From Scyliorhinus canicula (Eukaryota), in the NCBI RefSeq assembly GCF_902713615.1, contig NC_052164.1:40473091-40537090 (forward strand): a DNA stretch of 64,000 bases, in the 5' to 3' direction. Position numbers and translations under genes: made by a program. Every line of letters begins with the position of its first letter. The stretch's first letter is position 1. The notes beneath the pieces are model-generated. The model searched no databases. It had not been told where the DNA came from and saw only the letters and a program-made list of their open reading frames with translations. Shown here one piece after another: positions 1 to 64,000 of the stretch.

Positions 1-37
1 GATATCTATGAATATTTTCGAATCCTAATTTATCAGA

Positions 38-74
38 GAGAATTCCCTCCCTGTTAATTAAGCAGAAAGTGAAA
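38..74 (+). promoter_or_regulatory. IFN copy 1 promoter: kappaB-like site and IRF-E/PRDI-like site
   Basis: GAGAATTCCC at 38-47 (GGGAATTCTC on the minus strand, one mismatch to GGGRNWYYCC) and GAAAGTGAAA at 65-74. A CRE/ATF-like gtaacgtca lies near 166-174. Homologous IRF sites are at 10461, 16877, 23282 and 29563. Confidence 0.65.
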
Positions 75-335
75 AAGATTTCAAATTGAAGAAGTCACTG
101 ATGGAAAGAGGTTAAAAGATTCCCTGAAAACACATCGCGGTTAGAAGCAAAATCGATCCCTTTCTGTAACGTCAAAGGAATATCCTGGTTTACACATTAA
201 AATGGACACAGCTCACCCAGGAGGAATACTCCTCAGTCCAACAGCGAAGGAGTTCAGCTCGTGTTAAAATTGCGTTCGGCGCTGAACCCGGTCCAGCCAC
301 TTTCTATAATTTCTGATCTTTGCTCTTGTTTAAAC

Positions 336-2160
336 ATGAATTTTCCAAGTGTTTGGGGCGTGTGGAGTTTGTTAATCCTGTCAGCCGGGGTACTGAGCCA
401 GGACTGCCAGAGGCTGCAGTTACAGGAAGTCTTCAACAAGGATGCTCAAAATTCACTGAAGATCATGGTGAGTTTGTGCAGAGATCCGGTGATGGGAGTA
501 ACGAATTTTAACTCGCAGATCCTTGGGAGAATCCCCGATTCAATCCGCGTTCTTAGAATAATGTAGAACATCTTCGTAATGGAATACACCATGTAGTATT
601 CAAATGTGGGAGAAATAGTGTGAAAATGATACTAAGAATGATTCGGTTCAATGGCCAGTTAAATATGTTGTAGGTCAAATCTTTAAGCAAATTGTTGAAT
701 GTCTGTTCCGCTTTTGGGGAGAATAATTTCTGAGAAAGTGTGCTTCGAGGTTCTTCTGACATAATTCTGTCCTGTTGTAGGGAGGACCCTTTCCATTGGA
801 GTGCAAAACAACGAGAGAATCTCTGAGAACCAAATCCCTGAACCTGCACCATCTCGTCAAGAGGTTACAGGTGAGTGTGCACGTTGTAAACTCTCTGACC
901 ATCCTGCTAATACTGTCAGGCGTAACAGTATGTGGGGAATGCGCGTGATCCCCAACAATGAGAACAATGTTGATTTCCGTAAAATTCCTACAGTGCAGAA
1001 GGGGGCCATTCTGCCCAATGAATCTGCACTGACCCTCCGAAAGAGCGCCCCACCCAGGTGCACAATCCCAGCCCGATAACATCCCTGGACACCAAGGGAT
1101 AATTTAACGGCCAATCCACCTAACCTGCATATTTTAGGACTGTGGGGGAAACCAGAGCACCCAGAGGAACCCCACCCACATACCGAAAGAACATTCAAAC
1201 TCCACACAGTCAACCAACGTCGGAATCGAACCCAGGCTCCCGTGGTAACCACTGCGCCACTGAGAAATAATATTGTTGTGCCTTTTGGGGGATGAACTTT
1301 GTAACCTGTAATCCTGCTCAGACTGGAAGGTGTAATAGTTATGTGTGTTTGTGTGGTGGTGGTAGTGGGCGCGCCGGGGTGGGGGTGGTGGGTGGGGTGG
1401 TGTACCCACCTCCGCAAAAATAAGAACCATAAATTCAACATTTTAGCGTTGAGCCATTGGGGGGACAGATCGACCAGCTGCTGACCAGTTTGATATTATT
1501 CTCTCTATTTACCCCAAATTGCTAACAGTATCAGGTTAGCTAATCAAAGGGGAAGATACCAGCAACCAATTTGAGACTGATCAATATTGTCACCAGCAAT
1601 AACGATGCCGACTTTTTAAAATCGAGCTTCTTACTGATTTACCGATGCACATGTCAATTAAAATGACCAGTTCAAGGAGAAATATCCTCCCTAATGTCGT
1701 TATGTATATTTTCCTCAGACACAGGACAGGATCCAGATTGTCCATCAGACCCTACGTCACATCAGCAAGATCTACAGCATGAACCTGGGCTCAGTCACAT
1801 GGGCCCGTGACAAGGTGGAACATTTCCGGCTTCTCCTGGACCGACAGCTCAGTGAGCTGCAAGAATGTGTCAGGAAACCGGGATCCAGTCTGAGGAGAAA
1901 CTCCGCCATTCACAATTACTTTCGGAAACTGGAAAAGTTTCTCAATCAGGAGGTGGGACAATTGATAAGTGCCTGAGTGATTACTGGCTTGTGGAACCAT
2001 TTCAACCTATTGGAATCTGTTCATTCTCTAATACATTTTCCCCAATGTTTCCATTTTTCAGGGATTCAGTGACTGTGCCTGGGAAATAATCCGCACTGAG
2101 ACCAGGGCCCGATTACAACAGCTCCTTTTCATAACGGCACAAATCAGCAGAAGGAATTAA
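336..2160 (+). CDS. Type I interferon, copy 1 (4 exons: 336-467, 781-870, 1719-1952, 2062-2160; 184 aa)
   Basis: GT-AG phase-0 introns join MNFPSVWGVWSLLILSAGVLSQDCQRL...KIM / GGPFPLECK...RLQ / TQDRIQIV...LQECV...YFRKLEKFLNQE / GFSDCAWEIIRTETRARLQQLLFITAQISRRN*. It has a signal peptide, 4 mature Cys, and the MGGxFPxEC, YFxKL and CAWE type I IFN motifs. Confidence 0.95.
990..1262 (-). mobile_element. Degenerate tRNA-derived V-SINE (HE1-like) in IFN intron 2, present in all five copies
   Basis: Reverse complement of the V-domain (gggttcctctgggtgctctggtttcccccacagtcc...gcaggttaggtggattggcc) plus a B-box-like ggttcgattcc. Boundaries are approximate. Confidence 0.75.
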
Positions 2161-2414
2161 AGATTTCCCATCGATATATTTAATGAAGATTGGGAGCAAT
2201 TGTTATTTATTTAAACATTATTTAAACAACCTTTTAATATTTAAGTTATGATTCCAATATTTATTTCTGGATGCACTGCATGTTCATGTTTAATTTTTTT
2301 AAATATTGGTAATTGCGACAGGCGGTGCGAGAAATATATTTATCGCAGTTTTTGTTCCATAATAGTCTGTATCTGGTGTCAAAGTTGTGCCCCGAATTGA
2401 AGTTTCACAATAAA
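2161..2414 (+). promoter_or_regulatory. IFN copy 1 3'UTR with AU-rich elements and polyadenylation signal
   Basis: About seven ATTTA pentamers, including a TTATTTATT nonamer, followed by AATAAA at 2409-2414. Equivalent UTRs follow each copy. Confidence 0.75.
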
Positions 2415-5400
2415 TATTTTGTACTTTGAATTTTATGATGTAATCTTCGTTTCCACATCTATGTTCGTGCCGCTCCGGTTTTGTTTTGTTCATCTTGTCT
2501 GAGATTTTCAATTCATTGGATGATGGAGGCTGTGCTACCCAGGAGGGAGCATCAATAGCTCTGAGCCTGATGTCCCGGGGTTCAAGTCCCAACTCCTGTC
2601 AGTTTCCTTGTTTCACTCTGCAATGTTTGATTTCTTGAAATCATGTGTAAAGGCAAACAAACATTTATTGGACAGACCCCGACCATTGAAAATTGTGATT
2701 TTTTTAACGGTTCGGTGAATTTTGATTCAGGATGAAACACTTTGGCTAACTTTTACCCGCTACAAAGCGATTGAATTATTCACAACACAAAGTCAACTGA
2801 ATAGAAAGAAAGCAAAATTATTGTCGATAAAAAGTAACAAAATCAGAGCCCATTTAAACCAGTAACGGCCTCAATATATCGGGAAATACAAGTATTACCA
2901 GAAAAAATCAGAGAAACAGGCTGCGAATCTCAGATTCCCTTTCAGTCGAAGGCAGTCTAACAGAATCAACAGATATTAAGCGGGAGCTAAATTGTTTTGT
3001 TGCCATCAGTCGACCAGATGTGAACTGATAGTTTTCGGGAGAATGTTTGCCCAGTGTTTTCTGAAAATGTAACTATTCTTTTTATGGTGGGAGGGATTTC
3101 CATTGGGAATTCATCTCATTGCCATGTCCACACACTGGTGATCATCTCTTCGCAATAAATGTCATCGTGCAAGCATTTTGTGAGATCCAGTGAAACGCAG
3201 TATAACTGCCGTCTGCACTAATTCTCGAATTTCCCTCCAGCGCGACATTGTTTTGCTTAATTTGATCTTTTTGGAGCACATACAACAATGCGTAACATTA
3301 AAGCAACATCATTTTTAAATATGTATACTATTGTGAATACATATAGTGAATAGAAATTCGGCACTGCCACATTATTGTCATTTTCAATCTGATTTGGCCA
3401 TCTAGAATTTTCACTGCTTGTTGCCCCTTCCCCATCATCGACACAACAATATAGGATTGGTCTATGGAAAGATATTTGCCCTCTGCAGTCCAGAATAGTG
3501 AAGTAAAGTCGCTATAGCCTCAGATGACCACAGGCTGCTTTGAGGGGTAGAGCTGGCTGTTGGTGATTTAAGCTGAGGATCACTACATCTCAGTTAGCGG
3601 CAAGGTTGAGAAGGGAGGTGGTTGTGGGGGAAGGGGAGGGGGTTAATGAATAGTGTTGGACTACAATCAACCAAAGGACGCTGCTCCGCAACAATCCCTG
3701 GACTAAATGATGAAGCAAGCAGGTGAGTCAGAGCGAAATAAAGGTCTGAAAATGGTGCCACTTTCAGCCAGAACTACAAAGTGGATGATCCGTTTTGGCC
3801 TCTCCCCGAGGTTCCCAGCACCACAGATGTCAGTCTTCAACTAATTCCATCCACTGCAGGCTGAACGTACTGTGTACAGCAAAGGCTATGAGTCCCGGAT
3901 AACATCCCGAATGAAGAGGACTGAAGGTTCGATCCTCCGGAGCTAGGCACGCTCCTCGCCAGGATGCTCCACGTTCACTATCATCGCACAAACCCATCAT
4001 CCCCATCTCTGTTGACCTCAATGGGTTCCTGTCCCCTCATATACCATGTTTAAAACGCTTGTCTCATCCACACTTCCTCAGTGGCTTTTCCTTGCCTTAT
4101 ATGGATTCGTTGGTCTTCTGAGATGGGACTGCCCTTCCTGTCACTTCACTAATGGGGATAGAACTTCAAGCTCCCTTCCGCTCTCTCTTTCCACACTCCA
4201 ATCCTGAAATTCCTGTGCATCTCAATCTCACACATCCCCTCATCAAATTTGTCATCACCCTCCTCTTCTGCACCCCTCTGATTGGGCATTCATTTTTCTA
4301 CATAGTGCGTCAAGTTGTAAAGGTGTCTTGGGGGCATTTATATCTTAAATGAATCACAAAATGCAAATTGTTGTGCTGTACCTGCCAGCTGACATCACTG
4401 AACCATAAAGAACTGGTTTCTCACGATGAAACTTTTAAAAAGTACCTTTTTAGGGGAACACTAATGAGTTTATATTGTCAAATTCTTCACTTACTTTTTA
4501 GTAATGAACATAAATAAAATGGAACATTTGACCATAACCATCCTTATGCATGAAATGCCTTACATTGTACACTTGTAAGGCACTGCGAACATATAACACA
4601 CATTGAGGAATTTATTTTTGAAACGTAAAACAAATTCATATCTTGACAGTAGTTCTACTCTGGCTATTTTTTCCCGTTTCATTTGGAATACGCAATTTGT
4701 TTTCCAAGTAAGGGCAATTTAGCTTGGCTAATCCACCTACCTCGACATCTTTTTGTGTTGTGCGGGTGAGACCTACCCAGACACGGAGAGAACATGTAAA
4801 CTCCATATGGACAGTGAATGCTGTGACTAAGATGCACTTGATAAATAGTCAAGCTAGCTGCTTGATTAGGTGGTGTGCCCAGTTGCTATTCTTGACGTGT
4901 GGAAATGGTTTCCCATTTGGTTGCAGTATAAAATAAACAATTACTAATTGTAACTTGAAATGAGGTAGCTGCATTGCAATCATCTCTCCAGAGATTAAAT
5001 GATACCCTCGTTTTGAATCCCTTACAATTCTCTTAAATATATTTTTCAATATCTCAACACTTCCAAGCGTTTGGCCATGATGAAAGAGAAGGAATGGAGA
5101 AATAAGAGTCGTGAAAGACAATGTTCATTGAATAGTTTCTACTGGAGAGAAAAGGGGAGCATCAATGATGAGACCCAAGAGATAGAAGACACATGTTGTG
5201 TAAATGTGGTGCAAAAACTGTCACAATGATTCAGAAGCACAGTAACATTGGCTAATTGTATTATGTAATTGAAACTATTAAATATGTTTATTTGACTAAA
5301 ATGTAGAATAGAAGCAAGATTAGCAGGAGACATCCATTTAGTCCTTTCAGTCAACTGTTTATGGCAGATCTTCTGTGTCTAATCTTCCTTAACGATTCCC

Positions 5401-5617
5401 CTATTCCATAATATCGTAAAATCTATCACATAGATCTAACACTCTAACCAAAAAAAAAACCCACGGTCGTTGGGAAGCGGGTGCAGGGGCCTGTTGGGAA
5501 GGTGGGTGAGTGCCTTTAAATTTGCTTACCTTTCAGCGGGAGCAGGGTTTGAGGGAATATCAGGTAAGCTCTTCCTTTCTTTTTCTTTTTCTTGTTTTTT
5601 TTTTAAATCTAGAGGTG

Positions 5618-6546
5618 ATGTCAGGGAAGGCAGTACAGTGCTCCTCCTGCAGAATGTTTGCGGTGAGGGACACCGTCAGTGTCCCTGCTGATTTCAGCTA
5701 TGGGAAGTGCACCCAACTCCAGCTCCTCAAAAACCATGTTAGGGACCTGGAGCTTGAGCTGGATGAACTTCGGATCATTCGGGAGGCAGAGGGGGTCATA
5801 GATAGAAGCTTCAGGGAGGTAGTTACGCCAAAGAATAAAGATAGATGGGTGACGGTGAGAGGGGCTGGGGGTAAGCAGTCAGTACAGGGATCCCCTGTGG
5901 TCGTTCCCCTTAGTAACAAGTATACCGTTTGGATACTTGTGGGGGGGGGGGGACTTACCAGGGATAAGCCATGGGGTACGGGCCTCTGGCACGGAGTCTG
6001 TCCCTGTTGCTCAGAAGGGAAGGGGGGAAAGGAGTAGAACATTAGTAATTGGGGACTCAATAGTCAGGGGCACAGATAGGAGATTTTGTGGGAGCGAGAG
6101 AGACTCACGTTTGGTATGTTGCCTCCCAGGTGCAAGGGTACGTGATGTCTTGGATCATGTTTTCCGGGTCCTTAAGGGGGAGGGGGAGCAGCCCCAAGTC
6201 GTAGTCCACATTGGCACTAACGACATAGGTAGGAAAGGGGATTAGGATGTCAGGCAGGCCTTTATGGAGCTAGGTTGGAAGCTCAGAGCGAGAACAAACA
6301 GACTTGTTATCTCTGGGTTGTTGCCCATGCCACGTGATAGTGAGACGAGGAATAGGGAGAGAGAGCAATTAAACACGTGGCTACAGGGATGGTGCAGGCA
6401 GGAGGGATTCAGATTTCTGGATAACTGGGGCTCTTTCTGGGGAAGGTGGGACCTCTATAGACCGGATGGTCTACATCTGAACCTGAGGGGCACCAATATC
6501 CTGGGGGGGGGGGGGAGATTTGTTAGTGCTCTTTGGGGGGATTTAA
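5618..6546 (+). pseudogene. CR1 ORF1 (zinc-finger/leucine zipper plus SGNH esterase), disrupted
   Basis: MSGKAVQCSSCRM...KCTQLQLL...LELELDEL, then GDSIVRG, HIGTND and DGLHLN motifs. There are frameshifts at G homopolymers (~5941 and ~6503) and an in-frame TAG at 6243-6245. The end is approximate. Confidence 0.85.
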
Positions 6547-6659
6547 ACTCATTCAGCAGGGGCATGGGAACCTGGATTGTAGTTTTGGGGTACGGGAGAT
6601 TGAGAGTATAGAGGTCAGGAGCACAGATTTGACTTTCCAGGAGGGTGCCAGTGTTCAGG

Positions 6660-9433
6660 TAGGTGGTTTGAAGTGTATCTTCTTCAATGCCAGGAGTATA
6701 CGAAATAAGGTAGGGGAACTGGCAGCATGGGTTGGTACCTGGGACTTCGATATTGTGGCCATTTCAGAGACATGGATAGAGCAGGGACAGGAATGGTTGT
6801 TGCAGGTTCCGGGGTTTAGGTGTTTTAGTAAGCTCAGAGAAGGGGGCAAAAAAGGGTGAGGTGTGGCGCTGCTAGTCAAGGACAGTATTATGGTGGCGGA
6901 AAGGATGCTAGATGGGGACTCTTCTTCCGAGGTAGTATGGGCTGAGGTTAGAAACAGGAAAGGAGAGGTCACCCTGTTGGGAGTTTTCTATAGGCCACCT
7001 AATAGTTCTAGGGATGTAGAGGAAAGGATGGTGAAGATGATTCTGGAAAAGAGCGAAAGTAACAGGGTAGTTGTTATGGGAGACTTTAACTTTCCAAATA
7101 TTGACTGGAAAAGATATAGTTCGAGTACATTAGATGGGTCGTTCTTTGTACAATGTGTGCAGGAGGGTTTCCTGACACAATATGTTGACAGGCCAACAAG
7201 AGGCGAGGCCACATTGGATTTGGTTTTGGGTAATGAACCAGGCCAGGTGTTAGATCTGGAGGTAGGTGAGCACTTTGGAGACAGTGACCACAATTCGGTG
7301 ACCTTTACGTTAGTGATGGAAAGGGATAAGTGTACCCCGCAGGGCAAGAGTTATAGCTGGGGGAAGGGCAATTATGATGTCATTAGACATGACTTAGGAT
7401 GTGTAGGTTGGAGAAGTAGGCTGCAAGGGTTGGGCACACTGGACATGTGGAGCTTGTTCAAGGAACAGCTATTGCGTGTTCTTGATAAGTATGTACCAGT
7501 CAGGCAGGGAGGAAGGGGTAGAGCGAGGGAACCGTGGTTTACCAAAGAATTGGAATCTCTTGTTAAGAGGTAGAAGGCCTATGTGAAGATGAGGCGTGAA
7601 GTTTCAGTTGGGGCGCTTGATAGTTACAAGGAAGCGAGGAAGGATCTAATGAGAGAGCTAAGACGAGCAAGGAGGGGACATGAGAAGTCTTTGGCAGGTA
7701 GGATCAAGGAAAACCCAAAAGCTTTCTATAGGTATGTCAGGAATAAAAGAATGACTAGGGTAAGAGTAGGGCCAGTCAAGGACAGTGGTGGGAAGTTGTG
7801 TGTGGAGGCTGAGGAGATAATCGAGATACTAAATGAATACTTTTCGTCAGTATTCACTCAGGAAAAAGATAATGTTGTGGAGGAGAATGCTGAGACCCAG
7901 ACTATTAGAATAGATGGCATTGAGGTGCGTAGGGAAGAGGTGTTGGCAATTCTGGACAAGATGAAAATAGATAAGTCCCCGGGGCCTGATGGGATTTATC
8001 CTAGGATTCTCTGGGAAGCCAGGGAAGAGATTGCTGAGCCTTTGGCTTTGATTTTTATGTCATCATTGGCTACAGGAATAGTGCCAGAGGACTGGAGGAT
8101 AGCAAATGTGGTCCCTTTGTTCAAGAAGGGGAGTAGAGATAACCCCGGTAACTATAGGCCGGTGAGCCTCACATCTGTTGTGGGTAAAGTCTTGGAGAGG
8201 ATTATAAGAGATACGATTTATAATCATCTAGACATGAATAATATGATTAGGGATAGTCAGCATGGTTTTGTGAAGGGTAGGTCATGCCTCACAAACCTTA
8301 TCGAGTTCTTTGAGAAGGTGACTGAACAGGTAGACGAGGGTAGAGCAGTTGATGTGGTGTATATGGATTTCAGTAAAGCATTTGATAAGGTTCCCCACGG
8401 TCGGCTATTGCTGAAAATACGGAGGCTGGGGATTGAGGGTGATTTAGAGATGTGGATCAGAAATTGGCTAGTTGAAAGAAGACAGAGGGTGGTGGATGAT
8501 GGCAAATGTTCAGAATGGAGTTCAGTTATGAGTGGCGGACAACAAGGATCTGTTCTGGGGCCGTTGCTGTTTGTCATTTTTATAAATGACCTAGAGGAGG
8601 GCACAGAAGGTTGGGTGAGTAAATTTGCAGACGACACTAAAGTCGGTGGAGTTGTAGACAGTGTGGAAGGATGTTGCAGGTTACAGAGGGACATATATAA
8701 GCTGCAGAGCTGGGCTGAGAGGTGGCAAATGGAGTTTAATGTAGAGAAGTGTGAGGTGATTCACTTTGGAAAGAATAACAGGAATGCGGACTATTTGGCT
8801 AATGGTAAAATTCTTGGTAGTGTGGATGAGCAGAGGGATCTCGGTGTCCATGTACATAGATCCCTGAAAGTTGCCACCCAGGTTGATAGGGTTGTGAAGA
8901 AGGCCTATGGTGTGTTGGCCTTTATTGGTAGAGGGATTGAGTTCCGGAGCCCTGAGGTCATGTTGCAGCTGTACAAAACTCTGGTACGGCCGCATTTGGA
9001 GTATTGCGTACAGTTCTGGTCGCTTCATTATAGGAAGGACGTGGAAGCTTTCGAACGGGTGCAGAGGAGATTTACCAGGATGTTGCCTGATATGGAGGGA
9101 AAATCTTATGAGGAAAGGCTGATGGACTTGAGGTTGTTTTCGTTAGAGAGAAGAAGGTTAAGAGGTGACTTAATAGAGGCATACAAAATGATCAGAGGGT
9201 TAGATAGGGTGGACAGTGAGAGCCTTCTCCCGCGGATGGAGGTGGCTAGCACGAGGGGACATAGCCTTAAATTGAGGGGTAATAGATATAGGACAGAGGT
9301 CAGAGGTGGGTTTTTTACGCAAAGAGTGGTGAGGCCGTGGAATGCCCTACCTGCAACAGTAGTGCACTCGCCAACATTGAGGGCATTTAAAAGTTTATTG
9401 GATAAGCATATGGGTGATAATGGCATAGTGTAG
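6660..9433 (+). pseudogene. CR1 ORF2 (APE endonuclease plus reverse transcriptase), two in-frame stops
   Basis: NARSIRNK, SETW, YRPP, GDFN and SDH endonuclease motifs; KSPGPDG, YRPVSL, DFSKAFD, QGSVLGP and FADD RT motifs. Stops at 6857-6859 and 7571-7573; 7583-9433 is open. Confidence 0.92.
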
Positions 9434-10731
9434 GTTAGATTGCCTTTAGTTTTTGACTTCCCATGTCGGTGCAACATCGTGGGCCAAAGGGCCTGTACTG
9501 CGCTGTATCGTTCTATGTTCTATGTTCTATAGTTGATCAATGGCAAAACATCCACAAGCTCCTTAGGTAGAAAATGTCAACGTTTTGCACCATTTTCTTT
9601 CTTTCATGGGATGTGTCCATCATTTGTTTTTCATCCTTAACTATCCTTGGATGTGGTGGTACTGACAATTGAATGGGCTGCGTGGCCATTTCAGAGGGCA
9701 GTTCGGAGCCGACCACATTGCTGTCGGTCAGGAGTCACATGCAGGCCGCACAAGCTGAGAATAGCAAATTCCCGCTTCCATGAAGGCCATTGGTGTATCT
9801 GATGTGATTTTATGACAACTAAGGACGGGTTAATGGTGACCCTTAATGCGATTGCCTTTCAATTTCAGATGCATTAATTGAATGTATATTCCATTATGTC
9901 TCCAGTTCATTAGTCTGGCCCTCTAGATTACTGCTCCAGAGAAATTGCCACCACACAATCATTCCCCGTACGTTTCGTACTTTAGAAATTTCCCCTCAAC
10001 TTCTTGATAACTGCGGCAGTTACACTTCGTTCGAGATTCTCCGGCAGTGAGATACTTGCCCAATGTTTACCTTATCAAAGGCTCACACATTTTACAAGTT
10101 CCAATGGTAACACCTCTCATTCTCTTAAATTCCACGGATTGTATGTGCATCTTCTCAATCTCCCATGCCAGGAGTAGGTTTGCTCGTATATCCTTGCTTA
10201 GGTAAAGAGACAGAAACTAATACTTTAAACATTCGAGTCAGTGCGCACGCTGGCAGTGACCTGAGCAGTTTCCCATGAAAGATTGTTCCGCATTTTAGGG
10301 TCTTAAAATATATGAACTGATTTTTAAAAAGCAATTCCTTATCATTGCCTGGAGTTCAAAGGAGCAACAGATGTGAACATTTGGGCAAAAACTTTTGATA
10401 TCTATGAATATTTTCGAACCCTAATTTATAAGAGAGAATTCCCTCCCTGTTGATTAAGCAAAAAGTGAAAAAGGTTTCAAATTGAAGAAGTCACTGATTG
10501 AAAGAGGTTAAAAGAGTCCCTGAAAACACATCGCGGTTAGAAGCAAAATCGATCCCTTTCTGTAACGTCAAAGGAATATCCTGGTTTACATCTTAAAATG
10601 GACACAGCTCACCCAGGAGGAATATTCCTCAGTCCAACAGCGAAGGAGTTCAGCTCGTGTTAAAATTGCGTTCGGCGCTGAACCCGGCCCAGCCACGTTC
10701 TATCATTCCTGATCTTTGCTCTTGTTTAAAC

Positions 10732-12564
10732 ATGAATTTTCCAAGTGTTTGGGGCGTGTGGACTTTGTTAATCTTGTTACCCGGGGTCTTGAGCCAGGAC
10801 TGCCAGAGGCTGCAGTTACAGGAAGTCTTCAACAAGGATGCTCAAAATTCCTTGAAGATCATGGTGAGTTTGTGCAGAGATCCGGTGATGAGAGTAACGA
10901 ATTTTAACTCGCAGATCCTCGGGAGAATCCCCGATTCAATTCGCGTTCTTAGAAAAATGTAGAACATCTCCGTAATGGAATACACCATGTAGTATTCAAA
11001 TGTGGGAGAAATAGTGTGAAAATGATACTAAGAATGATTCAGTTCAATGGCCAGTTAAATATGTTGTAGGTCAAATCTTTATGCAAATTGTTGAATGTCT
11101 GTTCCGCTTTTGGGGAGAATAATTTCTGAGAAAGTGTGCTTCGAGCTTGTTCTGACATCATTCTGTCCTGTTGTAGGGAGGACCCTTTCCATTGGAGTGC
11201 AAAACAACGAGAGAATCGCTGAGAACCAAATCCCTGAACCTGCACCATCTCGTCAAGAGGTTACAGGTGAGTGTGCACGTTGTAAACTCTCTGACCATCC
11301 TGCTAATACTGTCAGGCGTAATAGTCATGTGGGGAAGGCAGCGAGATCCTCAACAATGAGAACAATGTTGATTTCCGTAAAATTCCTACAATGCAGAAGG
11401 GGGCCATTCATCCCAAGGAATCTGCACTGACCAGCTGAAAGAGCGGCCCACCCTGGTCCACTCCCCAGCCCCATAACATCCCTGGACAGCAAGAGGTAAT
11501 TTAACGGTCAATCCACCTAACCTGCACACCTTTGGACTGTGGGAGGAAACTGGAGCACCCAGAGGAACCCCACGCACATACCGGGAGAACATGCAAACTC
11601 CACACAGCCAAAGTCGAAATCGAACCCAGGTTCCTGTGCTAACCACTGTGCCACTGAGAAATTCTAATGTTGAGCCTTTTGGGGATGAACTTTGTAACCT
11701 GTAATCCTGCTAATACTGGAAGGCGTAATAGTCATGTGTGTGTGTGGTGGTGGTGGTGGTGGGGGCGCCGGGGTGGGGTGGGGGGAGGAGGGCGGTGTAC
11801 CCACCTCCGCAAAAATACGAACCATGAGTCCAAAATTTTAATGTTGAATGATTGGGGGGGGGGGGGGGGGGCAGACGGACCAGCTGCCGAACAGTTTAAT
11901 ATTCTTCTCTCCATTTACCCCAAATTGCTAACAGTATCAGGTTAGCTAATCAAAGGGGAAGATACCAGTAACCAATTTGAGATTGATCAAATTGTCACCA
12001 GCAATAGCGATGCCGACCATTTCAAATCGAGCTCCTTACAGATTTACCGATGCACGTGTCAATTAAAATAACCAGTTCAAGGAGAAATATCCTCTCTAAT
12101 GTCATTGTGTATATTTTCCTCAGACACAGGACAGGATCCAGATTGTCCATCAGACCCTACGTCACATCAGCAAGATCTACAGCATGAACCTGGGCTCAGT
12201 CACCTGGGCCCGGGACAAGGTGGAACATTTCCGGCTTCTCCTGGACCGACAGCTCAGTGAGCTGGAAGAATGTGTCAGGAAACCGGGATCCAGTCTGAGG
12301 AGAAACTCCGCCATTCATAATTACTTTCGGAAACTGGAAAAGTTTCTCAATCAGGAGGTGGGACAATTGATAAGTGCCTGAGTGATTACTGGCTTGTCGA
12401 TCATTTCAACCCATTGGAATCTGTTCATTCTCTAATACATTTTCCCCAATGTTTCCATTTTTCAGGGATTCAGTGACTGTGCCTGGGAAATAATCCGCAC
12501 TGAGACCAGGGCCCGATTACAACAGCTCCTTTTCATAACGGCACAAATCAGCAGAAGGAATTAA
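10732..12564 (+). CDS. Type I interferon, copy 2 (exons 10732-10863, 11177-11266, 12124-12357, 12466-12564; 184 aa)
   Basis: Same splice sites and motifs as copy 1. Signal peptide ...WTLLILLPGVLS; ELEEC; CAWE intact. Confidence 0.95.
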
Positions 12565-13665
12565 AGATTTCCCATCGATATATTTAATGAAGATTGGGAG
12601 CAATTGTTATTTATTGAAACATTATTTAAACAACCTTTTAATATTTAATTTATGATTCCAATATTTATTTCTGGATGCACTGTATGTTCATGTTTAATTT
12701 TTTTTAAATATTGGTAATTGCGACAGGCGGTGCGAGAAATATATTTATGGCAGTTTTTGTTCCACAATAGACTGTATCCGATGGCAAAGATGTGCCCCGA
12801 ATTGAAGTTTCACAATAAATATTTTGAACTTTGAATTTTATGATGTAATCTTCGTTTCCACATCTATGTTCGTGCCCCTTCGATGCTGTTTTGTTCATCT
12901 TGACTGAAATTTTCAATTCATTGGATGATGGAGGCTGTGCGACCCAGGAGGGAGCATCAATAGCTCCGAGCCTGATGTCCCGGTGTTCAAGTCGCACCTC
13001 CTGTCAGTTTCCTTGTTTCACTCTGCAATGTTTGATTTCTTGAAATCATGTGTAAAGGCAAACAAACATTTATTGGACAGGTCCCGACCATTGAAAATTG
13101 TGATTTTTTTACGGTTCGGTAAATTTTGATTCAGGATGAAACACTTTGGCTAACTTTTACCCGCTACAAAGCGATTGAATTATTCACAACACAAAGTCTA
13201 CTAAATAGAAAGAAAGCAAAATTATTGTCGATAAAAAGTAACAAAATCAGAGCCCATTTAAACCAGTAACAGCCTCAATATATCGGGAAATACAAGTATG
13301 ACCAGAAAACATCAGAGAAAACTGGCTGTGAATCTTAGATTCCCTTTCAGTCGAGGGCAGTCTAACAGAATCAACAGATATTAAGCGGGAGCTAAATTGT
13401 TTTGTTGCCATCAATCGACCAGATGTGAACTGATCGTTTTCGGGAGAATGTTTTCCCATTGTTTTCTGACAATGTAACCATTCTTTTTATGGTGGGAGGG
13501 ATTTCCATTGGGAATTCATCTCATTGCCATGTCCACACACTGATGATCATCTCTTCGCAATAAATGTCATCGTGCAAGCATTTTGTGAGATCCAGTGAAA
13601 CGCAATATAACTGCCGTCTGCATTAATCCCCGAATTTCCCTCCAGTGTTACATTATTTTGCTTAG

Positions 13666-13773
13666 AAAATGAAATGAAAATCGCTTATTGTCACGAGTAG
13701 GCTTCAATGAAGTTACTGTGAAAAGCCCCTAGTCGCCACATTCAGGCGCCTGTTCGGGGAGGCTGGTCCGGGT
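13666..13773 (-). mobile_element. ~110 bp SINE/LINE 3'-tail insertion shared only by units 2 and 3
   Basis: aaaatgaaatgaaaatcgcttattgtcacgagtaggcttcaatgaagttactgtgaaaagccc is absent at the matching site of units 1, 4 and 5. Confidence 0.8.
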
Positions 13774-16700
13774 ATGTGGTCTTTATGGACCACATACAAC
13801 AATGCGTAACATTAAAGCAACAGCATTTTAAAATATGTATACTATTGTGAATACATATAGTGAATAGAAATTCGGCACTGCCACATTATTGTCATTTTCC
13901 ATCTATTTTGGCCATCTACAAGTTTCACTGCTTGTTGCCCCTCCCCCCATTATCGACACAACAATATAGGATTGGTTAATGGAAAGGTATTTGCCCTCTG
14001 CAGTCCAGAATAGTGAAGTAAAGTCGCCATAGCCTCAGATGACCACAGGCTGCTTTGAGGGGGAGAGCTGGCTGGTGGTGATTTAAACTGAGGACCACTA
14101 CATCTCAGTTAGCGGCAAGGTTGAGAAGGGAGGTGGTGGTGGGGGAAGGGAAGGGTGGTTAATGAATAGTGCTGGACTGCAACCAACCAAAGGACGCTGC
14201 TCCGCAACCATCCCTGGACTCAATGGTGAAGCAAGCAGGTCAGTCAGAGCGAAATAAAGGTCTGAAAATTTTGCCACTTCCAGCCAGAACTACCAGGTGG
14301 ATGATCCGTTTTGGCCTCTCCCCGAGGTTCCGAGCAACACAGATGTCAGTCTTCAACTAATTCCATCCACTGCAGGCTGAACGTACTGTGTACAGCAAAG
14401 GCTATGAGTCCCGGCTAACATCCTGAACGAAGAGGACTGAAGGTTCGATCCTCCGGAGCTAGTCACGGTCCAAGCCAGGATGCTCCATGTTCACTATCAT
14501 CGCACTAACCCATCATCTCCATCTCTGTTGTCCTCAATGGTTTCCTGTCCCTTCATATACCATGTTTAAAACCCATGTCTCATCCACACTTCCTCCGTGG
14601 TTTTTCCTTGCCTTATATGGATTCGTTGCTCTTCTGAGATGGGACTGCCCTTCCTGTCACTTCAGTACTGGCGATAGAACATCAAGCTCCCTTCGGCTCT
14701 CTCTTTCTACACTCCAATCCTGATATTCCTGTGCATCTCAATCTCACACATCCCCTCATCAAATTTGTCATCACCCTCCTCTTCCGCAACCCTATGATTG
14801 GGCATTCATTTTTCTACATAGTGTGTCAATTTGTAAAGGTGCCTTAGGGGGCATTTATATCTTAAATGTATCACAAAATGCAAATTGTTGTGCTGTACCT
14901 GCCAGCTGACATCACTGAACCATAAGGAACTGGTTTCTCACGAAGAAACTTTAAAAAATTACATTTTTAGGGGAACACTAATGAGTTTATATTGTCAAAT
15001 TCTTCACTTACTTTTTTGTAATGAACATAAATAATATGGAATATTTGACCATAACCAACCTTATGCATGAAATGCCTTACGTAGTACAGTTGTAAGGCAC
15101 TGCGAACACATAACACACATTGAGGAATTTATTTTTGAAACGTAAAACAAATTCATATCTTAACAGTAGTTCTACCCTGGCTATTTTTTCCCGTTTCATT
15201 TAGAATACGCAATTACTTTTTTTCCAAGTAAGGGCAATTTAGCTTGGCTAATCCACCTACCCTGGACGTCTTTTTGTGTTGTGCGGGTGAGACCTACCCA
15301 GACACGGAGAGAACATGTAAACTCCATATGGACAGTGAATGCTGTGAACAAGATGCTGTGACTAAGTCAAGTTAGCTTTTTGATTAGGTGGTGTGCCCAG
15401 TTGCTATTCTTGACGTGTGGAAATGGTTTCCCATTTGCTTGCAGGATAAAATAAACAATTACTAATTGTGACTTGAAATGAGGTAGCTGCATTGCAATCA
15501 TCTCGCCAGAGATTCAATGATACCCTCGTTTTGAATCCCTTACAATTCTCTTAAATGTATTTTTCAATATCTCAACACTTCCAAGCGTTTGGCCATGATG
15601 AAAGGCAAAGAATGGAGAAATAAGAGTCGTGAAAGACAATGTTCATTGAATAGTTTCTACTGGAGAGAAACGGGGAGCATCAATGATGAGACCCAAGAGA
15701 TAGAAGACACATATCGTGTAAATGTGGTGCAAAAACTGTCACAATGATTCAGAAACACAGTAACATTGGCTAATTATATTATGTAATTGAAACTATTAAA
15801 TATGTTTATTTGACTAAAATGTAGAATATAGCAAGATTAGCAGGAGACATCCATTTAGTCCTTTCAGTCAACTGTTTATGGCAGATCTTCTATGTCTCAT
15901 CTCCCTTAACGATTCCCACATTCCATAATATCGTAAAATCTAACATATAATTGATCAATGGCTCAACATCCAGAAACTCCTTAGGTAGAACATTTCAAAG
16001 ATTTGCAGCATTTTCATTATTTCATGGGATGTGTCCATAATTTGTTGTTCATCCTTAACTATCCTTGGATGTGGTGGTACTGACAATTGAATGGGCTGCG
16101 AGGTCATTTCAGAGGGCAGTTCGGAGCCGACCACATTGCTGTCGGTCAGGAGTCACATGCAGGCCGCACCAGCTGAGAATAGCAAATTCCCGATTCCATG
16201 AAGGACATTGGTGCATCTGATGTGATTTTATGATAACTAAGGACAGGTTAATGGTGACCCTTAATGCGATTGCTTTTCAATTTCAGGTGCATTAATTGAA
16301 TGTATATTCCATTATGTCTCCAGTTCTTTAGCCTGGCCCACCAGATTACTGCTCCAGAGAAATTGCCACCACACAATCATTCCCCGTACGTTTCGTACTT
16401 TGGAAATTTCCCCTCAACTCTTTTATAACTGCGGCAGTTACACTTTGTTCGAGATTCTCCGGCAAGGAGATACTTGCCCAATATTTATCATATCAAATGC
16501 TTAAACATTTTACAAGTTCCAATGGTATCACCTCTCATTCTCTTAGATTCCACGGATTGTATGTGCATCATCTCAATCTCCCATCCCAGGAGTAGGTTTG
16601 CTCGTGTATCCCTGCTTAGGAAAAGAGACAGAAACTAATACTTTAAACATTCTAGTAAATGCGCACGCACGCAGTGACCTGAGCAGTTTCCCATGAAAGA

Positions 16701-17147
16701 TTGTACCGCATTTTAGGGTCAAAAATATATAAAATGATTTTTAAAAAACAATTCCTATCAGAGCCTGGAGTGCAAAGGGGCAACAGATGTGAACTTTTGG
16801 GCAAAAGCTTTTGATATCGATGAATATTTTCGCATCCTAACTTATAAGAGAGAATTCTCTCCCTGTTAATTGAGCAGAAAGTGAAAAAGATTTCAAATTG
16901 AAGAAGTCACTGATGGAAAGAGGTTAAAAGATTCCCTGAAAACACATCGCGGTTAGAAGCAAAATCGATCCCTTTCTGTAACGTCAAAGGAATATCCTGG
17001 TTTACACCTTAAAATGGACACAGCTCACCCAGGAGGAATACTCCTCAGTCCAACTGCGAAGGAGTTCAGGTCGTGTGAATATTGCGTTCGGCGCTGAAGC
17101 CGGTCCAGCCACTTTCTATCATTTCTGATCTTTGCTCTTGTTTAAAC

Positions 17148-18977
17148 ATGAATTTTCCAAGTGTTCGGGGCGTGTGGACTTTGTTAATCTTGTTACCCGG
17201 GGTCTTGAGCCAGGACTGCCAGAGGCTGCAGTTACAGGAAGTCTTCAACAAGGATGCTCAAAATTCCCTGAAGATCATGGTGAGTTTGGACAGAGATCCG
17301 GTGATTAGAGTAACGAATTTTAACTCGCAGATCCTCGGGAAAATCCCGGATTCAACCGTTCTGAGAAAAATGTAGAACATCTCCGTGATGGAATACACCA
17401 TGTAGTATTCAAATGTGGGAGGAATCGTGTGAAAATTATATGAAGAGTGATTCAGTTCTATGGCCAGTTAAATATGTTGTAGGTCAAATCTTTAAGCAAA
17501 TTGTTGAATGTCTGTTCCGCTTTTGGGGAGAATAATTTCTGAGAAAGTGTGCTTCGAGCTTGTTCTGACATTATTCTGCCCTGTTGTAGGGAGGACCCTT
17601 TCCATTGGAGTGCAAAACAACGAGAGAATCGCTGAGAACCAAATCCCTGAACCTGCACCATCTCGTCAAGAGGTTACAGGTGAGTGTGCACGTTGTAAAC
17701 TCTCTGACCATCCTGCTAATACTGTCAGGCGTAATAGTCATGTGGGGAAGGCAGCGAGATCCTCAACAATGAGAACAATGTTGATTTCCGTAAAATTCCT
17801 ACAATGCAGAAGGGGGCCATTCATCCCAAGGAATCTGCACTGACCAGCTGAAAGAGCGGCCCACCCTGGTCCACTCCCCAGCCCCATAACATCCCTGGAC
17901 AGCAAGAGGTAATTTAACGGTCAATCCACCTAACCTGCACACCTTTGGACTGTGGGAGGAAACTGGAGCACCCAGAGGAACCCCACGCACATACCGTGAG
18001 AACATGCAAACTCCACACAGCCAAAGTCGAAATCGAACCCAGGTTCCTGTGCTAACCACTGTGCCACTGAGAAATTCTAATGTTGAGCCTTTTGGGGATG
18101 AACTTTGTAACCTGTAATCCTGCTAATACTGGAAGGCGTAATAGTCATGTGTGTGTGTGGTGGTGGTGGTGGTGGGGGCGCCGGGGTGGGGTGGGGGGAG
18201 GAGGGCGGTGTACCCACCTCCGCAAAAATACGAACCATGAGTCCAAAATTTTAATGTTGAATGATTGGGGGGGGGGGGGGGGGGCAGACGGACCAGCTGC
18301 CGAACAGTTTGATATTCTTCTCTCCATTTACCCCAAATTGCTAACAGTATCAGGTTAGCTAATCAAAGGGGAAGATACCAGTAACCAATTTGAGATTGAT
18401 CAAATTGTCACCAGCAATAGCGATGCCGACCATTTCAAATCGAGCTCCTTACAGATTTACCGATGCACGTGTCAATTAAAATAACCAGTTCAAGGAGAAA
18501 TATCCTCTCTAATGTCATTGTGTATATTTTCCTCAGACACAGGACAGGATCCAGATTGTCCATCAGACCCTACGTCACATCAGCAAGATCTACAGCATGA
18601 ACCTGGGCTCAGTCACCTGGGCCCGGGACAAGGTGGAACATTTCCGGCTTCTCCTGGACCGACAGCTCAGTGAGCTGGAAGAATGTGTCAGGAAACCGGG
18701 ATCCAGTCTGAGGAGAAACTCCGCCATTCATAATTACTTTCGGAAACTGGAAAAGTTTCTCAATCAGGAGGTGGGACAATTGATAAGTGCCTGAGTGATT
18801 ACTGGCTTGTCGATCATTTCAACCCATTGGAATCTGTTCATTCTCTAATACATTTTCCCCAATGTTTCCATTTTTCAGGGATTCAGTGACTGTGCCTGGG
18901 AAATAATCCGCACTGAGACCAGGGCCCGATTACAACAGCTCCTTTTCATAACGGCACAAATCAGCAGAAGGAATTAA
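17148..18977 (+). CDS. Type I interferon, copy 3 (exons 17148-17279, 17590-17679, 18537-18770, 18879-18977; 184 aa)
   Basis: Intact ORF. W7R in the signal peptide; mature peptide identical to copy 2. Confidence 0.95.
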
Positions 18978-20071
18978 AGATTTCCCATCGATATATTTAA
19001 TGAAGATTGGGAGCAATTGTTATTTATTGAAACATTATTTAAACAACCTTTTAATATTTAATTTATGATTCCAATATTTATTTCTGGATGCACTGTATGT
19101 TCATGTTTAATTTTTTTTAAATATTGGTAATTGCGACAGGCGGTGCGAGAAATATATTTATGGCAGTTTTTGTTCCACAATAGACTGTATCCGATGGCAA
19201 AGATGTGCCCCGAATTGAAGTTTCACAATAAATATTTTGAACTTTGAATTTTATGATGTAATCTTCGTTTCCACATCTATGTTCGTGCCCCTTCGATGCT
19301 GTTTTGTTCATCTTGACTGAAATTTTCAATTCATTGGATGATGGAGGCTGTGCGACCCAGGAGGGAGCACCAATAGCTCCGAGCCTGATGTCCCGGTGTT
19401 CAAGTCGCACCTCCTGTCAGTTTCCTTGTTTCACTCTGCAATGTTTGATTTCTTGAAATCATGTGTAAAGGCAAGCAAACATTTATTGGACAGGTCCCGA
19501 CCATTGAAAATTGTGATTTTTTTTTACGGTTCGGTGAATTTTGATTCAGGATGAAACACTTTGGCTAACTTTTACCCGCTACAAAGCGATTGAATTATTC
19601 ACAACACAAAGTCTACTAAATAGAAAGAAAGCAAAATTATTGTCGATAAAAATAACAAAATCAGAGCCCATTTAACAGCCTCAATATATCGGGAAATACA
19701 AGTATGACCAGAAAAAATCAGAGAAAACTGGCTGTGAATCTTAGATTCCCTTTCAGTCGAGGGCAGTCTAACAGAATCAACAGATATTAAGCGGGAGCTA
19801 AATTGTTTTGTTGCCATCAATCGACCAGATGTGAACTGATCGTTTTCGGGAGAATGTTTGCCCATTGTTTTCTGACAATGTAACCATTCTTTTTATGGTG
19901 GGAGGGATTTCCATTGGGAATTCATCTCATTGCCATGTCCACACACTGATGATCATCTCTTCGCAATAAATGTCATCGTGCAAGCATTTTGTGAGATCCA
20001 GTGAAACGCAGTATAACTGCCGTCTGCATTAATCCCCGAATTTCCCTCCAGTGCTACATTATTTTGCTTAG

Positions 20072-20178
20072 AAAATGAAATGAAAATCGCTTATTGTCAC
20101 GAGTAGGCTTCAATGAAGTTACTGTGAAAAGCCCCTAGTCGCCACATTCAGGCGCCTGTTCGGGGAGGCTGGTACGGG
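20072..20178 (-). mobile_element. Second copy of the ~110 bp SINE/LINE 3'-tail insertion (unit 3)
   Basis: Nearly identical to 13666-13773 and at the same unit position. Confidence 0.8.
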
Positions 20179-23100
20179 TATGTGGTCTTTATGGACCACA
20201 TACAACAATGCGTAACATTAAAGCAACAGCATTTTAAAATATGTATACTATTGTGAATACACATAGTGAATAGAAATTCGGCACTGCCACATTATTGTCA
20301 TTTTCCATCTATTTTGGCCATCTACAAGTTTTACTGCTTGTTGCCCCTCCCCCCATTATCGACACAACAATATAGGATTGGTTTATGGAAAGGTATTTGC
20401 CCTCCGCAGTCCAGAATAGTGAAGTAAAGTCGCCATAGCCTCAGATGACCACAGGCTGCTTTGAGGGGGAGAGCTGGCTGGTGGTGATTTAAACTGAGGA
20501 CCACTACATCTCAGTTAGCGGCAAGGTTGAGAAGGGAGGTGGTGGTGGGGGAAGGGAAGGGTGGTTAATGAATAGTGCTGGACTGCAACCAACCAAAGGA
20601 CGCTGCTCCGCAACCATCCCTGGACTCAATGGTGAAGCAAGCAGGTCAGTCAGAGCGAAATAAAGGTCTGAAAATGTTGCCACTTTCAGCCAGAACTACC
20701 AGGTGGATGATCCGTTTTGGCCTCTCCCCGAGGTTCCGAGCAACACAGATGTCAGTCTTCAACTAATTCCATCCACTGCAGGCTGAACGTACTGTGTACA
20801 GCAAAGGCTATGAGTCCCGGCTAACATCCTGAACGAAGAGGACTGAAGGTTCGATCCTCCGGAGCTAGTCACGGTCCTAGCCAGGATGCTCCACGTTCAC
20901 TATCATCGCACTAACCCATCATCTCCATCTCTGTTGTCCTCAATGGTTTCCTGTCCCTTCATATACCATGTTTAAAACCCATGTCTCATCCACACTTCCT
21001 CCGTGGCTTTTCCTTGCCTTATATGGATTCGTTGGTCTTCTGAGATGGGACTGCCCTTCCTGTCACTTCAGTACTGGCGATAGAACATCAAGCTCCCTTC
21101 GGCTCTCTCTTTCTACACTCCAATCCTGATATTCCTGTGCATCTCAATCTCACACATCCCCTCATCAAATTTGTCATCACCCTCCTCTTCCGCAACCCTA
21201 TGATTGGGCATTCATTTTTCTACATAGTGTGTCAATTTGTAAAGGTGCCTTAGGGGGCATTTATATCTTAAATGAATCACAAAATGCAAATTGTTGTGCT
21301 GTACCTGCCAGCTGACATCACTGAACCATAAGGAACTGGTTTCTCACGAAGAAACTTTAAAAAATTACATTTTAGGGGAACACTAATGAGTTTATATTGT
21401 CAAATTCTTCACTTACTTTTTTGTAATGAACATAAATAATATGGAATATTTGACCATAACCAACCTTATGCATGAAATGCCTTACGTAGTACAGTTGTAA
21501 GGCACTGCGAACACATAACACACACTGAGAAATTTATTTTTGAAACGTAAAACAAATTCATATCTTGACAGTAGTTCTACTCTGGCTATTTTTTCCCGTT
21601 TCATTTAGAATACGCAATTACTTTTTTTCCAAGTAAGGGCAATTTAGCTTGGCTAATCCACCTACCCTGGACGTCTTTTTGTGTTGTGCGGGTGAGACCT
21701 ACCCAGACACGGAGAGAACATGTAAACTCCATATGGACAGTGAATGCTGTGAACAAGATGCTGTGACTAAGTCAAGCTCGCTTTTTGATAAGGTGCTGTG
21801 CCCAGTTGCTATTCTTGACGTGTGGAAATGGTTTCCCATTTGCTTGCAGGAGAAAATAAACAATTACAAATTGTGACTTGAAATGAGGTAGCTGCATTGC
21901 AATCATCTCGCCAGAGATTCAATGATACCCTCGTTTTGAATCCCTTACAATTCTCTTAAATGTATTTTTCAATATCTCAACACTTCCAAGCGTTTGGCCA
22001 TGATGAAAGGCAAAGAATGGAGAAATAAGAGTCGTGAAAGACAATGTTCATTGAATAGTTTCTACTGGAGAGAAACGGGGAGCATCAATGATGAGACCCA
22101 AGAGATAGAAGACACATATCGTGTAAATGTGGTGCAAAAACTGTCACAATGATTCAGAAACACAGTAACATTGGCTAATTATATTATGTAATTGAAACTA
22201 TTAAATATGTTTATTTGACTAAAATGTAGAATATAGCAAGATTAGCAGGAGACATCCATTTAGTCCTTTCAGTCAACTGTTTATGGCAGATCTTCTATGT
22301 CTCATCTCCCTTAACGATTCCCACATTCCATAATATCGTAAAATCTAACATATAATTGATCAATGGCTCAACATCCAGAAACTCCTTAGGTAGAACATTT
22401 CAAAGATTTGCAGCATTTTCATTATTTCATGGGATGTGTCCATAATTTGTTGTTCATCCTTAACTATCCTTGGATGTGGTGGTACTGACAATTGAATGGG
22501 CTGCGAGGTCATTTCAGAGGGCAGTTCGGAGCCGACCACATTGCTGTCGGTCAGGAGTCACATGCAGGCCGCACCAGCTGAGAATAGCAAATTCCCGATT
22601 CCATGAAGGACATTGGTGCATCTGATGTGATTTTATGATAACTAAGGACAGGTTAATGGTGACCCTTAATGCGATTGCTTTTCAATTTCAGGTGCATTAA
22701 TTGAATGTATATTCCATTATGTCTCCAGTTCTTTAGCCTGGCCCACCAGATTACTGCTCCAGAGAAACTGCCACCACACAATCATTCCCCGTACGTTTCG
22801 TACTTTGGAAATTTCCCCTCAACTCTTTTATAACTGCGGCAGTTACACTTTGTTCGAGATACTCCGGCAGGGAGATACTTGCCCAATATTTATCTTATCA
22901 AATGCTTAAACATTTTACAAGTTCCAATGGTATCACCTCTCATTCTCTTAAATTCCACGGATTGTATGTGCATCTTCTCAATCTCCCATCCCAGGAGTAG
23001 GTTTGCTCGTGTATCCCTGCTTAGGTAAAGAGACAGAAACTAATACTTTAAACATTCTAGTAAATGCGCACGCACGCAGTGACCTGAGCAGTTTCCCATG

Positions 23101-23552
23101 AAAGATTGTACCGCATTTTAGGGTCAAAAATATATGAAATGATTTTTAAAAAACAATTCCTATCAGAGCCTGGAGTGCAAAGGGGCAACAGATGTGAACT
23201 TTTGGGCAAAAGCTTTTGATATCGATGAATATTTTCGCATCCTAACTTATAAGAGAGAATTCTCTCCCTGTTAATTGAGCAGAAAGTGAAAAAGGTTTCA
23301 AATTGAAGAATTCACTGATGGAAAGAGGTTAAAAGATTCCCTGAAAACACATCGCTGTTAGAAGCAAAATCGATCCCTTTCTGTAACGTCAAAGGAATAT
23401 CCTGGTTTACACCTTAAAATGGACACAGCTCACCCAGGAGGAATACTCCTCAGTCCAACTGCGAAGGAGTTCAGGTCGTGTGAATATTGCGTTCGGCGCT
23501 GAACCCGGTCCAGCCACTTTCTATAATTTCTGATCTTTGCTCTTGTTTAAAC

Positions 23553-25371
23553 ATGCATTTTCCAAGTGTTTGGGGCGTGTGGACTTTGTTAATCTTGTTA
23601 CCCGGGGTCTTGAGCCAGGACTGCCAGAGGCTGCAGTTACAGGAAGACTTCAACAAGGATGCTCAAAATTCCCTGAAGATCATGGTGAGTTTGGACAGAG
23701 ATCCGGTGATTAGAGTAACGAATTTTAACTCGCAGATCCTCGGGAAAATCCCGGATTCAACCGTTCTGAGAAAAATGTAGAACATCTCCGTGATGGAATA
23801 CACCACGTAGTATTCAAATGTGGGAGGAATCGTGTGAAAATTATATGAAGAGTGATTCAGTTCTATGGCCAGTTAAATATGTTGTAGGTCAAATCTTTAA
23901 GCAAATTGTTGAATGTCTGTTCCGCTTTTGGGGAGAATAATTTCTGAGAAAGTGTGCTTCGAGCTTGTTCTGACATTATTCTGTCCTGTTGTAGGGAGGA
24001 CCCTTTCCATTGGAGTGCAAAACAACGAGAGAATCTCTGAGAACCAAATCCCTGAACCTGCACCATCTCGTCAAGAGGTTACAGGTGAGTGTGCACGTTG
24101 TAAACTCTCTGACCATCCTGCTAATACTGTCAGGCGTAATAGTCATATGGGGAAGGCAGCGAGATCCTCAACAATGAGAACAATGTTGATTTCCGTAAAA
24201 TTCCTACAATGCAGAAGGGGGCCATTCATCCCAAGGAATCTGCACTGACCAGCTGAAAGAGCGGCCCACCCTGGTCCACTCCCCAGCCCCATAACATCCC
24301 TGGACAGCAAGAGGTAATTTAACGGTCAATCCACCTAACCTGCACACCTTTGGACTGTGGGAGGAAACCGGAGCACCCAGAGGAACCCCACGCACATACC
24401 GGGAAAACATGCAAACTCCACACAGCCAAAGTCGAAATCGAACCCAGGTTCCTGTGCTAATCACTGTGCCACTGAGAAATTCTAATGTTGAGCCTTTTGG
24501 GGATGAACTTTGTAACCTGTAATCCTGCTAATACTGGAAGGCGTAATAGTCATGTGTGTGTGGTGGTGGTGGTGGTGGTGGGGGCGCCGGGGTGGGGTGG
24601 GGGGAGGAGGGCGGTGTACCCACCTCCGCAAAAATAAGAACCATGAGTCCAAAATTTTAATGTTGAATGATTGGGGGGACAGACGGACCAGTTGCCGAAC
24701 AGTTTGATATTCTTCTCTCCATTTACCCCAAATTGCTAACAGTATCAGGTTAGCTAATCAAAGGGGAAGATACCAGTAACCAATTTGAGACTGATCAAAT
24801 TGTCACCAGCAATAGCGATGCCGACCTTTTCAAATCGAGCTCCTTACAGATTTACCGATGCACGTGTCGATTAAAATAACCAGTTCAAGGAGAAATATCC
24901 TCTCTAATGTCATTGTGTATATTTTCCTCAGACACAGGACAGGATCCAGATTGTCCATCAGACCCTACGTCACATCAGCAAGATCTACAGCATGAACCTG
25001 GCCTCAGTCACCTGGGCCCGGGACAAGGTGGAACATTTCCGGCTTCTCCTGGACCGACAGCTCAGTCAGCTGGAAGAATGTGTCAGGAAACCGGGATCCA
25101 GTCTGAGGAGAAACTCCGCCATTCATAATTACTTTCGGAAACTGGAAAAGTTTCTCAATCAGGAGGTGGGACAATTGATAAGTGCCTGAGTGATTACTGC
25201 TTGTCGATCATTTCAACCCATTGGAATCTGTTCATTCTCTAATACATTTTCCCCAATGTTTCCATTTTTCAGGGATTCAGTGACTGTGCCTGGGATATAA
25301 TCCGCACTGAGACCAGGGTCCGATTACAACAGCTCCTTTTCATAACGGCACAAATCAGCAGAAGGAATTAA
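23553..25371 (+). CDS. Type I interferon, copy 4 (exons 23553-23684, 23995-24084, 24932-25165, 25273-25371; 184 aa)
   Basis: Intact ORF with substitutions N2H, QEV>QED, NLG>NLA, SEL>SQL, CAWE>CAWD and TRA>TRV. Confidence 0.95.
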
Positions 25372-28300
25372 AGATTTCCCATCGATATATTTAATGAAGA
25401 TTGGGAGCAATTGTTATTTATTTAAACATTATTTAAACAACCTTTTAATATTTAATTTATGATTCCAATATTTATTTCTGGATGCACTGTATGTTCATGT
25501 TTAATTTTTTTTTAATATTGGTAATTGCGACAGGCGGTGCGAGAAATATATTTCTGGCAGTTTTTGTTCCACAATAGACTGTATCCGATGGCAAAGATGT
25601 GCCCCGAATTGAAGTTTCACAATAAATATTTTGAACTTTGAATTTTATGATGTAATCTTCGTTTCCACATCTATGTTCGTGCCCCTTCGATGCTGTTTTG
25701 TTCAACTTGTCTGAAATTTTCAATTCATTGGATGATGGAGGCTGTGCGACCCAGGAGGGAGCACCAATAGCTCCGAGCCTGATGTCCCGGTGTTCAAGTC
25801 ACACCTCCTGTCAGTTTCCTTGTTTCACTCTGCAATGTTTGATTTCTTGAAATCATGTGTAAAGGCAAACAAACATTTATTGGACAGGTCCCGACCATTG
25901 AAAATTGTGATTTTTTTTACGGTTCGGTGAATTTTGATTCAGGATTAAACACTTTGGCTAACTTTTACCCGCTACAAAGCGATTGAATTATTCACAACAG
26001 AAAGTCTACTAAATAGAAAGAAAGCAAAATTATTGTCGATAAAAAGTAACAAAATCAGAGACCATTTAAACCAGTAACAGCCTCAATATATCGGGAAATA
26101 CAAGTATGACCAGAAAAAATCAGAGAAAACATTGCTGTGAATCTTAGATTCCCTTTCAGTCGAGGGCAGTCTAACAGAATCAACAGATATTAAGCGGGAG
26201 CTAAATTGTTTTGTTGCCATCAATCGACCAGATGTGAACTGATCGTTTTCGGGCCAATGTTTGCCCATTGTTTTCTGACAATGTAACCATTCTTTTTATG
26301 GTGGGAAGGATTTCCATTGGGAATTCATCTCATTGCCATGTCCACACACTGATGATCATCTCTTCGCAATAAATGTCATCGTGCAAGCATTTTGTGAGAT
26401 CCAGTGAAACGCAGTATAACTGCCGTCTGCACTAATTCCCGAATTTCCCCCCAGTGCTACATTATTTTGCTTAGTTTGGTCTTATTGGAGCACATACAAC
26501 AATGCGTAACATTAAAGCAACATCATTTTAAAATATGTATACTATTGTGAATACATATAGTGAATAGAAATTCGGCACTGCCACATTATTGTCATTTTCC
26601 ATCTATTTTGGCCATCTACAATTTTCACTGCTTGTTGCCCCTCCCCCCATTATCGACACAACAATATAGGATTGGTTTATGGAAAGGTATTTGCCCTCTG
26701 CAGTCCAGAATAGTGAAGTAAAGTCGCCATAGCCTCAGATGACCACAGGCTGCTTTGAGGGGGAGAGCTGGCTGGTGGTGACTTAACCTGAGGATCACTA
26801 CATCTCAGTTAGCGGCAAGGTTGAGAAGGGAAGTGGTGGTGGGGGAAGGGGAGGGTGGTTAATGAATAGTGCTGGACTACAACCAACCAAAGGACGCTGC
26901 TCCGCAACCATCCCTGGACTCAATGGTGAAGCAAGCAGGTCAGTCAGAGCGAAATAAAGGTCTGAAAATGTTGCCACTTTCAGCCAGAACTACCAGGTGG
27001 ATGATCCGTTTTGGCCTCTCCCAGAGGTTCCGAGCACCACAGATGTCAGTCTTCAACTAATTCCATCCACTGCAGGCTGAACGTACTGTGTACAGCAAAG
27101 GCTATGAGTCCCGGATAACATCCTGAACGAAGAGGACTGAAGGTTCGATCCTCCGGAGCTAGTCACGGTCCTAGCCAGGATGCTCCACGTTCACTATCAT
27201 CGCACTAACCCATCATCCCCATCTCTGTTGTCCTCAATGGTTCCCTGTCCCTTCATATACCATGTTTAAAACCCATGTCTCATCCACACTTCCTCAGTGG
27301 CTTTTCCTTGCCTTATATGGATTCGTTGGTCTTCTGAGATGGGACTGCCCTTCCTGTCACTTCAGTACTGGCGATAGAACTACAAGCTCCCTTCGGCTTT
27401 CTCTTTCTACAGTCCAATCCTGATATTCCTGTGCATATCAATCTCACACAACCCCTCATCAAATTTGTCACCACCCTCCTCTTCCGCAACCCTATGATTG
27501 GGCATTCATTTATCAACATAGTGTGTCAATTTGTAAAGGTGCCTGAGGGGGCATTTAAATCTTAAATGAATCACAAAATGCAAATTGTTGTGCTGTACCT
27601 GCCAGCTGACATCACTGAACCATAAGGAACATGTTTCTCACGAAGAAACTTTTAAAAATTACATTTTTAAGGGAACACTAATGAGTTAATATTGTCAAAT
27701 TCTTCACTTACTATTTTGTAATGAACATAAATAATATGGAATATTTGACCATAACCAACCTTATGCATGAAATGCCTTACGTAGTACAGTTGTAAGGCAC
27801 TGCGAACACATAACACACATTGAGGAATTTATTTTTGAAACGTAAAACAAATTCATATCTTGACGGTAGTTCTACTCTGGCTATTTTTTCCCGTTTCATT
27901 TAGAATACGCAATTACTTTTTTCCCAAGTAAGGGCAATTTAGCTTGGCTAATCCACCTACCCTGGACATCTTTTTGTGTTGTGCGGGTGAGACCTACCCA
28001 GACACGGAGAGAACATGTAAACTCCATATGGACAGTGAATGCTGTGAACAAGATGCTGTGACTAAGTCATACTGGTGTGCCCAGTTGCTATTCTTGACGT
28101 GTGGAAATGGTTTCCCATTTGCTTGCAGGATAAAATAAACAATTACTAATTGTGACTTGAAATGAGGTAGCTGCATTGCAATCATCTCTCCAGAGATTCA
28201 ATGATACCCTCGTTTTGAATCCCTTACAATTCTCTTAAATGTATTTTTCAATATCTCAACACTTCCAAGCGTTTGGCCATGATGAAAGGCAAAGAATGGA

Positions 28301-29833
28301 GAAATAAGAGTCGTGAAAGACAATGTTCATTGAATAGTTTCTACTGGAGAGAAACGGGGAGCATCAATGATGAGACCCAAGAGATAGAAGACACATATCG
28401 TGTAAATGTGGTGCAAAAACTGTCACAATGATTCAGAAACACAGTAACATTGGCTAATTATATTATGTAATTGAAACTATTAAATATGTTTATTTGACTA
28501 AAATGTAGAATATAAGCAAGATTAGCAGGAGACATCCATTTAGTCCTTTCAGTCAACTGTCTATGGCAGATCTTCTATGTCTCATCTCCCTTAACGATTC
28601 CCACATTCCATAATATCGTAAAATCTAACATATAATTGATCAATGGCTCAACATCCAGAAACTCCTCGGGTAGAACATTTCAAAGTTTTGCAGCATTTTC
28701 ATTATTTCATGGGAAGTGTCCATAATTTATTGTTCATCCTTAGCTATCCTTGGATGTGGTGGTACTGACAATTGAATGGGCTGCGTGGCCATTTCAGAGG
28801 GCAGTTCGGAGCCGACCACATTGCTGTCGGTCAGGAGCCACATGCAGGCCGCACCAGCTGAGAATAGCAAATTCCCGCTTCCATGAAGGACATTGGTGCA
28901 TCTGATGTGATTTTATGATAACTAAGGACAGTTTAATGGTAACCCTTAATGCGATTGCTTTTCAATTTCAGGTGCATTAATTGAATGTATATTCCATTAT
29001 GTCTCCAGTTCTTTAGCCTGCCCCACCAGATTACTGCTCCAGAGAAATTGCCACCACACAATCATTCCCCGTACGTTTCGTGCTTTAGAAATTTCCCCTC
29101 AACTTCTTTATAACTGCGGCAGTTACACTTTGTTCGAGATTCTCCGGCAGGGAGATACTTGCCCAATATTTATCTTATCAAATGCTTAAACATTTTACAA
29201 GTTCCAATGGTATCACCTCTCATTCTCTTAAATTCCACGGATTGTATGTGCATCTTCTCAATCTCCCATCCCAGGAGTAGGTTTGCTCGTGTATCCCTGC
29301 TTAGGTAAAGAGACAGAAACTAATACTTTAAGCATTCTATTAAATGCGCACGCACGCAGTGACCTGAGCAGTTTCCCATGAAAGATTGTTCCGCATTTTA
29401 GGGTCATAAAATATATGAAATGATTTTTAAAAAACAATTCCTATCAGAGCCTGGAGTGCAAAGGGGCAACAGATGTGAACTTTTGGGCAAAAGCTTTTGA
29501 TATCGATGAATATTTTCGCATCCTAACTTATAAGAGAGAATTCTCTCCCTGTTAATTGAGCAGAAAGTGAAAAAGGTTTCAAATTGAAGAAGTCACTCAT
29601 GGAAAGAGGTTAAAAGATTCCCTGAAAACACATCGCGGTTAGAAGCAAAATCGATCCCTTTCTGTAACGTCAAAGGAATATCCTGGTTTACACCTTAAAA
29701 TGGACACAGCTCACCCAGGAGGAATACTCCTCAGTCCAACTGCGAAGGAGTTCAGGTCGTGTGAATATTGCGTTCGGCGCTGAACCCGGTCCAGCCACTT
29801 TCTATAATTTCTGATCTTTGCTCTTGTTTAAAC

Positions 29834-31653
29834 ATGAATTTTCCAAGTGTTTGGGGCGTGTGGACTTTGTTAATCTTGTTACCCGGGGTCTTGAGCCAGG
29901 ACTGCCTGAGGCTGCAGTTACAGGAAGTCTTCAACAAGGATGCTCAAAATTCCCTGAAGATCATGGTGAGTTTGGACAGAGATCCGGTGATTAGAGTAAC
30001 GAATTTTAACTCGCAGATCCTCGGGAAAATCCCGGATTCAACCGTTCTGAGAAAAATGTAGAACATCTCCGTGATGGAATACACCATGTAGTATTCAAAT
30101 GTGGGAGGAATCGTGTGAAAATTATATGAAGAGTGATTCAGTTCTATGGCCAGTTAAATATGTTGTAGGTCAAATCTTTAAGCAAATTGTTGAATGTCTA
30201 TTCCGCTTTTGGGGAGAATAATTACTGAGAAAGTGTGCTTCGAGCTTGTTCTGACATTATTCTCCCCTGTTGTAGGGAGGACCCTTTCCATTGGAGTGCA
30301 AAACAACGAGAGAATCGCTGAGAACCAAATCTCTGAACCTGCACCATCTCGTCAAGAGGTTACAGGTGAGTGTGCACGTTGTAAACTCTCTGACCATCCT
30401 GCTAATACTGTCAGGCGTAATAGTCATGTGGGGAAGGCAGCGAGATCCTCAACAATGAGAACAATGTTGATTTCCGTAAAATTCCTACAATGCAGAAGGG
30501 GGCCATTCATCCCAAGGAATCTGCACTGACCAGCTGAAAGAGCGCCCCCCCCCCCTGGTCCACTCCCCAGCCCCATAACATCCCTGGACAGCAAGAGGTA
30601 ATTTAACGGTCAATCCACCTAACCTGCACACCTTTGGACTGTGGGAGGAAACCGGAGCACCCAGAGGAACCCCACGCACATACCGGGAAAACATGCAAAC
30701 TCCACACAGCCAAAGTCGAAATCGAACCCAGGTTCCTGTGCTAATCACTGTGCCACTGAGAAATTCTAATGTTGAGCCTTTTGGGGATGAACTTTGTAAC
30801 CTGTAATCCTGCTAATACTGGAAGGCGTAATAGTCATGTGTGTGTGGTGGTGGTGGTGGTGGGGGCGCCGGGGTGGGGTGGGGGGAGGAGGGCGGTGTAC
30901 CCACCTCCGCAAAAATAAGAACCAGGAGTCCAAAATTTTAATGTTGAATGATTGGGGGGACAGACGGACCAGCTGCCGAACAGTTTGATATTCTTCTCTC
31001 TATTTACCCCAAATTGCTAACAGTATCAGGTTAGCTAATCAAAGGGGAAGATACCAGTAACCAATTTGAGACTGATCAAATTGTCACCAGCAATAGCGAT
31101 GCCGACCTTTTCAAATCGAGCTCCTTACAGATTTGCCGATGCACGTGTCAATTAAAATAACCAGGTCAAGGAGAAATATCCTTTCTAATGTCATTGTGTA
31201 TATTTTCCTCAGACACAGGACAGGATCCAGATTGTCCATCAGACCCTACGTCACATCAGCAAGATCTACAGCATGAACCTGGCCTCAGTCACCTGGGCCC
31301 GGGACAAGGTGGAACATTTCCGGCTTCTCCTGGACCGACAGCTCAGTCAGCTGGAAGAATGTGTCAGGAAACCGGGATCCAGTCTGAGGAGAAACTCCGC
31401 CATTCACAATTACTTTCGGAAATTGGAAAAGTTTCTCAATCAGGAGGTGGGACAATTGCTAATTGACTGAGTGATTACTGGCTTGTAGATCATTTCAACC
31501 CATTGGAATCTGTTCATTCTCTAATACATTTTCCCCAATGTTTCCATTTTTCAGGGATTCAGTGACTGTGCCTGGGAAATAATCCGCACTGAGACCAGGG
31601 CCCGATTACAACAGCTCCTTTTCATAACGGCACAAATCAGCAGAAGGAATTAA
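29834..31653 (+). CDS. Type I interferon, copy 5 (exons 29834-29965, 30276-30365, 31213-31446, 31555-31653; 184 aa)
   Basis: Intact ORF with DCQR>DCLR, NLA and SQL; CAWE intact. Confidence 0.95.
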
Positions 31654-32959
31654 AGATTTCCCATCGATATATTTAATGAAGACTGGGAGCAATTGTTATT
31701 TATTTAAACATTATTTAAACAATTTTTTGATATTGAAGTTTTGATTCCAATATTTATATCTGGCTGCATTGTGTATTCATATTTATTTTTTTAAATAATA
31801 TTGGTAATTGCGAGAGACGGTGCGAGAAATATATTTATAACCGTTTTTGTTCCACAATAGGCTGTATCTGATGGCAAATTTGTGCCCCGAATTACAGTTT
31901 CACAATAAATATTTCGAACTTTGAATTTTATGATGTAGTCTTCGTTTCCACATCTATATTCGTGCTCCTCCGGTGTGTTGTTGTTGATTTTGTCTGAGAT
32001 TTTCAATTAATTGGATGATGGAGGCTGTGCGGCCCAGGAGGGAGCACCAATAGCTCCGAGCCTGATGTCCCGGGGTTCAAGTCCCACCTCCTGTCAGTTT
32101 TCTTGTTTGACTCTGCAAAGTTTGATTTGTTGAAATGATGCGTAAATATAAACAAACATTTATTGGAGAGACGCCGACAATTGAAAAGTTAGATTTTTAA
32201 CGGTTGTTTAATTTTGATTCAGAATTAAACACTTTGGCTAAATTTTACCCGCTGCAAAGCGATTGAATTATTCACAACACGAAGTCAACTAAATGTAAAG
32301 AAAGTAAAATTATTGTCGATAAAAGGTAATAAATTCAGAGCCCATATAAACCAGTAAGAACTTCAATATGTCGAGAAATATAAGTATGATCAGAATAGAT
32401 CAGAGATACTGGCTGTGAATCTTAGATTTGCATTCAGTGCGGGCAGTCTAACAGAATCAGCAGATGTTAAGAGGGAACTAAATTGTTTTGTTGTCGTCAG
32501 TCATTACTGATGTGAACGGATTGTTTTTGGGAGAATGTTGTCCCAGTATCTCCTGACAATGTAACCATTCTATTTGTGCTGAGAGAGATTTCCATTGGGG
32601 ATTCATCGCATTGCCCTGTCCACACACAGTTGATCATCTCTTTGCAATACATGTCACCGCACAAGCATTTTGTGAAATCCAGCGAAACGCTGTATAACTC
32701 GTCTGCACTAATTCTCGAATTTCCCTCCAGTGCGACATTGTTTTGCTCAATTTGATCTTTTTGGAGCACATACAACAATGCGTAACATTAAAGCAACATC
32801 ATTTTTAAGTGTGAGAAATCTGCACTGCCATTTTAGTCTAACTTTCCATATATTTTGGCCATCTCGGATTGTTCGCTGCTTGGTGCCCCCCTCCCCCCCC
32901 CCCCCCACCCCCGCCCTCTCCCCCCATCGACACAACAATGTAGGATTTGTTATTCGATG

Positions 32960-33839
32960 TTAAAAGCTGTTACCCAAAAGTTCACATCAGTTGCCACTTT
33001 GCTTTCCCGGCACTCAAGTCCCTCTGCTCCTGCAACCTCTTAAGATTTGTGCCTCTTATTTTATATTGTCTGCCCATGATCTTCTTACCAAAATGCAGCA
33101 CCTCATACATTTCTGCACTGAACTTAATTTGCCACATATCTGCCCATTCCACCAACCTTTCTATGTTCTTTAGAATTTTAAACTCTAATAATAATCTTTG
33201 TTGTTACAAGTAGGCTTATATTAACACTGCAATGAAGTTATTGTGAGAAGCCCCGAGTCGTCAAACTCTGGTGCCTCTTCGGGTACACAGAGGGAGAATT
33301 TAGAATGTCCAAATTACCGAACAGCACATCTTTCGGGACTTGTGGGAGGAAACCGGAGCACCCAGAGGATACCCACTCAGACACAGGGGGAATGTACAGA
33401 CTCGGCACAGAGGGTGACCCAAACTGAGAATCGAACCTGGAACCCTGGAGCTGTGAAGCAAAGATGCATAGTTTACAATGCTTCCAAGTTTCATGACATC
33501 CACACACCTTGAAATTGCCCCTTGCACAGGAAGTTCTAGATCATTAATATATATCAGGGAAAGTAAGTGTCCCAATACCAGCCTCTAGGGAATCCCTGTT
33601 CCAACCTTCCACCAGCCAGAAGAATATCCATTGACCATTACTCTCTGCTTTCAAGTATTCAGCCAATTTTGTATCCATGTTGCTACAGACCCTTTTATTC
33701 CATGACCTATACCTTTTCTCACAAGTTTGTTGTGCGGCACTGTATCAAAAACTTTTTGAAAGTCCATGTACACCAAACCAACAGCATTACCGTCATTAAC
33801 CCTTTGTGTTACCACTTCAAAAATTCTAGCACGTTAGTT
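32960..33839 (-). mobile_element. Old CR1 RT fragment (3' part of the host element split by L1)
   Basis: The minus strand encodes degenerate LEFFEVVT...VYMDFQKVFD RT sequence that continues the reading interrupted at 40031. Confidence 0.75.
33188..33470 (-). mobile_element. V-SINE with a non-CR1 tail
   Basis: V-domain (reverse of gtgggaggaaaccggagcaccc) and B-box ggttcgattc. The tail is the family also seen at 13666, 55486 and 61684. Confidence 0.75.
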
Positions 33840-36800
33840 TTTTAAAAAATAATTTTTATTGGAAAATTTTGAATTTAGACAACAACAACGAACCATAATA
33901 AAATACCAAAAATAACAATAATATTAGCAATCATAAACATTCGCCCCCACCTCCATGAACAACACAGCATTTTAACCACAACGCAAATTAACACAATATT
34001 AAGTTACATAATAGAAACTACACCTCCCCGGTTTGCTGCTGCTATTGACCAAGATACCTATCTTTGAGCCAGGAAGTCCAGAAAAGGCTGCCATTGTTTA
34101 TAGAACCCTTGTATTGATGCTCTCAGGGAAAATTTGACCCTTTCCAATTTTATAAATCCCGCCATGTCACTGATCCAGGTCTCCACACTTGGGGGCCTCG
34201 CATCCTTCCACTGTAGCAAGATCCTTCGTCGGGCTACTGGGGCGCAAAGGCCAGGACACCGGCCTCTTTCACCTCCTGCACTCCCGGCTCTACCGCAACT
34301 CCAAAAATCGCGAGTCCCCACCCTGGTTTGACCCTGGATCCAACCACCCTCGACACCGTCCCCGCCACCCCCTTCCAGAATTCTTCCAGTGCTGGGGATG
34401 CCCAGAACATATGGGCGTGGTTCGCTGGACTCCCTGAACATCTGGTGCACCTGTCCTCACCCCCAAAGAACCTACTCATCCTAGTCCCGGACATGTGGGC
34501 CCGGTGCAGCACCTTAAATTGGATGAGACTAAGCCTCGCACATGAGGAGGAAGAGTTGACTCTCTCCAAGGCATCTGCCCAAGTTCCGTCCTCTATCTGC
34601 TCCCCGAGTTCCTCCTCCCATTTAGCCTTCAGGTCCTCCACTGACGACTCCTCCACCTCCTGCATTACCTTATAGATGTCAGACACCTTCCCCTCTCCGA
34701 CCCACACCTCCGAAAGCACTCTGTCCATCGTCACCCTGCGAGGGCAGCAAAGGGAATCCTGTCGCCTAGCAAACGCCTTTACCTGCAAGTATCTGAACAT
34801 GTTCCCTTGGGGAAGCCCAAATTTATCTTCCAGTTCCCCCAGGCCCGCAAACCTCCCGCCAATAAACAGGCCCCTCAATTTACTGATGCCACCCTTTGAC
34901 ACCCCCTAAATCCCCCATCCCTGTTCCCTGGGATGAACCGATGATTGCCACCCAATGGAGCCTCTATCGAGCCCCCTGTTTCCCCCTTATGCTGTCTCCA
35001 CTGTCCCCAGATTCTTAGGGTCGCCGCCACCACCGGGCTTGAGGTAAACCTCTTAGGGGAGAGCGGCAACAGCGCCGTTACCATGGCCCCCAGGCTCGTA
35101 CCTCTACATGACGCCATCTCCATTCTTTTCCATGCCGCCCCTCCCCCCTCCATCACCCATTTACGCACCATTGACACATTGGCCGCCCAATAGTACCCCA
35201 GAAGGTTGGGCAGCGCCAGCCCGCCTCTATCCCTCCCTCGCTCCAGGAGCACCCTCTTCACTCTCGGAGTCCCATGTGCCCACACAAAGCTCAAAATACT
35301 GCTAGTCACTCTCCTAAAGAAGGCCCTGGGGATAAAGATGGGCAGGCACTGAAAGAGGAACAAGAACCTCGGAAGCACCGTCATTTTGACGGACTGCACC
35401 CTCCCCGCCAACGACAATGGCAGCATGTCCCACCTCTTGAACTCCTCCTCCATCTGATCTACAAGTCTGGTGAAATTATGTTTGTGAAGAGTCCCCCAGT
35501 CCCTGGCCACCTGCATCCCCAGGTACCTAAAGCTCTCCCCTGCCCGCCTAAGCGGGAGCCTACCAATTCCTTCCTCCTGGCCTCCAGGGTGCACCACAAA
35601 CATCTCACTCTTGCCTAGATTTAGTTTATAGCCTGAAAAGATCACAAACTCAGCTAGCAGCTCCATCACCCCTGGCATCCCTCCCACCGGGTCCGCCATA
35701 TACAGTAACAGGTCATCGGCATACAATGACACCCTATGTTCCTCCCCACCTCGCACCAAACCTCTCCACCTCTCTGAATCCCTCAACGCCATTGCCAGCG
35801 GCTCGATTGCCAGTGCAAACAACAAGGAGGACAGGGGGCAACCCTGCCTGGTCCCTCGGTAAAGCCGGAAGTACTTAGACCTCCTCCCATTCGTGGCCAC
35901 GCACGCCATCGGGGCCTCATATAGCAGCCTTACCCATCTAATGAACCCTTCACCAAATCCAAACCTCCCCAACACCTCCCATAAGTACCCCCACTCCACT
36001 CTATCGAAGGCCTTCTCCGCATCCAGCGCCACCACTATCTCTGCCTCCCCCTCAATCGCCGGCATCATGATGACAATCAACAATCTCCGCACATTTGTGT
36101 TCAGCTGCCTTCCCTTCACAAAACCTGTCTGGTCCTCGTGTGTAACCCCTGGCACACAGTCCTCTATCCTGGTGGCCAGGATTTTTGCCAGCACCTTGGC
36201 ATCTACGTTGAGGAGAGATATGGGCCTGCATGAACCACACTGCTGGGGGTCCTTGTCCCTCTTTAAAATTAACGAGATCAGCACCCGCGACATCGTCGGG
36301 GGCAAAGTCCCCCCTTCCCACGCTTCATTAAGTGTCCGCACCAGCAAGGGGCCCACTAGGTCCACAAACTTTTTATAAAATTCCACCGGGAACCCATCTG
36401 GCCCCGGTGCCTTCCCTGACTGCATCTGCCGGATCCCCTTAACTAGCTCCTCCAGCTCAATCGGCGCACCCAACCCCCTCCTCCTGCACCTTCGGGAAAG
36501 AAAGGCCATCGAGGAACCTCTCCATTCCCCCCCTCTCCCCCGTTGGCTCCGACCAGTACAGTTCCCCATAAAAGTACTTGAAGACCTCATTCACCTTTAC
36601 CCCCTTCCGCACCACATTCCCACTCTTGTCTCTCACTCTAGCAATTTCCTTAGCCGCATCCCGCTTGCAGAGCTGATGAGCCAGCATCCTACTCGCCTTT
36701 TCACCATGTTCGTACACTGCCCCTTGTGCCTTCCTCCACTGTGCCTCTACCTTTCTAGTGGTCAGCAAATCAAATTTAGCCTGCAGGCTGCGCCTCTCCC

Positions 36801-39800
36801 CCAACAGTCCCTCCTCTGGTGCCTCTGCGTACCTCCTGTCTACCTCCAGCATCTTTCCCACCAGTCTATCCCTCTCGCTCCTCTCGCTGTGTGCCCGGAT
36901 GGGTATCAGGTCCCCAGGAATCACTGCCTTCAGGGCTTCCCAGACCACCCCCACCTGAACCTCCCCCGTATCATTCACCTCGAGGTACCCCTCAATACTT
37001 GCCCGGACCCTCCTACACACCTCCTCCTCTGCCAACAACCGCACATCCAACCGCCACAACGGGCGCTGGTCCCGCACCTCCCCCATCTCCAAGTCTATCC
37101 AATGCGGAGTGTGGCCGGAGATTGCAATGGCCGAATACTCGGCCTCCTCCACTCTTGGAATCAGTCCCCTACTCACCATGAAGAAGTCTATCCGAGAGTA
37201 GACCTGATGCATGTGGGAGAAAAAAGAGCTCTCCCGTGCCCTCGGCCTCACAAACCTCCATGGATCCACCCCACCCATCTGGTCCATAAACCCTCTGAGT
37301 ACCTTGGCCGCCGCTGGCCTCTTACCCATCCTAGAGCTGGACCGATCCAGTGAACGACCCAACACCGTATTGAAGACCCCCCCATGATCAGACCTCCCGT
37401 CTCCAGATTCGGGACCCGTCCCGACATACGCCTCATAAAGCCCGCATCGTCCCAATTTGGGGCATACACACTAGCAAGTACCACCTTCTATCCTTGTAGC
37501 CTGCCCCTAACCATAACATACCTACCCCCCTTATCCGCCACCACCCTCCGATGCCTCAAACGACACATTTTTCCCCACCAGAATCACCACTCCCTGGTTC
37601 TTCACATCCAACCCAGAGTGGAAAACCTGCCCCACACATCCCTTCCTCAGACGGACCTGGTCCGCCACCTTCAGGTGGGTCTCCTGAAGCATTGCCACAT
37701 CTGCCTTTAGCCACTTCAGATGAGCAGGTACCCTTGACCGCTTCACCGGCCCATTCAATCCTCTTGCATTCCAGGTGACCAACCGAATCAGAGGGCGTCC
37801 CGGCCCCCTCCCCCGTCGACTAGCCATAGGCCATCGACTGCCCGCCCCAGGCCAGCACCCCCTGCCCGACCCAGTCCCCACAGCGACAACACCTCACCTC
37901 TGTCCCCCCAGCCCCCACCAGCTCCTTCCTGACCCTACCAGCAGCAACCCGGTATTCCTCTTTCCTCCCCTCCCTTCCCCCCCAGGCTAGGAACCCTCCT
38001 AGCCGTGAACCGTCCTCCATTGTACTTCCGTGGGTCAGCTAACTTCTGCTGACCCCGGAAACTCCCGCCAATAACCCGACCCCTCGCAAAGTGGGATCAT
38101 CCCCCAATCTATCCCTCCTCCAGGCACCGCTCCAGCGCGGGGAAGAACCAGTAAAGGCCCCGCCTCCCCCCGCCATCGTCTCCACCCCCCAGCCCCACAG
38201 CGTGGGAAACCAGAGGAAAGCCCGCGCTTTCACACTGCCCCACCACACCCTTCTGACGCAGCTCCCAAATACCAGCCCCACTCCATACCACCAACCCGAC
38301 ATAGAATACAACAAACCCCCCCCAACCCCCCCCGCAAGATACAAAACTCAAACAATGCCCCACAGCAAAAAAACATAACAGAACAACACCCCCATAAATA
38401 ACCATATCAAAATTGCAAAAGTACAAAAAAAGAGAACACAGCAACAGCAGAATCCAGCAATAAAGTATCACAACCGACCCCGCAACTCCCAACCCCTAGT
38501 TCAAGTCCAGTTTGTCCATCCGCACGAAGGCACACGCCTCCGCCGGGGAATCAAAATAATAATGCCGGTCCGAATAAGTTACCCACAGGCGCGCGGGCTG
38601 CAACATTCCGAACGTTATCTTTTTCTTGCAAAGCACCTCTTTCATCCGATTAAATCCGGACCGCCGCTTAGCCACCTCCGCACTCCAATCCTGGTAGGTC
38701 TGTACTACCCCATTCTCCCAATTGCTGCTCTTCACCTTCTTGGCCCAGCGCAGCACACATTCCCGATCACTGAACCGGTGGAACCTCACCAGCACCGCAC
38801 GCGGGGGTTCATTCTCCTTAGGCCTCCTGGCCAGTACTCTGTGTGCTCCATCCAGCTCCATGGGCAGATGGAAAGACCCGGCCCCCACTAGCGAGTTCAG
38901 CATCGTAGCCACGTAGGTTGTCAGGTCCGACCCCTCCAGCCAGGGCCGGCTCAAGGCACCGGCAACTCGGGCTGTTGCCCGGGGCGCCATGTGCTAGGGG
39001 GCGCCAGACTCGGGTCCCGCGCATGCGCAGTTGGGCCGGCGCCAACCAGCGCATGCGCGGTGGCCGCACTCCCCCAGGGCGGCCCCCCCCCCGGTCCGTC
39101 CCCCCCCCGGTCCGTCCCCTCGGTCCGCCCCCCCGCTCGGTCCGCTCGCCCGCTCGGTCCCCGCCCCCCCCCCCCCCCCTTCGGGTCCGCCCGCCCCACC
39201 CCCCCTCGGGTCCGCCCCCCCCCCCGCCCCCCCCTCGGGTCCGCCCCCCCCTCGGGTCCGCCCCCCCGCCCCGCCCCCCCCTCGGGTCCGCTCCCCCCCT
39301 CGGCCCCGCCCCCCCTCTCGGCCCCGCCCCCCCCGCGGCCCCCTCGGCCCCGCCGCCCCCTCGGCCCCGCCCCCCTCTCGGCCCCGACCCCGCCCCCCCC
39401 CAAGGGCGCCGAAGTTCAGCTTGCCCGGGGCGCCAGCAACCCTAGGGTCGGCGCTGCCTCCAGCCCCTCCGCAAGGCCCAAGATCTGCAGATTTTTCCGC
39501 CTCATGCGGTGATCAAGCTCCTTGAAGCGTTCCTGCCACTTCTTGTGGAGTGCCTCATGTCCCTCCACCTTACTCACGAGGATCCCGGCCTCCTCCTCTC
39601 GTTCAGTGGCCTGCGTCTGCAACTCCTTGATGGCAGCACCCTGGGTCGTCTGAATCTCCGAGAGCCTTCTGTTCGTTTCCTGCAAAGAGCTCAGTACCTC
39701 AGCCTTGAAGCCTGCAAAACAGCACAGGAGAGCAGCTTGTTGCTCCAGGGCCCACTGCTTCCAATCCTCTGGAGCTCCGCCGGCCGCCATCTTGGATTCC

Positions 39801-40017
39801 TTTCCCCATTTTTTCTGGGGAGCTGCTGCCGTTTTTTTCTCCCTTTCCACTCCGAGTTCGAGTCATGGACTGCGGGGAAAGTCGACCAGCACACCTTCTC
39901 CCACCAGGGGACGTCGAAAAATTTCCGTTTTGGGCTCTAAAAAGAGCCGAAAAGTCCGTTTAAAACGGGAGCTCCCAAATGTGCGGCTTCCTACGTCATC
40001 GCCGCCACCGGACGTCC
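33840..40017 (-). mobile_element. Full-length L1-clade LINE, decayed, with a 14-bp TSD
   Basis: TSD CTAGCACGTTAGTT at 33826-33839 and 40018-40031. AATAAA and an A-rich tail are on the minus strand at 33840-33860. ORF1 (RRKNLQILGLAEG...AHRV...PRAVLVRF...YQDWS) spans ~39790-38496. ORF2 has WNARGL, QETHL, YAPN, KAPGPDG, DAEKAFD, RQGCPLS, YADD and a C-terminal Cys/His region, with several frameshifts. Confidence 0.95.
38941..39456. mobile_element. Non-autonomous hAT-type MITE with a GC-rich internal minisatellite, inserted in L1 ORF1
   Basis: 8-bp TSD CCTCCAGC (38933-38940 and 39457-39464). Imperfect TIRs CAGGGCCGGCTCAAGG / CAGCGCCGACCCTAGG (12/16). Removing it restores ORF1 LAEGLEGSD. Confidence 0.85.
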
Positions 40018-41219
40018 CTAGCACGTTAGTTAAGTATGATTTCCCCTTTAGAAATCCTTGCTGGCTATTCCTAATCAAGCCACATTTTTCCATGTGACTA
40101 CTAATTCTATCCTGAATAATAGTTTCTAGAAGCTTCCCCACCACTGAGTTAAGCTGACTGGTAATTTTCCAGTCCTCAGGCACCTCCCGTGAGTCAAGAG
40201 AAGATTGGAGGAATATGACCAGTGCCCCTGCAATCTCCAATCTCATTTCATTCATTATGCTTGGATGCGCCTCATCTGGACCAGATGCCTCGCCAACTTT
40301 AAGTAGCAACATTTTATTCAACACTTCCTCCTTATCAATTCTGAACCTGACTAGTGACAAAGTTAACTTCTCTGTCAACATAGTCTGGATAATATCTACC
40401 TCTTGGTAAAGGCAGATGCAAAGTATTCATTTAATACCTCAGCCAAGTTCCCCGCCTCCTTGTTTAAATTCCCTTTTCGGTCATTAATTGGTCCTATTAC
40501 TCCTTTTACTATATATATCCTTATAGAAGGCTTTAGGAGTCCCCGTTATATTGACAACCAATCTTTTCTCATAATCCCTTTTTGTTTCTCTAATGGGCTT
40601 TTTCATCTCCCCTCTGAACCTTCTGTGTTCCTCTTGGGTCTCAATTGCATTTTCTACCAGACACCTGTCATCAGCACACTTTATCTTCTTTACATTAATT
40701 TCTATTTCCTTTTTATCCAGAGAGTTCTGGAAAGGGATACTTTTCCCTTTTAAGGGAATATACCTTGATTGTGCCTGAACCACTTCTTTTTTGATGGCAG
40801 CCCATTATTCAGTTTTATCAGCCAACGTTTTGTTGTAGTCTAATTGGCCCATTCCGTTCTTGTCCCGTTGAAGTTGGTTCCCCAGTTAATTATTTTTACT
40901 CTGGATTGCCCATTGTTCTTTTGTATCATCATCCTATACCTTATGGTACAATGATCACCATCTCCTAAATATTCCCCACTGCCACTTGATCTACTTGGCC
41001 CACCTCCTTTCCAAAAGCCAGTTCCAATATTGCATCCTTTCCTCTTGTCCTGAACACATTCTGCTATAGAAAACTATCCTGAACACAATTTGGAACTTTT
41101 GCCTCCCGCCTCCCTTTACACCATCATGTCCCAGTCTACATTTGGATAATTAAAGTCCCCTATTATAACTGCTCTAATATCTGCATTTCTGTGTAGTTTC
41201 CCTGCAGATTTGATCATCT
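40018..41219 (-). mobile_element. Old CR1 ORF2 fragment (host element, endonuclease to RT start)
   Basis: ASGPD...PEDWK...VVGKLLETII...QQGFLKGKSYLTNV on the minus strand. The sequence resumes after 45440. Confidence 0.75.
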
Positions 41220-41360
41220 TGTTACTCTGTTTCGGTCCCAACAGCGCCGCCAATACTGTGGGTATTTCTATTGATCTTAGTGAACCACAAGCCTTCCCTT
41301 AGATCGATCAAATGACCACACAACTAGTTAGTTAGATCAAAAGATGATTTATTTACATAC

Positions 41361-44300
41361 TGTGGTGAATTCATACTGCATTGTAATTCACACTGTATTG
41401 CATTGCATTGTATTATGTCCTTGTGGGCTCTGTATGTGAACCGTTGCGTGGCTCTGCCCATAGGGGGAGATGAGGAGCTTGTACGGGGCTCCACCCTTGG
41501 CTCCACCCATGGCTCCGCCCATGGCTCCTCCACTACCGGAAGTATAAAGTGCTGCAGCCGTAAGCCTGTTCTCAGTTTCTCTGGTCGCAGGCAGGCTCAG
41601 TTGTAAGATTATTAAATCCACAGTTTACTTCCAATCGTGTGTCTAGTGAATTGATGGTCACATCAATTTAATAGTCTTAGAAAACTTGAAGAAAACTACT
41701 ATGGAATCGGCCCTCAAACCTGATCGACTAGAACTCGACCCACAGGCTGCAGAGGCGAAGGAAATCTTCCTACACTGGCTTCGATGTTTCAAGGCCTACC
41801 TGGCTGAATTAAGCACATCCAAAACTACAGAGAAGCAGAAACTCAGCCTACTGCATGCACGGTTGAGCCATCATATCTCTACGCAACTCAATTGTACCAC
41901 CTCATATACAGAGGCACTGGCTATGCTTGACCGATTGTACGTGCGGCCGATTAACGAGGTCTACGCGCGGCACATTTTCACAACCCGCCGCCAGTGCCCC
42001 GCAGAGTCGCTGGAAGACTTCCTGCGTGACTTAAAAGCCCTTGCTCGGGACTGCAATTTTCAGGCTGTAACGGCCTCCCAACACATGGAACTCGCTGTCC
42101 GTGATGTATATGTTGCAGGGCTCAGGTCTAACTATGTGTGCCAGCGACTACTTGAAAAAGGGGCCCAGAACATGGAGGACACTGTAAAGTTAGCTACGAC
42201 TATGGAGATCGCATTCCGCAGTCTGAACTCATTCCCCGCGGACCAAGCGACCCCATCGGGGGCCCCCGACCAGGTCTGCGCCGCGCGGCCACCCACCCAC
42301 TACGGAGCACCAGCGTGCCATTTTTGTTGCCAGACCCAACACACACGGCAGCACTGCCCGGCCCACAACGCGACCTGCAGCAGCTGAGGTCGCAAAGGAC
42401 ACTATGCCCAGGTCTGCCTGGCAAAATCTAAACTTTCTAACTCCCCCGCAGTCCAGAGCACTCGCCTCCCAAACTCGCAGGACCGCAGACCCCGTAATGC
42501 TGCAGCGTGTCTGCCGACTCCGCCTCCTCCCGACACGTGCGACTCATGGGGGCCGCCATCTTGGCAATCCTCCCCCACGCGGCCGGCCAAGTTCGAGTCA
42601 TGGGGGCCGCCATCTTGGACGCCATCTCCTTCGCCGCCCGCCACGTGCGATCCATGGGGCGGCCATCTTGGACTCCATCTTCTTCATCACCCGCCATGTG
42701 CGATCAACGGGGGCCACCATCTTGGCCATCAACCGAACCGAACCTCAACGACTACGACCTCAGCGGACAGTCATCATGGGGCCATTCCAGCACTGCTGAT
42801 TGAGCCGCCGACTACCCGCAACTCAACGCAGTCACGCTGGACCAGACGCGTCCGAAGCACCTCCAGAGCTCGATGATGTCTGTTAAAATCAACGGGTACA
42901 GGACACCGTGCCTCTTCGACTCCGGGAGTACCGTGAGCTTTGTACATCCTGACCTGGTAAGACGCTGTTCACTCCCTATCTTACCTGCATGGCAAACTAT
43001 CTCCCTTGCCTCAGGCTCGCACTCAGTCCACATACAAGGGCACACCGTTGCGACCCTAACGATTTAGGGTGCCAGCTACTCTAATTTCCAGTTGTATGTA
43101 CTCCCCAAACTCTGCACCCCACTCTTACTTGGGCTCGATTTCCAATGCAACCTGAAGAGCCTCACACTCAGCTTCGGCGGACCCCTACCTCCACTCACTA
43201 TCTGCAGTCTAGCGACTCTGAAAATCGATCCCCCTCCACTCTTTGCTAATCTCGCGGCTAATTGCAAACCCGTAGCCACTCACAGCAGGCGGTATAGCCT
43301 GCAGGACAGGGTATTTATTAGAACCGAGGTCCAGCGGCTCCTACGTGAGGGAGTCATAGAAGCCAGTAACAGCCCCTGGAGAGGTCAGGTGGTGGTCGGC
43401 AAGACCGAGGAAAAGTTCCGAATGGTAGTCGATTATAGCCAAAGCATGAACCGGATCACGCACCTCGATGCGTACCCCCTCCCCAGAATTGCAGACGTGG
43501 TCAATCAGATCGCACAGTACCGCATATTATCCACGGTGGATCTGAAGTCTGCTTACCACCAGTTCCCAATCCGCCTGGAGGATCGCCACTACAGCACGGT
43601 AGCATGGTGGTTAGCATAAATGCTTCACAGCTCCAGGGTCCCAGGTTCAGTTCCCAGCTGGGTCACTGTCTGTGCGGAGTCTGCACGTCCTCCCCGTGTG
43701 TGCGTGGGTTTCCTCCGGGTGCTCCGGTTTCCTCCCACAGTCCAAAGATGTGCGGGTTAGGTGGATCGGCCATGCTAAATTGCCCGTAGTGTCCTAAAAG
43801 TAAGGTGGGGGGGGGGGGGGTTGTTGGGTTACGGGTATAGGGTGGATATGTGGGTTTGAGTAAGGTGATAATTGCTCGGCACAACATCGAGGGCCGAAGG
43901 GCCTGTTCTGCGCTGTACTGTTCTATGTTCTATGTACACGGCAGACAGCCGCCTCTTACACTTCCTCCGGGTCCCCTTCGGCATCACGAATGGGGTCTCT
44001 ATGTTCCAACGAACAATGGACCGAATGGTGGACCAGTACAGACTGCGGGCCACGTTTCCGTACTTGGGCAATGTCACCATCTGCGGCCATGATCAACAGG
44101 ACCACGACGCAAACCTCCACCGATTTCTCCAAACCGCCCAGAAACTCAAACTCACTTACAATATGGAGAAATGAGTTTTCCGCACTACCAGACTAGCCAT
44201 CCTCGGCTATGTCATGGAAAATGGAGTCCTGGGCCCCGACCTGGGCCGTATGCCCCCTCTTACAACTCCCTCTTCCCCATTGTCCCAGGGCCCTCAAGAG

Positions 44301-44778
44301 GTGCCTGGGATTTTTCTCTTATTATGCCCAGTGGGTCCCCCAGTATGCGGACAAAGCCCACCCACTATTTAAGACCACCCGAAGCGGCTGCAACCCCGGT
44401 GCTCCGCCGATCCCAAAGGACGACTCGGCCACCGGACTGACTCAACTTGTAAACCTGTCACCCCCGCCAGACTTGATTTTTTTTACAGGGGGTGAATGTG
44501 GTGAATTCATACGGCATTGTAATTCACACTGTATTGCATTGCATTGTATTATGTCCTTGTGGGCTCTGTATGTGAGCCGTTGAGCGGCTCTGCCCATAGC
44601 GGGAGACGAGGAGCTTGTACAGGGCTCCACCCATGGCTCCTCCCACTACCGGAAGTATAGAGTGCTGCAGCCGTAAGCCTGCTCTCAGTTCCTCTGGTCG
44701 CAGGCAGGCTCAGTTGTAAGACTATTAAAACAACAGTTTACTTCCAATCGTGCCTCTAGTGAATTGATGGTCACATCA
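41361..44778 (+). mobile_element. Ty3/Gypsy LTR retrotransposon, internally deleted (no integrase)
   Basis: LTRs at 41361-41665 and 44497-44778 (TG...CA), TSD CATAC, PPT acagggggtgaa. Gag starts at 41701 with two CCHC knuckles; protease LFDSGS; RT motifs SNSPW, VDY, DAYPLP, VDLKSAYHQ and PFG. The sequence jumps to the PPT shortly after RT. Confidence 0.93.
43594..43934 (+). mobile_element. Full-length HE1-like V-SINE inserted in the Gypsy RT
   Basis: tRNA-like head, V-domain and CR1-type tail gggccgaagggcctgttctgcgctgtactgttctatgttctatg. TACA flanks both ends, and excision restores DRHYTADSRLLHFLRVPFG. Confidence 0.9.
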
Positions 44779-45593
44779 CATACGCAAGAGTTATCTCAAC
44801 ATGCCAACACAATATCTACTACGAGGTAAACTACACCTATCAGCTACAATAACCTATACTTAACTTCAGGGCGACCTGCACTGTGCAAATGGATAAGGCC
44901 TTTATCGGATTTCACCTGGCTGGTTCGAAGAAAGTGGCTTTGTCTCTGTTGGGCTCATCCATCAGGTAGCAATTGTTGGTCTTGAACTTAGCTGGCTGTT
45001 CCTGTCGGCACAGGCCGGATCAAAAAGAGACAGAACACATGGCTGTGTCCTCTTTTATCCCTCTGGGATTTCGGGCTCTTTGGAGCGGTCGTGATCCTTG
45101 GACCCAATAGTTCGACAGGACTCTGATCACTCTCTTCGATTTCAGGCAATAATGGGGTGGATGCCTTGGTAGCTGGGTGGGTCCTTAGCGATCATTGACC
45201 TTGGCAGTTGGGCTTTCTGAGTATGGGGAGTGGCGGCAATCAGTCTGTGGCTGTACCAGTTGCTTGATTGGAGTTCTATTGTCCTGGGAAAATGGGCCAT
45301 TAAAATGCAAATGAGTGGGTTTCGATCAGGTCCGGTTACCTGTGTTTTAGATACACATAGGCTGTGTATCTGTCTGAGTCCTGGATTGGCCATAATTCCC
45401 ATGGTCCTTTGCAGGTGATCATGTTAGATGGCTACAATCTGCATCCTTCCACCAGTTGGCAGTTGAGAGATTACATTGAGCAATGTAATTGCACCATTTT
45501 TGTTCCTTAGCTCTTGCCAAATAAATTCTGTCTTTGAATCCTCACAATTTTTAAAAAGTACTTGGATGGGTACCTGAAATGTCAAATCATTCA

Positions 45594-45945
45594 AGGCTAT
45601 AGGCCAAGCACTGGGAAGTGGTATCTGTGTAAATTAGAGAAGGGTGTTTTTTTTGTCTATGCGGACTCGATGGGCTGAAGACCTCTTCTGTGCTGTATGA
45701 TCCTATGATTCTAATATTGAACAACCAGACCTGTCCTTCCTTGAGCCAAGTTTCGGTTAATGTCACTACATCCTGGCTGGAATTCTCCATCTGTTTGCTG
45801 GCGACAGATTTCTCTCTGTTCAATATTAGAATCATAGAATCATACAGCACAGAAGAAGTCTTCAGCCCATCGAGTCTGCATAGACAAAAAAACACCCTTC
45901 TCTAATCTACACAGATACCACTTCCCAGTGCTTGGCCTATAGCCT
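45594..45945. repeat. ~130 bp inverted repeat of a CR1-type 3' end with a 93-bp spacer
   Basis: 45594-45723 is the reverse complement of 45817-45945 with few mismatches. Confidence 0.85.
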
Positions 45946-46819
45946 GAGGGTTTCCTGGTGCCATTCCCCAGCTTCAATGGGAAATCTCATTGGCCACCAG
46001 CAAATTTCACTTCGCCACTCACTGCCAAAAAACACATGGCTAGGAGGCAGAAGAATCACATCCTACAGGCACGATCTCCCAGCCACATTGTGCCTGAAAG
46101 TAGCGCGCCATGATGCAACATGGACATAGATGCAGGGGGACACTGCTCCCAGGATCTACCCAGCTCGTTATGCCTCGCAAGATCAGACAGCTAGTCTCAC
46201 TCTAATATACATTCCCTGAAGTAATTGAGCTTTAGTTTCTATTTCCTTCTCCTCAGAGACCTTGGGTAAGTGCCATTCTGTATTGGTCTCCACAAACAGG
46301 CAGCAGGCAGAATGGAACTCGTGGGTGTCTCCACAGTGATTGGAAGCACCCAGGTGCTTGCCCTCTAGGCAGAGTGGCAGCCTGACACTGCTGGTGCCAG
46401 CCTAACACCTTGGTATTGCAAACCTAGCACCCAGGCACTGCCAGCCTGGCAAATCGAGCCCTGGGGCTGTAATGTGCACATGAGGTGGGGTGTGGCGTGT
46501 CCTCCGGCCTCCTTATAGGTGAGTTGGGGCTTTGGGGGGGGCGGGGGGGGGGGGGTGTTTAGGGGTTGTATCATTCGAAAATGGCGTCTCGGTCTATCCC
46601 TACACTGAGGAGTTCCAGTGAGCGGGGCACCTCACTGCAGAAAATTAGACTAAGTGTAGCCTCATCCATGCATTCCCCACTGAGGCCCTCTTTTTAACCA
46701 GAGCTGCTTTAGATAGTGTTGTGTTTCTCGGCGCTGCAAGGACCAGGAAACAGGTGGCTAAACGCGCTCACTATATGATTCTGTTCCCATTTGGCAGTTC
46801 GGGCCCTTTTCCTAAATTT

Positions 46820-47297
46820 TTTATTCATTAACCGGATGTGGGCGCTGCTGGCTAGGCAGCATTTATTAACCATACCTGGTTGCCCTTCAGAAGATGGTGG
46901 TGAGTTGCTTTCTTGAACAGCTGCAGTCCTTGAAGTGTAAGTGTACCCACTCTGCTGATCGGGAGAGAGTTCCAGGATGTTGTCCCAGCGACAGTGAAGG
47001 AACGGCGATATAATTTCAAGTCAGGGTGGTGAGCGACTTGGGAGGGGAACCTCCAGGTGGTGGGGTTCCCAAGTATCTGCTGCTCTTGTCCTTCTAGATG
47101 GTAGTGGTTGTGGATTTGGAAGGTGCTGTTTAAGGAACGGTAGATAGAAGCTCGTGAGTTCTGCAGTGCATCTTGTAGATGGTACACACGGCTGTCACTG
47201 TTCGTCGGTAGTGGACGGATTGAATGCTTGTGGAAGGGGGAGCAATCAAGCAGGCTGCTTTGTCCTGGATGGTGTCAAGCTTCGAGAGCGCTGGTGG
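46820..47297 (-). mobile_element. CR1/L2-like LINE 3' fragment
   Basis: KLDTIQDKAACLI...AVCTIYKMHC...RRSFTVAGTTSWNSLP, typical of a CR1/L2 ORF2 C-terminus. Confidence 0.7.
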
Positions 47298-47789
47298 AGA
47301 AATCTGTACCTGAAACTCCCCAGTTGTATTTGCTACATTCTGTGCATTCACATACATGCACAGTAACCCTGAATCAGATATCATTACTTTCTCCCTTACT
47401 ACAATCACCTATCAACTCACTATTCTCTACGCTAGTGCTTTCTGTCTCCCAGTGTTTTGTGCATCCTGGTATTCATCTCTGGTATTTCCACTTTGTTCCC
47501 ACACCCCTGTTGAGTTTATTCAAAGCCCTCCTGACAGCACATGCGAAACATCCCAAAGGAGCATGGGCAAGGAACTCAGGTGTAACCTGTCTGGTTTGTA
47601 CAGGTGCCATCTCCATCAGAGCCAGTCCTGATTTCCCTGGAATATAAAGCTGTCCCTCCTGCACCATCTTTCCAACAACACATTCTTCTGCCTTATCCTC
47701 CTATTTCTGCACTCACTTTTAACTAAAAATTGATTATCGGAATTGTGGAAAGGAATTGTGAGGGGCTGGTGATCTGGAGGAGGACCGTG

Positions 47790-50700
47790 AGGGGCTCGAT
47801 GGAGTCTTCGTACCGTGGAAATTAAGAAAAAAACAGTTTAGATATAATTTTCATTTTCGTATTTGATCTTTTCCAGCCGAAGAAAGTAATACAAGTCATC
47901 CAGCCTGGTCGCTACCCTCGGTGGCATTGCTGACCGTCACTCCATTAAAATTATTCACCAGACAATCAGCGAGGCAAAGGCCACAACGTCGGCTCCTCCA
48001 TCAGCTCCAGCTTCTCTGATATCCCAAATATCATCAACAAAGGATTCAGCTCAACCTCCCCCCCGCCCCCCCCACCCTCCCCCCCCCCCCCCCGGCCCCT
48101 CCCCCCCCCCCCCCCCCCCCCCCCCACCCACACCATCCTTGTTAGCATCATGAAGAATCCCACCCAGAATCTCTCCAACATGTTGCAGCCCCAGAATATA
48201 GGTGCATGATTCACTGGACCCTGCCCACACTTGTCACACTTGTCTGCCATCCCCTGGAAGAACCCACTCATTCTTGCCTGGGCCATATGTACCCTGTGTA
48301 CCACTTTGAACTGTATCAGGCTCATTCTTGCACATGAGGAAGTCGTATTTACACTTTGGAGCGCCTCACTCCATACTCACCAGTTTATCTCACCTCCCAG
48401 CTCCCACTTCTTCTTAATCTTCACCACCTACTCATCTCCCTGCTTTCCCAGCCACCTGTGAATGTCCCCGATCCTGCCCTCACCTTCCACATCTGGAAGC
48501 AGCAAAAGCTCCAACAGAGTGTACCTCAACAACCTGGGGCACACTATCCAAACATTCCGCACAAAGTCCCTTACCTGCAGGTACCTGAAATCACCTTCTC
48601 TCAGGAGCTCTACCTTCTCCTTCAGTTTCTCTGTACTGACAAACCCCTCTTCCAGGTATAGATCCCTCATCCTAACCAGCCCACTTCTCTCCACTTCCTA
48701 TACATGCTGTCTATCCTCCCTCAGTTCGAAACCACGGTTTTTGCACACTGGCGCCAACACCGACATCCCTTCTATTCTGAAATGTCTCCTCAGCTGGTTC
48801 CAGACTGCACCAAGGGGCTCTCTGCATATTTCTTTGGTGTCACTGGAAATGCCGCCATCACCATAGCCCTCAACTTGGACCCACTTCAGGATTCTTCTTC
48901 CATCCGAACCCTTTCTGCCCCCTCTCCTTCCCATCATTGCCCACCTTCTCCATATTCACCACCCAGTAATAATGCAGCAGGTTTGGCAACGCCAATCCTC
49001 CCTTCTGCCTCTGTTTCTGTAACAGGGTCCTCTTAACCCTTGCACCTTCCCTGGCCACACAAAGCCTGAGAAAATCATATCCAGTTTTCGAAAGAAGGCC
49101 TTCGGTACAAAGATCGGAAGTGTCTGGAATTGAACAGGAACCTCAACAAAATGTTCATCTTGACCGTTTGGACCCTCCCTGCCAGAGTCAAGTGCAGCAT
49201 GTCCCACCTCTTCAGATCCTCCCTGACCTCCTCCACCAGCTTTGTTAGATTCCATTCATTTAGCATCGCCCAATCCCTCGCTACCTGAATCCCCAGGTAT
49301 CTAAACCTGTCTATGGCTATCTTAAATGGCAACCTCCCTTGGTTGGCTTGCAAACCCAGCTCATTCACGGGGAACATTTCACTTTTCCCTACATTTAGCT
49401 TATATCCTGAGGATGCCTCGAACATCACCAACAGGCCCATGATCCTCTCCGTGTTCTCCGGTGGGTCCGACACATACAATATTAAGTCGTTCATATATAG
49501 CGATACCCAATGCTCCCTTCATCCCCTCATAATCCCTTGACACTCTGTCAACCCCTTAAGAGCAATTGCCAGAGGCTCTATCACAAGCACAAACAGCAAT
49601 AGCGACAGTGACCCCCTCCCCCCCCCCACCCACCCCCCCCCCACCCGACCCCCCGCTGCCTTGTTCCCCTGTGCAGTTCAATGCTTTGTGAGCCTATATT
49701 GTTGGTCCATACACTTGACAACGGTGCCATGTACAATAGGCACCCGTGCCACAAACTTCGGTTCAAACTCAAACCTTCCCAGAACGACAACCTTCCATCC
49801 TTCTTTCCATCAACTTAGCCAGCACTTTCACACCTTTATTTAACAGTGACATGGGCCTTTACAACCCACATTCCAATGGGTTCTTCCCTTTCTTTGGTAT
49901 CAATGTGATCGTTGTCTGTGCCATCGTCTCTGGCAGCTCTCCCTTCTCCAATGCCTCATTAATTGCTCCCATGAGATGTGGAGCTAGGTCCATCGCAAAC
50001 TCCTTGCATAATTCCACCGGGTAACCATCGGGCCCCAGAGTCTTCCCCGATATCATACCCCAACATTCTCCAATACCTCCCTCAGCCCCAAGCGCGCCTC
50101 TAGCACCTGCCTCTTCTTTTTCTCCAGTTCGTTGAAAAACTGTCCCATATCCCCCTCTTCACCCCCTGGGTTTGCCCCATACAGCTCCTTATAATAATCC
50201 CAAAATGTCTCATTTATCTTCCCCGGCTCTGACAACACCTAACCTGTATCAGTCCGTATCTTCAATATTCCCCAGGATGCGGCTTGCCTCCGTAGCTAAT
50301 GCGCTGACATTCAACTTACCTTCTCCCCGTATTTGTACTGCACACCCTTGCCCTATGCAGCTGTCCAACCACCCTCCCATCGGCAACCTATCGAAGTGCC
50401 CCTGCAAGCTTTTCCTCCTCGCCAATCCCTCCATGGTGGGCACACTTGAGTACTCCCTATCTACCTCAACTACCTTGTTCATTAACCGTTCACATTCCTC
50501 CCACCTTTCCCTATCCGCATGTGCCTTGAACAAGAACATCTCCCCTGGGACTACCGCTTTCAGTATTTCCCAAAATGCAGCTGCACCTCCCTTTTTGGTT
50601 CAATTCTCCATAATCTTTAATCACAGCCCGCACTTGATCACAAAACCCTCCATCTGCCAACAACCCCGAATCGAGCTTCCACCCCTGCTCCCGTCCCGAT

Positions 50701-50895
50701 CTAAGCTGAAACATCATTCAGTGGGGCACATGGTTCGAGGTTGCTATCCCCACTTACTTTGCCTCCTCCACCCCAACCAAAACCTCCCGGCCCACCACAA
50801 AAGAGTCGATTCTTTAATGCACACTATAAACATGTGAGAAAAAGGAACATTCCCTTCCCTCTGGGTTCTTCAAGCGCTACGGGTCCACCATACCC
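47790..50895 (-). mobile_element. Second, older 5'-truncated L1-clade LINE fragment
   Basis: KTLGPDGYPVE, RGTRQ, FRYLGIQV, LTLAGRVQTVKM, GGLALPNL and LIQFKVVHR motifs across broken frames. Confidence 0.85.
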
Positions 50896-50896
50896 A

Positions 50897-51822
50897 TGTT
50901 TTCATTTGCAGATGATACAAAGTTGTGTGGAAGGTAAGCTGTGAGGAGGATGCAGAGATGATTCAGTGGGATTTGGACAGACTGAGTGAGCGGGCATATG
51001 CATGGCAGGTGCAGTAAAATGTGGATAAATGTGAAGTTATCCACTTCAGTAGCAAAAATAGGAAGGCAGATTATTATTTGAATGGGTGCAAATTGAGAGA
51101 TGTGGATACTCAGCGAGACCTTGGTGTCCTCGTGCAACATTTGCTGAAAGTAAGTGTGCATGTACAACAGACAGTAAAGAAGGCAAATGGTATGTTGGCC
51201 TTCATAGCAAGAGGGTTTGAGTATAGGAATAGAGATGTTTTACTGCAATTGTATAGGGCATTGGTGAGGCCACACCTAGAGTATTGCATGCAGTTTTGAT
51301 GTCCTTATCTGAGGAAGGATGTTCTTTCTATGGAGGGAGTGCAGCAAAGTCCTTGGCTGAATCTTAGGATGGCAGGACTGTCATATGAAGAGAGACTACG
51401 TCGGTTAAGGTTATATTCATTGGGGTTTAGAATAGTGAGAGGGGATCTCATACAAATTTACAACATTCTCACAGGATTAGACAGGATACATTCAGAAAGT
51501 ATGTTCCCAGTGAAGGAGTCCAGAACTAGGAGTCATAGTTTGAGGATAAGTAGTAAACTTTTTAGGACTGTGGTGAGGGGAAATCTCTTCACCCAGAGAG
51601 TGGTAAATCTGTGGAATTCAGTACCGCAGAAAGTTGTTAAAGCTAAAACGTTGCGTAATAGCAAGAAGGAATTAGATATAACTTTTGGAACTGAAGGGAT
51701 CAAGGGATATGGGGGAAGGCAGGATCAGGGTATTGAACTTCACTATCAGACATGATCATAATGAATGGCAGAGCAGACTCAAAGGACCAAATGGCATCCT
51801 CCTGCTTCTATTTTCTATGTAT
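50897..51822 (+). mobile_element. CR1 3' fragment
   Basis: FADDTK...KCEVIHF...RDLGVLV...LYRALVRPHLEYC...FTQRVVNLWNS, ending in a ttctattttctatg tail. Confidence 0.85.
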
Positions 51823-52665
51823 GTTGCTGTGTATGTTAATACTGTAGAGTAAAAGTTTAAATATTGTTTTATTTTAATAAAGTTTTGTTGATAAAATACC
51901 CAAGCCATATTTCTTATATCCTAACCTAACACTATTGTGCAGTATATTTGCTGAAACAATACAGAAGTAATGCTGCTCTACCGCCAGCACCTTGAGTTTA
52001 AGGTAGGTATCCACACTCGTCTCACGAGAGACAATGGCTCCTGCCTCAACTATCAGCTGGCAAAAGCACTCCAGCCGTTCTTTCCCACCTCTGGGAGTAA
52101 GCCACACCAGGAAACGTTGCAAATGTGCAACAACTTGAACACTTCCGAGAGACAAGTTCACGTTTTAACCCGCGAATTCTTCAGACTTTTGAATACAGGA
52201 GAACCGCTGTCCCCGGGAAAGGGACCTCACTGAATCAGGAGGAAGGATTGGGGTTTAGAACTTACACCAGACAATAACCATGATGTGGAAACAATAACAG
52301 GGGAGGAGGGAGGCTGGGCGGGGAGCAAAGGGCTTTCATAACTCTATCCATCTGCTTTCCTATTGATCCAGAACATAATAAAGAATCGAGCTCGAGGGCG
52401 GAGTTTGTGATGGGCAGCTGGGGGAGTGATGGAGCCCTGGTCAGCAGCCATACCTGGAGCACCAGGAGGTCGGAGACAGTGAGGAACCTGAGCGATCAGA
52501 ATGAATGCGGAGATAAAGTTTTCATGGAACGGTTAGTGTAATGTCCCTATCCGATCCTCCACAGCTTCTTCCGAAGTTAGGAAAAAACAATTATTTCAAT
52601 TTCTCTTTGGACGCATTGAACAATAAAAGATGGTTGGGAGGTGGAGGGGGGGGGGGGGGGGGGGG

Positions 52666-52957
52666 GGGAATCTCCCATTCAACCAGTGCACTTTTGTTTT
52701 TGATTCAGATTGAATGAGAAATATCTTCATCAGCGCTCAGCACCGCAGTTCGCGGATGCGGTTTGGTTGAAAGTGAAAATCGGAGACAAGCTTTTACCAG
52801 GCGACAGCCGATTTACTCGCTTTACCTTTTATTTGTCACATTTTCTACGGTGAATTCCTCGCATTTCAAAAATGAATGTGGCCAGAAAGATTCTGATGAC
52901 AATGAAAATCCAGTTTTTTTTTCACTTTAATCATGTCAACAGCAAATCCTTTATATA
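52666..52957 (+). promoter_or_regulatory. Promoter of the divergent IFN: kappaB site, two IRF sites, TATA box
   Basis: GGGAATCTCC at 52666-52675 (matches GGGRNWYYCC), GAAAGTGAAA at 52769-52778, TTTCACTTT at 52920-52928 (reverse IRF-E) and TATATA at 52952-52957. Confidence 0.75.
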
Positions 52958-53036
52958 GGGCGCCGGCTTCTCTGAAACTTCACTATCGAATCTGAGAAGG
53001 ACTGTGTGACTCTGTCAGAAGATTCATCTTGAACAG

Positions 53037-53135
53037 GTAAGTGTCACTGTTGGAGGGAGTTGATTTGCTGGGGGGGGGGGACGCTTTGAGTGTCTTTTGC
53101 CTGTTGTTGGCCTCTAATGGTTGTATCTGTTACAG
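53037..53135 (+). other. Putative 99-nt 5'UTR intron of the divergent IFN
   Basis: Consensus donor CAG|GTAAGT, branch-like CTAAT near 53114 and acceptor TTACAG| 20 nt before the ATG. The upstream exon (~52980-53036) has no ATG. Confidence 0.6.
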
Positions 53136-53155
53136 ATCTCTGCTCTAAGCTGCCC

Positions 53156-54548
53156 ATGGCTCTCCCGTGCATCTGGAGATTTTGCACAGCTTTGGTCTTG
53201 CTGTCAGGGGGCCTCAGTCTGGGCTGCGAGAGGCTGATCGTTCACAATGCAGCGGCCCGCGCCGAACTGAGAAGAATGGTGAGTTTGAACTGATCTCCCC
53301 CCATCCAAATTTGCCAGGATTTGTTAAATGTGGCTAAATTGATTTACCCGGAATTTCCTCAGTTGCAGGAAGGCGGACTGACCTTAGACTGTGCGAAAAA
53401 CACAGGAACACTTCAGATCCCCCGCATCTCTCTCGTCCACCTAACAGCCAACTTGGATGTAAGTATTAAGTTCAGAAAATAGCTGCGGCGATCACAATAC
53501 TTGGCCTTTTCAATGTCTGAACCACATTGAGGCACTGTGCCATCCTCTATACGGCTCCCGGGGTGGGGGAAGTGGTGTTGCAAAATGGATCCAGTGCCCA
53601 AGGCACCGCTGGGGATCTTGGTTCGAATCCCAACACAGCTTGTGGTGAAGTTATCTTCAATTAAAAACAATTTCTTTTAGAGAAGAAAATCTACCATCTC
53701 GGCCTATATTTGATAGATAGCAAGCTAAGCCATTAAGGATGGGCAATTAATACTGGTGCAGCATCTAATGAATTATTTTGGGTTTTTAAAAAAAGCGTTT
53801 CGACTCATTTCCCAGGAACTAATTTTCTGTGTCTAACAGGTCCAGGGCAAGACGCAGGTTATCCGTCAAACACTGGATCAAATCAACAAGACTTTCAGTC
53901 AGAACGTTAACACGGCGCCCTGGGACCATGCCCTCCTGGCAATATTTCGGCTTCACTTGAACAAACAGCTGGATGATCTGAACGAATGTGCCGGAGAACC
54001 CGTGTCAAACTTCAGAAGCCAGGAAATTCAGCAATACTTCCAGGAGTTGAGGAAGATCTTAGAACGGGAGGTATGTTTGACGGGTCTATCCTTCGGCAAG
54101 TTCTATGTGAATCATACTCCTGTAGCACAAAGTCCCCATCCTGTAAATGCCCGGGGTAAGAATCACTCCAGTCACTGCGTGTAAGCAGCAGAAGTATATT
54201 TGGGAAGGTTTCATGAGAAATGTTGAGAACCTGGATGGGAATTATTAATCATTTAACACTAACGCGCTTGCAGCAATTGAGCAGGAAAATATTTGTAATT
54301 TCCCAAATCTCTGAGACCAAATTAATACTAATATCCCCGCGTGAGAAAACTATAGAGTGTCCTTAAAATAGTATATAGATTTTTAAAAATAAAGCATCTC
54401 AGTTAAACACGGTATAGTCCTAGTAATACATTTCAATATTTCTGCCTTTTAGAGATTTAGTGCCTGTGCCTGGAAATTAATCGGATCTCGCACCAGGGCC
54501 AGTTTACAGATGATCCCGGCCATAGCGAGGACCCTGATGTCCAAATAG
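53156..54548 (+). CDS. Divergent type I interferon (exons 53156-53278, 53369-53458, 53840-54070, 54453-54548; 179 aa)
   Basis: MALPCIWRFCTALVLLSGGLSLGCERLIVHNAAARAELRRM / EGGLTLDCAKNTGTLQIPRISLVHLTANLD / VQGKTQVIRQTLDQINKTFSQNVNTAPWDHALLAIFRLHLNKQLDDLNECAGEPVSNFRSQEIQQYFQELRKILERE / RFSACAWKLIGSRTRASLQMIPAIARTLMSK*. Phase-0 GT-AG introns lie at the same positions as in the array genes, exon 2 is also 90 nt, and 4 mature Cys align. Confidence 0.9.
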
Positions 54549-54646
54549 CTGAAATGACCACGGAACGATCATTTTACATTTCATTTTTGTAATTCGCATC
54601 TATTTATTATTGACAACAATCGCTGTTACAGCTCTCACTGCCAGAG

Positions 54647-54840
54647 GTAATCATTAAATTGTCATAGACCATAAATTAATTTTATACATGTTCATAAGAT
54701 AATGTTAAGCGATCATTAAATAACCGTGTAATGGTGACCTTAAATTAATTTTATTTATTATGTCCATAAGGTAATGTTAAACAGTCATTAAATTATTATG
54801 TAACGGTTACTTAAATTATTTTTATTTATTAAATCCATAT
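54647..54840 (+). repeat. AT-rich ~65-70 bp x ~3 tandem repeat in the 3'UTR of the divergent IFN
   Basis: Recurring tcattaaat...taaattaattttat(ttatt)...cataag.taatgttaa units. AATAAA at 54967-54972. Confidence 0.7.
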
Positions 54841-55127
54841 ATTTTGTTAGTGTTGCATAGGGAGGAAAGGACCTTAAAGGGACGTTTTATTCATACAATC
54901 ATTTTTTATAACTGGATCAGAAAATTATTGTTCAAAACGATTTTTATATTCAAAACAATGTGCTTTAATAAAACATTTTTGCAACTTCTCATCTGCCTCA
55001 CCATTTTATCCATTGCTGCATTCGGCTATACGGTTATTTTTCTTGTAAGATTGTTCAGTTATTAACAATATTATTAAAATGTAACATTATTAGCTACCCG
55101 TCTCTGTAAAATAATATAAAATGATGC

Positions 55128-55388
55128 TGCTGTGTTATTATAATAATATAACACGCTGGATTTATTTATTGTGCAAGATGAAAGGCACCAATCACTCATA
55201 AGGTATTGGGTAAACATGTTGTGGGTTCATTTATTAAGATGAGACACATAAGAACAGTTATACATAGGGTTAAAACTGGAAGACATCAGAGTTGTGTGTG
55301 TGTGTTCTGCTCAAAGCAAAAGTGAAACTAAGACTGGGTCATATTTCCCCGATGACATGCTGATACCACTTAAAGGTGTATTTCAACA
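55128..55388 (-). mobile_element. Short solo LTR (261 bp) containing an ISRE-like motif
   Basis: TG...CA termini with 5-bp direct repeat GATGC (55123-55127 and 55389-55393). Minus-strand AATAAA; AAAAGTGAAACT at 55318-55329. Confidence 0.6.
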
Positions 55389-55485
55389 GATGCCAGGTTG
55401 ACAAGATTATGTGTCATAATATTAAGCTTTAAAATGAAGTTTAGGGCAGCTGAAAGCTAAATCTTGAACCTGTTTTTGTAAATGA

Positions 55486-55785
55486 ATAATAATGACATTT
55501 ATTAGTATTACAAGTAGGCTTACTTTAACACTTGCAATGAAGTTACTGTGAAAATCCCCTAATCGTCACAGGTTCAGGTACACTGAAGGAGAATTCAGAA
55601 TGTCCAATTTACCTAACAAGCATGTCTTTCGAGACTTGTGGGAGGAAACCGGAGCACCCGGAGGAAATCTACGCAGACATGGGGAGAACGTGCAGATTCC
55701 GCACAGACAGTGACCCAAGCCAGCAATCGAATCCGGGTCTCTTGCGCTGTGAAGTAACAGTGCTGACCATTGTGCTGCCGTGCCA
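55486..55785 (-). mobile_element. V-SINE with a non-CR1 tail
   Basis: tRNA-like head (ggcacggcagcacaatgg...gattcgattgc) and V-domain; tail as at 33188. Confidence 0.75.
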
Positions 55786-56939
55786 TCTTTGGAGGGGGAG
55801 GGTGGGTGGAGCATGTTTGACATAAAGAACAACATGAGACAGCAGCTCTGAGATGAGAGGAGATGGGACAATAAGGAAAATGCAGACCAGGGCATCATTA
55901 TGTAAGGTGATTAAATGGTTTCTCACATGAACTATGGCTGGGCACAGAGAATGGTTAATAAGATGAGATGATCCCGAGTGCACAGAAAATTAGAAACCAA
56001 AACAAGAGTCGAAAAGAGACAGAAACAAGAACCCAGAGAGCAAACAAGGAAGTAGTTGTGCATTCCTCTGGTTCCCCATCCAGTCTTCATGTAGTGAGTG
56101 TATACTTTGCACTTCCAGACGTTATTGCTGTGGTTTACCTAAAGACTTAGCAAACTTGTTCTGACTTCATCTCATTGAAGTAAATGTCTTGTGACTGAAC
56201 TCTGTGGCCAGTCAACCCACATAATAATTAGAGGTTCAAAATGACTTTAAAAAAACCTATGTGCTGGATATATTTGTTTGAACTTTGTCATTGTGGACAA
56301 GTCACCCCAAATAATATTGATATTTCAGAAAAACTTAAAACCAACGGACAGATTTCCCAAAGTATTGTCTAATTGTGGAGAAAGGATGACCTGGTTACCA
56401 GTGGCAATGCTGGGTATCAATTTCCACGAAAGCAATTCAAGAGATGAATGTATTAACAATGAGGAGACTGTGAAATGTTTTTATTTGGTTCCTGAATTTC
56501 CCTCAACTTCTACATCTATATAAATATATATAATGGTGCAGGTTTCATGGAGAATAGGAATGTTCATATATCTGCCATGAATCTAGATTGTAGCCAGGTT
56601 TATTTTGCCTGAATAGATGATGTAAAAGTTCCAAAGGTTCTACTTTTTGAAAAGAAGTGCAGCAAATACTCCCAGTACCCTGGCCAACATCCTTCCCTTG
56701 GCATCACCAAACCCGATTAATCAGGCACTCTTTTCTCAGCTCTTTGCAGGAATGCATTGTGTGCTGAATGAATACCATGTTTATCTACAAGCTTTAATCA
56801 CCTTTAAAACACATCCTTTCTTCCGCAAATGAGCTAGATAAGGTCAAACTGTAAAGTTTTACCCAACTGCAGAAGGCCCATCATTACTAGCTATGAGCTA
56901 CGACATCAAATTAGCAAAAAGACATTGGTGATAAATGAC

Positions 56940-57795
56940 CAGGCAAAGTGCCTCAATGACTAGCGTCCGGTGGCACTGACATTAATCATAATGAAGTGCT
57001 TTGAGAGGTTGCCCGTGAAACGCTTCAATTCCATACTCCCAGAACGCCTAGATCCACTGCAACTCACATACTGCTGCAACTGGTCCACAGCAGATGCCAT
57101 CTCCCTGGCCCTACACTCATCCCTAGAGCATTTCAAAAACAAGGACTCCTACATCAGACTCCTATTTATTGACTATAGCTCCGCCTTCAACACTATAATC
57201 CCAGCAAAGCTCATATCAAAGCTCCAAAAACCTAGGACTTGGCTCCTCACTCTACAACTGAATCCTCGACTTCCTGTCCCATAGACCACAATCAGTAAGA
57301 ATAAGTAACAACACCTCCTGCACGAGATCTGCTCAGCCCAAGACCACCAGAAACTTAGAGAGTCGTGAACACAGCCCAGTCCATCACACAAACCTGCCTC
57401 CCATCCATTGACTCTATCTACACCTCCTGCTGTCTGGAAAAAGCGGGCAGCATAATCAAAGACCCCTCCCACCCGGCTTACTCACTCTTCCAACTTCCTC
57501 CATTGGGCAGGAGATACAAAAGTCTGAGAACATGCACAAACAGATTTAAAAAGAGCTTCGTCCCCACTGTTACCAGACTCCTAAATGACCCTCTTATGGA
57601 CTGACCTGATTAACACCACATTATTGTATGCTTCACCCGATGCCGGTGTCTATGTGTACCTTGTGTTGCCCTATTTGTATTTTCTTTTCATTTTATTTTA
57701 TTTTCATGTACTAAATGATCTGTTTGAGCTGCTCGCAGAAAAATACTTTTCACTGTACCTCGGTACACATGGCAATAAATAAATCCAAATCCAAA
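56940..57795 (+). mobile_element. Rex1/Babar-type LINE fragment, internally deleted
   Basis: [16 protein letters not shown]...LDPLQ...[11 protein letters not shown]...[16 protein letters not shown]; C-terminal IIKDPSHPAYSLFQL..GRRYKSL; (aatcca)n tail. Confidence 0.8.
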
Positions 57796-58079
57796 TGTGA
57801 CTATTACTTGTTTGAATGTAATGTTACTCAAGAGATTGATATATTTTCCTAAAGTTCTGATGTGATTCCTTACTAAATGCAACATAATAAACACTCCATT
57901 TTCTGCAATATTACGAAAGCCCTTGTTCCAAAAGTTCAAGTGTGAATTATTATCTTCAGCATTAAGAGATATGAAGCTGATGCAAAGATTAAATTAATTT
58001 GCATCAGTCGTTCTTTGCCATTGGACATAAATAGGTCACATGGTGCTGGATGATTGCAGAAGCGCTTCACTACTTATCC

Positions 58080-58610
58080 CATAGAATCACTACAGTGCAG
58101 AAGGACGACATTCAGCCCATCAAGACTGCACCCTATCTGGGCCCACACCCTGCCTATTTCCGCAACCCCAAAACCTCACCTAACCTACACATCCTTGGAC
58201 ACTAAGGGTTAATTTAACATGGCCAATCCACCTACCCTGCACATCTTTTTAAAAATGAATTTATGGTAGCCAATTATTTTCTTTTCCAATTAGAGGCAAT
58301 TTAGTGTGGCCAATCCACCTACCCTGCACATCTTTGGGTTGTGGGGGTGGCACCCATTTAGACACAGGGAGAATGTGCAAACTCCACATGGACAGTGACC
58401 TGGGCCGGGATTGAACCTTGTTCCTCAGCACTGTAAGGCGACAGTGCTTATCATGCCACCCAGCTAACCTGCACATCTTTGGACTATGGGAGGAAACCGA
58501 GCACCCAGTGGAAAGCCCATGCAGGCATGAGGAGAACATGCAAACTCCACACATAGTCACCCAAAGCCAGAATTGAACCCGGATCCCTAACCATTGTACC
58601 ACCGTGTCAC
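58080..58610 (-). mobile_element. Cluster of nested or partial V-SINE fragments
   Basis: Repeated ggccaatccacctaccctgcacatcttt and gcaaactccaca V-domain pieces with B-box remnants. Confidence 0.65.
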
Positions 58611-58666
58611 CTTGACGCTTGTCAATAGGATTTCCCATTGAAGCTACCCCATGCCATCGGGAAACC

Positions 58667-61600
58667 CCATAAGACCATAAGACATAGGAGCAGAATTAGG
58701 CCACTCTGCCCATCGAGTATGCTCTGCCATTCAATCATGGCTGACACTTTTCTTATCCCCATTCTCCTGCCTTCTCCCCATAACCCCTGGTCCCTTATTA
58801 ATCAAGAACACATCGCTCTCTGTCTTAAAGGCACTCAGTGATTTGGTCTCCACAGCCTTCTGCGGCAAAGAGTTCCACAGATTCACCACCCTTTGGCTGA
58901 AGAAATTCCTCTTCATCTCTGTTTTGAAGTAACCCCCCTTTAGCCTGAGATTTTGTCCTCTGGTTCTGGAAACATTCTCTCCTCACCCACTCTATCCATC
59001 CTCGCAGTATCATGTAAGTTTCAAAAGAACCCCCCCTCATCCTCCTAAACTCCGACGAGTAGAGACTCAGAGTCCTCAACCGTTCCTCATGGAAGCTTTT
59101 CATTCCAGGGATCATTCTTGTGAACCTCCTCTGGACCCTGTCCAAGGCCAGCACATCCTTCCTTAGATATAGGGCCCAAAACTGCTCACAATACTCCAAA
59201 TGGGGTCTGACCAGAGCCTTATACAGTCTCAGAAGTACATCCCTGGTCTTGTATTCTAGCCCTTTCAACGTGAATGCTAACATTGCATTTGCCTTCCTAA
59301 CTGCCGACTGAACCTGCACATTAACCTTAAGATAATCTTGAACAAGGACTCCCAAGTCCCTTTGTGCTTCTGATTTCCTAAGCATTTCCCCATTTAGAAA
59401 ATAGTCTGTCTCCATTCCTCTTTCCAAAGTGCATAACTTCACACTTTTCCACATTGTATTCCATCTGCCACTTCTTTGCCCACTCTCCTAGCCTATCCAA
59501 GTCATTCTGTAGCCTCCGCTTCCTCAATACTACCTGTCCCGCTATAGATCTTTGTATCATCTGCAAACGTAGCAACAATGCCTTCAGTTCCTTCTTCCAG
59601 GTCATTAATGTACATTGTGAAAAGTTGTGGTTCCAGCACAGACCCCTGAGGGACACTACTGGCCTCGGCTGCCATCCTGAAAAAGACCCCTTTATCCCCA
59701 CCCTCTGCCTTCAGCCAGCCAACCAATCCTCCATCCATGCCAGGATCTTACCTTAACACAATGGGCTCTTAACTTATTTAACAGTCTCCTACGCGGAACC
59801 TTGTCAAAAGCCTTCTGGATATCTAAATAAATCACATCCACTGGTTCTCCTTTGTCTAACTTCCTTGTTACTTCCTCAAAGAACTCTAACAGATTTGTCA
59901 AACATGACCTTCCCTTGACAAAGTCCCATTTTATCCTGCACTTCCAAGTACTCGGCGATCTCATTTTTAATAATGGCCTGTAAAATCTTGCCAATGATCG
60001 AAGTCAGGCTAAACGGCCTATAATTTCCCATCTACTGCCTCCCTCCCTTCTTAAACAGCGGTACTACATTAGCCACTTTCCAGTCCTCTGGGACGGTCCC
60101 TGCCTCCAGTGATTCCTGAAAGTTTACCACCAATGCCTCCACAATCTCCTCAGCTATCTCTTTTAGAATCCTGGGATATAGTCCATCCTGTCCAGGTGAT
60201 TTATCCACCTTCAGACCTTCCAATTTCCCCAAAACCTTCTCCTTTGTGATGGCCACTGCACTCAACTCTGCCGCCTGATTCTCCTGGAGCTCTGGCATCT
60301 CACTGGTTTCTTCCACCGTGAAGACTGATGCAAAGTAACTATTCATTCCTCTGTCATTTCTTTGTTTCCTATTATTACTTCTCCAGCCACATTTTCCAGT
60401 GGTCCAATGTCTATTTTTGCCTCTCTCTTACCTTTTATATATTGAAAAGGCTCTTCCTATCTTCTTTCATATTACTAACTAGCTTGCACTCATATTTCAC
60501 CTTCGACGCCCTTATTGCTTTTTTAGTTGCCCTCTGATCGCATTTAAAGGCTTCCCAATCCTCTGGCTCCCCATTAATCCTCGCCATTTTGGATGCTTTT
60601 TCTTTTGCTTTTATGCTGTCTTTGACGTCCCTCGTCAGCCATGGATGCCTTGTCCTCCCACCCCTTAGCATGTTTCCTCCTCCTTGGAATGAATTTCTGT
60701 TGTGCCTCCTGAATAACTCCCAAAAACCCCTGCCATTGCTGTTCCACTGCCTTCCCTGCTAGGTTTATTTTCCAATCAACTCTGACCAGCTCCTCCCTCA
60801 TGCCTTTGTAGTTACTATTATTTAATTGTAATATTGTGACATCTGATTCCAGCTTCTCCCTCTCAAACTGCAGGATAAATTCTGTCATATTGTGGTCACT
60901 GCTCCCTGAGGGTTCCTTCACCCTAAGTTGCCTAATCAAGTCTGCCTCATTACACATCACCAAATCCAGAACCTCTTGGTCCCTTGTAGGCTCTGTCACA
61001 AGCTGCTCCAAATAGAATCTTAGATATTCCACAAATTCCTTTTCTTGGAGTCCACTACCAACCTGATTTCCCCAGTCCACCTGCATATTGAAGTCCCCCA
61101 TGATTATTGTAATAGTGCCTTTGTAAAATGCCTTTTCTATCTCCTGATTTATTTTTTGCCCCACATCCTGAATACTGCTAGGGGGCCTGTAAATAACTCC
61201 CATCAGGGTCTTTTTACCTTTGCGATTCCTCAACTCTACCCACAGAGATTCTATGCCTTCAGATCCTATATCGCTCCTTGCTATCAATTTAACTTCATTC
61301 CTTACTAACAATGCAATCCCATTCCCATTTACCCATCTGCCTGCTCTTCTGATAGGACACATATCCTTGTATATTTAGATCCCAGCCCTGATCCCCTTGC
61401 AGCCACGTCTCAGTGATGTCCACAGCATCATACCGGCCAATTTCAATGTGTGCAACAAGCTCATTTACCTTGTTCCATATACTGCATGCATTTAGGTTGA
61501 ACACCCTCAATCCTGCATTGACCACCTCCCTTCGCACACTTGTCATCTGCTTTGCTCTACCCGAACGTGATGTTGCTCTCTTATTTTTGTTCTCTATTTT

Positions 61601-63480
61601 CTCATCAGTTAAGACACCTTCTAAGCTAACGGTCTGATTCCCACTCCCCTGCCATACTAGTTTAAATTCTCCAGAGTGACTCTAAATAAATAAATAACCT
61701 TTATTGTCACAAGTTGGCTTACATTAACACTGCAATGAAGTTACTGTGAAAAGCCCCTAGTCACCACATTCTGGCGCCTGTTCGGCATAAACCTCCCAGC
61801 CACTATATTGGTGTCCCTCCAGTTTCGATGCAACCCGTCCATCTTGTACAGGTCCCATCTGCCCCAGATGAGATCCCAATTGTCCAGAAATCTGAAATCC
61901 TTCCTCCTACACCACCAGTTTAGCCATGTGTTAATCTGCACTACCCTCTTATTTCTAGCCTCACTGGCACATGGCACAGGGAGTAATCCTGTGATTACAA
62001 CACTGGACATTCTGCTTATTAGCTTACTACCTTAACTCCCTGAACTCCTTCTGCAGGACCTCATCACTCTTCCTGCCTATGTCATCAGTACCTATGTGTA
62101 CTACGACCTCTGGTTGTTCACCCTCCCCCTTCAGGATGTCCTGTGTTTGTTCAGAGGCATCCTTGACCCTGGCACCAGGAAGGCAACATACCATCCTGGA
62201 GTCTCTTTCACTTCCACAGAACCGCCTATCTGTGCCCCTTACTATAGAGTTCCCTATAACTATTGCTCTCCTGCACTTTTCCCTCCCCCGCTGAAGAACA
62301 GAGCCAGTTGTGGTGCGACTGTTCTGGCTGTTTTTGTTTTCCCCTGATAGGCTATCCCCCCCCAACAGTCTCCAAAATGTTAGAAAGGGGGTCAGCCACA
62401 GGGGATTTGTGCACTGACTGCCTGCCCTGTCTAGCGGTCACCCATCTGTCTATCTATACTTTGGGTGTGACCACGTCTCTATAACTCCTATCTATGATGC
62501 TTTCCACCACCTGCATTCTCCTAAGTACATCCAACTGCTGCTCCAACTGAACCAGTGAGGAGCTGTCATTGGTTACACTTCCTGCAGATGTAGTCGACCA
62601 AAATGCTGGAAGCGTCACAGATCTCCCACATCTCAAAGTTAGAGCACTGCACCCCACTGAGTGACATTTATGGACTAGTTAATTAATTCAAAATAAATAT
62701 TAAATTGTTATTAGATTAAGTTACAATTACTATACGGCCCTGGCGCTAGATTTTTACTGTAAAATAAATGCTAAATACTAATCTCTGCCCTCAGGTTTAG
62801 TTACTCCTCTACCTAGTTAATTAATTTGTTTTAATTAGTTTTTTCAATGTTTTTTTTTCAAATTTAACAGGTTCCCTACCAGCCAATCAGGTCACAGCAT
62901 TACGGTGATGTCACTTCAGTGTATTCCCCCCACAATTTGAAAAGGTCTTTATATCACTTATCTTCCCAGGATGTTCTCTGGCTCTCTCCCTGCAGGTTAC
63001 CACTTACGAAGCCAGAGGAAAGAAAACAAAACGAAAGCGAAGAAGCACCTCCTCCCACTCTGCACTGAATGACTATACTGCTCCAAATGACCAAGTTTCA
63101 ATCCTCACTCGGGCTTTCTCACTCAGGCTGTCTCTTCTTCACATGCGCAAAGCTTACTGAGGATGCGCTTTATGCCTCTCTCTTATATAGAGCCCAGCTA
63201 AACTGAGATGACTTACACTAGTTAAGCTTCAAACAGAAGAATGCAATTTACACCTTTGCCTCTAATCAGGCTTCAGGCGATTGATAGATCACTGCCACTC
63301 AGCAATTACGATGGGGGCAGCTCCAGCTAACTAGGCCATTAAACTTTTAACTGAAAAACAGAAACATTAAATTCACCACTTACCTCTTTAAATACCACAC
63401 TGCTCCAAACGAACAAGTTTCAACCTTCACTCGGGCTTTCTCATTTAGGCTGTCTCTACTTCACATGCGCAAAGCAGGAG
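58667..63480 (-). mobile_element. Decayed near full-length CR1 LINE of a second family
   Basis: ORF1 esterase (GNSIVRG, HIGTDD, DGLH) at ~62670-61790; ORF2 EN/RT (NACSIWNK, YRPP, GDFN, SDH, KSPG, QGSVL, FADD); (cttatggt)n tail near 58667-58690. A SINE-tail insert lies at 61684-61787. The 5' boundary is uncertain. Confidence 0.88.
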
Positions 63481-64000
63481 AGGTGCGTTGCCTGTGGGAC
63501 CAGAGAATTCCACCACCAGCGAATGGCCAGAAAATTCTGGCCTGAGTCTGGACTTCTGTGCTGGAGGCACTGAAAAGAATTCTAGGGAGTCAGGAGCTGA
63601 GTCACTCACTAAAGAATATTCAGTCACTGACCGAGTCATAGCTACAGTGTTTATGTGGCTGGTCCAGTTAAATTTCTGGTTAATTGTGATTCCCAGGATA
63701 TTGAAGGTAAGGGATTTGATGATGGGAATGAATTGAATATTGAGGTGAGATGGTTAGTCTTTGTCTTATTGGAGACTGTCATTGCCTGCAGCTTGAGAGT
63801 TATAAATGTTCATTTTTAGTGATGTGATTAAAGGTAAAATGAGTACCAGGGCACTGGGACACATCCCTTCCCTTCTTTGATGAATGCCATGGTTTATTTT
63901 TGATGATCTGAGTAAGGAAGCAAGCCTTAATTTAATATTTGATCTGAAGGGTGATATTTTCATAAAAAGTAGCATTCCTTCATTAATCCATGGAGGTGTC

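Follow-up and report, generated by a model that had tools for sequence, protein, structure and literature searches.

Five tandem four-exon, four-cysteine type I interferon genes of the small-spotted catshark and the marks of recombination between them

The IFN1 and IFN2 proteins of Squalus acanthias (Redmond et al. 2019, PMC6640115) belong to the same lineage as the catshark interferons (IFNs) analyzed here and share their protein design, with 184-186 amino acids and four cysteines. A "cartilaginous fish lineage-specific expansion" was proposed in that study from transcriptomes, without genomic arrangement (PMC6640115), and its catshark entry is only a partial, different IFN1 (Scca_1), whereas the window shows the genes in their genomic array, together with the traces of past recombination. 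The elephant shark (Callorhinchus milii) possesses a tandem type I IFN cluster of three genes in which 4-Cys forms are present (PMC5332411), and an organization of four exons and three introns, in which canonical intron 3 has apparently been lost, was published for cartilaginous-fish type I IFNs in 2017 (Secombes and Zou, PMC5332411). The elephant shark and catshark genes are alike in being tandem, four-exon and without canonical intron 3, but the elephant shark relatives are far more distant from the catshark protein (e.g., about 34% identity) than the catshark copies are from one another (95-99% identity). Mammalian IFNA clusters, in which gene conversion has been discussed (PMC3161012, PMC4221479), also resemble the catshark locus in their many adjacent, near-identical 4-Cys genes, in the combination of duplication and gene conversion, and in the species-wise clustering of their trees. 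Unlike the catshark genes, which have three phase-0 introns and lie in regular 6.4 kb units, mammalian IFNA genes are intronless retrogene descendants. The best matches among solved structures are five-exon IFNs of bony fish, namely grass carp IFNa (7wkh) and zebrafish IFN1 (3piv), which are 2-Cys proteins of about 30% identity to those of the catshark.

A 64,000-nt stretch of the genome of the small-spotted catshark (Scyliorhinus canicula), referred to below as the window, carries five head-to-tail IFN units on the plus strand with 91-98% identity in self-BLAST. The genes are as follows:

336-2160, plus strand: IFN copy 1 (XP_038634707), exons 336-467, 781-870, 1719-1952 and 2062-2160; 184-aa open reading frame, exact RefSeq match
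10732-12564, plus strand: IFN copy 2 (XP_038634708), exons 10732-10863, 11177-11266, 12124-12357 and 12466-12564; exact RefSeq match, chimeric unit
17148-18977, plus strand: IFN copy 3 (XP_038634709), exons 17148-17279, 17590-17679, 18537-18770 and 18879-18977; exact RefSeq match
23553-25371, plus strand: IFN copy 4 (XP_038634710), exons 23553-23684, 23995-24084, 24932-25165 and 25273-25371; exact RefSeq match
29834-31653, plus strand: IFN copy 5 (XP_038634711), exons 29834-29965, 30276-30365, 31213-31446 and 31555-31653; exact RefSeq match

The ATG of copy 1 stands at position 336, and position 31653 is the final stop-codon base of copy 5. The products of copies 1-5 equal RefSeq XP_038634707 to XP_038634711 without any difference. 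The initial annotation had presented the locus as new, which does not hold, as each of the five is identical to a RefSeq model and Squalus orthologues were published in 2019; with RefSeq annotation and a four-exon layout published for cartilaginous fish, this is an already known and ordinary locus. A literature search combining the name of the catshark assembly with "interferon" found no paper, and a search for recent shark IFN1 work returned Redmond 2019 only. The significance beyond good annotation is slight: near-identical IFN genes that could not be told apart in transcriptomes (Redmond 2019) are resolved by the chromosome-level catshark assembly, and exact paralogue-specific sites are now usable in expression studies, among them codons 7, 25, 32, 98, 120, 122, 160 and 168 and differences in the 5' UTR.

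Exon mapping and translation show all five copies to be intact, with exons of 132, 90, 234 and 99 nt forming a coding sequence of 555 nt (184 codons plus TAA). Each copy has three introns, all of them phase 0 with GT-AG borders throughout, and no frameshift, premature stop or broken splice site was detected in any of the five, in agreement with the initial description of five near-identical, same-strand genes, none pseudogenized. Cysteines are found at positions 24, 52, 124 and 157 in every copy. Exon 3 alone scores 38.9-40 bits against Pfam PF00143, for which the cut-off is 26.8, identifying an interferon alpha/beta domain, and the precomputed annotation likewise places PF00143 in the full-length proteins. 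In a PDB sequence search all matches with E < 1e-3 were type I IFNs, led by 7wkh (1.6e-15) and 3piv (3.1e-13). The AlphaFold2 model is all-helical (pLDDT 82.7, pTM 0.79), and Foldseek ranked type I IFNs at all of positions 1-41 against the PDB, with a target TM of 0.8 for both 7wkh and 3piv, while IL-27, IFN-lambda and IL-22 appeared only at E >= 0.2. The predicted structure is that of a helical class II cytokine nearest to solved type I IFNs, and together with the exon pattern, the four cysteines and the PF00143 match it upholds the assignment of these genes as 4-exon, 4-Cys type I IFNs. The 4-Cys IFNs contain two disulphides, C1-C3 and C2-C4, a pairing that is at most predicted for the catshark proteins. 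Alignment places C157 within a CAW motif and shows conservation of at least 90% in the columns of C24 and C124. Four cysteines are seen as the ancestral state, and the cysteine groups are possibly non-phylogenetic (PMC6640115). Our label for the catshark genes is "4-Cys" rather than the teleost "group II" (IFNc/IFNd-type), a name that would imply membership in a ray-finned-fish clade.

Protein alignment with a five-exon bony-fish relative (exons of 132, 75, 150, 75 and 108 nt) shows how the two layouts correspond. Exon 1 is 132 nt in both, and introns 1, 2 and 4 of the relative are phase 0 and coincide with the three catshark introns. The bony-fish gene has an additional phase-0 intron 3 directly after Cys3, dividing exons of 150 and 75 nt, at a point inside the single 234-nt exon 3 of the catshark. 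Catshark exon 3 thus equals canonical exons 3 and 4, as had been proposed from the letters alone and is also published (PMC5332411), and the catshark genes fit the organization of four exons and three introns in which canonical introns 1, 2 and 4 are present and intron 3 is absent.

The layout of the array is further defined by three features:

5433-9527, plus strand: LINE (non-LTR retrotransposon) in the unit 1 spacer only, a gap in the unit alignment
32808, no strand: 3' end of the array, where the similarity of unit 5 to the other units ends about 1.15 kb past the stop codon (self-BLAST)
11324-11659, no strand: high-copy interspersed SINE-like repeat in intron 2, common to all five copies

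Distances from ATG to ATG from copy 1 to copy 5 are 10396, 6416, 6405 and 6281 nt. The proposed period of 6.3-6.4 kb fits the last three of these but not the first, which extends to 10.4 kb because of the LINE in unit 1; subtracting its 4095 nt leaves 6301 nt. The LINE contains frame-broken open reading frames for an APE endonuclease (PF14529/PF03372) and a reverse transcriptase (PF00078). The SINE-like repeat in intron 2 reaches a word depth of up to about 1e6 and gives the same translated stretch in each copy. Searches of positions 1-33000 with Rfam (gathering threshold) and a tRNA scan returned no matches. The five-copy count is correct within the window but is a lower bound imposed by it and not the full number, as a sixth S. 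canicula member of the 90% protein cluster, XP_038634706 (176 aa), lies outside. A divergent interferon is also present in the window, at 53.2-54.5 kb. What is called catshark "IFN1" accordingly comprises six or more near-identical genes, with divergent neighbours in addition, and primers, knock-outs and expression counts must take this into account in a species used in the laboratory as a model of early vertebrate immunity.

Repeats of 6 kb arranged in tandem with this similarity (94-98% identity) are of a type that assemblers can mis-size, and the five copies could in principle be an artefact, either because haplotypes were duplicated or because a locus of one or two copies was over-expanded. 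Our check of this point in DNA draws on Logan contigs from two samples of two studies, both of which contain the intron 1 of the copy-2 type and that of the copy-3/4/5 type. Word depths for the former against the latter were 3.1 vs 9.9 and 5.8 vs 14.2, and, although contig word depth is not a measure of copy number, the ratio of about 1:2.5-3 is suggestive, being about what the assembly predicts. Against an artefact stand these two or more distinct unit types at roughly 1:3 depth in samples from different studies, unit differences of 1.3-9% that far exceed allelic divergence and are arranged in a structured mosaic, a 4.1 kb LINE private to unit 1, and the 4 to 10 close paralogues, several of them adjacent, that are annotated in each of three other shark assemblies. 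Haplotype duplication was rejected on the structured divergence and the private LINE, and we regard an assembly artefact of either kind as highly improbable.

Divergence is unevenly distributed over the array. Whole units differ by 1.3-9%, with only 1.3-2.6% among copies 2-4 and 5.4-9% between copies 1 or 5 and the rest; the 3' flank of copy 5 has diverged by 12-13%, and the coding sequences differ at 2-17 of 555 nt. As judged from these values, the inner copies are young or homogenized and the edge copies much older. Region-wise divergence between the units forms a mosaic, with the clearest junction in copy 2:

11046-11166, no strand: breakpoint within copy 2 (intron 1) due to recombination or conversion, the left side grouping with copy 1 and the right side with copy 3

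Up to position 11046, 24 of 26 informative sites separate copies 1 and 2 from copies 3, 4 and 5; beyond it, 1 of 46 does (Fisher 1e-15). A chimeric copy 2 with its breakpoint in intron 1 points to unequal crossing-over or gene conversion, and part of the similarity between copies derives from such events and not from recent duplication. The array shows two marks of concerted evolution: its units follow one another head to tail on a single strand at a regular period, and their relations are mosaic with a discrete breakpoint. The expansion had been called young, a description that suits copies 2-4 but not copies 1 and 5, and the similarity on which it rested is partly due to recombination or conversion. 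What the locus offers is a nucleotide-level record of shark interferon arrays homogenized, it would seem, by recombination, as in mammalian IFNA clusters.

The mature proteins are 97-100% identical, with 7 of 163 mature positions variable. W7R in the signal peptide is all that distinguishes the proteins of copies 2 and 3, whose mature parts are identical, copy 1 is one residue away from them in its mature protein, and copy 4 carries the most private amino-acid changes (N2H, V32D, E160D and A168V). Most copy pairs have pN/pS of 0.05-0.4, and synonymous divergence reaches up to 7.5% with non-synonymous divergence near 1% even for copy 1, indicating that the proteins are mostly under purifying selection. 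An array in which the copies are becoming functionally distinct subtypes, as the mammalian IFN-alpha subtypes are, rather than a dosage block, would be consistent with the four private replacements of copy 4, with pN/pS of 1.4-1.95 between copies 3 and 4, and with promoters that fall into two haplogroups (copies 1-2 vs copies 3-5), which could mean different regulation. The high ratio is, however, drawn from 1 synonymous vs 5-7 non-synonymous changes only, the remaining pairs are well below 1, and the mature proteins of copies 1, 2 and 3 are the same or one residue apart, so that we consider diversification unlikely. The near-identical mature proteins fit the dosage-type rather than diversifying expansion suggested in the initial annotation. 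Very likely, this segment of the type I interferon locus holds five or more paralogues that look functional and belong to the four-cysteine IFN1 lineage of elasmobranchs, homogenized by recombination and probably providing higher output rather than new specificities.

Candidate control sequences are retained across the copies at both ends of the genes:

65-74, plus strand: IRF-type element GAAAGTGAAA, 271 nt upstream of the copy 1 ATG; pattern match, predicted function
2161-2414, plus strand: copy 1 3' UTR to AATAAA, 70% A+T with seven ATTTA pentamers
12565-12819, 18978-19232, 25372-25626 and 31654-31909, plus strand: equivalent 3' UTR stretches of copies 2-5, ATTTA-rich with AATAAA kept

The element GAAAGTGAAA occurs likewise at 16877, 23282 and 29563 for copies 3, 4 and 5, in each case 271 nt upstream of the ATG, and the IRF-type pattern has 18 matches in the window vs 4.6 expected. 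The corresponding sequence of copy 2 is AAAAGTGAAA, in which a single G-to-A change alters the first half-site, so the copies may not be equally inducible. Mean column identity in the promoter alignment of the five copies is 98%. None of the indexed RNA runs contained the gene, and in two raw unstimulated RNA runs coverage fell on the intronic repeat only, with the exons essentially empty, as is expected for uninduced interferon genes. A lone stray read near the border of exon 3 and intron 3 is not evidence of expression.

Most of the copies might instead be transcriptionally dead or redundant relics whose reading frames are kept by conversion from one active copy, with no gain in dosage. The lack of RNA support for any copy and the weakened IRF half-site of copy 2 speak for such relics, and conversion or recombination, which is clearly active, can keep reading frames without selection on each copy; but all five keep the promoter, the splice sites, the polyadenylation signal and a 3' UTR rich in ATTTA, and the excess of synonymous over non-synonymous change extends to copy 1, where selection is the better explanation because conversion has not erased divergence there. 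We judge relics to be distinctly unlikely. Under the preferred reading of functional paralogues, the product of each gene would be a helical class II cytokine, secreted as a protein of about 163 residues, that would signal via shark homologues of IFNAR1/IFNAR2 and induce antiviral genes. In the resting state the genes would stay silent, to be activated by IRF3/7-type factors via the conserved GAAAGTGAAA, and the mRNA is expected to be short-lived because its 3' UTR is ATTTA-rich. Growth and homogeneity of the array would result from exchange between its 6.4 kb units, whether by unequal crossing-over, gene conversion or both, and the main effect would probably be higher interferon output from near-identical genes, not new specificities.

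Comparison with other sharks places the array in a wider setting. The catshark and Squalus proteins (supplement sequences) have in common an MxFPSVW leader and the motifs SQDCQRLQL, MGGP.P..C, QTLRH..KIYSMNLGSVTW, ELEECV and FSDCAWEIIR. Near-identical IFN1 sets were found in Scyliorhinus torazame (8 members), Heterodontus francisci (9 distinct proteins under 10 accessions) and Cetorhinus maximus (4), all of the same IFN1 lineage as the catshark genes, with consecutive RefSeq accessions and as neighbouring genes. Copies cluster by species in protein trees, in which the differences are too few to order the duplications. The expectation that such arrays collapse in short-read assemblies gains only indirect support, from partial or fused models in an older S. 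torazame assembly. A further possibility, which we advance tentatively, is that recombination is still active in the array and makes it a cassette of variable copy number, in which unequal crossing-over keeps making chimeras like copy 2, that IFN gene number differs between catsharks, and that several shark lineages independently reached the same dosage array; if so, concerted evolution would act on top of the deep-time birth-death pattern of IFN1. Compared with the catshark units, genes of the S. torazame set lie about 7.5 kb apart, one or more of them inverted, those of Heterodontus about 11.6 kb apart, and those of Cetorhinus more than 10 kb apart.

The array is an ordinary stretch of the catshark interferon locus that had been annotated before, and earlier publications cover its gene family, the four-exon and four-cysteine design, the tandem clustering seen in cartilaginous fish and the lineage-specific expansion. 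What is added here is the anatomy of the array at the level of its units, the identification of copy 2 as recombinant and, in other sharks, of parallel clusters that group by species. The underlying observation of the initial annotation is correct, and most of its biological interpretation holds up. When the window is compared with itself, five head-to-tail units with 91-98% nucleotide identity appear. Copy 1 was read base by base, its four exons were mapped onto the other units, and all five copies were translated. All five lie on the forward strand and possess exons of 132, 90, 234, and 99 nt, three GT-AG introns, an open 184-codon frame closed by TAA, and cysteines at residues 24, 52, 124, and 157. 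The five intact genes that had been proposed are all present, from the ATG of copy 1 at 336 to the end of the copy 5 stop codon at 31653. The proposed 6.3-6.4 kb period describes three of the start-to-start distances (10396, 6416, 6405, and 6281 nt in order) but not the first, which is long because of a LINE in unit 1 and falls to 6301 nt once this element is subtracted. The domains encoded by the LINE, an APE endonuclease and a reverse transcriptase, are spread over several broken frames; as the element is found only in unit 1, it must have arrived after the duplication of that unit. No runs of N occur within the 64-kb window.

Features within and downstream of the array
5433-9527, + strand: LINE of 4095 nt, private to unit 1
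11324-11659: very high-copy interspersed repeat, present at the matching position in intron 2 of all copies; contig word depth reaches about 1e6
11732-11827: G/T-rich low-complexity stretch adjoining the intron 2 repeat; no contig coverage, length differs between copies
34234-37455, - strand: retroelement ORFs, reverse transcriptase at 34875-36590
53156-54548, + strand: divergent four-exon type I interferon, seen as exon-like open stretches
58825-61362, - strand: retroelement ORFs, APE-type endonuclease at 60574-61362

The assignment to type I interferons is consistent across methods. Exon 3 by itself scores 39-40 bits against the Pfam interferon alpha/beta family (cut-off 26.8), and a sequence search of solved structures with the full protein returned type I interferons as its sole matches at E below 1e-3, led by grass carp IFNa (7wkh, E 1.6e-15) and zebrafish IFN1 (3piv, E 3.1e-13), with human IFN-alpha subtypes ranking after these. 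An AlphaFold2 model built from an alignment of 25 relatives is all-helical (mean pLDDT 82.7, pTM 0.79); type I interferons account for all 41 best Foldseek matches to it in the PDB, and IL-27, IFN-lambda, and IL-22 appear in the list only at E >= 0.2.

A search with the exon-1 frame retrieved "interferon beta-like [Scyliorhinus canicula]", and the five products are identical at every residue to RefSeq XP_038634707, 708, 709, 710, and 711, which map to a 106.7-Mb chromosome of GCA_902713615.2; the genes are therefore already public models, with generic names assigned automatically. Outside the window lies a sixth S. canicula member of the same 90% cluster, XP_038634706 (176 aa); nothing else is called as a gene within 10 kb of it. 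The divergent interferon downstream of the array encodes MALPCIWRFCTALVLLSGGLSLGCERL..., ...QVIRQTLDQINKTFSQNVNTAPWDHALL...LNECAG..., and RFSACAWKLIGSRTRASLQM... in its open stretches. Together these two genes make five a lower bound for a larger locus.

The 234-nt exon 3 had been equated with exons 3 and 4 of the five-exon layout, and pairwise protein alignment with P0054 (locus L001), a five-exon bony-fish type I interferon with exons of 132/75/150/75/108 nt, confirms this correspondence, which had been published before. All introns of both genes are in phase 0; introns 1, 2, and 4 of P0054 fall at the aligned positions of the three catshark introns, and its intron 3, located just past the third cysteine, corresponds to a point midway along catshark exon 3. 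Four-cysteine forms are seen as ancestral (PMC5332411, PMC6640115). Squalus acanthias IFN1 and IFN2, given in the supplementary data of Redmond et al. 2019 (PMC6640115), match the catshark proteins throughout in design (leader, SQDCQRLQL, KIYSMNLGSVTW, ELEECV, FSDCAWEIIR). The sole catshark IFN1 in that study is partial and different from the genes described here.

Whole-unit divergence between units
Units 2-3: 1.3%
Units 3-4: 1.9%
Units 2-4: 2.6%
Unit 1 vs units 2-4: about 6%
Unit 5 vs other units: 5.4-8.5%

The expansion had been described as recent, which holds for units 2-4 (1.3-2.6%) but not for the diverged edge units 1 and 5, the latter differing by 12-13% from the others in its 3' flank. 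Even for the recent part, a recent duplication would look the same as recent homogenisation. Divergence is also mosaic: between units 2 and 3 it amounts to 5-6% across the 5' flank and intron 1, and to 0-0.3% from exon 2 through the gene end. Informative sites up to 11046 split {1,2} from {3,4,5} at 24 of 26 positions; beyond it this split occurs at 1 of 46, and {2,3} and {1,5} dominate (Fisher 1e-15 for the switch). This makes copy 2 a chimera whose breakpoint lies at 11046-11166 in intron 1, the pattern expected from either unequal crossing-over or gene conversion. The inner copies have been homogenised; older states persist in the edge copies. Protein trees place the five copies in a single clade (support 100/92) separate from those of S. 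torazame, and horn shark and basking shark copies likewise group by species. Between 12 and 24% of sampled 31-mers of copy 2 are present in runs of a second organism, equivalent to about 93-95.5% identity if differences are evenly spread; if this organism is the congener, the inner copies arose after the two species separated, and the outer copies are about as old as that separation.

An assembly artefact is very unlikely, given that the units diverge in a structured way, that only unit 1 carries the LINE, and that neighbouring paralogues are annotated in other sharks (eight members in S. torazame, nine distinct proteins in Heterodontus francisci, four members in Cetorhinus maximus). Two DNA samples, each from a different study, have contigs with both the copy-2 and the copy-3/4/5 type of intron 1, at word depths of 3.1 vs 9.9 and 5.8 vs 14.2; these depths agree with the assembled 1:3 ratio, word depth not being a measure of copy number. 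At 10750 (codon 7 of copy 2), the DNA contigs of both samples carry G, which is found in none of the five copies (T, or C in copy 3) and may come from a near-identical copy outside the window or be an allele. The gene is absent from all indexed RNA runs. When two raw runs, one single-cell and one oligo-dT, were compared with copy 2, its exons were essentially empty, as is expected of interferon genes that have not been induced, and coverage fell solely on the intron 2 repeat. This repeat is abundant on both strands in RNA runs and predates the duplications.

Synonymous divergence reaches a maximum of 7.5% (copy 1 vs copy 2), where non-synonymous divergence is near 1%, and most pairs have a pN/pS of 0.05-0.4; the exception, copies 3 and 4, is based on one synonymous change. 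Variation in the mature protein is limited to 7 of about 163 positions, and copies 2 and 3 encode an identical mature protein. This low variation is easier to reconcile with a dosage-type array than with diversification into subtypes. The 340-nt upstream region is 98% conserved across all copies. Pattern matching located the IRF-type element GAAAGTGAAA at -271, replaced by AAAAGTGAAA in copy 2, an AATAAA about 250 nt past every stop codon, and 3' UTRs of 70% A+T with seven ATTTA pentamers each. Judging from the established behaviour of interferon genes in general, the copies would be inducible through IRF factors and their mRNAs may likewise be unstable. The same GAAAGTGAAA decamer lies upstream of the divergent interferon, at 52769.

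The 34-40 kb region reaches a GC content of 55-63% with strongly negative GC skew. Among teleost relatives, three "hypothetical proteins" of 500-950 aa (P0020, P0030, and P0092, from Aldrovandia, Silurus, and Synaphobranchus assemblies) each contain 4-7 interferon-like stretches and look like tandem interferon genes merged by automatic gene calling.
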